43,799 bases of DNA from an uncultured Isosphaeraceae bacterium (GTDB lineage Bacteria > Planctomycetota > Phycisphaerae > Phycisphaerales > SM1A02). Both the position numbers and the translations under genes were made by a program. The stretch lies in contig CAZVXI010000001.1 of NCBI GenBank assembly GCA_964631295.1, positions 1 to 43,799 of the forward strand. The letters run 5' to 3'. Each line of letters opens with the position of its first letter. Position 1 is the stretch's first letter. The notes beneath the pieces are model-generated. The model was not told the origin of the DNA and ran no database searches. It saw only the letters and a program-made list of their open reading frames with translations. This document shows positions 1-43,799 of this stretch, piece by piece.

Positions 1-6
1 CCCGCC

Positions 7-147
7 CGTCATGCCTGCGAAAGCAGGCATCCACGAACCACAGTTGACTCCAACATATCAGTCATCCGTGGATTCCCACTTTCGTGGGAATGACGAAACC
101 CGCGTCATGCCTGCAGCAACCCGCGGGTAGAACCCGCTGCAAAGGGC
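7..147. repeat. Cluster of three REP-like palindromic units (short hairpins, GAAA loop)
   Basis: Unit 1 (7-35) reads CGTC-ATGCCTGC-GAAA-GCAGGCAT-CCACG. Unit 2 (61-95) is inverted and reads on the minus strand CGTC-ATTCCCAC-GAAA-GTGGGAAT-CCACG. Flanks and loop are the same, and both stem arms are changed in a compensatory way. Unit 3 (103-147) restarts with CGTCATGCCTGC, then GCAGC...GCTGC arms around the palindrome ACCCGCGGGT. It lies at the window edge, so the array may continue upstream. Confidence 0.5.
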
Positions 148-280
148 ACTGGCAGAGTTGGCAACTGCAGATATCACTTCACGCCCTTCCTGCGGCGTGT
201 CTGCTTTCTACGATGTGTCGATGGGCACACGTTCGCTGCCGATTCTGCAGATGGATGATGACCGCAGGGCGGGGACGCGG

Positions 281-2134
281 ATGGGCCGCCGCCGCGCGCT
301 GGTGCTGCTGCTGGTGCATGCGCTGATTGCGGTGCACATTGGCATGTACCTGTCGACTGGGAGTGCGATCGCGCCGCTCGAGCCGTCGGAGGCGAGTTTC
401 ACGATCAGCGAGGGGTTTATCAACGCGGGCGCGATCTTCTTTGTGCTGCTGATTCTCTCGACGCTGATCTTCGGGCGGTTCTTCTGCGGGTGGGCGTGCC
501 ATGTGGTGGCGTTGCAGGATGCCTGCCAGTGGGTGCTGATCAAGCTCGGGCTGCGGCCTGCTGCGATTCGTGCGCGGTTGCTCATGTTCGTGCCGCTGTT
601 CGCTGCGTTCTGGCTGTTCGGCCTGCCGATTGTCGAACGTGTGCAGAGCGCGATCGCAGGCGAGACCGGGCCGGAGCTGGCGTGGCATCTCACGACCGAT
701 GACTTCTGGCGGACATTCCCCGGGCCAGTGATGACGATCATCACGTTCGCGGTGTGCGGCTTTGTTGCGGTGATGGTGTTCGGCTCGAAGGGATTCTGCA
801 CGTACGGCTGCCCGTATGGGGGGATCTTCGCGGTGATGGATCGCGCTGCGCGCGGGCGGATTCGTGTGAATGACAACTGCGTGCAATCAGGCGAGTGCAC
901 GCGCAACTGTTCATCGGGCGTGGATGTTGCAAGCGAAGTCGCACAGTTCGGCATGGTGGTTGACCCCGGCTGCATGAAGTGCATGGACTGCGTTGCAGGG
1001 TGCCCGTCAGAAGCGCTGTCGTACAAACTCTCGAAGAAGACGCAGGCGAAGCCGAAGCGCAAGCCGGAGAAGCGCGTGTGGGACTTCTCGTGGGGTGAAG
1101 AGATTCTGATGGCGGTCGCGTTCGCGGGGTTCTTCATCATCTATAAGAATCTCTACCGACAGGTGCCGCTGCTGCTTGCGGTGGCGATCGCGGCGATCCT
1201 CGCGTACGCGCTGCTGCTGGCGGTGCGGCTGGTCAGGCGAAGTGATGTGAAGTTGCAGCGGATGGTGCTCCGCCGTGATGGGAGATACACAGCGGCTGGT
1301 TTTGGGTTTGCTGTGTTGATGGCAACGTTGCTGGCTTTCAGCGCGCATGGCGGGTTGATTCAGTGGCATACGAGCCGCTTCGCCGGGACATTCGATGAAG
1401 CGCAGCAGATGCACGCTGCGGGCAATCATCAGCAGCGTGATACATTGACAGTCGAAGCGCTCGAACATGCAAAGCGACTTGCTGCATTGTCGGCGATTCC
1501 GATCCGGGGTGTGCAGCGGATGGTTGGTGAGTTGCATCGCATGCAGGGATCGCTCGAGCAGGCGATTGCTTCTTTCGAGCGCGAGCGTGCGTTGTCTGAT
1601 CGCAGCATGTGGCTCAAGACTCAGCATGCGCTGGCGCTGCTCGAGGCAGGCCGGGCAGATGAAGCGCGGGCGCGCATGCGCGATGCGTTCGAGAAGAGTT
1701 ACCCGGCGAAGCAGCGTGTGATGTTTGCGGATACGGAACTGGAGCGCATCACACGGGAGACGCGCAATGGCGCAATCGGCAGGCCGCCGATCGATATGCG
1801 GCTGATGGTGCTCAGCGCAGCGAACCGGGATTACCCCGCGGATGCGATGATCGCTGTGCGGCTGTGTGATCTGCTGATGAGCGCGCCAGTGCCGACGGTG
1901 CGCGACCCGGCGCGAGCGCGGCAGGTGCTCGATGCGGTGATCGCTGCGGAACAGAGCGATGCGCAGGTGCTTGGCAGGCTGGCGGGCTTCGCCTCGATGG
2001 ATGGGAATCCGCAGCGAGCAGCGGAGCTTGCAGACCGGGCAGCAGTGTTGGCAGAGGCGGCAGGCGAGGCTGAGTTCGCCGCGGCAATGCGAGAAGATGC
2101 CGCCGCGTACCGACAGTATTCCAAACAAAAGTAA
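281..2134 (+). CDS. NapH/MauN-type polytopic 4Fe-4S membrane protein with a C-terminal helical (TPR-like) extension
   Basis: ORF 158-2134. I chose the ATG at 281 because MGRRRALVLLLVHALIAVHIGMY starts the first TM helix. There are several TM segments and cysteine motifs FFCGWACH, CTYGCPYGG, CVQSGECTRNC and CMKCMDCVAGCP. The last ~270 aa are Ala/Arg/Leu-rich and helical. Confidence 0.75.
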   Translation: MGRRRALVLLLVHALIAVHIGMYLSTGSAIAPLEPSEASFTISEGFINAGAIFFVLLILSTLIFGRFFCGWACHVVALQDACQWVLIKLGLRPAAIRARLLMFVPLFAAFWLFGLPIVERVQSAIAGETGPELAWHLTTDDFWRTFPGPVMTIITFAVCGFVAVMVFGSKGFCTYGCPYGGIFAVMDRAARGRIRVNDNCVQSGECTRNCSSGVDVASEVAQFGMVVDPGCMKCMDCVAGCPSEALSYKLSKKTQAKPKRKPEKRVWDFSWGEEILMAVAFAGFFIIYKNLYRQVPLLLAVAIAAILAYALLLAVRLVRRSDVKLQRMVLRRDGRYTAAGFGFAVLMATLLAFSAHGGLIQWHTSRFAGTFDEAQQMHAAGNHQQRDTLTVEALEHAKRLAALSAIPIRGVQRMVGELHRMQGSLEQAIASFERERALSDRSMWLKTQHALALLEAGRADEARARMRDAFEKSYPAKQRVMFADTELERITRETRNGAIGRPPIDMRLMVLSAANRDYPADAMIAVRLCDLLMSAPVPTVRDPARARQVLDAVIAAEQSDAQVLGRLAGFASMDGNPQRAAELADRAAVLAEAAGEAEFAAAMREDAAAYRQYSKQK

Positions 2135-2220
2135 CCACCTTGCTGACGGATACTTGTGCCCGGCAGGCGGACTGGTATCATGTGTCGTGGGTGGGGTTGA
2201 ACGAAGGAGGTTCTCGACTG

Positions 2221-3228
2221 ATGCGTTTCCAACACATACTCAGCGGGGTTGCTGCGCTGATCGTCGTCTCGCTGGCAAGTTCAGCGCGTGGGCAGGAAGT
2301 CTGCAACTGCGATTGCTACTTCTCGAGCGACTGTGGCACGGGTTTTACCTGCGATTACGGGCCGGGGAGTTTCACGGTTGAAGACATCTGCTGGTTCCGT
2401 GCACCCAAACCAAGTGGAACCCCCGGAGCCAACTGCGACGGTGATTTCGGAGACTGGGGCCAGTGCGATGGCAAGTGTGTGAGTTCGGTATCGCGCAGTT
2501 ACTTCTACTCGCAGGAAGAACGCACATCGATTCTCGCCGGGCTGTCCATCTGGGCAGACGCATTCACCGAGACATCACTCTCCGGCGGCGGCATTCCCGA
2601 TGCAAGCTATGAAGAAATGGTGTGGGATCTGCCATTTCGCGATGACACTGTGCCATACCGCCTCTGGCGATCAATCCTTGATGTGATGACGCTCGCCCGC
2701 GGAGCAGACTACATTGTGTTTCCCAAGGAACAGGGCCCGCTGCCACGCAACGTTGCTGTCCGTGATCTTTCATCGCAACCTGAGTTGGTGCTCAACGGCA
2801 TGCTTGCAATGAACTGCCTCCTCGCAGAGATTGAAGAAGTTGGGTCGGGATGGGAGTTCATCCGGCAGATTGATCCTGCGACACTGGTCGGTGGAGTACT
2901 CAATCGCATCTGCACGGAAGATGTTGCAGCAGGCGAGAAGGACTTGCGCCCATGCCTCTACGAGCAGATTGCCAAGATTGGGCTGCAGTATCGTCTCGCA
3001 GGAACGATGCGAGGGGTCGGAGATGGTCCAACGTGCCGTGGATGTGACGCAGATTGTGTCACGAACGACTCTGTCGACCTGGCTGATCTGCTGGCGGTCC
3101 TCTCCGACTGGGGCTCGGATGAGTTCCCTCTTGGGGATGTCAATCTTGACGGCTCCGTCGACTTGGCAGACCTCCTGATGGTGCTTTCCAACTGGGGTCC
3201 ATGCCTGCCCGAATCACCCGATGCGTGA
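2221..3228 (+). CDS. Secreted Cys-rich protein with two C-terminal dockerin-like segments
   Basis: GAAGGAGG (2203-2210) lies 10 nt before the ATG at 2221. Signal peptide MRFQHILSGVAALIVVSLASSARGQ. Cys-rich N-terminus (CNCDCYFSSDCGTGFTCDYG). The C-terminus reads NDSVDLADLLAVLSDWG...GDVNLDGSVDLADLLMVLSNWGPC. Confidence 0.8.
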   Translation: MRFQHILSGVAALIVVSLASSARGQEVCNCDCYFSSDCGTGFTCDYGPGSFTVEDICWFRAPKPSGTPGANCDGDFGDWGQCDGKCVSSVSRSYFYSQEERTSILAGLSIWADAFTETSLSGGGIPDASYEEMVWDLPFRDDTVPYRLWRSILDVMTLARGADYIVFPKEQGPLPRNVAVRDLSSQPELVLNGMLAMNCLLAEIEEVGSGWEFIRQIDPATLVGGVLNRICTEDVAAGEKDLRPCLYEQIAKIGLQYRLAGTMRGVGDGPTCRGCDADCVTNDSVDLADLLAVLSDWGSDEFPLGDVNLDGSVDLADLLMVLSNWGPCLPESPDA

Positions 3229-5008
3229 CCAGATGAACGCAACGCGCCGCAGAACGAACCAACAGCGATCACATTGCATTGCAATAGGATCGCTGTTGTT
3301 CTGCGCTGTCAGCGCGAATGCGCAATCGCCGGATGTCATGTTCCTGCCTTGTGATGACTGCGGCATCGGCGAGTACCAGATGGCGGCAGGGATGGGCGGC
3401 GGTGTTGGCGCGGCAGATGTCAATAATGACGGCCACATCGACTTGTTTGTTCCGACTGAAGCCGGCACGCCGCACCAGTTCTACCTCAACGATGGCGATG
3501 GAACATTCACCGACATCGCTGGTGCAGCCGGACTCGACTCGGCCGCGCAGGGGCGATGCGCTTTGTGGTTCGACGCGGACTGCGATGGGGACCTTGACCT
3601 GGTCGTCGCGAACGACGACCCGGCTGAGCTGAGCACCTACCGCCTCTACGAGCAGACGGCGCCGCTCATGTTTGCTGATGCAACGGAGAGTGCCGGCCTG
3701 TTCATGCCGTTGCCTGCGCCGTTGCACCCGGGTGATCCGCCGCACCGCGGTGGGATGGTAGCGGGTGATCTCAACAACGATGGTGCACTCGATCTTGTCA
3801 CGTGCCTGTGGAACGGCCAGCCACAGGTGTTTCTCAATGATGGCGCAGGTGGGTTTGCAGATATCTCAGCAACGGCAGGCGTGGTGAGTTCAGTCGACTA
3901 TCCGTGGCAGCCAGTGCTGTTCGACGTTAATCGCGATGGGTGGATTGATATATACCTTGCGGTCGACTTTCGATGGAATGGGCTGTTCATCAACCAGGGC
4001 AACAACACATTTGTTGATATTGCACCAGCGGCACACGCAGACAGTGCGTGGAACGATATGGGGATTGCACTGGGCGATCACGATCGCGATGGTGACCAGG
4101 ACATCTACATTACCAACATCACCGCGCCCGGCACACACAACGTATTGCTGCGAAATCAATCGATTGATTCATCGGTCGACTTTGTCGAAAGCTCTCAGCC
4201 GCTCGACGTGGATGATGGCGGCTGGGGCTGGGGGTGTACCTTCATCGACATTGATAACGACGGCTGGCAGGACATCGCTGCCACGAACGGCTGGCACTCT
4301 GCATCCTTCGCCGAGGATGAGTCGCGGTTGTTCTGGAATCGTCTTGGCGAGGAAGTTGAGACCTTCGCGGATGTATCCGCAGCGGTCGCGTTCGATGATG
4401 TTGACTGGGGCAGTTGCCTGATCGCAGCAGATTTGGATCGTGATGGCAGACAGGACCTCGTGCAGACGTGCAACGATGGCCCGCTGCGCATCCTTATGAA
4501 TCGCCGGCCGCCAGCGCGCGGCGATTTGGCTGACACAGCGCACTGGATCACGATCCAACCGAGAACGGCGGCAGGCACGGGTCCCGCGATCGGCGCGGAG
4601 GTGACTGTGGAGATCGCGGGGGAACCGCCTCTGACGCGCATTATCACCGCGGGCACGAGCTTCCTCGGGCAGGAGCCTGCAGAAGCACACTTCGGGCTGG
4701 GAATGCATGGCATCGTTGATCGTGTGGAGGTGCGCTGGCTGGACGGCACATGCAGTGAACGAACCAACGTTGCCGCTGGGCAAGTGCTTGTCGTCACAGA
4801 CGACGATGTGTGTGTGACGACGCACCCCGCTGATGTGGACAGCAGCGGCTCGGTCGGCCTTGGTGATCTGCTCACTGTGCTCGCCAACTGGGGTACCTGC
4901 GAATCGTGTGATCTCTGCCCGAGTGACTTCACCGGACCGGCTGGCACACCGGACTGCGACGTGAATGGAAATGAACTTGTAGCTGTCCTGCTCAACTGGG
5001 GCCAATGA
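3221..5008 (+). CDS. FG-GAP/VCBS repeat protein of the CRTAC1 (ASPIC/UnbV) type with a dockerin-like tail
   Basis: Overlaps the previous gene by 8 nt. N-terminal signal-like segment. Repeated D.N.DG..D.... FG-GAP calcium-loop motifs (DVNNDGHIDLF, DADCDGDLDLVV, DLNNDGALDLV, DHDRDGDQDIYI, DIDNDGWQDI, DLDRDGRQDLV). UnbV/ASPIC-like GTSFLGQEPAEAHFGLG...VEVRWLDG. C-terminus DVDSSGSVGLGDLLTVLANWGTC...CDVNGNELVAVLLNWGQ. Confidence 0.85.
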   Translation: MRDQMNATRRRTNQQRSHCIAIGSLLFCAVSANAQSPDVMFLPCDDCGIGEYQMAAGMGGGVGAADVNNDGHIDLFVPTEAGTPHQFYLNDGDGTFTDIAGAAGLDSAAQGRCALWFDADCDGDLDLVVANDDPAELSTYRLYEQTAPLMFADATESAGLFMPLPAPLHPGDPPHRGGMVAGDLNNDGALDLVTCLWNGQPQVFLNDGAGGFADISATAGVVSSVDYPWQPVLFDVNRDGWIDIYLAVDFRWNGLFINQGNNTFVDIAPAAHADSAWNDMGIALGDHDRDGDQDIYITNITAPGTHNVLLRNQSIDSSVDFVESSQPLDVDDGGWGWGCTFIDIDNDGWQDIAATNGWHSASFAEDESRLFWNRLGEEVETFADVSAAVAFDDVDWGSCLIAADLDRDGRQDLVQTCNDGPLRILMNRRPPARGDLADTAHWITIQPRTAAGTGPAIGAEVTVEIAGEPPLTRIITAGTSFLGQEPAEAHFGLGMHGIVDRVEVRWLDGTCSERTNVAAGQVLVVTDDDVCVTTHPADVDSSGSVGLGDLLTVLANWGTCESCDLCPSDFTGPAGTPDCDVNGNELVAVLLNWGQ

Positions 5009-5032
5009 CGCTCTCTGCCTTATACTGCGGCG

Positions 5033-5974
5033 ATGAACAGTGACACGTGTGTCGTCGGAATCGACCTCGGCGGCACAAACATGCAGGCCGTGGTTGTCGA
5101 CAGCGCGAACGCCGTGCTCGGTCATATCCACTGCTCGACAAGCCCGCATCGTGGCGTGGATGCCGTCATTGATGACATCATCGCGGCAGCGAGCGAAGCG
5201 ATTGAGAAGGCCGGCGTCAAACCCGATGCGATCGCCGCACTGGGGATTGCGGCGCCTGGCGCGATTGATATGCACAGCGGCATTGTGCTGGAGGCACCGA
5301 ATCTCGGTTGGATCAACGTGCCACTGCGAGACACTCTGCGTGACCGAACCGGCCTGGAAGTTGTCGTCGAGAATGATGTGAATGCAGCCGCCTGGGGCGC
5401 GTTCACGCTGGGTGCCGGGCAGGGATATTCAGACGGGATGGCTGTGTGGGTTGGAACGGGTGTCGGCGGCGGGATCATCCTCGGCGGGAAGTTGTTCCAT
5501 GGCGCAGCACACTCGGGTGGCGAAATCGGCCAGACGCTCGTCGCCCCGAATGCACGCATACTCGAACATCATGCCGGACGCATCGGTATGACGCGCCTTG
5601 CTCGCGAATGGGCGACTGATCATCCCGACTCGATCTTGCAACCGCACATCCGCAGCGAAGAGCAGGTTCCCACCGATGCGATCGCTGCTGCACTCGAAGC
5701 TGGCGACAAACTTGCCGAGCGCATTGTTGCTGATGCAGCGTTGCACCTCGGGACAGCGATTGCAAACTGTGTCACGTTGCTCGGACTTGAGGTCGTCGTG
5801 ATTGGCGGTGGCATCACCGAGACGCTCGGGGAGCGACTGCTCGATCCGGCGCGCGCAGCGTTTCGAAGCGCTGTATTTCCGAAGTCGGCAGGCGACACCC
5901 CGCTCCTGAGCACTGCACTGGCATCATCTGCCGGCACACTTGGCGCAGCCATGCTCGCTCGCGAGATTGCCTGA
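5033..5974 (+). CDS. ROK-family protein (sugar kinase-like)
   Basis: N-terminal VGIDLGGTN ATP-binding motif, ENDVNAAAWG and GTGVGGGIILGGKLFHG...GGEIG. The usual ROK zinc motif (GH...CxCGxxGC) is absent (GEIGQTLVAPNARILEHH), so sugar specificity and even kinase activity are uncertain. Confidence 0.8.
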   Translation: MNSDTCVVGIDLGGTNMQAVVVDSANAVLGHIHCSTSPHRGVDAVIDDIIAAASEAIEKAGVKPDAIAALGIAAPGAIDMHSGIVLEAPNLGWINVPLRDTLRDRTGLEVVVENDVNAAAWGAFTLGAGQGYSDGMAVWVGTGVGGGIILGGKLFHGAAHSGGEIGQTLVAPNARILEHHAGRIGMTRLAREWATDHPDSILQPHIRSEEQVPTDAIAAALEAGDKLAERIVADAALHLGTAIANCVTLLGLEVVVIGGGITETLGERLLDPARAAFRSAVFPKSAGDTPLLSTALASSAGTLGAAMLAREIA

Positions 5975-5982
5975 TGGAGAGA

Positions 5983-6507
5983 TCAGTCCTGCGAGTCGAA
6001 TCGCAGTTGCCCAGCGAACGCCGCCATTCGTCCGGTGAACGCCTCGAGCAGCCTTCTCGAATGTTTCGCGTTTTCCTCTCGGTCCGGAAAGAGCCCGATC
6101 GTGGCCGATGCGTTCCATATCTCGGATGCCGGTGCCGGCCTCACGACGAGTCGCCCTGGTCGTTCATCAAGAGTCATCAACGCAAACTCCCAGGAACCCG
6201 AAACCCGCGTCTGCGAGACAATGGCGAGTTCAGCATCGGCGACGGCCCAGGCCGCAGCACGCGGGACATCAATCCAACGGCCGCGAGCCGGGCCACGCTT
6301 CGGCGGGTCGGTTGCCTCATAATCGGCCACAAGACCCGCCAGTGCGCGTCGGATCTCGCTTGCGTGGACGTCTTCGACCGGCCTTGCGATGGCCTGATGC
6401 TCGCCTGTTGCACGTTGATTCGTCTCGACAGGCCGATATTGCGTCGGACCGCCGCAGCCCACCAGTGCTACCCCTGCCGCCAGGATTATCACGCCGAAAT
6501 GACGCAC
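5983..6507 (-). CDS. Hypothetical lipoprotein
   Basis: Lies within the long ORF 5983-6741. A GTG at 6507 is preceded by GGGAGA (6 nt spacer) and gives VRHFGVIILAAGVALVGC with a lipobox (LVGC). The 78 residues upstream in the long ORF look non-coding. Convergent with the ROK gene, 8 nt apart. Confidence 0.55.
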   Translation of the reverse strand: MRHFGVIILAAGVALVGCGGPTQYRPVETNQRATGEHQAIARPVEDVHASEIRRALAGLVADYEATDPPKRGPARGRWIDVPRAAAWAVADAELAIVSQTRVSGSWEFALMTLDERPGRLVVRPAPASEIWNASATIGLFPDREENAKHSRRLLEAFTGRMAAFAGQLRFDSQD

Positions 6508-6770
6508 AATTGATCTCCCGCCGATATTACACGATCGTGCTGATAACGCACTGCATTTCCAGACGATTGTCCGCGATAATGAACGAATATCCCTGTGAAG
6601 CCTGTGGTTCATCGGAGGTGCAGACGGTGTTTCCGGGGCAGTGTGCAATGGGTACTGGCACGAATTGCAGAACGTCTGTTTCATTGCGGGACCGAAGCCG
6701 ATATTGTTTCGATCTTCTCGGCTCACAGGTCGATTGTCCATGATACTTCAAGCGTCTGGAGACGCGGCCC

Positions 6771-9107
6771 ATGGCTCGCAACACACGGCGAACAACGCAG
6801 GCGAAGTCCGCAAAGAGGCGCGAAGTCGTCGGTCGGCGAAACCCGCGGCCAACGCTCAGTGTCGCGGCACTGCTTGCACGGCCTGAGTATCTGTATGGCA
6901 TCGCCTCGCTGGTCGTGCTCGTGCTTGTCGGCGGCTTCATCGTTAATCTCTCGCGCGAGCGCATCATAGAGCAACTCGGCGAGGTCATGCCCACCACGCG
7001 CTTGCACCGACTCGACTTTCAGGTTCCCGATGAGAGCGCGACCGACAAGCGGCGTGAAGAAGCAAGGAAATCTGCCCCACAGGTCTACAAGCTCAATACC
7101 CTCTATCTCGAGCGAATCAGCGCCTCGTTGAACGGTCTGCCCAAGGCTGTCACCGGCAAGACCGACATCAATGAGGTCAGCGAAGAACTGCGCACACAGT
7201 TCTCACTCACCAACACTGATCTGGAAGCACTCCAACGCTACGCGGTTGACGGCGAGACAACACAGCGATGGAAGGACCGCGTGTCGCGCCTCGTCAATGA
7301 GATACTCCCTGCATATCCCTTGCTCGCATCCGATGTGTACCAGAACTACTGGGCAGCCCGGGAATACTCTGCTTCGCTGGAACGCATCATCCAACGCGCA
7401 GATGGTACGCGGTTGAGTATTTCAGGCGATGCTGCTGAACTTCGCGCTGAGATTGATGAACGCACGCGACGACACCTCCGTGATACAGCAATCGATGCCG
7501 GGTTCACCACCAACACATGGCCGGTGATTGTCGCCCGCTTGCTCTACGAGCCGCAGCCCACGCTTCTGTTCGATCAGGAAGCGACCGCCCAACTTGCAGA
7601 GCAGGCGGCCGCTGCTGTAGAGACGCAATACACACAACATGAACGTGGTGGAATTGTCTACCGCCGTGGCGATGTCCTGAACACACAGCAATATCAGAAT
7701 CTGCTAAACGAAACTGCGGAGTTTGATGCCCAGGCGTCGGTCTGGCAACGATGGACTCCACGCGTCGGCGTGTGCGGACTCCTGCTGATCATCAGCGTGC
7801 TGCTTGGCGCGTACATCGCGTTGTTTCACCCGCGGATTGTGCTCAATCCTCTGCGCGTGGCAGCAATCTGTGGAGTTATGGTGCTGATGCTGACACTCGC
7901 GGTGTTGATCTCACCGAAGCTGCCGTATGTCGCTGCGATCGCACCCACATTGTTCGTTTCCGTCGTTGTGCTGCTCGCCTATGAGCAGCGGCTTGCGTTC
8001 TTCATCAGTGCGCTGCAAGCAACCATGGTCACCTTCGCGCTTGATGCAGGGCTCGGCTTGCTCTTGCTCCAACTCGTGGGAAGTGGAACATTTATCGCGT
8101 TGTTGCGCGATGTTCGCCATCGCAACACGTTGATTCATGCCGCGGGCATCACGTCGATTGCTGTTTGTTTCGGCACGTTGCTGCACGGTGCTGTCGAGCT
8201 GCCGGTCACCAGCGAGGCGGTGCGGCAGGTCGGCGAGGGTGCTGTCTGGGCGATGGTCAGTGCGCTCGGTGTCGGCTTCGTTGTGCTCGGTATCCTTCCG
8301 ACTGTTGAACAGATATTCGATATCACGACAGGCATGACGCTTGCAGAACTGCGCGACCCGAAGCAGCCGCTGCTGCGTCAACTACAACAGAAGGCGCCTG
8401 GCACCTATAACCACTCGCTGCAGGTTGCGAACATCGCCGAAGCTGCAGCCGAGGCGATCGGCGCGAACGGCCTGCTCGTCTATGTCGGTGCGATGTATCA
8501 TGACATCGGCAAGCTCAACAAGCCGGAGTACTTCGTTGAGAACCAGGCATCAGGCAATAACAAACACGAGAAACTCAGCCCGGCGATGAGTCTGCTTGTC
8601 ATCATCGGGCATGTGAAGGACGGCGTCGAACTGGCCAAAGAGTACCGTCTGCCGCGCACGATTATCCAGTTCATCGAGACACACCACGGCACGACGCTTG
8701 TCGAGTACTTCTACCACGCCGCCAAGTCTGCAGCCGAAGATGGCGACAAGAGCGCAGTCGATGAAGTCTCATTCCGTTACCCGGGGCCGAAACCGCGCAC
8801 AAAGGAAGCGGCAATTTTGATGCTTTCCGACGCTGTGGAATCAGCGACGCGTGCGATGGCAGAGCCGAGTCCGGGAAAAATCGAACAACTGGTACGCGCC
8901 CTCTCGAAGAAGCGGCTCGAAGACGGCCAGTTCTCACAATGCGATCTTACCTTCGGTGAACTGCATCGCATTGAAGAAGCGATCATCAGTCGCATGTGTG
9001 CGATCCACCACAGTCGTATCGCTTATCCATCAACTGACAAGTCCGCTGCGCGCGAGAGCAAGGCGTCCTCAACTTCTGCCGATCGCCCCAAAGCAGCGTC
9101 CGCGTAG
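6771..9107 (+). CDS. pgpH: 7TM receptor with intracellular HD (HDIG) hydrolase domain, PgpH/YqfF-type (c-di-AMP phosphodiesterase family)
   Basis: N-terminal TM helix, a large extracytoplasmic domain, then a 7-helix membrane block, then LQVANIAEAAA...MYHDIGKLNKPEYFVENQ...GHVKDG...FIETHHGTTLVEYFY...MLSDAVESA, which is characteristic of the 7TMR-HD/HDIG family. Confidence 0.88.
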   Translation: MARNTRRTTQAKSAKRREVVGRRNPRPTLSVAALLARPEYLYGIASLVVLVLVGGFIVNLSRERIIEQLGEVMPTTRLHRLDFQVPDESATDKRREEARKSAPQVYKLNTLYLERISASLNGLPKAVTGKTDINEVSEELRTQFSLTNTDLEALQRYAVDGETTQRWKDRVSRLVNEILPAYPLLASDVYQNYWAAREYSASLERIIQRADGTRLSISGDAAELRAEIDERTRRHLRDTAIDAGFTTNTWPVIVARLLYEPQPTLLFDQEATAQLAEQAAAAVETQYTQHERGGIVYRRGDVLNTQQYQNLLNETAEFDAQASVWQRWTPRVGVCGLLLIISVLLGAYIALFHPRIVLNPLRVAAICGVMVLMLTLAVLISPKLPYVAAIAPTLFVSVVVLLAYEQRLAFFISALQATMVTFALDAGLGLLLLQLVGSGTFIALLRDVRHRNTLIHAAGITSIAVCFGTLLHGAVELPVTSEAVRQVGEGAVWAMVSALGVGFVVLGILPTVEQIFDITTGMTLAELRDPKQPLLRQLQQKAPGTYNHSLQVANIAEAAAEAIGANGLLVYVGAMYHDIGKLNKPEYFVENQASGNNKHEKLSPAMSLLVIIGHVKDGVELAKEYRLPRTIIQFIETHHGTTLVEYFYHAAKSAAEDGDKSAVDEVSFRYPGPKPRTKEAAILMLSDAVESATRAMAEPSPGKIEQLVRALSKKRLEDGQFSQCDLTFGELHRIEEAIISRMCAIHHSRIAYPSTDKSAARESKASSTSADRPKAASA

Positions 9108-11354
9108 TCATTGACGCGCTGCCTCCACAAGAACTCTCAGCCGAACCGCGATCCGCGCGTGCAGGTCATTGCGCTGTTCGAGCAGCGCGCGATATGCCCG
9201 GTGGTCAGCCGGATCCACGCCCATTGGCAAGAGTCCCTCCCGGCTTGGTGACCATGTCACAGTTCGGACCGCAATCGCAAGCATCTGCTCATGTAAATCA
9301 GTGTCGTTCGTGATGAACTCCGCCCAGTGATCTTGCACACGTTCGTTCAGAGTGGGCGTCGTCTCCGACAACGCACGTGCAACATCAAACTGCTCAATCA
9401 ACCGATCGCGGCGCTGATACAAGTGTGGCAACACCTCACGGAGGAATTCCTCACGCAAAGCAGGCATACCGAGTTCGTCTGCGACCCTCTCGATCCAATC
9501 AGCATTCGCTTTTCCAATCGCAACGTTCACACGTCCAACCGCCTGATGAAGCGGATGCAATGAAGTCTTCTCATCACGCGGAATGTCTGGGTCGTTGCGA
9601 TGCGCCTGCCAGATTCGATACCGCCTGACGCGGTCGTGAAACATCGGTAACGCCTGTTCATGCCATTGATGCAGCATCGTGTTCACCACAGCCAGAGTCG
9701 CAAGATCGACATCGGGATGGAACAGCACAAATCGTCCTGCATCGGCACGTGTGATGCCCTCGAGGAACATGTGCCGGTCAAACCATGATGCCCGCTCGAT
9801 CGCTTCGGCCAGTCGATCGAGTGCAGCGTGGGCGTGTGCCTCACGTGCGTCGACAACTGCGCGGACACTGCGCAACAGATCCCTGCCAGCGTCCCGAAGC
9901 AAAACACGTATCTCATCAGGTACCAACTCCCCGGAATGCTTGTCATGCTCACTGACGGTCTGGCGATATGTATCGATCGCCGCGAGGGCAGCGGCGTATT
10001 GTGCGTCGTCCAGGGAAAACTTGAAGATCAGTGCTCGCAGATCGTGCTCCGCGATGCTCATCAATACCGGAACCAAAGGCGAAGTTGTCGGTCGTTTCGG
10101 CAGTGCGGATGGTCCACCCGCGTCACGCAGTGCGCGCATATGCCGCAGCTCCGCAGTCTGTAGGACCTCCAGTTGTTCCGCATCACCGTCAGCAATGGTC
10201 TGCCAGAGCCATTCGAGAGCGGTGCTCATCTGATTGCCAAGTTCATATTCAACTTTCACAAGCTCGAGGTTGCGACTGGATTCAGCCTGACGCTCTTCAG
10301 CAGACATATTGGCACGGGCAAAGGCAAGTACCCTGCGCGGGCGATGTTCGCGCAGGTGATCAATGGCGGATCGGATGTGCGCAACGCCTTCGCTGAATAT
10401 AAAGCTGCGCATCTGCTCGCGAGCTTCGTCTGCAGAATGTTCCGGCACAAGGTCGGCCATTTCTTCCGCGACATGCGCGAGCCCATACCACCCGTTCCAA
10501 GTCGGATGGCCACGTGGATAACGCGCGTTTCCGTAGGCGTACACCAGGTGAGCCGTGTTCTCGACGGAAACCATATCAATAAGCGCCAGCAGCGTCCGAT
10601 CATTCAGATCGTCAATCTCCGCCATGTGTTCGAGCCATGGCTCACGGGCACTGCGGATCAGTTCGAGTGACAACTCGGGATCAACATCATCCGGGTCAGC
10701 AATACCAAACTTCTCATTCTGCTGACGAAGTGTCTTCACACTCTGTTTGATCGCAATATCTTCGAGTGTCGCCAACCTGCGATTCAGTTCCAGTGCGTAC
10801 TGAGCCAGAGACACCCACCCAGCCTCGGGAAGCCTGATCGCACCATCTGACCACTCTGCAAGAAGTAACAGGCGATCGATGGCGACAAACCGCTTGCCAG
10901 TCTGGTCGATTTCCGCAATCGCTCTGCTGAACAAACGACGATCTATCATCGCGCGAGCGATCGGCAGTCGCGTTGTTTGATGCTCCGCCAACGTTGGTTC
11001 AATCGCGGCAAACAGGATTCGATCGTGTGCGCGCAACTGCCTCGCGCGCGTGCGATAGTCATCTGCAGCCTGCCGAAGGTATGCGATGCGTTGTTTCATC
11101 GTGTGGTTCTGATCGTACGGCCGCAACCAGAACTGCTTGTCTGCCGCGATGCGCTCGACATATTCATCGTGCGCATCGAGCAGACCCGCCATCTGCGCGG
11201 GCGATAGTTGCAGCACACGGTCGAGCAGCAATAGATCTTCGATCTCAACACCGGTGAGGTTGCCGGCGAACTGGCCATAACAGGTGCGAGGCAGTGCAAG
11301 GGCAACGACCAGTACGCCAAGCACCTGACCGACGAAACGGGAGCGTCTGTGCAT
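9108..11354 (-). CDS. Large secreted all-helical protein of unknown function
   Basis: ORF 9108-11372 begins at a GTG. The ATG at 11354 is preceded by AGGAGA (7 nt spacer) and gives the signal peptide MHRRSRFVGQVLGVLVVALALPRTCYGQ. The 748-aa sequence is rich in A/R/L/E/D and has no motif I recognise. Its stop codon directly abuts the pgpH stop. Confidence 0.7.
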   Translation of the reverse strand: MHRRSRFVGQVLGVLVVALALPRTCYGQFAGNLTGVEIEDLLLLDRVLQLSPAQMAGLLDAHDEYVERIAADKQFWLRPYDQNHTMKQRIAYLRQAADDYRTRARQLRAHDRILFAAIEPTLAEHQTTRLPIARAMIDRRLFSRAIAEIDQTGKRFVAIDRLLLLAEWSDGAIRLPEAGWVSLAQYALELNRRLATLEDIAIKQSVKTLRQQNEKFGIADPDDVDPELSLELIRSAREPWLEHMAEIDDLNDRTLLALIDMVSVENTAHLVYAYGNARYPRGHPTWNGWYGLAHVAEEMADLVPEHSADEAREQMRSFIFSEGVAHIRSAIDHLREHRPRRVLAFARANMSAEERQAESSRNLELVKVEYELGNQMSTALEWLWQTIADGDAEQLEVLQTAELRHMRALRDAGGPSALPKRPTTSPLVPVLMSIAEHDLRALIFKFSLDDAQYAAALAAIDTYRQTVSEHDKHSGELVPDEIRVLLRDAGRDLLRSVRAVVDAREAHAHAALDRLAEAIERASWFDRHMFLEGITRADAGRFVLFHPDVDLATLAVVNTMLHQWHEQALPMFHDRVRRYRIWQAHRNDPDIPRDEKTSLHPLHQAVGRVNVAIGKANADWIERVADELGMPALREEFLREVLPHLYQRRDRLIEQFDVARALSETTPTLNERVQDHWAEFITNDTDLHEQMLAIAVRTVTWSPSREGLLPMGVDPADHRAYRALLEQRNDLHARIAVRLRVLVEAARQ

Positions 11355-11417
11355 ACCAACATCTCCTTGCACTCATCATATCACATGCGTATCGCATCCA
11401 TGATGACGCGTATGATC

Positions 11418-12464
11418 TTACCCTGCAGACCGATACCTCTCATTGGCAATCATACGACGATGCGGGTTGCTCATCGGCAGAGACTTGATCGCGCGCAACG
11501 GCTGCCAGTCCCCTCGACGAATGCGTGCCTTTGCGGTGTATACGCGGAACTCGACCCGCCGATGAGTCGTCTGATGCGTGAACACGTCTGCAAGGCAGAG
11601 TCTCGACACACCAAACCCAAGCCCTTCGACGAGTTGAGCATCGTCGAGCATGACCTCAGACTCGACGGTCACCGGTTGCCACATATAAGCCCAGAGACCA
11701 CGCTCGGGTCGTTGCTCCAGCAGGAGGCTGCCTGCCCGTTCAATCAGGACACAGTGGTGATGGACAATCTTCTTCCGAACGGCTGGTTTCCTGACCGGTA
11801 TCTCTGAGACACACCCGCGCTGGTTCGCCTCACAGCTTGTCCGCACGGGGCACAGATCGCAGCTTGGCTGACTGGGTGTGCATACTGTTGCGCCAAGTTC
11901 CATCATTGCTTCATTGAGCCTGCCCGGCTGTGAGGTCGATTCAACGAGCAACTTCGCCTTATCCCAGCACCACTCCTCACAAGGATCCGGCTCGGCGTGC
12001 CAGCGCGCAAGCACACGCTTCACATTCCCATCGACGACTGGCTCCCGAGCGTTGCCCACAATCGAAGCAATCGCACCGGCCGTGTACCGTCCGACGCCGG
12101 GAAGCTGACGGAGAGTCTCGGCATCACTTGGTATCTCACCACCATGCCCAGTCATAATCTGCTTTGCAGCCTGATGAAGCATCCGTGCACGACGGTAGTA
12201 GCCGAGCCCCTGCCAGGCTGCGAGCACATCCTGCTCATCTGCTCGCGCCAGAACATCGGGGTTTGGAAATTGCCTCACGAACTCTTCGTATCGCTCGACG
12301 ACACGCGCAACCTGTGTTTGCTGAAGCATCAGTTCGGATACAAGCGCGTTGTATGAAGATCGATTCCGCCGCCATGGCAGATCTCGGGCAGCAGACGCGA
12401 ACCATCTGATCAGTCGGTTCGCGCGCGTCCGATCAACAGACTGGTCATTCGGGCGCTCTATCAT
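11418..12464 (-). CDS. mutY: A/G-specific adenine DNA glycosylase
   Basis: HhH-GPD signature (YNALVSELMLQQTQV, LPGVGRYTAGAI), an FeS-cluster loop with 4 Cys (CTPSQPSCDLCPVRTSC) and a C-terminal NUDIX-like domain. The start overlaps the upstream gene stop as ATGA. Confidence 0.9.
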   Translation of the reverse strand: MIERPNDQSVDRTRANRLIRWFASAARDLPWRRNRSSYNALVSELMLQQTQVARVVERYEEFVRQFPNPDVLARADEQDVLAAWQGLGYYRRARMLHQAAKQIMTGHGGEIPSDAETLRQLPGVGRYTAGAIASIVGNAREPVVDGNVKRVLARWHAEPDPCEEWCWDKAKLLVESTSQPGRLNEAMMELGATVCTPSQPSCDLCPVRTSCEANQRGCVSEIPVRKPAVRKKIVHHHCVLIERAGSLLLEQRPERGLWAYMWQPVTVESEVMLDDAQLVEGLGFGVSRLCLADVFTHQTTHRRVEFRVYTAKARIRRGDWQPLRAIKSLPMSNPHRRMIANERYRSAG

Positions 12465-12745
12465 GTGACAGGCATATCCGCCTGTGACGCTTGGGACAGT
12501 ACTTGACGAATCATCTTCTTCATCGCAGGCCAGTCCTTGCGTGATGCAACATTGACTGTCATCCAGTCATCGCAGAACAATACTGAAGTTGCACCAGCAT
12601 CGAACAACTGACGCGCAACTGGAACTGCGATCGCCTCTTCTCGACTGCGACAACTCACCGGATGATCACTGATCTTCTGATCCAAGTTGCATTTCATCGC
12701 ATTCGGATTTGGTGTTGGCTCAAACTCGATCACAGACCAGCCCAT
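12461..12745 (-). CDS. Stand-alone Nfu/NifU N-terminal (Nfu_N) domain protein
   Basis: MGWSVIEFEPTPNPNAMKCNLD matches the Nfu_N hallmark (..TPNPN..KF). 94 aa. Starts 11 nt after the Mo-oxidoreductase stop codon (gene ends 12757). Its stop overlaps the mutY start (ATGA). Confidence 0.7.
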   Translation of the reverse strand: MGWSVIEFEPTPNPNAMKCNLDQKISDHPVSCRSREEAIAVPVARQLFDAGATSVLFCDDWMTVNVASRKDWPAMKKMIRQVLSQASQADMPVT

Positions 12746-12756
12746 CACTCATCATC

Positions 12757-15528
12757 CTACATGGAGTACGTTTCATCAGCAGGGCGCACAGCACGAGCAA
12801 ACCACAGCGGACGACGCAAGCCGTTCGGCCCCGGACCGGGCTTGGTCTTCGCAAGCCACTCGCGGTACACCTGCATCGACTTATTCGTATCAACGCAAAT
12901 GTCAGCATATTGATCATCGGTCTGAGCTTTTGATACAGTCACGCTCTGATGCCAGCAGTGCATACCTGATACTGGATCGGGATGGACCGGGAATGTAAGA
13001 TTCTGATGAACGCCGCCATCTGTCCACCAGATTCGCTTTGTATCCGGGTCGCTGCTGTCGAAGGCTTGTACGTTCTCGACTCGGCGGAAGCGATATACGC
13101 CGTTGTCGGTTTCCTCGCGAATAACCTTCGTACTCGCCCAGCGATCGGTGCCGGTCTCATCATGAAGTCGCCATCTGCCAAGATGATGTGAACATGCAAC
13201 AATGCCCGGACGTATTCCCTCGGTCACCCAGACTCGATTAACGAAATACCCGATATCAGTCGTCACACGAATCAGGTCAGCGGTCCCTATCCCAAGACGT
13301 TCCGCCTCCGACGAGTGAATCCACACCGGGTTCGTGTTGGATAGTTCATACAGCCATTTTGCATTCGCAGCACGAGTATGGATCAGTGTCGGCAGACGGA
13401 ACGTGGGCACCAACACAAAGCCGCCGTGGTCTCGATCGATGTGGTCACGATGGACATGCGACTTGATATATCCAGGAGTTGCGTGATCACGCCAACCCCA
13501 CTGTTCCATCGTCGAACTGTAGATTTCAAGTCGCTTGCTTGGCGTCTTGAAGCCCATTCGCACAGTTCCATCCAACTCAATGCCGATCGTTGAGCCATCG
13601 GCAGTGATGGAACCGTCTGATTCTTGTCTTGCTCCGACGGGAGTCTCCGCGGTCTTCAAGTGACTACCACGCGCTTCATTTTCAACGAGGAACGCACCGA
13701 ACTTTCGCATATATTCCAGAGGCGACAAGCCATGCTTCACTGCTTCCTCAGGCAAGCCGGGAACTGCATTCTCAAAGATCCAGCGATAGTACTCTTCTAT
13801 CGTAATTTTCTTGCCTGGACGATAAGGCGACTCGTAGTACTTGCGAATACCGAGGTGACCGTCCGGGTCGATCCGCCACGATAACTCGATCCAGAACTCA
13901 TCCTCTTCCCAGACTTCTCCGGGATTCGCCTGCCATGTAAACTCAACATTCTTGCCAGCCCGCTGCATCGCAACGCGTTGTACGGGTTGCCGAAAACTGA
14001 TCCACTTCGCAGCATGGGTTTCCTGACTCATCAGATCGTGTCGCTCTGCACCGGTCCCCATCGGGAGGACATAGTCTGCATACTGCGCGGTCTCATTCCA
14101 GGTTGGAGTGAGCGCTGCATGAAGACCGATTTTCGTCTCATCCTTCAGGACACGTTCCCACATCATGCCGTCCGGATTTGTCCACAGCGGGTTATAGACA
14201 CGCGTAAAGTACGTATCGATCTGGCCCCGGCCTTCTTCAAGGAAGTGTGGAAGCAGGTACGACAGCTCGTGATATGCCAGCGGATACTCGCGTGGATACA
14301 GTAGCTCGTTCCACATCTTCTGTGGTGGTGGGGTGAGAAATGGCGATGCAACAAACTTATTCGTACTGTTGAGGTTTGTACCTCCAAGTGAATCAACGGC
14401 GCCCATCAGCACGCATATGAACTGGAGAGATCGTGCCACCTGCCATCCGCCGAGGTTCCCCGCCGCAGCGCTCCGCCAGATGTGCGTGGCAAGTGCTGAA
14501 CCGGCGTTGCCTATTTCACGCGCGACATCCTCAATTTTCGAAGCATCAACATCACACTCTTCCGCAGCTCGCTCTGGCGTGTACTCGGCATACCGCTCCT
14601 GAAGGCGTGCAATGAACTGTACAAACGTGCATGTGTCGTCCGGATGAAGCGCCCGCATATAGGTGCGCCAGTTGACCCACTGCTCCACGAATGATCGATC
14701 GAACAGATTGTCTCGAATCAGAATGTTTGCGATCGCGAGAAGCAGACATGCCTCAGTGCCGGGCCAGGGTGCAAGCCAGTAGTCGGCACGCGCTGCTGTG
14801 TTCGACAGTCTCACATCGATCACACATATTGTTGCGCCGCGGCGTTTTCCTTCGACGATCCGCTGCGCGTGTGGATTGAAGTAATGCCCTGTCTCGAGGT
14901 GCGCCGAAAGAAGCAGCATGAACTTCGCGTTCTCGTGATCAGGCGACGGACGATCTGCACCTGACCAGAGCGCGTACCCGACGCGAGCCGCTGAGGAACA
15001 CACATTCGTATGTGAGTTATGCCCGTCGATTCCCCAGGACCTGAGTACGCGGTCCATGTAGCCGTCCGCGCCGGGGCGGCCAACGTGATACATGATCTCA
15101 TTGTGGCGTTTCTCGATGAGTGCTGCGCGGATGCGCGATGCGAATGTATCGAGCACTTCATCCCACGTCGTGCGCTCATACTGGCCGGACCCGCGCGGAC
15201 CTGATCGCTTGAGCGGATAGAGAATACGCCCGGGATCGTTAATCTGATTGAGGGTAGCCGGCCCCTTTGCGCAGTTCTTGCCACGCGACGCGGGATGGTG
15301 AGGATTGCCCTCCAGTCGCCGAACTTCGCCCGTATCTTTGTCGACATATGCCATCAGACCACACGCGGCTTCGCAGTTGAAGCATGTCGTGGGCACGAGC
15401 GAATAGCGTTTTCTCTCCTTACGCGGCCATGCAGCAGCGTCGTACTCTTCCCAATCATCCCAGCGGTCAACTGGCGGAAAGGATGCAAGTGGCGTGACGG
15501 TCATTGTCTTGCGATCAGAGCCGGACAT
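12757..15528 (-). CDS. Molybdopterin (bis-MGD) oxidoreductase catalytic subunit, DMSO-reductase superfamily (Psr/Phs/Ttr-like), no Tat signal
   Basis: N-terminal CFNCEAAC...NCAKG 4Fe-4S motif, a candidate Mo-ligand Cys in HTNVCSSAARVG, 923 aa, and typical MopB-type length and order. The N-terminus MSGSDRKTMTVTPLASF has no twin-arginine motif. GGAAGGAAG lies upstream of the ATG at 15528. Confidence 0.88.
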   Translation of the reverse strand: MSGSDRKTMTVTPLASFPPVDRWDDWEEYDAAAWPRKERKRYSLVPTTCFNCEAACGLMAYVDKDTGEVRRLEGNPHHPASRGKNCAKGPATLNQINDPGRILYPLKRSGPRGSGQYERTTWDEVLDTFASRIRAALIEKRHNEIMYHVGRPGADGYMDRVLRSWGIDGHNSHTNVCSSAARVGYALWSGADRPSPDHENAKFMLLLSAHLETGHYFNPHAQRIVEGKRRGATICVIDVRLSNTAARADYWLAPWPGTEACLLLAIANILIRDNLFDRSFVEQWVNWRTYMRALHPDDTCTFVQFIARLQERYAEYTPERAAEECDVDASKIEDVAREIGNAGSALATHIWRSAAAGNLGGWQVARSLQFICVLMGAVDSLGGTNLNSTNKFVASPFLTPPPQKMWNELLYPREYPLAYHELSYLLPHFLEEGRGQIDTYFTRVYNPLWTNPDGMMWERVLKDETKIGLHAALTPTWNETAQYADYVLPMGTGAERHDLMSQETHAAKWISFRQPVQRVAMQRAGKNVEFTWQANPGEVWEEDEFWIELSWRIDPDGHLGIRKYYESPYRPGKKITIEEYYRWIFENAVPGLPEEAVKHGLSPLEYMRKFGAFLVENEARGSHLKTAETPVGARQESDGSITADGSTIGIELDGTVRMGFKTPSKRLEIYSSTMEQWGWRDHATPGYIKSHVHRDHIDRDHGGFVLVPTFRLPTLIHTRAANAKWLYELSNTNPVWIHSSEAERLGIGTADLIRVTTDIGYFVNRVWVTEGIRPGIVACSHHLGRWRLHDETGTDRWASTKVIREETDNGVYRFRRVENVQAFDSSDPDTKRIWWTDGGVHQNLTFPVHPDPVSGMHCWHQSVTVSKAQTDDQYADICVDTNKSMQVYREWLAKTKPGPGPNGLRRPLWFARAVRPADETYSM

Positions 15529-15555
15529 GGTCAGTAAACTTCCTTCCGAAGGTGT

Positions 15556-17025
15556 CTACGAGAGTGGTGGCAACTGGCCCGCCCGCACGAATGCGTGTTC
15601 GTATAGATACAAACCGAAGAGTGCTGGCACCCATGCAGCCACGGGAACAACAAGCGCAACCACGACCGTGGCAAGCACACCTATGATCAGTCCATCGCGA
15701 TAGGCTTTCAACGGTCCGAGTCGGACGACCCCGAGGAATCCCGCCGCCTGTTTTGCGTTCTCAGTCGGATGCACCCGATAACGCTCCGCCCAAGAGAGCA
15801 GGCCATGCATCGCGACGACGCCGATAAACAGCAGCTTGAGCGTTGAAGTTGGCGCAACGATCAACAAGACCGCGCCGCCGCACAGCACGGCCTGGCACAG
15901 CAGGTGCCAGATCAGCAACTCACTCTCCCATAAGTCGCGCCCTTTGCACTGCGCGAACAGGAAAGCCGTATAGCCTGCGACCATGGCACCAAGCCCGGCA
16001 TTGATGCCACGAAGGAGATCTGCAATGCCCTCCAAGCCAGCCATCCGGGCGACGATCGATGCAGAAATCGTCCCGCAGAAAACGCCAAGAACAACCCCAC
16101 CGCGTACCAGCCAACTCCTCCAGTTTGGTCGGGTCAGTAGTCGGTAGAAGTATTGCGGCCGGGCGAGATCCTCCACCAGAAGCCCGAGCGTGACCAGCGT
16201 GAAAACGAGCGCGAGAACTTCCGGCAAATAGGCCTGCGTCCAGCCCGTCATACCAAATAGCGTTGCAAACGGCGCGAGCATCGCAGCACCGCTGGCTATT
16301 CCCTTCGTGACCAGATAGGCGGCCACTGGCCAACCCCACTCGACTCGATGCCCGATATCCAGCACGACACGCGAGGATGGCTCGGTCGGCACATCGGCTG
16401 GCCAATCCTCGGGTTTATCTGGCGGCCGATCAGACCAGATGTAGGTCTCAGGCCGCTCAGGCACGCCGGGGTTCAGAGCGACATCCGACGCTCCTTTGTA
16501 TCGAACGTTCGGCCCCGTCCCCTGTTCCGGCCGACGAACTCTCAGATCGTCTTCACCGCTGATCTGCGACACGCGCGACTCCGGATCATCGAAGTCGCCA
16601 GGAATGATGGCCCCAACGGGACACACGGTGACGCATGCAGGTTCCAATCCATCTTCTACACGGTGAGCACAAAAGTGGCACTTCTCGACTGCGCCGGAGT
16701 CGTCGTTCAGGTAGATCGCATCGTACGGGCAGGCCTGCATGCATGCCCGACACCCGATACACGCATCACGATCGATGTCGACGATGCCATCGGCGCGTTT
16801 CTCCAGCGCGTTTACCGGGCAGATCGTCACACATGGGGCATCTGAGCAGTGGTTACATCGCTGAACGAGGAAGTCGCGTTTGACCTCTGGAAATAACCCG
16901 AGCTCGACATATTTGACCGACGTCCGAAAGTTCCCCACCGGGACATTGTTCTCGGCCTTACAAGCGACCGTACAAGCGTGGCAGCCAATGCACGAGTCGT
17001 GATCGATGACAAACCCATACTGCAT
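15556..17025 (-). CDS. Fusion of a 4Fe-4S dicluster electron-transfer subunit (NrfC/PsrB-like) with an integral membrane (NrfD/PsrC-like) domain
   Basis: The N-terminal ~200 aa carry four CxxCxxCxxxCP-type ferredoxin motifs (CIGCHACTVACK, CNHCSDAPCVTICP, CIGCRACMQACP, CHFCAHR...CVTVCP). The C-terminal ~280 aa have about 8 hydrophobic helices. The start is uncertain: ATG at 17025 (MQYGFVIDHDSC, the usual N-terminus for this family) or GTG at 17064. Confidence 0.82.
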   Translation of the reverse strand: MQYGFVIDHDSCIGCHACTVACKAENNVPVGNFRTSVKYVELGLFPEVKRDFLVQRCNHCSDAPCVTICPVNALEKRADGIVDIDRDACIGCRACMQACPYDAIYLNDDSGAVEKCHFCAHRVEDGLEPACVTVCPVGAIIPGDFDDPESRVSQISGEDDLRVRRPEQGTGPNVRYKGASDVALNPGVPERPETYIWSDRPPDKPEDWPADVPTEPSSRVVLDIGHRVEWGWPVAAYLVTKGIASGAAMLAPFATLFGMTGWTQAYLPEVLALVFTLVTLGLLVEDLARPQYFYRLLTRPNWRSWLVRGGVVLGVFCGTISASIVARMAGLEGIADLLRGINAGLGAMVAGYTAFLFAQCKGRDLWESELLIWHLLCQAVLCGGAVLLIVAPTSTLKLLFIGVVAMHGLLSWAERYRVHPTENAKQAAGFLGVVRLGPLKAYRDGLIIGVLATVVVALVVPVAAWVPALFGLYLYEHAFVRAGQLPPLS

Positions 17026-17125
17026 GATGGGCAGTATAGCCCAACGAGCATGGCCCTCGTTCACCCATCTCAGCCGATCCCGAGAGCCGATAACCGCCGC
17101 CCCGACCGATCCCGAACACGATTGC

Positions 17126-17153
17126 TTGCTTCAACATTCAGAGGTGCTATGCT
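17126..17153 (+). promoter_or_regulatory. Candidate sigma70-type promoter for tRNA-Gly
   Basis: TTGCTT (17126-17131), a 16-nt spacer, then TGcTATGCT (extended -10, hexamer 17148-17153), about 30 nt upstream of the tRNA 5' end. Hexamer match only. Confidence 0.25.
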
Positions 17154-17184
17154 TTTCGCCCGGCGAGGTCTTGCGCCAGCTTGT

Positions 17185-17256
17185 GCGGGTGTAGCTCAGT
17201 GGTAGAGCGTCACGTTGCCAACGTGAATGTCGAGGGTTCGAATCCCTTCACCCGCT
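17185..17256 (+). tRNA. tRNA-Gly(GCC): tRNA-Gly (anticodon GCC)
   Basis: Folded by hand into a cloverleaf: acceptor GCGGGTG/CACCCGC, D arm GCTC-AGTGGTA-GAGC, anticodon arm TCACG-TTGCCAA-CGTGA, variable loop ATGTC, T arm GAGGG-TTCGAAT-CCCTT, discriminator T. CCA is not encoded. Confidence 0.95.
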
Positions 17257-17261
17257 TTCCG

Positions 17262-17411
17262 AGAACCGGTAATGACGGCGTAAACGAGCTGCTCCGCATG
17301 AAGCAAGCCCGTGCGAGAACGATCGCGCAGGAAGGGGAAACGTGTGTGGTTTTCGGCATGCCGAAAGTTGGCATCAAACTCGGTGCTGTAATACGGACGG
17401 TGTCGCTCTGA
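17262..17411 (+). pseudogene. cheB: 3'-terminal relic (49 codons) of a CheB-like protein-glutamate methylesterase gene
   Basis: The frame of ORF 17181-17411, read just after the tRNA, gives RTGNDGVNELLRMKQARARTIAQEGETCVVFGMPKVGIKLGAVIRTVSL*. This matches the conserved CheB C-terminus as I recall it (..TGMGxDGAxG...M+xAGAxTIAQxExSCVVFGMP+EAIxxG...). There is no N-terminal part, start codon or RBS. Upstream is the tRNA. Confidence 0.7.
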
Positions 17412-17437
17412 AAAAGCCCCAAGGCGATCCGTCGGGT
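17410..17437. terminator. Possible bidirectional terminator between the cheB relic and the convergent beta-helix gene
   Basis: Minus strand: CCCGA(C)GG-ATCG-CCTTGGG (7 bp with one bulge and one GU) followed by GCTTTTTCAG. Plus strand: the same hairpin followed by TTTGCGG. It lies directly after the relic stop (17409-17411) and 37 nt after the stop of 17474-18793. Confidence 0.4.
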
Positions 17438-17473
17438 TTGCGGCGAAGCAACCACACCGGGCCGCCTGAGTCT

Positions 17474-18793
17474 CTATTGCGGGCAGTCGCCCCAACCGGC
17501 GAGAACGGCGAGCAGATCCGCGAGCCCGATGAAGCCGTCGGCATCGATATCGCCTGCACACCCCGTTGATGAGCCGCAACTGCCCCATTCGCTGAGCACG
17601 GTGAGCAGGTCGCCCAAGCCGATCATCTGATCGCCATCTGTATCGCCTTCGCACGGCGGCGGACCGTCCGGCTGCAGTTCGAACGGACCAAGGTCCACAT
17701 TCGGTTCGACAATCTCCGGATTATCCGGGTTGGCAAAGCGAGGATTGTGAGCAAGGTCCATCGTGATGTCGTCCGGAATAAACTCGTTCTCACCGGCATC
17801 AATGAGCGGCGAATCTGCTTTCAGATGAAAATCACCAGCTTCCGGATCAACGAATGCGGGGTTCACCTCGACATTCCCTTCCCCTTCCCAGCCACCTTGA
17901 ACGCACGAGTTGAGAATTGTCATCTCGCCGAGCGCGACCCCCATCTCGTCCGCCTCGTCCGGATCTCCATTGTCCCAGAAGATGCAGTTCATTGCCACAC
18001 CAACAGCTGAAGGGCCGATCACCTGGAAAGCCTCGCCGGAAGATGAGTTGGTCGCCTGGTTTTGTGAGAAAGTCGAGTTACTGATCTCGACAACGCTGTT
18101 GTGGTTGTAAATCCCACCGCAGAACCGCCCCTCGTTGTCGACAATAAGACAGTTCACGAACTCAGCACCACTCAACTCACGAAGCGACGCAGCACCTCCG
18201 GAGGCGAACCCATCACCGCGATTCGAACGGAACTCGACACTCACCAATCGCGGAAAACTCGAGTATGCATGGAGGCCACCACCGCCACCCGTGCCGCTCG
18301 CGTTGGCGACGTTGTTCTCAATCACGCAATCGAAGAGCCATGGATTGCCAGTCCAGACTGCAATCCCGCCACCCGCACCGGCCGAGTTGTTTTCGATGCG
18401 ACAGTTGCGAATCGTGGGGCTGGCAGACTGGACGAAAATGCCGCCACCGCGAATCAGGCCACCTGCATCGGTCCCTGTTCCACCAGTGACTGAGAAGCCG
18501 TCGAGGATGCTCTGCGGGCCCTCGAAGTTGACGAACAGGATGACGCTTCCCTCGTCGACAGATCCATCGATCACGGTTTCCGAGGCTCCCTCCGCTGCGC
18601 GTACTTCGATCCGCTTGCCACGAAAGTCAACCGACTCGCGATATACGCCCGGCGCGACAAGGACCAGATCCCCGTCTGTCGAGGCATCGATGGCACTCTG
18701 AATCGTGGAGAACTCGGCTGGCACATCCAGTTGATCAGCCATTGCGGGGCCGCCAACTGCGATACAAGCCGTGATTGCGAATGTCGTCCGCAT
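17474..18793 (-). CDS. Secreted right-handed parallel beta-helix repeat protein with two dockerin-like C-terminal segments
   Basis: The ATG at 18793 is preceded by GGGAGGG. Signal peptide MRTTFAITACIAVGGPAMA. Repeated beta-helix rungs (GGGIFV...NCRIENNSAGAGGGIAVW...CVIENNVA...GGGGLHAY...). C-terminus GDTDGDQMIGLGDLLTVLSEWGSC...GDIDADGFIGLADLLAVLAGWGDCPQ. Confidence 0.85.
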   Translation of the reverse strand: MRTTFAITACIAVGGPAMADQLDVPAEFSTIQSAIDASTDGDLVLVAPGVYRESVDFRGKRIEVRAAEGASETVIDGSVDEGSVILFVNFEGPQSILDGFSVTGGTGTDAGGLIRGGGIFVQSASPTIRNCRIENNSAGAGGGIAVWTGNPWLFDCVIENNVANASGTGGGGGLHAYSSFPRLVSVEFRSNRGDGFASGGAASLRELSGAEFVNCLIVDNEGRFCGGIYNHNSVVEISNSTFSQNQATNSSSGEAFQVIGPSAVGVAMNCIFWDNGDPDEADEMGVALGEMTILNSCVQGGWEGEGNVEVNPAFVDPEAGDFHLKADSPLIDAGENEFIPDDITMDLAHNPRFANPDNPEIVEPNVDLGPFELQPDGPPPCEGDTDGDQMIGLGDLLTVLSEWGSCGSSTGCAGDIDADGFIGLADLLAVLAGWGDCPQ

Positions 18794-19105
18794 AAGAAAT
18801 CCCTCCCACCGGTCAGCTGTCGTCGCGGCGAGGTACTCACAGAACCCATACGCCCAGACTTTCACCGAAGTTGCCTCAAGCCTCCGATTCCAAGATCAAC
18901 GCAACGAACCTGAAATCGACACTTCAAGCCCGCGATGGTGAAACTGCGCCCTTTGGCTGGATGAGGCAAAATCCAAGCGAATAGCCTGCAATAACAGCGA
19001 TCAGGTGGGAACCTGTTCTCGGACCATTACATGGGACACCGATCGGTGACTCAAGAACAAATGATACAACTGCACAGATTGTGGATAACTCTCGACAATC
19101 AGCCA

Positions 19106-19138
19106 TGAAAAAAGGGCGAGCCCGGCGGCTCGCCCCTT
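19106..19138 (-). terminator. Rho-independent terminator of the giant repeat gene
   Basis: Minus strand: GGGCGAGCC-GCCG-GGCTCGCCC (9-bp GC-rich stem, tetraloop) followed by TTTTTTCATGG, about 30 nt after the stop at 19166-19168. Confidence 0.85.
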
Positions 19139-19165
19139 GCGGAAAACTCGTGTCATTGTCGTTCA

Positions 19166-22100
19166 TCACTTGATTGGACGATGCGGCTGATCGGGAGGGA
19201 AGATCTCGTCTCCGAGACCCGAATCGATCTGGTTCAGGAACCGACGCATCTGCTGAGGTGTCTGCGGGGCACCACCGTTCTCAAGGATGGGCTGATTGTT
19301 CGGGTCATACAGGATGACCGCGGGCTGAATGCCCATACCCACGAGCGACATACCGCCCGCCGCGTATGTGTCGCCGTCCTGTCCGGCACCGGTCAGCGTC
19401 AGGAACTTGGCTGAGATACCGGTCAGTGCAGCGGCCTGGCTGACGACGCCAGTGAGACCATTAACACTGCCATTACACTCCGTTGAGGCGACGCCGTCGA
19501 TCCGCGCCTTGGCGGTCGGTGACTGAAGCACTGAGACAATGAAGTTGTTCGGCAAGTCGTAGTTCCGCAGCAGAGTCTGATCCCAGCACGTGATGCAGCG
19601 GCGGGTGTTCGAGAACTTCGTCTCGTTCGTGTTCCACACATTGAACGCAGCCTTGGTCGTTACCGGCCCGGGTGAATTCATCGTGAAGTCCATGTCGAGG
19701 GGCATCAGCGTCAGGTCTTCATCAGACAGGACTGATACACCCGCAGCGATCGAGCTGAGCGCCATCGATGGCGGTGGGTTGAAGTTCAACTGCAACTGGT
19801 TGTAACCCGCGGCATAATCGAGGCCGTCGAGATTCAACACACCCGGCTCACCAAACTTGCCGCCATGCGGGATGAGGTCATCACACACACCGAACGCGTC
19901 TGCCTGGTACTCCCATGCGTAGGCCTGCCCGTAGTTGACGATTGTGGCTGCACCAGCGAGGTGGTTCCAGCGAATCTGCTCGTTGGAGTTATTCGTCGCC
20001 CAGAGGACAAGGAAACCACGCATCACACGTTCACCCGGACGTTCCGGATCAGGTCGGCCCGGCAGGCCGCCCATCGGCGGGTCAAGGACGTGCGCGAATG
20101 GTGACAGACCGCCGGCTGCGGGCTGGCCACTCTTCGCAGACCAGTATGTCGGCTGGTTACCAGTCAGCTGGAACGCATTATCCACGAAGTTCCAACCCGG
20201 GTGAGCCCGCTCGCCTGTTGCAGGGTCTGCCGGGATCGGCGGATCGCCGTTCACGAAGTAGAGTTGAACATAGACATCATCGCCGTAGTCATTGGTCAAC
20301 GCGATAAACGTATCCTGCAGAAGGTTGCCCTCATCGTCCCAGCGAATCTCGATCTTCGGGTAGATCAGCAGCGAGCCCTTCTCGTTGCGGACGCAGCGCG
20401 TCGGGCAATCGACTTCATCACATGTGAGACCGAATCCCAGGAAGTCGCCACCGTTGATTTGGTCACATTCCTCTGCAGTCACTTCGATACAGTCACCGCC
20501 TGGCAGGCAGCATGGCCCCACATCGCATTGAGCATCTGCACACAGGACGCCATCGCCCTGGAACACGCCATTGAACTCTTCTTCGCAGCAGATTTCTGCC
20601 ATCTCGATGCAGGTTCCATCCGGCAGACAGCAAGCGCCAAAGCCGCCGCACTGTGTGCCATCACCTTGGAAAGAGCCGCCCAGTTCATTGATGCAGCAGA
20701 TTTCCGCAACTTCAACACATGAACCATCCGGCAGACAGCACGCACCCGTGCCACCACAGACGGTGTCATCGCCCTGATAGCTGCCGCCCAGTTCGTTGAT
20801 GCAGCAGATTTCTGCAACTTCAACACATGAACCATCCGGCAAGCAGCAAGCGCCAGTGCCACCGCACACGGTGCCATCGCCCTGGAACGTGCCGCCGAAC
20901 TCTTCTTCGCAGCAGATTTCCGCCACTTCCACACACGAGCCGTCCGGGAGGCAGCAAGCGCCGAAGCCGCCGCACTGCGTGCCATCACCTTGGAACGTAC
21001 CGCCAAACTCATTGATGCAGCAGATTTCCGCCACTTCAACACATGAGCCATCTGGCAGGCAGCAGGCACCCGTGCCACCGCACACGGTGCCATCACCTTG
21101 ATAAACGCCGCCGAACTCGTTGATGCAGCAAATCTCTGCTACTTCAACACATGAGCCGTCAGGCAGACAGCATGCACCTGTGCCACCACATTCGGTGCCG
21201 TCGCCCTGATAGACGCCGCCAAACTCGTTGATGCAGCAGATCTCTGCTACTTCAACACATGAGCCGTCAGGCAGGCAGCATGCGCCAGTGCCACCGCATT
21301 CGGTGCCATCACCTTGGTAGGAACCGCCCAGATCCGCACAGCAAATCTCTGCCACTTCAACACATGAGCCGTCAGGCAAACAGCATGCACCTGTGCCACC
21401 ACATTCGGTGCCATCACCCTGATAGGAGCCGCCAAACTCGTTGATGCAGCAAATCTCTGCCACTTCAACACATGAGCCGTCAGGCAAACAGCATGCACCT
21501 GTGCCACCACATTCGGTGCCATCACCCTGATAAGAGCCGCCAAACTCATTGATGCAGCAGATCTCTGCCACTTCAACACATGAGCCGTCAGGCAGACAGC
21601 ATGCACCTGTGCCACCACATTCAGTGCCTTCGCCTTGGAAGGAGCCGCCGAACTCGTTGATGCAGCAGATCTCTGCGACTTCAACACATGAGCCATCCGG
21701 CAGGCAGCACGCACCCGTGCCACCACACTCGGTGCCATCACCTTGGAAGGAACCGCCGAACTCGTTGACGCAGCAGATCTCTGCGACTTCAACACATGAG
21801 CCATCCGGCAGGCAGCACGCGCCGGTGCCACCACACACGGTGCCGTCACCCTGGAAGGAACCGCCAGCAGCGAGGCAGCATGCTTCGGCAGTTACTGTGC
21901 ACGAACCGCCTGGCAGGCAGCACGCGCCGGTGCCACCACACACGGTGCCATCACCCTGGTAATCGCCACCAAACTCGTTAATGCAGCAGATCTCTGCGAT
22001 TTCGATACAAGAACCGTCCGGAAGGCAGCACGCGCCGGTGCCACCACACACGGTGCCGTCACCCTGATAAGAACCGCCGAACTCGTTGATGCAGCAGATC

Positions 22101-23887
22101 TCTGCCGCTTCAAGACATGAGCCGTCTGGAAGGCAGCACGCGCCGGTGCCACCACACACGGTGCCATCACCCTGGAACGAGCCGCCAAACTCGTTGATGC
22201 AGCAGATCTCTGCTACTTCAAGACATGATCCGTCCGGCAGGCAGCACGCGCCAAAGCCGCCGCACGTTGTGCCTTCACCCTGGAACGAACCACCAAGTTC
22301 GGTGCAGCAAAGCTCTGAGATTTCCAGGCACGAGCCATCGGGAAGGCAGCATGCTCCAGTCTCACCGCACGCCTGGCCGGGGAACCACGTTCCGCTTTGC
22401 TGAACGCACTCGATCTCGGAGGTCACAATGCACGAGCCGTCGGGCAGGCAGCATGCCGATTCAGTCGGGCGAAACTCGTAAATCACGGTGATTTTGCCCA
22501 CAGCGCGGTGCGGATCGCGAAGAACATCGCCCTTGCCAACACCCGCCGAAATCAAAGTTCCGATACCGCGGAGCGATGTCAGGAACGTGTCATCATCACC
22601 TTCGATTACGAAGTCAGCAAGCGGCGCTGTGATGCAGCCATCGTCCACTGCATCGGGTGCTGCTTCAAAGCACCACTGTTCGTTTGCTTCCGTGGTATTG
22701 TTGGCGTTGATTGTCTTGTCGCCATCACCGTTGTTGCAGCCACTGTCGATGCAAAAGCCCGGGAAGAAATACGGGCTTCGGAATGCCGTGAACTGACCGG
22801 GCTGGATAAACCCGCCAACACACTCCTCGCAGATCAGAAAGAACTGATCCGGCGCGACAAGCGAACCAACCGGGAACCCACCAAACAAGCCAATCGGGTC
22901 TCGCCAGATGTCGGGGAACTCATCGCCCGGACCGCCAGGAAGGCCGCCCGACGAGAAGTCCAGACCCGGCGCCTGAACATTATCGATCACGCCGTCGTCG
23001 TCTGTGAAGTTCGCGCGCATCTGCTCAACAATGAAGTTGGCGTCAGTCGTATCGACTGCAGCATCGTTGCCGCGGTTATCGAAGACCGCAACCAGAATAA
23101 CGCGGCCATCAACCATGATGCGAACACGCTCAAGCGTGCGTTCGTCGGATGTACCGGTGAGGAGATCAAACTTGTCGAACGTGAATTCGCGGTCCACAGC
23201 AAGCATCACGAAGTCAAAGAACTGGCACTGAACTTCCTGGGAAATTGCATCATCATCGGTCACCGGGCACGTGTTGCCTTCGCCACATTCGATGTTGGTT
23301 CCCTGGAAGAAGCCGCCCGCCAGATCACAGTCGTCGCGTGTCAGTGTCTGACAGGACCCATCGCTGAAGCAGCAGCCACCCGTGCCATTATCAATCGGAA
23401 AGGCCCAGAAGGTTTCATACGGATCATCAATCGAATCGCCGGGGCACTTGGAGCCGAAGCCCTGCCAGATGCCATCGGCCTCTTCACACTCGACGAGCGT
23501 CATGTTCGATTCACACGTGCCATCGCCGAGGATACAGGCACCATCGAGGCGGGTCGTGCCTGCGACATCGCAGATGATCTCATTGCACTGGATGTTGTCG
23601 CCGCGATACGAGCCGCCCATGGCTTCGCAATCCGCGGGTGTTTCCTGACTGCAGACCATGTCGCGCGTGATGGGGTCGAACACGCAGCAAGCCCCCAAGC
23701 ACGTCAAGTCCGCGCACAGGCTGCCGTTGCCATTGAAAAACCCACCCATTGCATTGCAGTCACCCTGTGTGAGTTCCATACAGGTGTCATCAGGAAGACA
23801 ACATGCCCCCTGACCGTACGCCTGTGGAGCGCAACACAACAGCACAAAGAGCGCTCCGATCATCAACAGAATTCGCGACGATGTCAT
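19166..23887 (-). CDS. Giant (about 1573 aa) secreted Cys-rich repeat protein ending in the shared A-B module
   Basis: The ATG at 23887 is preceded by GGGGAGA (8 nt spacer); the ORF track starts at a GTG at 23914. Signal peptide MTSSRILLMIGALFVLLCCAPQAYG. Next come four degenerate GACC...C...GG..G....C repeats, a ~270-aa unique region and 19 tandem 36-aa repeats. The A-B module spans 19166-20383 (EKGSLLIYPKIEIRW...LDP / LPGRPDPERPGERV...WNTNETKFSNTRRCITCWDQ...GKARIDGVAS). Confidence 0.9.
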   Translation of the reverse strand: MTSSRILLMIGALFVLLCCAPQAYGQGACCLPDDTCMELTQGDCNAMGGFFNGNGSLCADLTCLGACCVFDPITRDMVCSQETPADCEAMGGSYRGDNIQCNEIICDVAGTTRLDGACILGDGTCESNMTLVECEEADGIWQGFGSKCPGDSIDDPYETFWAFPIDNGTGGCCFSDGSCQTLTRDDCDLAGGFFQGTNIECGEGNTCPVTDDDAISQEVQCQFFDFVMLAVDREFTFDKFDLLTGTSDERTLERVRIMVDGRVILVAVFDNRGNDAAVDTTDANFIVEQMRANFTDDDGVIDNVQAPGLDFSSGGLPGGPGDEFPDIWRDPIGLFGGFPVGSLVAPDQFFLICEECVGGFIQPGQFTAFRSPYFFPGFCIDSGCNNGDGDKTINANNTTEANEQWCFEAAPDAVDDGCITAPLADFVIEGDDDTFLTSLRGIGTLISAGVGKGDVLRDPHRAVGKITVIYEFRPTESACCLPDGSCIVTSEIECVQQSGTWFPGQACGETGACCLPDGSCLEISELCCTELGGSFQGEGTTCGGFGACCLPDGSCLEVAEICCINEFGGSFQGDGTVCGGTGACCLPDGSCLEAAEICCINEFGGSYQGDGTVCGGTGACCLPDGSCIEIAEICCINEFGGDYQGDGTVCGGTGACCLPGGSCTVTAEACCLAAGGSFQGDGTVCGGTGACCLPDGSCVEVAEICCVNEFGGSFQGDGTECGGTGACCLPDGSCVEVAEICCINEFGGSFQGEGTECGGTGACCLPDGSCVEVAEICCINEFGGSYQGDGTECGGTGACCLPDGSCVEVAEICCINEFGGSYQGDGTECGGTGACCLPDGSCVEVAEICCADLGGSYQGDGTECGGTGACCLPDGSCVEVAEICCINEFGGVYQGDGTECGGTGACCLPDGSCVEVAEICCINEFGGVYQGDGTVCGGTGACCLPDGSCVEVAEICCINEFGGTFQGDGTQCGGFGACCLPDGSCVEVAEICCEEEFGGTFQGDGTVCGGTGACCLPDGSCVEVAEICCINELGGSYQGDDTVCGGTGACCLPDGSCVEVAEICCINELGGSFQGDGTQCGGFGACCLPDGTCIEMAEICCEEEFNGVFQGDGVLCADAQCDVGPCCLPGGDCIEVTAEECDQINGGDFLGFGLTCDEVDCPTRCVRNEKGSLLIYPKIEIRWDDEGNLLQDTFIALTNDYGDDVYVQLYFVNGDPPIPADPATGERAHPGWNFVDNAFQLTGNQPTYWSAKSGQPAAGGLSPFAHVLDPPMGGLPGRPDPERPGERVMRGFLVLWATNNSNEQIRWNHLAGAATIVNYGQAYAWEYQADAFGVCDDLIPHGGKFGEPGVLNLDGLDYAAGYNQLQLNFNPPPSMALSSIAAGVSVLSDEDLTLMPLDMDFTMNSPGPVTTKAAFNVWNTNETKFSNTRRCITCWDQTLLRNYDLPNNFIVSVLQSPTAKARIDGVASTECNGSVNGLTGVVSQAAALTGISAKFLTLTGAGQDGDTYAAGGMSLVGMGIQPAVILYDPNNQPILENGGAPQTPQQMRRFLNQIDSGLGDEIFPPDQPHRPIK
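20399..22462 (-). repeat. 19 in-frame tandem repeats of 105-120 bp (mostly 108 bp) encoding GACCLPDGSCVEVAEICCINEFGGSYQGDGTECGGT
   Basis: The period was checked directly: GTCAGGCAAACAGC recurs at 21371 and 21479 (108 bp apart). Units 21371-21478 and 21479-21586 differ at 3 of 108 nt. There are 6 Cys per 36-aa unit. The outer copies are more diverged than the central ones. Confidence 0.95.
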
Positions 23888-24490
23888 ATCAGGTATCTCC
23901 CCGCAGCTTGTCACACACCGATGTGTGATCGAACTGCAATTTTCCCCACGTGTTGTGGACCAAGAACTTCTTCACCGGCGAAAAGGCCGCAACCCTGACC
24001 AACAGCGCGCAATGACTTCGCCCTCGAGCCATTCCACCTTAGCGCATTGACCATGGTCACTTTCCACCCACTCCATTCGACCTGGGCCACTCCGCCCAGC
24101 GACTCTCCGCGATTTCATCGATGGTCCGGCGCGCTATGACGCGCGCTCGTCCTCGCGGATATCGGACATATATCACCAGAACACGCCGCCGATGTCAAGT
24201 AAAGACTTGGACTATCGGAACTTGTAGCGCGACATGAACTTCGGCAACTGTTCGATCGCGCACGCTGATCGACAGATCAGGCGAGCCGTCGACGTGAAAA
24301 CACTAACTGCATGGGATTTCGAGACTTATGAGGAGCTCGGCCTACGTTGCCACCGCGGATTTTCACCCGACATTGTTGACACAGATCCTTCCCTGCTTCG
24401 CAGCACTACCCAGTCTCACATCTGATGAAACAGCGCGCAATGGGGAGACGCCTAAAAGATGTCCACATGTCGCTTGTTAAGAGAGGCGAA

Positions 24491-24538
24491 GCAGCAAAAG
24501 GAGAGAACGCTCGCACGGTGGTATGCGCGTGCGAGCGT
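24491..24538 (-). terminator. Rho-independent terminator of gene 24567-26777
   Basis: Minus strand: ACGCTCGCAC-(12 nt)-GTGCGAGCGT (10-bp stem) followed by TCTCTCCTTTTGCTGCT. It starts 29 nt after the stop. Confidence 0.75.
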
Positions 24539-24566
24539 GAAAAGTCGTTTGCAAGATCCAGCCCGC

Positions 24567-26777
24567 TTACGGGTCGAGGATCGTCCACGGTGATACGCCG
24601 GCCGGGTTGCCTGATGCAGCAGACCAGAAAGTCGTCTGGTTGCCCGTCAGCAGAATCTCATTGTCAACCCAGTTCCAACCCGGGTGTTCGCAAATATCGT
24701 TCGGTGTGACTTCCAACATGGGGTCATCGCCGTTCACGAACATCATCTGAACGCGAACATCTTCACCGAAGTCATTGGTGAGTTGGATGAACGTATCCTG
24801 GGTGACTTCGCCAAACTCGTTGAAGCGCACCTCGACCTTCGAGAACACAAGCAGGCTCCCCTTCTCGAAGACACTGCCACGTGCCACCGCACCGTCACCA
24901 CGACCAATCCCATCAAAGGTGGGTCGCGGGCGCGTGGGCTGTGTTCCACCGACAATTTCGTCTGGCGGTGCGAGCACGTCATAACTGATTGCAGCCGTTC
25001 GTTCACCCATGCCCACGAGGTTCATCGCAGATGCGTCGCCTCCGGGAACGCCCGGCGTTCCTCGAGCCACCGGTGGCAAAATGCGCTTTGTGGCAACACC
25101 GAGCAGGGACGCAGCCACTGAATCAGTGCATTCATCGGCAGCAACACCCGAGATTCGAGCCTTGCCAACCGTTGTCTGGAGATTGCTGATCAGGAAGTTG
25201 TTCGGCACGGATGCGTTGTCCGCAAACTGACTCAGGAGTGTTTCATCCCAGCATGTAATGCAGCGTCGTGTATTCGAGAACTTCGTCTCGTTCATGTTCC
25301 ACACATTCACCGACACCTTCGTGGTTGTCGGCCCGGCAGTGTTCATCGTGAGGTCTGCATCGAGCACGTGCAGCGTGAGGTCGGTTTCCGTGGTCACGAT
25401 CGCATCAAGACTCGAGACCATCGCGGCACCCGGCGCGACGAAGTTGAGCAACAACTCGTCGTAGGTGGCTGCATACTCGTCCCCATCAATGTTCAGCACA
25501 CCCGGCGTGCCGGACTGCTGTCCATGCGATGCTGCCGACGGCACGACTGGATATGCCATCGCACCGTATTCCGAAGCAGACGCTCCTCGATAATCAACGA
25601 CTGTCGCATGACCGGACAGGTGATTCCATCGAATCTCCTGATTGTTATTGTCAACGGCCCACGCAAGTACGTAACCGCGAATCACCCGATCTGATGACCC
25701 ATCCGGGTCGGGACGGCCTGGAAGTTCGCATGGTGAAGCGAGGAACTTAATCGTGATATCGCCCAGACCGGTCTGTCCATCGAACCCGGCAACCTGAATC
25801 AGGTATGACTGTCCCTCAACGGCCTGAAACTGAACAGCAGATTGAGCAGTCAACCCACGACTTTCTTCTGCAGTACAGATTGTACTATCGTCGTTACACT
25901 CGATCAGTGGTGGCAGCGGATCACAAGAATCGCCATCGTACACGCCCAGCGTCGTATCAAAGAGGCTCCCGCACAGGTCAACCTGCACAGTGCCAGTTGC
26001 AGGCGAGGTGAAGACGTACCAGATGTCATTGTTCTCGCCGAAAGTGCAACTGCTCGGCCCCCCATCCGCACCTTGCGTGTTGAACGGCTGATCAGTCACG
26101 AGGCCGATGGCCTCTGCATCGAAACAGTCATCGTTTGCGGGCGGTGCCAGCTCGGCACCTTCGAGTTCGAGATCATATTCGCCACACCCGAGGATGCTGG
26201 TGAGTTCACCGGACCATCCGATCAGTGGATCGGATGCACCCGCGCCAGTGGGACCAGTCTGGCCCATCGAAGGCAGGTCGAAGATGGAACCGGATTCGCT
26301 CACCGGCTCGCGCGAGTCGGCCACGATCGCAATGATGTATTCACCTGGGCCGGGAAGCACCTCGCACCCGTCGATCACAACCGGCGGAGAACCGTTGGGC
26401 GGCGGATCGAACTCGCCCCGCGCCTCCGAAAATGCTTCATCCGCACCGATCAAGCCGAATCCATCAAGGGAGAATATATACAATCGTGCGTCAAAGCACG
26501 GGCTGAACTCGATGAAGAACTCGCAAGGATCGTCGATGGTGATAATGAAGAGATCTTCAAAGTCACTTGGGTCGAGGCCGCCGCCACCGCGAGCGGTCGC
26601 TTCGAGGCCTTCGAGTCGACCACTGATCGATGTTACTTCTCCGCTGCCGCGCGTCCGCTGGGCGGTCCCGGACAGATTGCCAGCATCGCCATCCTCGACC
26701 CATTCCGGCCCGGCAAGAACACACGGCGCGATTGCCGCTGTCAGCGCGCCTGCCACCATCCACGGTTGCAAACCCAT
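24567..26777 (-). CDS. Secreted protein with two N-terminal jelly-roll-like modules and a circularly permuted (B-A) copy of the shared module
   Basis: The ATG at 26777 is preceded by AGGAGGGG. Signal peptide MGLQPWMVAGALTAAIAPCVLAG. The N-terminus has GDAGNLSGTAQ...DFEDLFIITIDD and ANDDCFDAEAI...DIWYVF...CNDD...SYLIQVAGF segments, which look like pre-peptidase-C-terminal (PPC) domains from memory only. Then B (25724 downward: LPGRPDPDGSSDRVIRGY...WNMNETKFSNTRRCITCWDE...GKARISGVAA...NLVGMG), a ~25-aa linker and A (24570-24866: EKGSLLVFSKVEVRF...HPGWNWVDN...LTGNQTTFWS...VSPWTILDP-stop). Confidence 0.85.
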   Translation of the reverse strand: MGLQPWMVAGALTAAIAPCVLAGPEWVEDGDAGNLSGTAQRTRGSGEVTSISGRLEGLEATARGGGGLDPSDFEDLFIITIDDPCEFFIEFSPCFDARLYIFSLDGFGLIGADEAFSEARGEFDPPPNGSPPVVIDGCEVLPGPGEYIIAIVADSREPVSESGSIFDLPSMGQTGPTGAGASDPLIGWSGELTSILGCGEYDLELEGAELAPPANDDCFDAEAIGLVTDQPFNTQGADGGPSSCTFGENNDIWYVFTSPATGTVQVDLCGSLFDTTLGVYDGDSCDPLPPLIECNDDSTICTAEESRGLTAQSAVQFQAVEGQSYLIQVAGFDGQTGLGDITIKFLASPCELPGRPDPDGSSDRVIRGYVLAWAVDNNNQEIRWNHLSGHATVVDYRGASASEYGAMAYPVVPSAASHGQQSGTPGVLNIDGDEYAATYDELLLNFVAPGAAMVSSLDAIVTTETDLTLHVLDADLTMNTAGPTTTKVSVNVWNMNETKFSNTRRCITCWDETLLSQFADNASVPNNFLISNLQTTVGKARISGVAADECTDSVAASLLGVATKRILPPVARGTPGVPGGDASAMNLVGMGERTAAISYDVLAPPDEIVGGTQPTRPRPTFDGIGRGDGAVARGSVFEKGSLLVFSKVEVRFNEFGEVTQDTFIQLTNDFGEDVRVQMMFVNGDDPMLEVTPNDICEHPGWNWVDNEILLTGNQTTFWSAASGNPAGVSPWTILDP

Positions 26778-26926
26778 CACAGCCCCTCCTGATTCACCGG
26801 CGGCTGTACACAGGTAATGCTGCGAGACGAGACAAGCACAGCAATCACTCAGCCACCTGTGGAGGGTGCAAGCCCCTCCGGACTCATATCTAAACGGATT
26901 TCCTGTCCAGATTCAAGACAGGTTCG

Positions 26927-26972
26927 TTCAGAAACTCAAAACGGGTCGAGCGGCTTTCGCCACCCGGCCCGT
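26927..26972 (-). terminator. Rho-independent terminator of gene 26987-29656
   Basis: Positions 26941-26972 form a 14-position stem (11 Watson-Crick pairs, 1 GU, 2 mismatches) around a TTTC/GAAA loop. On the minus strand it is followed by TTTGAGTTTCTG. It begins 15 nt after the TAA at 26987-26989. Confidence 0.65.
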
Positions 26973-26986
26973 ACGAGACATTCACT

Positions 26987-29656
26987 TTATTGACCGCGCT
27001 CCTCAGCCGGAAGCAATCGCTCATACTTGATCACCGCGTCTTGTCGGCCCATGCCGATCAACTCGCGGCCAGCCTTCGCAACCGCCAGCTCACCGTTGAT
27101 CGTCAGCTCACGCATGGCCACACCCAGCAGAGCAGCATCCACTGTTTCGGCACCGAGGATCAGATCACATCCAACGGAAGCAACGCCATCGATCCTGGCC
27201 TTGCCAACGAACGTCTGGAGGTTCGCCAGCAGGAAGTTGTTCGGCCACTGGTAACTGGACAGCAGCGACTGATCCCAGCACGTCAGGCATCGCGTCGTGC
27301 CCGAGAACTTCGTCTCGTTCATGTTCCAAATCTGGAACACGGCTCGCGTCGACAACGGACCAGCCGAGTTCATCGAGAAATCTGCATCGACGACATGCAG
27401 TGTGAGATCATTGCTTGACACAACCTGCTGGCCGGGCTTGCTGTACCCGAGCGAGCCGACGGCATCGAAGTTGAACTGCAACTGGTCGTACGCCTGTGCG
27501 TACTCGAAACCGTTGAGGTTCAACGTTCCAGGCTCACCAATCACGTCACCGTGCGCACCGGCAGTCGAAATCGCTCGCGCTGAATACGCGTTGTATTCCC
27601 AGGCGCTGCCGTGTGCGTAGTCAACGACTGTCGCGTTGGCAGCAAGGTGATTCCACCGAATCTGCTCGTTGTCCGCACTGACTGCGAAGGCGATGATGAA
27701 GCCCCGAAGAACACGCTCACCCGGACGTTCCGGATCGGGTCGACCAGGCAACACACCTGGATCGAGAACCGTGAACGGTGACACACCTTTGGGGTTGCCT
27801 GTGAGCACCGACCAGTATGCCGGCTCGTTGCCGGTCAACGTGATTTCGTTGTCAACCCAGTTCCATCCGGGGTGTTCGCGTTCATCAATCGTCGCGGGCG
27901 TCGGTTCATCACCATTCACGAAGAACATCTGCACGCGGACATCTTCGGGATAGTCGTTGGTCAGTGCGACAAACGTATCCTGCAGGATGTTGCCTTGGTT
28001 GTCCCAGCGCAGTTCAACCTTCGAAAGGATCAGCAGCGAGCCTTTTTGCGTTCCGATACGCAGCTCAGGTGCCGGGCAGGCATCGCCAATACCATCTCCA
28101 TCTGAATCTTCCTGACCAGGGTTGGGCTCGAAGACGCAGTTGTCTTCACAATCGAGCACGCCGTCACCATCCGTGTCGGTATCTTCATCGCCACAGCCAC
28201 AGACGCCAGGATCAATCTTGTTCGGATCATCCGGGCAGCCGTCGTTGCAATCTGCTACGCCGTCACCATCAGTGTCCGTGTCGGGCACGCCACAACCGCA
28301 GTCGCCAGGCTCGAGTTTGTCCGGATCGTTCGGGCAGTCGTCGTTGCAGTCTGCTACGCCGTCGCCGTCAGTATCCGTGTCGGGCACGCCGCAGCCGCAG
28401 TCACCGGGCTCGACTTTGTCCGGATCGTTGGGGCAGTCGTCGTTGCAGTCTGCTACGCCGTCACCATCAGTATCCGTGTCGGGCACGCCACAACCGCAGT
28501 CACCGGGCTCGACTTTGTCCGGATCGTTGGGGCAGTCGTCGTTGCAGTCTGCTACGCCGTCACCATCGGTATCTGTGTCAGGATTGCCGCACCCGCACTG
28601 GCCGGGCGCGATCTTGTCCGGATCATCCGGGCACAAGTCGTCACAGTCGAGTGTTCCGTCACCGTCACTGTCGATGTCCGGCGCGCCGCAACCGCAGACG
28701 CCAGGGTCAACCTTGTTTGGGTCATCTGGGCAGCCATCAACGCAATCCGCTACGCCGTCACCATCGGTATCTGTGTCAGGATTGCCGCACCCGCACTGGC
28801 CGGGCGCGATCTTGTCCGGATCATCCGGGCAACCGTCGTTACAGTCTGCAACGCCATCGCCATCAGAATCGATATCCGGCTCACCACATCCACATTCTCC
28901 CGGTTCGAATTTCTCCGGATCAAACGGGCAGCCATCACAGACATCGCCGAAGCCGTCGCCATCGGAATCCAACTGATCCGCGTTTGAGTCGTTCGGGCAG
29001 TTATCGCACGGCGCTTCGATGCCGTCGTTATCTGCATCGCCAAGGCATCTGGTTCCATCACCGCGATACGTGCCGCCGAGATTCGCGCAGTCGCTCTCGG
29101 TCGCATCTGTGCAAGTACCATCGTCGAAGCAGCACGCGCCGAGATTGCATTCAACTTCCGCGCAGGAGTCAAACTCATCACCAAAGTATGTGCCGCCTGC
29201 CGCAAGACAGTCGTCCTCGGTCAGGAGTTCGCAGTTGCCTGCGCTGATACAGCACGGCCCCTCTTCATCCGGGCAGGTGAATGGCTCGCAGATGGTGCCG
29301 TCGCCAAAGTACAAACCGCCCTGGGCGTCGCATTCGTCTTCAGTCGTCAGCTCGCAGGGAAGGTCCGGAACGCAGCACGCGCCAAGTGGCAGGCCTGCAC
29401 AGTTCACGTCCTCACAAGCAGTGAAGCTCCCCTGGTACTCGCCGCCGGCCTCGAAGCACTCGCTGAGCGTCATGACTTCGCAGGAGCCATCTTCGAAACA
29501 ACAGGCGCCTTCTGGCGCCGTCGAGAAGGCAGCGAGCACACCGACCTGCATCCATGCCTCGCCTCTGGCTTGAGCCACTGCAAAGCATTGCACGAACACA
29601 AGCGCACTCACCAGCGCAAAGACACCCCGAAAGTTTTTGTACATCATCTCCGCCAT
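26987..29656 (-). CDS. Secreted protein: Cys-rich GACC repeats, a thrombospondin type-3-like calcium-binding repeat array, then the shared A-B module
   Basis: Signal peptide (MAEMMYKNFRGVFALVSALVFVQCFAVAQA); the start is either ATG 29656 or ATG 29647. Four GACCFEDGSCEVMTLSECFEAGGEYQG..C-type repeats, about 9 TSP3-like units and the A-B module at 26987-28048 (QKGSLLILSKVELRW...TVLDP / GVLPGRPDPERPGERV...WNMNETKFSGTTRCLTCWDQ...GKARIDGVAS). Confidence 0.9.
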   Translation of the reverse strand: MAEMMYKNFRGVFALVSALVFVQCFAVAQARGEAWMQVGVLAAFSTAPEGACCFEDGSCEVMTLSECFEAGGEYQGSFTACEDVNCAGLPLGACCVPDLPCELTTEDECDAQGGLYFGDGTICEPFTCPDEEGPCCISAGNCELLTEDDCLAAGGTYFGDEFDSCAEVECNLGACCFDDGTCTDATESDCANLGGTYRGDGTRCLGDADNDGIEAPCDNCPNDSNADQLDSDGDGFGDVCDGCPFDPEKFEPGECGCGEPDIDSDGDGVADCNDGCPDDPDKIAPGQCGCGNPDTDTDGDGVADCVDGCPDDPNKVDPGVCGCGAPDIDSDGDGTLDCDDLCPDDPDKIAPGQCGCGNPDTDTDGDGVADCNDDCPNDPDKVEPGDCGCGVPDTDTDGDGVADCNDDCPNDPDKVEPGDCGCGVPDTDTDGDGVADCNDDCPNDPDKLEPGDCGCGVPDTDTDGDGVADCNDGCPDDPNKIDPGVCGCGDEDTDTDGDGVLDCEDNCVFEPNPGQEDSDGDGIGDACPAPELRIGTQKGSLLILSKVELRWDNQGNILQDTFVALTNDYPEDVRVQMFFVNGDEPTPATIDEREHPGWNWVDNEITLTGNEPAYWSVLTGNPKGVSPFTVLDPGVLPGRPDPERPGERVLRGFIIAFAVSADNEQIRWNHLAANATVVDYAHGSAWEYNAYSARAISTAGAHGDVIGEPGTLNLNGFEYAQAYDQLQFNFDAVGSLGYSKPGQQVVSSNDLTLHVVDADFSMNSAGPLSTRAVFQIWNMNETKFSGTTRCLTCWDQSLLSSYQWPNNFLLANLQTFVGKARIDGVASVGCDLILGAETVDAALLGVAMRELTINGELAVAKAGRELIGMGRQDAVIKYERLLPAEERGQ
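28075..29045 (-). repeat. About 9 tandem 99-bp coding repeats (33 aa): PDTDTDGDGVADCNDDCPNDPDKVEPGDCGCGV (TSP3-like)
   Basis: D-x-D-x-DGDG-x-x-DC-x-D-x-CP-x-DP acidic calcium-loop pattern, each unit closed by PG.CGCG. Three central units are identical or nearly identical at the protein level. The 33-aa periodicity is also visible in the antisense shadow ORF 28122-28976. Confidence 0.9.
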
Positions 29657-29750
29657 CCTTCGCCCCCGCGAAGATCAGGCCTCCAACCCGACCGCCGCGG
29701 AGGATGTTTCGCTCATTATGACAGAGCGTAAGTCCTGAAAGCAATAGTAT

Positions 29751-30845
29751 TTATGGACAAATCAGCCCCCAATTCGAGAGTACCTCAAGCAAGTCGGCAA
29801 GATTCACGACATTATCGGAGTTCGAATCCCCCGGACACGGCGCTGTGGGTTCGCAGCCTGCCTGGAGTTCGTAGCACCCCATGTCCACGACGAGGCCAAG
29901 AGAGGCAACGCCGCTATCCACAGTTGCCGGATCATTCACCCCTCGAGGTTCACCACCCACATCCTCAAGGAACGAATCGATCAACTGCGAGTTCGCTGCA
30001 TCGATGCATGGCGAACCGGCGTTCAATCGCAGGTTTGCCCCGCTGACAAAGTCCGGATCAGCATCGATGTTTCCGTTTCCCGGAGCACCGCCGGTACCCT
30101 GAATGTTGCTGTAACTGGCTGAAAGAGTCGGTTCCTGGAGATTGCCCGGATTCTGGTCGTTGAGCACGACGCCACCGCCGGCGTTGTCCCAGACGATACA
30201 GTTACTCAATGTCACACCTGAGAGATCGTCGTTCACGTGCACGCCCCCACCAGAGGAAGCGATGTTGTTCGCGATGGTGCAGTTGATCAGAGTCAATGCA
30301 CCGAACGAGATCGACACCCCGCCGCCGTTACCGGTCGCCACGTTATTCGTGATTTCACAGTTGAGAATCCGCGCACCGATCGCACTGGCCGCAGAGATAC
30401 CGCCGCCGACTGTCGCGATGTTGTCGGTGATGATGCAGTTCTGGACAGTAATGCCGGCATTACTAATGAACACGCCGCCGCCTGGTCCATCGGCACCCCG
30501 CGTGACCTGCCCGCCCGTCCCACCCGTGACGGTGAACCCGTCAAGGAAGGTCGAGTTGGCGTTCTGAATCCCGTCAACGACCACGGCTGCTCCAGCACCA
30601 GCGGCGTCAATCGTCGTCAGCGTCGGGCCTGCCGTCGCAACAATACGCAGGTTCAGATTCTCGAAGTTCAGCGGGCCGTATGTACCAGGTCCGACAAAAA
30701 TCGTATCGCCCCCACTTGCCATCGTGTCGATCACTTCCTGGATCGTGGCAGCATCACCGGGAACAAACCAGTCCGCAGCCCGTGCTTGGGACGCTGCAAT
30801 AAGCGCGCACGAGCCAACGAACGCGACAGACATCTTGCGATTCAT
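29751..30845 (-). CDS. Secreted right-handed parallel beta-helix repeat protein with one dockerin-like C-terminal segment
   Basis: The ATG at 30845 is preceded by GGAGAAAGG. Signal peptide MNRKMSVAFVGSCALIAASQARA. Beta-helix rungs (GGGVFISNAGITVQNCIITDNIATVGGGISA...NCEITNNVATGNGGGVSI...NCTIANNIASSGGGVHV). C-terminus CPGDSNSDNVVNLADLLEVLSNWGLICP. Confidence 0.85.
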   Translation of the reverse strand: MNRKMSVAFVGSCALIAASQARAADWFVPGDAATIQEVIDTMASGGDTIFVGPGTYGPLNFENLNLRIVATAGPTLTTIDAAGAGAAVVVDGIQNANSTFLDGFTVTGGTGGQVTRGADGPGGGVFISNAGITVQNCIITDNIATVGGGISAASAIGARILNCEITNNVATGNGGGVSISFGALTLINCTIANNIASSGGGVHVNDDLSGVTLSNCIVWDNAGGGVVLNDQNPGNLQEPTLSASYSNIQGTGGAPGNGNIDADPDFVSGANLRLNAGSPCIDAANSQLIDSFLEDVGGEPRGVNDPATVDSGVASLGLVVDMGCYELQAGCEPTAPCPGDSNSDNVVNLADLLEVLSNWGLICP

Positions 30846-30911
30846 GGGTAACACCTTTCTCCTGCAACCTCCGCGCGATCCCCTCAGATCGCCACGTGAT
30901 GCCACTTTCTT

Positions 30912-32255
30912 TTACTCTGTTTTCGCAGCAGTTGTAGTCTCGGTTCGCTGATTTCTGCTGGTCGTCCAAACAATCAGCTTTTCTTCAAGCACTGGCTTCG
31001 GCGGATCCGTTGACTGTTCGACCATAAGCCCGGTCCCGACGGCAAAATCGAAGAGTCCATCGCCGTTCACATCACCAAAACCAACGCCGGCCATGCCAGA
31101 CAATCCACGTTCGGGTAGGCCGCAATCTCTCTGGAACTCCCAGTTTCTCCCGCTTCCATCGCCAAGCAGCGCGTACACGCCCCGGATGTAGCCACTCTCG
31201 ATTTCAAGCCTTCCCGTGACAATCAGATCGAGGTTGCCGTCGTTATTGAGATCGCCAAGCGCGAGCCCTTGCGCACCGCCGTTCATCTCCTCAAAGACAT
31301 TGTCGGCCGCTTCCCATGTCCCATCCTCGGCCTGAAGAAAGACCTCCGGACCATCAATCCAGTTCGCAACGGCGATGTCCGGGCGACGATCGTTGTTGAC
31401 GTCGCCAACATCAAGACCGTGAAACAAGCCTCCGAGCATTGGAGTCGGCAAGCCGCGTGAGGCTGGCTCCCAATATCCTTCGCCATCGTTCAACCACACA
31501 CGGAGACCTTCCGAGTGCGAGGCAACCAAGTCCAGCACCCCGTCGCCGTTCATGTCATGCAGGATGACACGATTCGCCCAGGTCTTATCCGCAGGCAGAC
31601 CTCGAGAAACACGCTCCCAGTTCAAGCCGCTTCCATCATTGATATAGCAGTTGATTCCGCCCTCATCACTCGATCCAGCCACGATGTCGATGTCGCCATC
31701 GCCGTCAATGTCGCCAACGGCAAGATCCTCAGCTCCCATCCAGATGCGCTTCTTGTAATCCTGCAACTCCAGTGTCATGTCCTCCGGATGCATCTGCGCA
31801 ACAACCTGATCCCAGTTGCCAAGCCCATCCCCGAGATACACATACACACCGTTGCAGTGGTCTGCGACGACAAGGTCGGCATGCCCGTCGCCATTGACGT
31901 CAGCAGCTTCGATTCCGCCTCCGCACGAGTTGTCCTGAAGGACGAGCCCGTTGAAGGCTTCCGTCCACTCGCCTCGCCCGTCGCCAAGCCAGACGCGCGG
32001 TCCATGACCCAGACGCGGGATTGCCAGCAGGTCGAGATGACCGTCTGCATTGACATCCCGGAACGCTGGATCGCACTTCCACATCCCTTCTGTCGGAAGA
32101 CCGACCGAGGCGAGTTGGAACGAAACCTGCGCCGCCTTGTGTTGCGCTGCGGCGACTTCTGGCTGCGCGGGTGGCGTGTTCTTCGAAGTCTGGCTCTCGC
32201 ATCCCACCATACTTACGCATGCTGCCGCAACTGAGAGACTCATGACATGCTTCAT
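30912..32255 (-). CDS. FG-GAP/VCBS repeat lipoprotein
   Basis: MKHVMSLSVAAACVSMVGC lipobox. Repeated DVNADGHLDL, DVNGDGHADLVV, DIDGDGDIDIV, DMNGDGVLDLV, DVNNDRRPDI, DLNNDGNLDLIV and DVNGDGLFDF calcium-loop motifs. The start overlaps the upstream stop (ATGA). Confidence 0.85.
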   Translation of the reverse strand: MKHVMSLSVAAACVSMVGCESQTSKNTPPAQPEVAAAQHKAAQVSFQLASVGLPTEGMWKCDPAFRDVNADGHLDLLAIPRLGHGPRVWLGDGRGEWTEAFNGLVLQDNSCGGGIEAADVNGDGHADLVVADHCNGVYVYLGDGLGNWDQVVAQMHPEDMTLELQDYKKRIWMGAEDLAVGDIDGDGDIDIVAGSSDEGGINCYINDGSGLNWERVSRGLPADKTWANRVILHDMNGDGVLDLVASHSEGLRVWLNDGEGYWEPASRGLPTPMLGGLFHGLDVGDVNNDRRPDIAVANWIDGPEVFLQAEDGTWEAADNVFEEMNGGAQGLALGDLNNDGNLDLIVTGRLEIESGYIRGVYALLGDGSGRNWEFQRDCGLPERGLSGMAGVGFGDVNGDGLFDFAVGTGLMVEQSTDPPKPVLEEKLIVWTTSRNQRTETTTAAKTE

Positions 32256-33187
32256 TGCTGATCTGCTCCGTTCTGTTCGGCAGTCGCCGGATTATGCAGG
32301 ACCCACTCACCATTCTCCCGAATCCATCGTTCGATGACGAGCGTTGTCTTTGGCTGCATCTTTTGCAGACTCGGGTCATTGTACTTGAACTGCACGAACG
32401 CACCAATACGGCCGGCATCGTCGATTACTTCCACCCATTCCACCCGGCACTGTACGAAAATGAGCAGGTCCTGGGCGTCAGCAAACTGCTGCGCAGTCGT
32501 CGTCGATTTCGACTCACTCGACATCATGTCGAACAACTTGGCCCACTCGCGATCGTGCCGGTACTGCCAGCTCTTTTCAAATCGCTCGGCGAGTTCAGTT
32601 TCTGCGTCAATATCGCGGATCGCCGGCGTTTGCGGGAGGTTCCCCGCGGTTGGAGAGTTCACTGGCAGCCAGCGGTCTTCTATATGCATCCACGGCTCCC
32701 AGACACGCGTGTCACGCGGCGGGACGCTTGGCATGCGGCGCATCGCAACGCTCTGTTGAACCTCAACCCAACCAATCTGGCCCTGCGCGTAGACCTCGCC
32801 GATCTCAAAGGACTCCCACTTGAACGGTTCGTTCGCCTCGGACCATTCGATGTAGGCATCCATCGTGTTGGCTTCCTGGAAGTCGGCCCGCTGGAACTCA
32901 TACATGGAAGCAAAGTCGTCTGCGATGCGGGCTTGCCAGAGGCGGTCTGCGGCTGCTGCGAGCGCATCAGCACGATCGCCCGTGTTCGAGGGCGGCTCCG
33001 TGTTGACGAAGGTGATGGACTGCTCTTCGACCTCTGACTTCACGTCGCTCACCGCCACACTCGCATTGCTGTCACTGTCCGCACCATTCTGATCGCACGC
33101 TGGCAATGCCAACAGACATCCGATCAGGATGAGCGATGATGCCACGCCACGCCCGGGCGCGAGAACAAGCCGAATATCTTCTGCCAT
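32252..33187 (-). CDS. Hypothetical lipoprotein, first gene of a three-gene operon
   Basis: The ATG at 33187 is preceded by GGGAGGA (9 nt spacer). MAEDIRLVLAPGRGVASSLILIGCLLALPAC has a lipobox. ORF 32252-33220 also offers earlier ATGs. No recognisable domain. Translationally coupled to 30912-32255. Confidence 0.65.
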   Translation of the reverse strand: MAEDIRLVLAPGRGVASSLILIGCLLALPACDQNGADSDSNASVAVSDVKSEVEEQSITFVNTEPPSNTGDRADALAAAADRLWQARIADDFASMYEFQRADFQEANTMDAYIEWSEANEPFKWESFEIGEVYAQGQIGWVEVQQSVAMRRMPSVPPRDTRVWEPWMHIEDRWLPVNSPTAGNLPQTPAIRDIDAETELAERFEKSWQYRHDREWAKLFDMMSSESKSTTTAQQFADAQDLLIFVQCRVEWVEVIDDAGRIGAFVQFKYNDPSLQKMQPKTTLVIERWIRENGEWVLHNPATAEQNGADQQ

Positions 33188-33339
33188 TGTGGGGAATCCT
33201 CCCATTGGGTTCTTCCACATTCTGTATGCAGAACGCAGACAACCAAGCGATCTTGCGGAAAACTCGCGGAACTGGCCGCTGCGACGTCCGGAAATCCGGC
33301 CTGCGCGAGTCGTTCCTGAGGTGGCAATATGGGAAACTG

Positions 33340-33386
33340 CACAGCATCAATTAGAACAGGGGCAACGAGCGAACTCGCTGCCCCTG
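33340..33386 (-). terminator. Terminator of the stand-alone module gene
   Basis: Positions 33357-33386 form a 12-bp stem with one mismatch around a CGAA/TTCG loop. The minus strand continues TTCTAATTGATG. It begins 37 nt after the stop at 33424. Confidence 0.6.
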
Positions 33387-33423
33387 TGTCAGGTCACGCT
33401 TGGGTCAGAGACCCGTATCGCGA

Positions 33424-34587
33424 TTAGCGACCACGACGCGGACGGATTGCGTCGACGATTTCATCCGGACCACCCGCGAGGGCGTCGTACTGGATGGTGG
33501 CCGACTCAACACCCATACCGACCAGGTTCGAGCCTGCAGCTGAGAGACCAGCTTCCATGACGATGAGCTTGTGGGAGATGCCGAGCATCGGCAGAGCTTC
33601 CGACGTCAGGAAGTCGTCACATTCGAAGGCAGCGGTGCCATCGATGCGAGCCTTGCCAGCCGCGGTCTGAATGTTCTGCAGAAGGAAGTTGTTCGGGATG
33701 AACGCGTTATCTGCATACTGGCTCAGCGGGGTCTGGTCCCAGCAGGTGATGCAACGGCGGGTGTTCGAGAACTTGGTCTCGTTCATGTTCCACACGTTGA
33801 TCGTGGCCTTCGTGCGTCGGGGGATGCCGTCCATACGGAGGTCGGCGTCGACGAGGTGAAGGGTCAGGTCGGTGTCAACAACGATCGCACCCGTCGGCGG
33901 GAACAGTTGGCTGACGAGCGGGGCACCCGGGGCAAAGAAGTTGAGCAGCAGTTCGTTGTACGGCTGCGCGTAACCCTGGGCGGTACCGTCCATGTTGATG
34001 GTGCCATCAGCAGCGACTGCGGCACCGTGGGGCACACCGCTACCGACCTGCGACGACCATGCGTTGTACTCGTAGGAAGTACCAAGCTGGTAGTTCACAG
34101 TCATGCCGCTACCACTGAGGTGGTTCCAGCGGATGGGCAGGTTGTCGAAGTCGACAGCCCATGCCATGGCATAGCCACGGTACACGAGGTTGCCGAAATC
34201 GTCGACGATCGGCGGGCCAGCGGAGCTGAACGGAGAGACGTTGCCCGAACCCACGCCGTCACCTGCCGGGTTGCCGTTGTGCGACGACCAGAAGATGGGC
34301 TGGTTTGCGGTCAGCGTGATCTGCGTGTCCACGTTGGTCCACGAGTCGCCATTGATGAAGTAAAGCTGAACGTCAACGTCTTCGTTGAAGTCGTTGGTCA
34401 GCGACAGGAACGTGTCCTGAATGACCTGACCAAACGGGTCCACGATGACTTCAATCTTCGAGAAGATAACGAGACTGCCCTTCTCGGAAGAGCTGACACG
34501 ATCCTGTTCGGCGTTTGCCGAAGCGGGCATGAGCATTGTGGCTGCGATGCCGCAAGCTGCGATGCCAAGAACTGATTTCTTATTCAT
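33424..34587 (-). CDS. Stand-alone copy of the shared A-B module (signal peptide plus module only, 387 aa)
   Basis: ATG at 34587. Signal peptide MNKKSVLGIAACGIAATMLMPASANA, then directly SSSEKGSLVIFSKIEVIV...TNDFNEDVDVQLYFINGD...IRWNHLSGSGMTVNY...WNMNETKFSNTRRCITCWDQ...GKARIDGTAAFEC...NLVGMG...PDEIV. It lacks the LPGRPDPERPGE loop found at the A/B junction of the other copies. Confidence 0.85.
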   Translation of the reverse strand: MNKKSVLGIAACGIAATMLMPASANAEQDRVSSSEKGSLVIFSKIEVIVDPFGQVIQDTFLSLTNDFNEDVDVQLYFINGDSWTNVDTQITLTANQPIFWSSHNGNPAGDGVGSGNVSPFSSAGPPIVDDFGNLVYRGYAMAWAVDFDNLPIRWNHLSGSGMTVNYQLGTSYEYNAWSSQVGSGVPHGAAVAADGTINMDGTAQGYAQPYNELLLNFFAPGAPLVSQLFPPTGAIVVDTDLTLHLVDADLRMDGIPRRTKATINVWNMNETKFSNTRRCITCWDQTPLSQYADNAFIPNNFLLQNIQTAAGKARIDGTAAFECDDFLTSEALPMLGISHKLIVMEAGLSAAGSNLVGMGVESATIQYDALAGGPDEIVDAIRPRRGR

Positions 34588-35346
34588 TTGATTTCCATCC
34601 CTATCAAGAAACAAATGGGAACTCCAAGTTGTGAAACTGAGCCACGCACCCAGCTTCAAGAAACACGAAACAATCAAGCTCAGCCGTCCCCACCCCCTTT
34701 CCTTGCACTGCTCATCCGGTCATTCTTCCTTCACGGGCATGAGTTTGTTTCAGCCAGGCTCGATGCCTGGCAAAGATTCGTTCGCGCCGAACGCACAGAT
34801 GCTGAACGGCATTGTACTCAGATGGAACACCAATGGTGCGCAGACTCGGATATGAAAGGACCACGCGGTTCGTTCATCGAATGGCGGGAATGCCATTCTC
34901 CCCTAGCAAAGCGCCATAGTGCGCCATCATCCTCCATCGCCAATCAACATTGGCCTGTGCCTCTCGGCAACCCTCCTGTCACCTCCACCGGCGTTGCCTT
35001 CAATGGCTGAACACCAGTAGTACCTGAATCCGGCGCGGGCTGTCAACAGATCGCGTCGAAAAAGTCCACCCGCCGCAGGTTGACCTGCCGCACCATCATA
35101 CAGGGGGAACTCTGTGGATAAACCCCGTTTACACAGATATTTGCCAGCATAATCGGTTTTTTGCACGACTTCGTCCGAGAACGCCAAATCCCAACCATCT
35201 GCACACAAAAGTGGGTAATGCGGGCCGAGGAGGCAACGCCGAAGTCATTGCCAGAACGGCATCGATCTCATCGATGGCGCTCGAATATGTGCTGTCAATG
35301 CAGCACCGATTGGAAGGATGGGAAGAATGGGGAAACAGGGAGATTC

Positions 35347-35393
35347 TCAGTGCGCAAAAGCAACAGCGGCAGCCCCAATCAGGACTGCCGCTG
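35347..35393 (-). terminator. Rho-independent terminator of the fibro-slime gene
   Basis: CAGCGGCAG (35364-35372) pairs with CTGCCGCTG (35385-35393), a 9-bp stem. On the minus strand it is followed by TTGCTTTTGCGC. It begins 34 nt after the stop at 35427. Confidence 0.7.
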
Positions 35394-35426
35394 CATCAAA
35401 TCGATTCGGCTGTGACCGAAGTCAGA

Positions 35427-36368
35427 TCAATCGAACGCTGCGCTGACCGAGGGCGGATCCACGCTCTCCAGGTTCAGGTTGGTCTGAATCCGGAAGTTCG
35501 ATTGAGTGCGGTGGCGTTCGGCAAAGTAGAAGCTCAACGAGTACATCTCGCCGTGGGACAACCCAAGCCGATCAAGATCCACGTACTGCGACTCCGCGGC
35601 GTGGACTCCGCCGAGGTCAATGACAAGCTTGCCATCAATGAACACCCAGACGTCGTCGTCACCTGTGAACTTGAAGACCTGCTCCGCTTCCTCGTCGTAC
35701 CGGAACTCAGTGTGCAGTTCGAACGTGAAGTGGAAGTTGCGATCCGGCGAGCCGCCAGAGTTGCCGAACAACTCATCCTCGACCGGGAAGAAGCCCCCAA
35801 GCGCGTCGTACAGATCGTCGTTCTTGTCATCGAAGACGTATGACCCATCTTCCTGCAGGTGCAATGCGAGTGTGAGCGGCTTGGAAATGTTCACGCCCGG
35901 GACATCTGAAAACCACTGATTGAACGACGCCGCCGACGTGATTCCGCCCGAACTTGACCCTGACGACGAGCCAGCACTGTCACCGGCATCTTCATCGTAG
36001 AGATGGTGACAGATCGGACGCCCTTGCGAGTCGGTCCACTGCGTACCAACTTTGAATCCCTCTCCGGTGAAGACAGGCTTGCCGTTTGATCCAAGATAGC
36101 GGTCCACATTGCCCGCATACAGGCCGAACCCGAGGTTGGGCCGCTCCTCAAAGTCCGGATGCCCGCCGGTCGCCGTCTGCTCCCGGAAGTCGCGGACGAC
36201 GCCGGTCAGTTCGAGTACCGAGGGCTGACTCGTGTCATCGTCGGCGACCATCGGCGTAGATGCCAAAGCCGGGATGCTCGTTGCACTCCACCCAATCGCA
36301 CACACCGCGCCGGCAACTGCCGGGATCAACACATACTTCCCCGTAAACTGTGCTTGCTGCTTGTTCAT
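35427..36368 (-). CDS. Secreted fibro-slime (PA14-like) domain protein
   Basis: The ATG at 36368 is preceded by GGAAGGAGA. N-terminal signal/TM segment. FFPVEDELFGNSGG...RNFHFTFELHTEFRY...FKFTGDDDVWVFIDGKLVIDLGGVHAAES...YSLSFYFAERHRTQSNFRIQTNL matches the fibro-slime/PA14 signature as I remember it. Confidence 0.85.
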   Translation of the reverse strand: MNKQQAQFTGKYVLIPAVAGAVCAIGWSATSIPALASTPMVADDDTSQPSVLELTGVVRDFREQTATGGHPDFEERPNLGFGLYAGNVDRYLGSNGKPVFTGEGFKVGTQWTDSQGRPICHHLYDEDAGDSAGSSSGSSSGGITSAASFNQWFSDVPGVNISKPLTLALHLQEDGSYVFDDKNDDLYDALGGFFPVEDELFGNSGGSPDRNFHFTFELHTEFRYDEEAEQVFKFTGDDDVWVFIDGKLVIDLGGVHAAESQYVDLDRLGLSHGEMYSLSFYFAERHRTQSNFRIQTNLNLESVDPPSVSAAFD

Positions 36369-36674
36369 ACATCGTCTCCTTCCGACCTCCAACCTGCGAT
36401 CCACGACGCCTCACCAGCGTCTGCGGCTGTGACCTCCGCATCGAAGGCCGTCCAGATCAACGATACGATTCGCCACGCGGGGTCCAAACGCACTCCACGG
36501 ACGCCGCAGAGTCCGGCGCGAGCCTGTAACGCCTCTGCCGGCTGGTGAAGAACCTGCCTCGCCATCCAAGATCATCGAACTCTGCACTCGGACCTGCGAC
36601 ACTGGAGAATGTTCGTGCCAGCGGCCGATGTGCTGGCAGTTCTCGGACTTTCTGTTCACGATCATGGATGAGAC

Positions 36675-38087
36675 ATGGACGCATTTCATATTCGAGGCGG
36701 TTCTCGCCTGAGCGGCACGATCGCGGTTGACGGTTCGAAGAACGCGGCGCTGCCGCTCATGGCTGCAGCGCTGCTCGCCGACGAGTCGATCACGCTGCGT
36801 GGTATTCCGGACCTGTCCGATATCCAGAATATGACGCGCCTCCTCGCGGAATTGGGCTGTCAGAACGACGGTGACCACGGCACCATTCGACTGAGCAACG
36901 TCGATACGACGGCCACCCACGCCCGATACGACATTGTCCGCACAATGCGGGCCAGCATTTGCGTTCTCGGACCGATGCTCGCTCGCCGCGGCCGAGCATC
37001 TGTTGCGATGCCCGGCGGGTGCGCGTTCGGGCACCGGCCTGTCGACCTGCACCTCCGGGGACTGGAAGCGCTCGGTGCCAGGATCGAACTTGATGGCGGC
37101 AACATCATCGCGACGGCAGAGCGCCTGAAGGGGGCGACGATCTTCCTTGGCGGGCCCTTCGGCTCGACGGTTCTCGGAACTGCCAATGTAATGTCTGCTG
37201 CAACACTTGCCGAAGGTCGAACCATCATCGAGTCGGCTGCCTGCGAACCGGAGATTTCCGATCTCGCCGACCTGCTCAACGCGATGGGCGCGAAGATTCG
37301 TGGTGCCGGTACGCCACGGCTCGTTATTGATGGAGTCTCGCAACTTGGCGGGGCGGATCACCAGGTCACGCCGGATCGCATTGTGGCTGGCACCTTTGCG
37401 ATCGCCGCGGGTATCTCAAACGGCGATGTCACGATCTGCGACTTTCCATACGATCACCTTCTCGCCGTCACTGATGCCTTGCTGCGTGTGGGCGTCCATG
37501 TCGACCGAACTGATCTGTCGGAAGATCCCAAGCGCTGCACGGTCCGCGTGACAAGCGAGCGTCATCTCTCGCCCGTGATGCTCACGACACAGCCATATCC
37601 GGGTTTCCCAACGGACTTGCAGGCGCAGATGATGGTTCTTCTTTGTCTGGCGCGCGGCAACAGCATCATAACCGAGAAGATCTATCCCGAGCGTTTCATG
37701 CACGTTGCAGAGCTGACCCGAATGGGCGCGCGTATCACCCGGCAAGGTGCGACCGCCATTATCCAGTGCGCCGACCGCTTCGTCGGCGCGCCAGTCATGG
37801 CAAGCGACCTGCGCGCATCTGCATCACTCATACTCGCCGGACTTGTCGCTGATGGCGAAACGATCGTGAGCCGCGTGTATCACCTCGACCGCGGCTACTC
37901 GATGATGGAACAGTCCCTCAATGCGCTGGGTGCACAGATTGAGCGTGTCTCCGTCGAGCCGACCGCGGACGTGGAACCGCAACTGCATCGAAAGGACGCT
38001 GAGTTGCGGCCCACGTCTCCGCTTATCGAGACCGTGCCATCAGCCCGGTCGAGCTTACAGGGCAAATCAGTTGCCGAACTTGGATGA
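36675..38087 (+). CDS. murA: UDP-N-acetylglucosamine 1-carboxyvinyltransferase
   Basis: [35 protein letters not shown], active-site loop [15 protein letters not shown] (Cys retained), [14 protein letters not shown]. It carries a ~45-aa C-terminal extension beyond the usual ...LGAQIERV end. Confidence 0.95.
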
Positions 38088-38092
38088 CTTGC

Positions 38093-38581
38093 TCAGCCCT
38101 TCTTGTAGACACTCGCACGGCGGCCCTTACCTCGCTTGACGATCTTGATCTCGCCAAGCGACTCGAGGCGCTTCATGGTTGTGCTGAGCACCGCGGGATT
38201 GACATTGCTCAGCGACACGCCCTGATCACCAAGGCTTGCCTTGACGTCTGCAATCGTAAACTGTCCACGCTGCTTGCCGACCGCATCGCGCATTGAATCG
38301 ATGAGTGTGCCAGATCCGGAACTCCTGCGACGGCGTCGCGTCTTCTTCTTCGTTTTCTTGGTCGTCTGCCTGGCTGATGCTGGCTTGGTGCGTGGCCGGC
38401 CGGGACCGCGCTTCTTGGGGCGGCCTCGTGGTGCGGGGGCTGAAGTGCCGTCGCCAGTCAAACTCCAAAGATGATCCAGAGCCTGAACGGCCTCATTGAA
38501 TTTCGCCTCGGCAGCAGCAATCGCTTCATCCCGCACCGCTTTCAACTCGCCTTGCATTGCTTGGTAGTCACTTCGTTTCAT
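38093..38581 (-). CDS. Small basic protein with AT-hook-like motifs and a C-terminal winged-helix-like domain
   Basis: The ATG at 38581 is preceded by GAGG (5 nt spacer). N-terminal helical/coiled segment, PRGRPKKRGPGRPRTKP (two GRP cores), a Lys/Arg tract TKKTKKKTRRRRR, then FTIADVKASL...VLSTTMKRLESLGEIKIVKRGKG. Convergent with murA, 5 nt apart. Confidence 0.6.
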   Translation of the reverse strand: MKRSDYQAMQGELKAVRDEAIAAAEAKFNEAVQALDHLWSLTGDGTSAPAPRGRPKKRGPGRPRTKPASARQTTKKTKKKTRRRRRSSGSGTLIDSMRDAVGKQRGQFTIADVKASLGDQGVSLSNVNPAVLSTTMKRLESLGEIKIVKRGKGRRASVYKKG

Positions 38582-38685
38582 AAACGCCTCGTTTCGTTGA
38601 GATTCCTTGTATTTCGATACACAAATCCGTGGCCGCAACATGGTCGACCATGGATACGAATCGCTGATTGTATGTTTGCCTGAAC

Positions 38686-39540
38686 TTATCGCAACCCACC
38701 ACGCTGCCGGATTATTTCATACGAGGCAATTGACAGGGCATTGATGACATTCAGCGATGGCACCGTCGCCCCCATTGGGACTTCGGCAACCACGTCGGCC
38801 ACTGCAAGAACCTCAGGGCTGATGCCGTGTCGCTCCGAGCCCACGACCAGAATCGCCGGAACAGTGGTAAACTCAACATCCCACAATGTTGTGCCACCCG
38901 CACCGCTCTCCAAAGCAATGATCCGGGCACCGCATGCGTCGCGAACAGTTATCAAATCGTCCGGCCAGACCGTGGTTTCCGACCAAGGCACGCTCAATAC
39001 GTGGCCCATCGATACACGTATCGATTTTCGATACAGCGGATCACAGCATCCAGGCGAAAGAACGACTGCATTCGCTCCAAATCCTGCTGCAATTCGGAAA
39101 AGTGAGCCAATGTTATCGACATGCGTGATTCGATCTGCCGCGACCACGAAGGGCCGATGGTGTTGACTTACAAGGTGCGCAATCTGACGCGATCCCGCGG
39201 GGCCGACGACGGCTCTCTCGCCCACACCCAGTACGCCTCGATGGATGTGGAACCCGCTGATCTCGCACATCAGATCGAGATCTGCAACAAAAATGTCGCC
39301 GCCGTAACGACACTGCTTCAGATCATCTCCAAGACTCTTGAGTGCCCGTGGCGTAACGAGCAGTGACCGCAGCGCATTGGGGATCGCCAGCAATCGTCGG
39401 ACGACCGATGGAGATTCTGCGATAAAAACATCAGATTGCCCGTGCAGGTCGCGATCCCGCACATTGCGAAAGGGTGCGATCCGCGCATCATCGCGTGCCA
39501 CAATGGTGGTCGGCAATCCCGGTGACGGGCTTGCACTCAT
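38686..39540 (-). CDS. TrmH/SpoU-family RNA 2'-O-methyltransferase
   Basis: SpoU methylase motifs are present: FGANAVVL, LVVGSERHGISPEVL and VPSLNVINALSIASYEI. The start overlaps the MlaD-like stop (ATGA). Confidence 0.85.
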   Translation of the reverse strand: MSASPSPGLPTTIVARDDARIAPFRNVRDRDLHGQSDVFIAESPSVVRRLLAIPNALRSLLVTPRALKSLGDDLKQCRYGGDIFVADLDLMCEISGFHIHRGVLGVGERAVVGPAGSRQIAHLVSQHHRPFVVAADRITHVDNIGSLFRIAAGFGANAVVLSPGCCDPLYRKSIRVSMGHVLSVPWSETTVWPDDLITVRDACGARIIALESGAGGTTLWDVEFTTVPAILVVGSERHGISPEVLAVADVVAEVPMGATVPSLNVINALSIASYEIIRQRGGLR

Positions 39541-40844
39541 GGTGCCGTCGAACCGAGCTTGAGCACCTCAAACAGCCGCTGCTGCGCGCGCTCGTAGTTC
39601 TCAAGAGATTCAACCACTCCCCGCGTGATACGCTCTCGAAGATCCTGCCGCTCTGACAATACCTCCGAGTGCTTGTCCAGCGAACGCTCGAGCGACTCCG
39701 AGGCGGCTCGCAGGTCAACAGTTGCAAGCGAGAATGAGCGTGCAGCATCATAAAGCAGTTCAAAATCGAGTTCATCAGGAGTTGGCTGATAAAGGAGTTT
39801 CCATGGATTGCGCCGGATCTCCTGGATTGCAAGTTTGAGTTGCTGAGATGCCAGATTGCCATTTGCCATCGTGTGCGACAGCGACGACGCCCAATCCGGA
39901 TAGTCGACGCTCGCCTGCTCCAGTACATCCGAGGCGGAATCGACCGCATTCCCGGCTTTCCCGAGCAATTCTTCAGCCTGCGCAAGCGTATGTTGCTCGA
40001 AACGTTCCGCAATCCGTTTTGAAGATCCGGTTGTTTCCTCAACGTTGGAAAGCGTGCTGTCGATCTTGCTTCGATTGTCCGTGATCACGGCGTTGGCAGA
40101 TGCGAGTAAGTCATGGCCTGCTCCAACAGCCTGGTCAAGCTCATCGGTGACCTCATTCGTCCACATCAGAAACGTCGAGACCCTGCCCGTCCATTCCGGC
40201 CAATCCTCCTGGTTGATACGCGTGACGAGTTGACCGATTTCTGCAGAGGCACCGGACACATTGCCGGTGATGGTCTCTGTATCGCTGAGGATCTGATCAA
40301 TCGCTTGGTCATACGAAGAGAACTCATCAGTGAATGCTGCAACATTCGCCATGATTCGTCCACCATCAGCACCGAGCAGCGTCTCCAGCATCGAGGCTGA
40401 CTCACCAGCGATGACGTTGTCGGCGTTGGCCACCTGTTGTTGATCGGCGTGCCCGCCGAAGTTGACGATCTCAAGCCATGCATCGGAACCAATAAGTGGC
40501 CCCGCAACGTAAATACGCGCATCGGTGTACAAGGCAAACCGATCGTCGAGTTCAAACTGGACGCGAATGACGTCGCCGAACGTATCAGAGTCAGGTGAGC
40601 GAGCAGGCTCGACGACGGTCACCCGCCCCATTGACAATCCACCGACGCGCACCGTCGAGCCGGGCTGGAGGTTTGCAACACCCGAAGCAACATCAAACTG
40701 AACGATGTAGTCGTTGCGCTTCTGCAGGACAGCGCTTGCGATGTCAGAAAGACTGAGAATCACCGCAAGCCCAAGCAGTATTGCGACCAGCATGAAGACA
40801 CCTGCTCGTACATTGTTGCGTTGTCGCTCTGATTGCCCTGGCAT
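39537..40844 (-). CDS. MlaD/MCE-domain protein with a long C-terminal helical region
   Basis: N-terminal TM helix (VRAGVFMLVAILLGLAVILSL). MCE fold pattern YIVQFDVASGVANLQPGSTVRVGGLSMGRVTVVEP...VQFELD...LYTDARIYVAGPLIGSDAWLEI. About 300 aa of helical/coiled-coil tail. Confidence 0.8.
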   Translation of the reverse strand: MPGQSERQRNNVRAGVFMLVAILLGLAVILSLSDIASAVLQKRNDYIVQFDVASGVANLQPGSTVRVGGLSMGRVTVVEPARSPDSDTFGDVIRVQFELDDRFALYTDARIYVAGPLIGSDAWLEIVNFGGHADQQQVANADNVIAGESASMLETLLGADGGRIMANVAAFTDEFSSYDQAIDQILSDTETITGNVSGASAEIGQLVTRINQEDWPEWTGRVSTFLMWTNEVTDELDQAVGAGHDLLASANAVITDNRSKIDSTLSNVEETTGSSKRIAERFEQHTLAQAEELLGKAGNAVDSASDVLEQASVDYPDWASSLSHTMANGNLASQQLKLAIQEIRRNPWKLLYQPTPDELDFELLYDAARSFSLATVDLRAASESLERSLDKHSEVLSERQDLRERITRGVVESLENYERAQQRLFEVLKLGSTAP

Positions 40845-40855
40845 GCCGTTCTCCG

Positions 40856-41752
40856 TTACTTCATGACGCGCGTCGCCTGGACGGACGGCGTCTCGCCAAG
40901 AATCGTGGGTAGTTCGCCCAGCAGATCCTCAGCATAGTTCGTCTCCTCACGACGTCTGGTAATCGGCCCCTCTGCATCGCCCCGAAGAAACTGCCTGATC
41001 ATCTGGTTCGTTTCACTGTAAGTCCCCGCTTCGTCATCTGCGAGATCACGCAGTCGCTCGAACTGTTCGCGATCATCGACCATGACCATTCGGCCCTTGT
41101 CAAGCATGGCCATTCGATCAGCAACGGTGAATGCCGAGTCCATCTCATGCGTGACAACCACACTCGTGACACCGAGTTTCTGCGTGAGATCAATAATCAG
41201 TCGGTCAATCTCAGCGGATGTGACAGGGTCGAGACCGGCAGAGGGCTCATCGTAAAAAAGAATCTTCGGATCGAGTGCGAGAGCACGGGCGAGGCCGGCG
41301 CGCTTCTTCATGCCTCCGGAAATCTGGGCCGGGTACTTATCTGCATGTTGCCGCAGACCCACGAGTTCGAGCTTGATCTTGACCATGATCTCGATCGTTG
41401 AGCGATCCAGCGACGTGTGTTCTTCCAGAGGCAGCGCGACGTTCTCTGCGATCGTCATGGACTGGAAAAGCGCGCCGGATTGAAAGAGGATCCCGAACTT
41501 CTTGCGGACGTCATTCATGCCCTCTTCATCAAGGCGTGCGAGATCCTGCCCGAACATCGAGACTGTTCCACCATCTGCTGGAAAGGAACCAATCATCGTG
41601 CGCAGCATGGTGCTCTTACCCGAGCCGCTGCCCCCCATAATGACCATCGTCTCGCCAGCCTTGACATCAAGATTGATGTCCGCGAGGACCACGACCTCGC
41701 CGAAGCGCTTCACGAGGTTGCGAACCTCGATGATGGTTTCCGACTCGCTCAT
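40856..41752 (-). CDS. ABC transporter ATP-binding protein (MlaF-like)
   Basis: Walker A GGSGSGKST, Q-loop, signature ISGGMKKR, Walker B ILFYDEPSAGLD and H-loop VVVTHE. The start overlaps the upstream stop (ATGA). Confidence 0.9.
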   Translation of the reverse strand: MSESETIIEVRNLVKRFGEVVVLADINLDVKAGETMVIMGGSGSGKSTMLRTMIGSFPADGGTVSMFGQDLARLDEEGMNDVRKKFGILFQSGALFQSMTIAENVALPLEEHTSLDRSTIEIMVKIKLELVGLRQHADKYPAQISGGMKKRAGLARALALDPKILFYDEPSAGLDPVTSAEIDRLIIDLTQKLGVTSVVVTHEMDSAFTVADRMAMLDKGRMVMVDDREQFERLRDLADDEAGTYSETNQMIRQFLRGDAEGPITRRREETNYAEDLLGELPTILGETPSVQATRVMK

Positions 41753-42483
41753 TGGTCTGCGCTTGGTTCCTGTTTCGCGGCAGGATCGCCGCCAGTTGTT
41801 TCGTCGGGGCCGGCCAACGAGATCGCGTCGGCCGGATACGCCAGATGCCCTCGATCCGCATCGATGATCACTATCGACTCAAAGCGGCCGACGAAGCCAG
41901 ATTGCGACGTGGTGACAAACTGCGCTCTCGCTCGCACGCTGCCGGCATCGAATTTGAGCACATATGGGATCGTCAATCCTGACCCGACGGTTCCCACCGC
42001 CTCTCGGGTGGAATCCTGCGCTGAGCCGAGAAATGTGCCATAGCGTCGTGATAGTTCGCTCAGGAACATCGCTGCTTCGGTATCAGTCTGCTCGGCTGCC
42101 TTGCCAGCAAGAGCCGACTTGAAACCAGCTATGTCGCCGGCGAAACCTCGCTCGAGTGCCTGCTGTGGGCCAACAAGCATTGGCCTGCGGACGTTCACTT
42201 GCCACCATGCATAGCCACCGATCGACATGGCCGTTGTGATAACGCCGATCGCAATCCCGGCCTGCGCGAGCCCTTTGCCACGCAGTGACGCGGTTTTCAT
42301 CTCCTGCAGAGCCTTCCAGCCGAGCAACGGGCCGACCATCGTGAAGACCGGGCAGCACACGAGCAGGCTCGCCATCACTGACATCACCGCCCAGACGCTC
42401 AGGCGAGCGTCCGGGCCAGCTTGGATCGGTGCATACTCGTCGGCCTGCTCAACCATCGGCCCCGTCTTCTCCGGAGGTGTCAT
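41749..42483 (-). CDS. Small 2-TM membrane protein with a C-terminal soluble domain (paralog of 42449-43246)
   Basis: Start ATG at 42483 (GGAGGTG upstream) or ATG at 42453; ORF 41749-42777 extends further upstream into the neighbouring gene. Two hydrophobic helices (VWAVMSVMASLLVCCPVFTMVGPLLGW; GIAIGVITTAMSIGGYAWW), then a ~130-aa domain aligning with the upstream paralog (...L..RYG.F......). Confidence 0.6.
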   Translation of the reverse strand: MTPPEKTGPMVEQADEYAPIQAGPDARLSVWAVMSVMASLLVCCPVFTMVGPLLGWKALQEMKTASLRGKGLAQAGIAIGVITTAMSIGGYAWWQVNVRRPMLVGPQQALERGFAGDIAGFKSALAGKAAEQTDTEAAMFLSELSRRYGTFLGSAQDSTREAVGTVGSGLTIPYVLKFDAGSVRARAQFVTTSQSGFVGRFESIVIIDADRGHLAYPADAISLAGPDETTGGDPAAKQEPSADQ

Positions 42484-43246
42484 CACCTGCACCTCCTGCA
42501 CCCCCTGCCCCCGCGCCATCGCCACCCGCACCGCCACCGGTCGCGGTATTGCCTGTGCCAGAGCCGGTGGGCGCATCTTCGGGGAAGACCAGATCGCCGA
42601 GATCGGGATCGATGATGCGCATGTAGCCGAGCTTCTTGATGATCTCGCCCGTCCCCTGATCGGCGAAGAGCAGTTCGGCTTCCGCATCCACCGTCGCATC
42701 TGCGAACTCGATGATGTACGGAGCAACCATTTCTGCCTGGCCCGGCTGAGGCTGCCGATTACCCATCGCCTGCTCATCGAGCCGCGCGGACAAAAATGCC
42801 CCGTAGCGATCGGTCAGTTCGTCCATCAATGCTCTCACATCGTCATCAGTGGCATTGACGTTGTGGAACTCTGCCCGGAAGCCAGCGTAGTCGCCAGACT
42901 TGGCTTTCTCGAGAGCCGGGCCCGGTCCATCGACGACGAGTGCATAGAAGCTGTAGAAGAAGTCGTACGCCTTCTTTCCGCCGTAAAACTGCGCTCCGCC
43001 GAGCACGAGCCCGATGAGAACCGCAGCCACGGCCATACCCTTGCCGGTTCGTGGCGGGCTGATGGTCACAACGCCGATGAGGCCCAGCAAAACGCCGAGC
43101 GGCGCGGTGAGCATGCCGAGACACGGAATCAATGCAAGCAGGCTCATCACAAGTGCGGTGATCGCCACGCCACTTTTCTTGGCTGGTTGCCCGCCACCCA
43201 TGCCTGCGTCCATGTCACCCTGATACGGATTATCCATCTGCGTCAT
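42449..43246 (-). CDS. Small 2-TM membrane protein with a C-terminal soluble domain and a Gly/Ala/Asp-rich tail (paralog of 41749-42483)
   Basis: The ATG at 43246 is preceded by AGGAG (8 nt spacer). MTQMDNPYQGDMDAGMGGGQ, two helices (VAITALVMSLLALIPCLGMLTAPLGVLLGLIGV; MAVAAVLIGLVLGGAQFYGG), then ...DELTDRYGAFLSA... It is the first gene of the operon, divergent from murD. Confidence 0.6.
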   Translation of the reverse strand: MTQMDNPYQGDMDAGMGGGQPAKKSGVAITALVMSLLALIPCLGMLTAPLGVLLGLIGVVTISPPRTGKGMAVAAVLIGLVLGGAQFYGGKKAYDFFYSFYALVVDGPGPALEKAKSGDYAGFRAEFHNVNATDDDVRALMDELTDRYGAFLSARLDEQAMGNRQPQPGQAEMVAPYIIEFADATVDAEAELLFADQGTGEIIKKLGYMRIIDPDLGDLVFPEDAPTGSGTGNTATGGGAGGDGAGAGGAGGAGDDTSGEDGADG

Positions 43247-43358
43247 TCGATCTGCTCCTGACCCTTGAGTCCGACTGTTTCGGCGATTCCACCCAAGTGG
43301 GCATACTACGTCTTTCGCGCTCACCCGGCCAACCACCGGCAATACACTGACGGCAACG

Positions 43359-43799
43359 ATGCCAGTCAACGCTCCTGTCACTACTCACTCACTCTGCAAC
43401 GCCCGCGTCACCATCATGGGGCTCGGCCGTTTCGGCGGCGGGCTTGGAGTCGCGAAGTGGGCGATCGGTCGCGGTGCACATGTCACCGTGACGGATCTTT
43501 GTTCCGAAGATGATCTGACCGATTCGATTGCCGAGCTGTCCAAACTGGCATCCGATGAGACATCCAATGGATCCGTGCGGTTCCACCTTGGCGAGCACAA
43601 TGAAGACGATTTTGTGAGCGCTGATCTTGTGATCGCAAATCCGGCCGTACCACGCCCGTGGAAGAACACCTGCCTGTGTGCTGCGCGCAGCGCCGGTATT
43701 CCGATCACGACGGAGATTCGGCTCGTTGTCGAGCAACTGAATCGCATGCGCACCGTCGGCGTCACCGGCTCGGCAGGAAAGTCCACAACGGCAGCGATG
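43359..43799 (+). CDS. murD: UDP-N-acetylmuramoylalanine--D-glutamate ligase, 5' part (runs off the window)
   Basis: Not in the ORF track because there is no stop in the window. My own translation from the ATG at 43359 is MPVNAPVTTHSLCNARVTIMGLGRFGGGLGVAKWAIGRGAHVTVTDL...ADLVIANPAVP...TTEIRLVVEQL...TVGVTGSAGKSTTAAM. The N-terminal Rossmann GLG..GGG and the Mur-ligase P-loop GVTGSAGKSTT are diagnostic. The exact start is uncertain. Confidence 0.85.
   Translation, partial: MPVNAPVTTHSLCNARVTIMGLGRFGGGLGVAKWAIGRGAHVTVTDLCSEDDLTDSIAELSKLASDETSNGSVRFHLGEHNEDDFVSADLVIANPAVPRPWKNTCLCAARSAGIPITTEIRLVVEQLNRMRTVGVTGSAGKSTTAAM

Follow-up and report, generated by a model that had tools for sequence, protein, structure and literature searches.

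Four minus-strand genes within 15 kb of one another, in the 43,799-nucleotide stretch of planctomycete DNA analysed here (the window), encode secreted proteins that consist of, or end in, the same module of ~360 residues. The question raised by this locus is whether the module belongs to any described domain family, and what function could be served by a domain that stands alone in one protein and follows very different N-terminal regions in the others.

A two-part module in four neighbouring genes

The first-pass annotation had described a two-part module (part A and part B) in four genes, and all four ORFs were recovered as it gave them, with pairwise BLASTP and the family HMM in agreement. 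In pairs, the modules share 41-54% identity over 260-372 residues (BLASTP E 4.5e-84 to 1.6e-134; overall 1e-75 to 1e-134 among the four genes), and in a MAFFT alignment the other copies are 46-47% identical to the stand-alone copy. An internal duplication among part A, B1 and B2 was not detected by hhalign (probability <=5.6%). The module proteins carry type I signal peptides (AxA/Q).

The stand-alone gene (33424..34587, minus strand) encodes a signal peptide (…ASANA/EQD) followed by the module alone (family HMM aa 31-406 of the ORF), as expected from the claim that the module is the whole mature protein. The motif strings proposed earlier hold as a consensus, but the stand-alone copy of the window itself lacks the ERAHPGWN loop and LPGRPDP, both of which are more than 95% conserved across the family.

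Two larger proteins bear the module at the C-terminus, again as first annotated. The Cys-repeat secreted protein of about 1573 aa (19166..23914, minus strand; ATG at 23887) contains ~15 copies of a 36-aa CCLPDGSC repeat (108-bp repeat x15.6 in the gene), and its module lies at about 19235-20398 (aa 1173-1560 of the 1582-aa ORF by the family HMM). The 889-aa secreted protein (26987..29656, minus strand) is composed of Cys-rich units, 33-aa TSP3-type repeats with a TSP_3 match (99-bp repeat x7.8 in the gene) and a module at about 26996-28054 (aa 535-887 of 889 by the family HMM).

The fourth protein, of 737 aa (24567..26780, minus strand), had been called 'rearranged', and both the HMM and BLAST place part B before part A. 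Part B (24948..25736, minus strand; aa 349-611 of the ORF) covers HMM positions 132-394 and was aligned by BLAST with the other three copies, while part A (24570..24884, minus strand; aa 633-737) covers HMM positions 29-133 (BLAST E 2e-25 to 5e-39) and closes the protein precisely at …TILDP-stop. Judged from the sequence, this ORF carries a clean, true circular permutation of the module. The N-terminal part of the same protein resembles a galactose-binding domain, with a PF23759 GBD_T9SS_assoc score of 24.5 bits, just under the cut-off of 27.

Fold, family and conservation

Neither the HMM comparisons with Pfam/NCBIfam and the PDB nor Foldseek gave a full-length match to a characterised family. 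At the curated cut-offs, no Pfam or NCBIfam profile matched the module in the four window proteins, and the 44 family members searched gave just six unrelated single-member matches (E>=0.007), so the earlier statement that the module bears no such signature stands. Against the PDB, the best sequence match had an E-value of 0.27 (phmmer), and the best profile match, spanning 40 aa of an encapsulin at an E-value of 2, can be put down to chance. AF2 predicted a confident, compact all-beta fold for the stand-alone module (pLDDT 86, pTM 0.85) and also modelled the permuted copy (aa 340-737; pLDDT 81.8, pTM 0.82), in which strands 1-3 of the five in part A reach pLDDT 91-95 and strands 4 and 5 score lower (block means 59-88). 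No whole-fold match, covering most of the module at TM>0.5, was found by Foldseek: the best TMq was 0.25 in the PDB, 0.21 in BFVD and 0.17 for the permuted model against the PDB, the last search having been run in case the rotated order resembled a known fold. The family comprises at least 1585 clusters at 50% identity. On the searches and the models, the module is a real all-beta domain of ~360 residues that is absent from the Pfam, NCBIfam and PDB families, and it is a candidate new fold. The compact model and the occurrence of the module alone, fused, in tandem and permuted bear out its description as an autonomous, mobile domain.

One sub-domain superposes on ASRT/TM1070 (PDB 2ii7, 1nc7) and on the pro-TGF-beta arm (probability 0.85-1.0), the TMt for the latter being just 0.17-0.29. 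TM1070 itself matched with a probability of 1.0 and a TMt of 0.75, and ASRT with probabilities of 0.96-0.98. The superposition (120-175 aligned columns; TMt 0.5-0.75 for ASRT/TM1070) covers ~1/3 of the module at 6-13% identity, the whole-module TM is <=0.25, and PF07100, the profile of the ASRT/TM1070 superfamily of single ~110-aa beta-sandwiches, had no sequence match in the 44 members; we speak here of a resemblance in fold rather than of homology. De Souza, Iyer and Aravind reportedly proposed in 2009 that the ASRT/TM1070 fold binds small molecules or sugars. The module could accordingly be a lectin-like domain for a sugar or another small molecule, the binding option in the first-pass annotation, with the fused copies as adhesin or capture tips and the free copy as an abundant binding protein, and its many invariant W/Y/H/D/N/R residues, as well as its beta-helix (pectate-lyase-like) and PA14/fibro-slime neighbours, would suit such a role. 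We nevertheless consider this unlikely, since only some third of the module is matched, with an identity near 10%, the module is C-terminal in 130 proteins and N-terminal in only one, and it is fused to enzymes, VWA or propeller domains, of which the VWA domains and propellers are themselves binding units. Moreover, a soluble binding protein would have no need of fusions with two modules or of tandem paralogs, of which there are up to five.

All named matches, and all 73 loci that were kept, come from Phycisphaerae/Planctomycetota metagenome-assembled genomes (~28), with several to many module paralogs per genome, and every member is annotated as 'hypothetical'. As far as these sequences reach, the family is large and confined to Phycisphaerae-type planctomycetes. 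Among 375 family proteins, the module stands alone in 164, the commonest form, is C-terminal in 130, N-terminal in 1 and internal in 3, and further architectures include tandem two-module proteins and circular permutations at two recurrent breakpoints. The N-terminal partners are very diverse across the family, as the first-pass annotation had said of the window: FG-GAP with DUF11, SdrD_B/SpaA, HYR, P-domain, NHL propeller, beta-helix, M28 peptidase with PA, VWA, TSP3, choice-of-anchor E and GBD_T9SS_assoc. That annotation had further suggested a 'functional head'; to a head at the distal tip, the strong C-terminal bias, with the single N-terminal and three internal cases, lends no support. 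In other phyla, homologous cargo domains (choice-of-anchor E, GBD_T9SS_assoc, TSP3/MtsC-like, DUF11/SdrD_B) precede C-terminal sorting or anchoring signals. Because the module occupies this same position, it looks, by analogy, more like the base or attachment end of the proteins than like their tip.

The C-terminal bias, together with cargo types common to T9SS, PEP-CTERM and LPXTG substrates and a nearly invariant Arg six residues ahead of the first strand (DRVSxxEKGS), would also be expected of an export or sorting domain that is read by an outer-membrane translocation or attachment machinery, in the manner of the T9SS CTD or an autotransporter, and possibly then removed. This is distinctly unlikely, given that the commonest form carries no cargo, that no gene for a translocon accompanies the locus, and that the module is ~4 times larger than known sorting domains. 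In addition, the permuted forms that end in part A and the three internal modules argue that the module is not a terminal peptide signal. The T9SS CTD of Bacteroidota is likewise a C-terminal beta-sandwich on very diverse secreted cargo, including GBD_T9SS_assoc-like domains; however, it has only ~80-100 aa, is not known to occur alone as a major protein, and depends on a terminal position and on cleavage by PorU, whereas the module has ~360 aa and occurs in stand-alone, permuted and internal forms. The T9SS C-terminal-domain profiles of Pfam and NCBIfam did not match the module. Nor did the autotransporter beta-domain profile, and an outer-membrane barrel or autotransporter was dropped in view of Foldseek matches to soluble beta-sandwiches and of C-termini that are basic and variable, with no terminal aromatic residue.

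Conservation is uniform across the family. All 269 modules compared (269/269) fall within ~45% identity, with the stand-alone and fused forms intermixed, and ~45 positions are at least 95% conserved. This uniformity across paralogs fits a single interface common to all of them. The invariant polar and aromatic set comprises K36, D58, N65, D66, D81, R137, H156, D249, N267, E270, C279, C282 and C323, and a site for a ligand, a metal or catalysis would be just as compatible with these residues; an intramolecular isopeptide bond (K36 with D368 or N267, plus E270) and a CxxC...C...H zinc site are leads. The even conservation, which includes K36, H156, D249, E270, C279-x2-C282 and C323, could indicate an enzyme whose Cys/His/Asp/Glu/Lys residues form a catalytic or self-cross-linking site (isopeptide or ester bond, transpeptidase or carbohydrate-active centre). 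We hold this to be very unlikely. The Cys residues may just form a disulfide or metal site, no Pfam or NCBIfam catalytic family was matched, and Foldseek found no domain-level match to an enzyme fold, the matches to GH2, transglutaminase 2 and PAD2 being to accessory beta-sandwich domains (TM <=0.17). The end of a 1200-aa Cys-repeat stalk, or of another enzyme (M28), would also be an odd position for a catalytic domain. A sortase-like active site ('CITCWD' compared with 'LxTC') was dropped, as no sortase appeared among the fold matches.

Locus order, partner genes and signs of expression

The neighbourhoods of the homologs revealed a conserved locus order, which opens with a stand-alone module gene, continues with genes for a ~300-aa lipoprotein and an FG-GAP lipoprotein, and then has those for giant proteins that end in the module and for beta-helix proteins with dockerin tails. 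In the window, the ~300-aa predicted lipoprotein (…LLALPAC/DQ; 32252..33220, minus strand) is built of two similar W-rich halves and has no match in Pfam, NCBIfam or the PDB, including a profile search of the PDB, while database searches returned at least 3-4 relatives. Its homologs occur in 20 loci, with one copy in each genome. In 18 of these the gene comes immediately after a module gene, and in the other two (L026, L033) a module gene lies within ~4 kb. The next gene (30912..32255, minus strand), with a 4-nt overlap, encodes an FG-GAP beta-propeller (PF13517, E 8e-46) with a lipoprotein signal (…SMVGC/ES), and close homologs (jackhmmer E<=2e-81) immediately follow the lipoprotein gene in 19 other loci.

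Six nucleotides past the FG-GAP gene lies the gene for a beta-helix protein (29751..30905, minus strand; PF13229, E 2e-10) with a dockerin-like C-terminal tail (…NLADLLEVLSNWGLICP), and in at least nine loci a homolog comes after a giant protein that ends in the module. The last gene of the cluster (17474..18865, minus strand; PF13229, E 7e-11) encodes a second beta-helix protein, whose duplicated dockerin-like tail scores 17.1 bits for Dockerin_1, under the cut-off. Both beta-helix proteins of the window have such a tail, as do 7 of 15 close homologs; across the loci, 29 ORFs carry one, and one tail reaches 25.1 bits against a Dockerin_1 cut-off of 22.9. With the beta-helix genes directly 3' of module genes, the module might be imagined as a docking receptor, a cohesin-like partner of the tails (DLLxVLxxWGxCP) on the adjacent beta-helix and other local proteins. 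We regard this as most improbable, because adjacency is the sole link between the two. There was neither a Pfam match to cohesin nor a cohesin among the top Foldseek matches. Dockerin-like tails are widespread in Planctomycetia, and no module homolog from Planctomycetia is among the matches listed.

The cluster is bounded upstream by an intrinsic-terminator-like site with a 14-bp stem that closes a PA14/fibro-slime gene (35363..35394, minus strand), and downstream by a tRNA gene on the opposite strand (17185..17256, plus strand; Rfam RF00005, 75.5 bits). The locus encodes neither an outer-membrane barrel nor an usher, a secretin or a sortase-like protein.

The stand-alone gene shows the strongest codon bias of the 20 genes in the window (ENC 36.5, GC3 0.75; all others ENC 44-57), and in 13 of 18 loci, those outside the window being ranked from crude ORF calls, the stand-alone module gene is among the first three. 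About 40 nt past its stop codon lies a strong terminator- or attenuator-like RNA hairpin (33359..33384, minus strand), the fold of 33340-33400 having a dG of -33.2 kcal/mol and a z of -6.15, with 0 of 200 shuffles as stable. Codon bias and 3' hairpin together give the free copy the layout expected of a major subunit. Stand-alone paralogs also form arrays, with up to five genes in a row (L031).

A proposed shared unit of surface assembly

The reading that we favour, at rather less than even confidence, is that the module serves as a shared surface-incorporation or co-assembly unit, in which the free copy would be the abundant base component. An 'assembly unit of a cell-surface system', as the first-pass annotation put it, agrees with the conserved locus, with the paralog arrays and with the signs that the free copy is highly expressed. 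The presumably strongly expressed free copy would be exported by Sec and be the main material of a lattice, coat or fibre at the surface. The paralogs, with their adhesin-like stalks, VWA domains, propellers or enzymes, would use the module either to enter this structure or to bind one common envelope receptor, so that their variable N-terminal parts are displayed. The two translationally coupled lipoproteins, the ~300-aa protein and the FG-GAP propeller, could provide a membrane-attached platform, and the dockerin-tailed beta-helix proteins may be further attached components. That the module lies at the surface, binds itself or a receptor and works with these partners in such roles is inferred. 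Against this reading stand the lack at the locus of a barrel, usher, secretin or sortase-like gene, the low Foldseek similarity to pilins and S-layer proteins, the invariant residues and the ASRT/TM1070-like sub-domain noted above, and the two family motifs missing from the free copy of the window.

The literature yielded no described surface system or shared C-terminal domain of Phycisphaerae that matches the module, and the closest parallels are found elsewhere. S-layer families are known in which three CWB2 repeats are shared by Clostridioides difficile SlpA and its Cwp paralogs, or SLH by Bacillus anthracis Sap/EA1 and the BSL proteins. As here, one module is common to the most abundant surface protein and to many paralogs with unrelated domains, and the paralogs are grouped near the highly expressed major gene. 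In contrast, the present module has no sequence or fold relation to these modules (no match to SLH or CWB2, PF00395 and PF04122, at E<=1 in the 44 members), and is encoded by bacteria with a diderm envelope, its free protein being the module alone without a separate lattice domain. Pilus families, namely chaperone-usher pilins with two-domain tip adhesins and the type V FimA/Mfa pilins, resemble this locus in that a major subunit gene, here a putative one, stands in first place with a hairpin after it; they also share with it minor or tip proteins that combine the same domain with extra N-terminal domains (VWA, lectin-like), and several paralogs per locus. However, the usher, chaperone, sortase and Arg-protease logic is missing here, and the signal of the module proteins is of the Sec type I kind and has no lipobox. 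Foldseek found no meaningful similarity to pilins or S-layer proteins (CfaB, CooA and PapD, probability <=0.18), and type V pilins gave no profile match and are not named among the top Foldseek matches.

A more specific version of the favoured assembly reading, which we put forward as rather doubtful, is a Phycisphaerae-specific system in which the new-fold module builds a coat or fibre by homotypic contacts, the lipoprotein pair anchors it, and the module brings in dozens of accessory proteins, namely adhesins, enzymes and dockerin-tagged beta-helices. The N-terminal strands of the module may possibly act in trans in such a structure, as would be in keeping with natural circular permutations that recur at two sites and with fusions of two modules.

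In marine, sediment and engineered systems, Phycisphaerae are abundant as degraders of polysaccharides. To our knowledge, next to nothing has been described of the way in which their cell surface is built and decorated, and the module family is probably a major component of their envelope. Defining the family would help to annotate giant surface proteins by the hundred, and would offer structural biology a candidate new fold together with a set of naturally occurring circular permutants. The three-gene core of module, lipoprotein and FG-GAP lipoprotein makes a tractable system in which to study how proteins are attached to the surface in Phycisphaerae.

A module shared by four window proteins

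The four-copy module is real and without annotation. By ORF call and translation, it lies on the minus strand in a stand-alone ORF (33424–34677, with a 387-aa mature protein), an 889-aa protein (26987–29656), a 737-aa permuted protein (24567–26780) and a ~1573-aa protein (19166–23914), in a window of ~58% G+C. In agreement with the first-pass annotation, the copies in the 889-aa, ~1573-aa and stand-alone proteins are 41–54% identical in BLASTP (E 4.5e-84 to 1.6e-134), and the aligned span comprises the C-terminal ~350–390 residues of the two longer proteins and the entire mature 387-aa protein. Two motifs present in >95% of the family members, the ERAHPGWN loop and LPGRPDP, are missing from the stand-alone copy of the window.

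The proposed novelty of the module was upheld by sequence and by fold. Profile searches found no Pfam-A or NCBIfam signature in the module in any of the four window proteins, and 44 family members gave only six unrelated single-member matches to these databases, all with E ≥0.007. All PDB chains, searched by sequence and by profile, yielded no credible match. The AlphaFold2 model of the stand-alone module, built from a 44-sequence alignment, is a confident, compact all-β fold of ~22 strands (mean pLDDT 86.2, pTM 0.85) rather than a low-confidence or disordered one, and hhalign detected no internal repeat. Foldseek returned no whole-module match in the PDB and BFVD (query-normalised TM-score ≤0.25). 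One sub-domain locally matches TM1070 (probability 1.0, target-normalised TM-score 0.75), and also the sandwiches of the pro-TGF-β arm domain and SIDT2 ectodomain (probability 0.85–0.99, target-normalised TM-score ≤0.29).

The 24567–26780 copy, earlier described as rearranged, is a clean circular permutation according to the family HMM and BLASTP, since its two pieces match the other copies in swapped order. Profile positions 132–394 lie at aa 349–611 and positions 29–133 at aa 633–737, with the stop codon immediately after ...TILDP. In the AlphaFold2 model of aa 340–737 (pLDDT 81.8, pTM 0.82), the strand set is unchanged and its order rotated, the linker from part B (~250–300 aa) to part A (~100 aa) is disordered, and strands 1–3 of part A have pLDDT 91–95, the last two being of lower confidence. 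The permuted copy is thus predicted to adopt the same fold as the others. Foldseek with this model, able to expose known folds related by permutation, found no PDB match below E 1e-3; the top-picked likenesses were again the ASRT/TM1070-type sandwich and the pro-TGF-β arm.

Spread, conservation and architectures of the family

A word-indexed database search recovered 221 relatives, all unnamed or 'hypothetical', whose named sources are all Phycisphaerae, Phycisphaerales or Planctomycetota MAGs. An exhaustive profile search covering 1.84 billion cluster representatives gave 1585 proteins at E ≤1e-3, including 656 at E ≤1e-30. The family is large and phylogenetically narrow: among 185,579 species genomes scanned there were 176 matching stretches, and the 80 best of these represent 73 loci in ~28 MAGs. 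Every one of these is from Planctomycetota (two bear the label Isosphaeraceae or Planctomycetia), and a genome typically has several of the loci.

At ~45% identity, 269 non-redundant modules form a single cluster, in which the nearest neighbour crosses the stand-alone/fused divide in ~20% of cases. In the family alignment ~45 positions are ≥95% conserved, including KGS (36–38), QDT (57–59), ND (65–66), GD (80–81), RG (137–138), NHL (155–157), D249, WNxNE (266–270), CxxCWD (279–284), N299 and C323. The uniformity of this conservation across the paralogs suggests a single common interface. The invariant polar, aromatic and Cys residues, together with the ASRT/TM1070-like sub-domain, are compatible with a putative ligand-binding head, which we consider unlikely, and equally with a putative enzyme, which we regard as quite improbable.

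Among 375 family proteins, the module stands alone in 164, is C-terminal in 130, forms a two-module tandem in 22, is circularly permuted in 38, internal in three and N-terminal in one; 17 are other or partial. The 'functional head' proposed earlier therefore probably names the wrong end of the fused proteins. Five consecutive stand-alone genes occur in one Phycisphaeraceae MAG (locus L031:9806–17224), and 3–4 consecutive module genes each in loci L006, L016 and L024. Stand-alone members continue for 25–45 aa past the last strand (e.g. window 33424–33500). The sequence of these tails is not conserved; common to them are a PPE motif, a short amphipathic segment and basic residues at the very C-terminus (…DRLSR, …RSRSSSKK). 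They could act as a signal or in binding to the membrane or to LPS.

The permuted proteins have two recurrent classes of breakpoint, at profile positions ~70–110 (31 proteins, including 23 at ~90; e.g. P0141, P0148, L005:6417–11498, L017, L063, L070 and L072) versus ~120–140 (seven proteins, including window 24567–26780, P0052, P0097 and P0170). Their usual terminus is the exact end of part A. Tandem duplication followed by truncation would explain their origin, two-module intermediates being present, and would account for the retention in their linker of the motif [QE]DRVSxxEKGS, which in stand-alone proteins directly follows the signal-peptide cleavage site.

In the window, the domains N-terminal to the module are TSP3 repeats, Cys-rich repeats and a GBD_T9SS_assoc-like domain; other loci add FG-GAP + DUF11, SdrD_B/SpaA, HYR, P-domain, NHL propeller, β-helix, M28 peptidase + PA, VWA, choice-of-anchor E and MtsC-like TSP3. 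In other phyla, such domain types lie upstream of C-terminal signals for sorting or anchoring (T9SS CTD, PEP-CTERM or MYXO-CTERM, LPXTG), whose place the module occupies in the fused proteins. It could accordingly be read as a pure C-terminal export signal, but this is disfavoured: the stand-alone form, the commonest, has no cargo, part A terminates the permuted proteins, and the module is internal in three proteins.

Two repeat regions are tandem arrays at the DNA level: 20619–22296 (108-bp unit ×15.6, a 36-aa CCLPDGSC Cys-rich repeat, with a higher-order period of 429 bp) and 28158–28933 (99-bp unit ×7.8, TSP3-type). For the Cys-rich repeat, Pfam offered no family and only a weak DUF6799 match. 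In the 19166–23914 protein, a ~260-aa region that separates the first Cys units from the array (aa ~220–480; …QCQFFDFVMLAVDREFTF… to …VIYEFRP) gave no family match and may be a further domain outside known families.

The conserved locus and its expression cues

The module cluster spans 34587 to 17474 of the minus strand. Its eight genes encode, in order, the stand-alone module (33424–34587; translation, family HMM), a ~300-aa predicted lipoprotein of no known family in profile searches (32252–33220), an FG-GAP propeller with a lipobox (30912–32255; 4-nt overlap with the preceding gene), a β-helix protein (29751–30905), the TSP3-module protein (26987–29656), the permuted-module protein (24567–26780) and the Cys-repeat-module protein (19166–23914), both by translation and family HMM, and a second β-helix protein (17474–18865).

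The cluster is limited upstream by a 14-bp-stem terminator 3' of a PA14/fibro-slime gene and downstream by a tRNA gene on the opposite strand. The PA14/fibro-slime protein (35427–36404, minus; TIGR02148, E 7e-35), just upstream with this strong terminator at its end, has homologs near module genes in loci L004 and L020. Just past the tRNA boundary, 12757–17064 (minus) encodes a respiratory module unrelated to the cluster, with a 923-aa molybdopterin oxidoreductase followed by a 502-aa membrane protein, a 4Fe-4S dicluster/NrfD-like fusion. A 754-aa ORF (9108–11372, minus) has no Pfam match and no homolog across the collected module loci. Two non-coding gaps of unusual length, 34588–35362 (~775 bp, 5' of the stand-alone gene) and 23888–24566 (~680 bp, 5' of the Cys-repeat gene), gave neither an Rfam family nor a consensus σ70 promoter.

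The lipoprotein gene is present in 20 loci, one per genome, with a module gene directly upstream in 18; for L026 and L033 the closest one is ~4 kb downstream. In the 19 of these loci other than the window's, a close FG-GAP homolog directly follows the lipoprotein gene, that of L010 being cut by a contig end. β-helix homologs lie directly 3' of giant module-terminated proteins in at least nine loci. A duplicated DxDGxGxVxxxDLLxVLxxWGxCP terminates both window β-helix proteins, seven of their 15 close homologs and also the two-module proteins; one such dockerin-like tail exceeds the Pfam Dockerin_1 cut-off (25.1 versus 22.9 bits). This second recurrent C-terminal tag occurs on β-helix proteins adjoining module genes and on other local proteins (window 17474–18865, 29751–30905 and 2140–3228; L008, L016, L040, L054, L057, L062, L064 and L066), and on none of the single-module proteins checked. 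That the module is a putative receptor of these tails seems highly improbable, the adjacency of the genes being the one observation that points to it.

Codon bias sets the stand-alone gene apart from the other window genes (ENC 36.5, GC3 0.75, versus ENC 44–57 in 19 other genes), and the module gene 5' of the lipoprotein gene ranks 1–3 in codon bias in 13 of the 18 operon loci, by crude ORF calls. In the 203-nt gap between the two window genes, a 14-bp hairpin (33359–33384, minus) lies ~40 nt past the stand-alone stop codon (ΔG −33.2 kcal/mol, z −6.15) and may attenuate read-through. Codon bias and hairpin are both as expected of a major subunit, suggesting that the stand-alone product would be made in excess over those of the downstream genes.

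Function of the module

The function we infer, and tentatively prefer, is that of a shared surface-incorporation or co-assembly unit. This reading draws on the bias in module position and the kinds of cargo, on the stand-alone form standing first in a conserved operon, on the expression cues of its gene, on the paralog arrays and tandem fusions, and on the conservation uniform across paralogs. The free stand-alone copy would serve as the abundant base, the fused paralogs would be displayed via the shared module, and the two lipoproteins (~300-aa and FG-GAP) would provide a membrane platform.

The organisational logic resembles that of Gram-positive S-layers with their CWB2 and SLH families, and of those pilus loci whose tip proteins carry the major subunit's domain. 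Tests of membership by profiles, fold, signal type and terminal requirement were negative for the compared systems apart from the ASRT/TM1070 superfamily, for which the sub-domain's structural resemblance stands beside a negative PF07100 profile search of 44 family members. We rate the module as an undescribed domain family built on a known organisational principle; that it amounts to a truly new system of surface assembly is doubtful.

Follow-up and report, generated by a model that had tools for sequence, protein, structure and literature searches.

The gene at 24567-26780 probably encodes a functional, secreted, adhesin-like protein whose C-terminal module is a genuine circular permutant, reached via duplication, of the module carried by three paralogs in the same window (the whole stretch of 43,799 nucleotides analysed here). 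Four neighbouring genes in the window share this uncharacterised secreted module, three of them with its two parts in the canonical order, A then B, and one with the halves swapped. The start codon of the permuted gene is a GTG at 26780 (the next ATG, at 26777, gives 736 aa), and from N- to C-terminus its 737-aa product consists of a signal peptide, two passenger domains (N1 and N2), part B, a linker and part A. The features of the gene and of its paralogs are as follows.

24567-26780, minus strand: gene for the permuted protein, 737 aa (open reading frame listing; BLASTP against the paralogs)
26709-26780, minus strand: probable Sec signal peptide, residues 1-24 (MMGLQPWMVAGALTAAIAPCVLAG), as read from the sequence
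26145-26714, minus strand: passenger domain N1, residues about 23-212 (BLASTP to family proteins)
25737-26144, minus strand: passenger domain N2, residues 213-348, with PPC / galactose-binding-like resemblance (sub-threshold match to PF23759; BLASTP)
24951-25736, minus strand: part B, residues 349-610, starting SPCELPGRPDP and ending ...AAISYDVLAPPDEIV (48-51% identity to part B of the three paralogs; profile positions 122-396)
24870-24950, minus strand: linker, residues 611-637, connecting the former C-terminus of B with the former N-terminus of A (pLDDT below 50; four-paralog alignment)
24570-24869, minus strand: part A, residues 638-737, FEKGSLL...SPWTILDP (48-56% identity to part A of the three paralogs; profile positions 26-136)
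24567-24569, minus strand: TAA stop codon directly 3' of ...GVSPWTILDP (sequence)
33424-34587, minus strand: stand-alone canonical paralog, 387 aa, signal peptide then A-B (BLASTP; AlphaFold2)
26999-28051, minus strand: canonical A-B module at the C-terminus of the 889-aa paralog o26987 (gene 26987-29656; profile positions 32-389 at residues 536-886)
19271-20398, minus strand: canonical A-B module at the C-terminus of the 1582-aa paralog o19166 (gene 19166-23914; profile positions 28-393 at residues 1173-1548)

Order of the two halves

BLASTP of the 737-aa protein against each paralog returned two non-colinear matches. Part B of each paralog is matched by residues 349-619, at 51% identity (E 2e-78) for the stand-alone paralog, 48% (E 1e-71) for o26987 and 49% (E 3e-70) for o19166; residues 634-737 align with part A of the same three proteins (48-56% identity, E 2e-24 to 2e-37). 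The first-pass annotation of this DNA had described exactly such a reversed, B-A order with a C-terminal part homologous to part A of the other copies, and had predicted that the protein would give one continuous diagonal against a self-concatenated copy of the 387-aa paralog. These claims were borne out: the local alignment score was 639 against a single mature stand-alone paralog (query residues 349-619) and rose to 853 against the doubled copy, along which query residues 349-737 run unbroken across the copy junction (353 residues aligned, 55% identity). Doubling the other two modules raised the score from 617 to 848 for o26987 and from 617 to 878 for o19166, and part A alone scored 239 against the stand-alone paralog, compared with 32 +/- 4.9 for 200 shuffles. 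In profile coordinates the module runs through positions 122-396 and then through 26-136, as a circular permutation does. Two details of the earlier description needed adjustment. The match to part B begins at residue 349-351 (the codon of Cys351 occupies 25728-25730) and not at 25724, and the linker, which had been put at about 25 aa, is present, but its disordered span covers residues 611-637 (24870-24950), about 27 aa. In the four-paralog alignment the opening stretch of the linker looks like the tail that ends the stand-alone paralog (PDEIVGG..RPRP versus PDEIVDAIRPRRGR).

The two passenger domains also have relatives in the family. N1, to which no Pfam family corresponds, is matched by BLASTP in P0181 (P2-permuted, a class described below; E 3e-27), P0074 (canonical; E 1e-22), P0041 (four copies), P0010 and P0008, and elsewhere it precedes both canonical and differently permuted modules. 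N2 scores below the 27-bit gathering cut-off of PF23759 (E 3.4e-5, 24.5 bits), but its homology to the PPC / GBD_T9SS_assoc families (PF04151, PF23759) is likely because BLASTP aligns it, at 1e-10 to 1e-19, with repeats of P0043-P0052, and PF04151 or PF23759 is present in most of these proteins. Recent gene conversion among the paralogs of the window was considered and rejected (third-codon-position identity at identical residues of at most 55-67%, against a background of 30-50%).

Gene end and integrity

The protein ends right after ...SPWTILDP, as had been reported, and in the canonical copies these LDP residues stand just before (G)xxPGRPDP. The same LDP end is found in six other B-A proteins from unrelated metagenomes (P0011 and P0012 in locus L001, an open reading frame in L002, P0141, P0159 and P0173): B-A proteins end in LDP plus 0-3 extra residues, with boundaries that vary slightly (LDP, LDPGE, LDPGDGQ). 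Stop codons are visible in the DNA for three of these six, encoded in L001, a JGI metagenome locus with two adjacent B-A genes, and in L002, a Planctomycetota MAG locus with one. The first-pass annotation had argued that the stop is genuine from a strong terminator downstream of it. The hairpin is real, and the conservation of the same terminus in other genomes lends the stop stronger support.

24494-24538, minus strand: terminator-like hairpin with an 11-bp perfect stem (24538-24507), a 10-nt loop and a U-rich tail (24506-24494) (sequence; RNA fold)

The hairpin begins 29 nt past the stop, with its stem and then UUCUCUCCUUUUGC, and folds at -19.7 kcal/mol (z = -3.9 versus shuffles). Its tail (UUCUCUCCUUUU) is an interrupted U-tract, and the site went unreported by a consensus terminator scan, which missed it because the loop is 10 nt long.

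The four paralogs and the long internal repeats of the window might nonetheless have misled the assembler, in which case the B-A gene would be a mis-assembly between neighbouring paralogs, or else it could be decaying, as a frameshifted or truncated pseudogene of an A-B-A-B or A-B gene; the exact 737-aa protein is, moreover, absent from a collection of 5.8 billion proteins. However, the paralogs are only 45-55% identical at the protein level, their DNA exceeds 85% identity over no 60-nt segment, and a mis-join between sequences that divergent is implausible. The reading frame is intact over 737 codons and closes on the same end residue as the six independent B-A proteins, the hairpin lies 3' of the stop, and tblastn, run over the whole window, turned up no trace of the lost halves, neither of B within 650 bases downstream nor of A ahead of B. 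The protein also retains 89 of the 102 conserved family positions (61 of 70 in B and 28 of 32 in A); canonical units retain 95.7 on average and never fewer than 80, and the window's stand-alone paralog keeps 81. Judging from the sequence, both halves of the permuted module are under purifying selection. We consider an artefact or a decaying gene highly improbable.

Predicted fold and cysteine pair

AlphaFold2 predicted the B-linker-A module (residues 346-737) with a pLDDT of 86.5 and a pTM of 0.86 (five models, pLDDT 83.9-86.5), with values below 50 in the linker only (model residues 266-292), and the A-B module of the stand-alone paralog with a pLDDT of 81.2 and a pTM of 0.80. Judged by these models, the module would be an all-beta structure of about 370 aa and about 22 strands. 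NGD and ND motifs are among its conserved features. Its secondary-structure elements (16 of B and 6 of A) correspond one-to-one between the two models in permuted order, and the pTM values of 0.80-0.86 predict A and B in a fixed mutual arrangement. The proposal of the first-pass annotation that A and B pack as one fold therefore holds at the level of prediction, on the two pTM values, the one-to-one elements and the confinement of disorder to the linker; a fold common to A-B and B-A is likewise supported only at that level, by secondary-structure order and high pTM. The accompanying notion that the N- and C-termini of this fold are adjacent is not required: each member of the family that is permuted or tandem has about 25-30 flexible residues, or more, between the old last and first strands. 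In the permuted protein, B would be made first, the disordered linker of ~27 residues would bridge the old termini and A would come last, giving the same compact structure. The new termini of the module would lie in the A-B surface loop, and since they would sit there, N1 and the PPC-like N2 would leave the module from the A-B loop and not from the old N-terminus.

Searches for known relatives of the module returned little. In none of the four paralogs did Pfam-A or NCBIfam match the module, a search of PDB sequences with the module profile gave nothing below E 0.2, and Foldseek comparison of both models with the PDB, and of the B-A model with BFVD, gave no global match (best query-normalised TM at most 0.25). 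Foldseek matches to arrestin, IBDV VP2, SIDT2 and phage tail proteins were dismissed as generic two-sandwich likeness. One subdomain of the model resembles the small ASRT / TM1070 beta-sandwich (PDB 1nc7 against the A-B model, target-normalised TM 0.75 over ~155 columns; 2ii7-2ii9 against the B-A model, TM 0.5-0.59), but the resemblance covers about a third of the module at 8-13% identity, and the PDB profile search found no kinship to ASRT / TM1070 at the sequence level.

The B-A proteins carry in addition a pair of cysteines.

25728-25730, minus strand: codon of Cys351, at the module's new N-terminus, three residues before PGR; specific to B-A proteins (7/7)
24690-24692, minus strand: codon of Cys697, in the part-A loop just before HPGWN; proposed disulfide partner of Cys351

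A cysteine 1-5 residues before HPGWN is present in 7/7 B-A proteins versus 2/115 canonical units, and the two cysteines occur together in all seven B-A proteins versus none of 159 canonical or tandem units. Cys351 and Cys697 probably form a disulfide, which would pin the new N-terminus to part A.

Relatives, origin and known systems

The module family comprises 1,726 clusters at 50% identity, nearly all of them from Phycisphaerae or other Planctomycetota, with nine or more family loci in one MAG. The collections searched held no protein or locus more than 50% identical over the module, and a literature search on circular permutation in Planctomycetes returned nothing on the family. For the most part the module is C-terminal in long secreted proteins, behind HYR, VWA, SpaA, SdrD_B, PKD and NIDO passengers; in P0001 it is followed by dockerin-like repeats, three members of class P2 have a passenger C-terminal to it, and loop-insertion forms share their site with one permutation class. 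Our best guess, offered with low confidence, is that the module may serve adhesin-type passengers as an extracellular scaffold for binding or anchoring.

Architectures were counted in the 186 best representatives of the family, and 192 proteins and 54 loci were inspected more widely. The first-pass annotation had anticipated A-B-A-B intermediates in related genomes, and they do occur: of the 186 best representatives, 20 are tandems (P0001-P0005 and most of P0053-P0069), and intact tandem reading frames are also present at locus L005 and, as two adjacent genes, at L008. Permuted forms account for 43/186 and fall at four distinct loop sites, and large insertions for 4/186. The B-A class (P1) is cut in the loop that joins A to B (...LDP / GxxPGRPDP), P2 at profile positions 83/90 (22 representatives), P3 at 244/246 (10) and P4 at 264/270 (5), the last three each with a sharp C-terminus. 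Real stop codons are seen in the DNA for P2 (L003, L004, L006, L007 and L009) and for P3 (L020 and L048). All cut sites lie between predicted strands, and those of P1 and P3 adjoin the two internal loops modelled with the least confidence. Tandem formation and permutation have been repeated in this family, at four cut sites in loops.

The origin that had been proposed for the B-A gene, tandem duplication with loss of both outer halves, is supported by the abundance of A-B-A-B forms. One partly truncated tandem, P0145, has A-B followed by a unit without its first three strands; A-B-A and B-A-B forms were not found among the 192 proteins and 54 loci. Tandem duplication, or fusion of adjacent paralogs, would have produced ...A-B-linker-A-B; the first A would then have been lost, with N2 now in its place, and the last B would have been lost through a stop after LDP. 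When linkers were checked for signal-peptide remnants, of the kind that fusion of adjacent genes could leave, that of P0012 alone looked like one, so remnants of this kind are not general in the family. Permutation by duplication and truncation is well supported, and we infer the duplication route from the relatives, not from the 24567-26780 locus itself.

Fission and fusion is another accepted route to permutation (PMC3320104), and on that account, or by domain shuffling, A and B would be independent domains joined either way round, B-A being a variant in domain order and not a permutation of one fold. The family does show partial modularity, since profile positions of about 253-397 also occur alone, as ~200-aa reading frames (L049-L051, L053), and the L046 protein has B without detectable A. 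The linker from B to A is long and disordered, and parts recombine frequently in the family, as the same N1 is combined with canonical, P1 and P2 modules. However, the 253-397 reading frames are not A or B halves: none of the top 150 representatives and 54 loci has the halves as separate polypeptides, and no A-only protein or gene occurs among the 192 proteins and 54 loci, whereas full A-B-A-B tandems are abundant. The P2 cut, moreover, shifts just three strands and the P3 cut one extra, and neither piece is plausible as an independent domain; the models (pTM 0.80-0.86) predict a fixed arrangement of A and B; and the cysteines peculiar to B-A proteins would tie the beginning of B to a part-A loop. 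We therefore regard independent, shuffled domains as improbable and favour duplication followed by truncation.

Within this duplication explanation, B-A may have arisen at least three times independently at the same loop, once in the lineage of the window, with the cysteine pair a product of convergence. In bootstrapped neighbour-joining trees, which use a simple distance that is saturated at the 45-60% identity of these sequences, monophyly of the B-A proteins was recovered in 0 of 200 replicates; the window protein falls with P0009 and its own canonical paralogs (70% for the full module, 81% for part B), a clade of P0011, P0012 and P0173 is recovered (99%), and P0141 groups with the canonical P0165 (71%). 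Of its rare residues, the window protein has 11 in common with the window paralogs and 2 with other B-A proteins, and the slight differences between B-A boundaries noted above fit separate events. Duplications do recur, since the two units of many tandem proteins are sisters. Yet a single origin is the simplest account of a cysteine pair found in all B-A proteins and in none of the 159 other units; over profile positions 185-244 the window protein resembles the P0011 clade more than it does its own paralogs, the loss of W189 (SASEY) is common to the window protein and that clade, and ancient gene conversion between the paralogs of one genome would yield the same tree. On this evidence we give repeated origin of the B-A form substantial weight, though somewhat short of an even chance.

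A broader and, to us, doubtful interpretation of duplication and truncation in this family is that the module is a permutation-tolerant extracellular scaffold in which the point of chain entry and exit is under selection. Passengers would be attached at the old N-terminus, at the four loops or by insertion, which would set the geometry of their display; the sites would be reopened independently from a standing pool of tandems, and changes such as the cysteine pair would compensate. If this is true, the family would be among the richest natural records of new protein topologies, with canonical, doubled and permuted stages in living genomes. With this family it can be tested where in a large beta-rich fold the loops accept new termini, whether the same sites recur and whether compensating changes, such as a new disulfide, follow. 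In practical terms, this is a large secreted family without a Pfam or NCBIfam model, and a linear profile for it would fragment or overlook roughly one member in four.

In its C-terminal place behind adhesin-type passengers, and in its many paralogs per genome, the module recalls T9SS C-terminal domains, autotransporter barrels and 'choice-of-anchor' domains. The resemblance goes no further than analogy: no homology to such anchor domains was found, and unlike them the module also stands alone behind a signal peptide, precedes dockerin-like repeats, or carries C-terminal or inserted passengers. Beta-sandwiches permuted in nature include concanavalin A, compared with other legume lectins, and the 1,3-1,4-beta-glucanases of Fibrobacter, compared with those of Bacillus. 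These likewise tolerate new termini in surface loops, but concanavalin A is permuted after translation, whereas the permutation described here is encoded in the gene; no sequence or fold tie of the module to legume lectins or glucanases was found (best query-normalised TM by Foldseek at most 0.25).

The closest parallels are the systems that evolved by permutation through duplication, namely DNA methyltransferases (Jeltsch 1999; Bujnicki 2002) and saposin/swaposin (reviewed in PMC3320104). With these the module family shares swapped homologous segments, full tandem intermediates, several permutation classes in one family and termini in loops. Unlike the methyltransferases, the module is extracellular, all-beta, uncharacterised and no enzyme. 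The family further differs from the known systems in that canonical and permuted paralogs stand side by side in one genome, that loop-insertion forms reuse the site of one permutation class, and that most permuted modules stay C-terminal to their passenger, so that permutation changes the point at which the passenger is attached. Permutation by duplication is a textbook model of which few natural families show every stage, and the module family does.

Reversed module order in the 737-aa protein

A module of about 370 aa, whose two halves, parts A and B, follow each other as A-B in canonical copies, is common to four minus-strand genes of the window:

19166-23914, minus strand: module copy forming the C-terminus of a 1582-aa protein
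24567-26780, minus strand: 737-aa protein with the order B-A
26987-29656, minus strand: module copy forming the C-terminus of an 889-aa protein
33424-34587, minus strand: stand-alone module copy behind a signal peptide (387 aa)

With the 737-aa protein as BLASTP query, we obtained two non-colinear matches to each of the three paralogs, in which residues 349-619 matched part B (48-51% identity, E 1e-70 to 1e-78) and residues 634-737 matched part A (48-56% identity, E 1e-24 to 1e-37), confirming the swapped order reported in the first-pass annotation. The alignment to a self-concatenated stand-alone paralog that had been proposed there was continuous: a single copy of the mature paralog gave a best local alignment score of 639 (query 349-619), and the doubled copy gave 853, with 353 residues aligned at 55% identity in one unbroken stretch (query 349-737) that spans the junction of the copies. 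On its own, part A scored 239 versus 32 +/- 4.9 for shuffles. The protein does stop exactly at the A/B junction, ending in ...SPWTILDP followed by TAA where canonical copies run on past LDP into (G)xxPGRPDP, and the suggested terminator corresponds to an 11-bp hairpin with a U-rich tail 29 nt past the stop (-19.7 kcal/mol, z = -3.9). Within the window, we found no trace of a second part B downstream or of a part A upstream.

Six further B-A proteins were found: P0011 and P0012, encoded side by side on a 21-kb contig of a JGI metagenome (locus L001), one ORF of a Planctomycetota MAG (L002), and the cluster representatives P0141, P0159 and P0173. In all six, B starts at C-x-x-PGR and A ends in ...LDP with 0-3 extra residues, and the stop codons are present in the DNA of L001 and L002. 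At 102 positions, conservation across 112 canonical units reaches 85% or more; the 737-aa protein retains 89 of them (28/32 in A, 61/70 in B), compared with 95.7 on average (minimum 80) in canonical units and 81 in the window's stand-alone paralog. Six other proteins ending at LDP and the conservation of both halves thus argue against an artefact or a dead gene, a possibility that we rejected.

The neighbours of the four genes also encode secreted proteins (beta-helix proteins with dockerin-like ends, FG-GAP and PA14 proteins). The dockerin-like C-terminal motif D..DG.V...DLL.VL..WG.C recurs in four secreted proteins (2140-3228, 3221-5008, 17474-18865, 29751-30905), and the tandem-module protein P0001 ends in two repeats of the same motif type; these ends may reflect a shared surface-attachment system. 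Two paralogs contain repeats. In the 1582-aa protein, a 108-nt unit (x15.6, 82% identity, 20619-22296) encodes cysteine-rich repeats of about 36 aa, GACCLPDGSC.E.AEICCINEFGGS.QGDGT.CGGT, and long opposite-strand ORFs there (22397-23998, for example) probably result from the repeat and the high GC content. In the 889-aa protein, a 99-nt unit (x7.8, 28158-28933) encodes thrombospondin-type-3-like calcium-binding repeats (DTDGDGVADCNDDCPNDPDK.EPGDCGCG.P; partial matches to PF02412 and NF047638). A molybdopterin oxidoreductase (923 aa) adjoining a fused 4Fe-4S/NrfD-type membrane subunit (502 aa; 12757-17064, minus strand) directly flanks this surface-protein gene island and has no relation to the B-A order.

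Permutation classes and predicted structure

Mapping a family profile onto 192 retrieved proteins, we found 186 that match the module, the best representatives of 1,726, and sorted them by cut site in profile coordinates.

Architecture classes among the 186 proteins
Canonical: 115/186; A-B
Tandem: 20/186; A-B-A-B
P1: 6/186; cut 136/137, the B-A form of the 737-aa protein; ends ...SPFTILDP
P2: 22/186; cut 83/90, inside A past three strands; ends ...YFVNGDPP..P
P3: 10/186; cut 244/246; ends ...GSxALSHPxxR
P4: 5/186; cut 264/270; ends ...DLTLW..KDLR
Insertion: 4/186; large insert within the module
Other: 4/186; P0049 partial, P0067 and P0069 tandems scored as split, P0145 a partly truncated tandem

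The sharp, class-specific termini rule out random truncation at contig ends as the source of the classes, and real stop codons are present in the DNA of P1 (L001, L002), P2 (L003, L004, L006, L007, L009) and P3 loci (L020, L048). In three insertion forms (P0083, P0088, P0128) the first three strands are N-terminal and are followed by a passenger of 160-760 aa and then the remaining module, the insert lying in the loop of the P2 cut; in three P2 proteins (P0100, P0142, P0149) the passenger is C-terminal. At L007, two overlapping ORFs in different frames (5347-6855 and 6632-7732) jointly make up one canonical gene, the first encoding the passenger and first three strands and the second the rest, with the break in the P2-cut loop; a frameshift error, a pseudogene and a genuinely split gene are all possible readings.

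AlphaFold2, supplied with an alignment of 19 stand-alone homologues, predicted the A-B paralog to be compact and all-beta (pLDDT 81.2, pTM 0.80), with disorder confined to the signal peptide and the 16 C-terminal residues. All four cut sites fall between predicted strands, and the P1 (stand-alone residue 125/126) and P3 (232-234) cuts adjoin the two least confident internal loops. Residues 346-737 of the B-A protein, aligned with B-A proteins and with tandems, whose central portion has the order B-A, gave pLDDT 86.5 and pTM 0.86 for B-linker-A (five models, 83.9 to 86.5), and pLDDT fell below 50 only at model residues 266-292 (protein residues 611-637). The 16 secondary-structure elements of B and 6 of A keep the same internal order in both models, and the permuted model adds a single hairpin in a loop where the stand-alone paralog has none. 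Given the high pTM of both models, A and B are predicted to be held in a fixed mutual arrangement.

Route and number of origins

The permutation-by-duplication model predicts functional doubled intermediates (PMC3320104), and the A-B-A-B forms that the first-pass annotation expected in relatives are abundant (20/186). Duplications recur, as the two units of many tandems are closest relatives in a neighbour-joining tree; the units of P0056, P0058, P0063 and P0066 are distant in it, which suggests that these tandems came from fusion of neighbouring paralogs. Same-strand arrays of module genes, which would favour unequal recombination and gene fusion, occur at L028 (about 720-6674; four full-length stand-alone genes plus a partial fifth), L008 (two tandem-module genes), L006 (two P2 genes) and L004. 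The linker of the 737-aa protein keeps PDEIVGG..RPRP, similar to the tail at the C-terminus of the stand-alone paralog (PDEIVDAIRPRRGR), which is what fusion of a B tail to an A head would leave. The B-to-A linker of P0012 (residues 285-334; L001 8000-9322) contains GRRAASTPAPVALGALGLAGGG, resembling a decayed signal peptide, the expected trace of a fusion between neighbouring genes that both encoded a signal peptide; no such stretch was found in the other linkers.

Fission and fusion could also yield B-A, since the module is partly modular: ORFs of about 200 aa carry only its last third (profile 253-397; L049 3986-4585, L050 2-607, L051 2-631, L053 1-555), and a 1444-aa protein has part B with no detectable part A (L046 563-4894). 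However, no A-only gene was seen among 192 proteins and 54 loci, and the P2 and P3 cuts shift pieces too small for independent domains, making this route less likely. We conclude that the B-A order is real and that its proposed origin by tandem duplication and truncation is supported.

Evidence on the number of B-A origins conflicts. If the order arose several times, the same cysteine pair was acquired each time; bootstrap support for B-A monophyly is 0/200 (neighbour-joining), the tree places the 737-aa protein beside the canonical paralogs of its own window (70-81%) and P0141 beside a canonical protein (71%), 11 rare residues of the 737-aa protein recur in its paralogs and 2 in other B-A proteins, and there is no sign of recent gene conversion at the DNA level. 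A single origin followed by homogenisation with local paralogs would instead accord with a cysteine pair and with profile positions 185-244, where the 737-aa protein resembles the P0011 clade more closely than it does its own paralogs. The first cysteine of the pair lies at the new N-terminus, three residues ahead of PGR, and the second shortly before HPGWN in part A; 7/7 B-A proteins have both, as against 0/159 canonical or tandem units. Under either origin, we infer that the pair probably forms a disulfide tying the new N-terminus to part A. Among the other classes, P3 and P4 are each monophyletic and P2 is scattered over the tree.

The module family and known permutations

When 1.84 billion cluster representatives were searched with the profile, 1,726 proteins matched at E <= 1e-3, of which 664 reached E <= 1e-30. 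The module is not covered by any Pfam or NCBIfam model, and we found neither a PDB relative by sequence nor a global structural match; one subdomain resembles the small ASRT/TM1070 sandwich. Of the 53 loci in GTDB species genomes, nearly all lie in Phycisphaerae MAGs or in those of other Planctomycetota (at least nine in MAG Bpl_8). The module defines a large, undescribed family of secreted proteins from Planctomycetota. Three loci outside the phylum (L052-L054, from a Syntrophobacteraceae and a deltaproteobacterial MAG) encode shorter relatives of 277-407 aa, in which profile positions ~85-101 (L054) or ~84/91-158 (L052, L053) are absent; they may represent a minimal or ancestral form.

The module is preceded by adhesin-like passengers (HYR, Dicty_CTDC, VWA, NIDO, NHL, SpaA, SdrD_B, PKD), and N1, the first passenger of the 737-aa protein, also precedes canonical modules (P0010, P0008, P0074) and a P2 module (P0181). 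We tentatively propose the module as a candidate extracellular binding or anchoring scaffold for adhesin-type domains, on which permutation would shift the attachment point of the passenger. Circular permutation by duplication and truncation is itself already known, and this family displays it in unusual richness.
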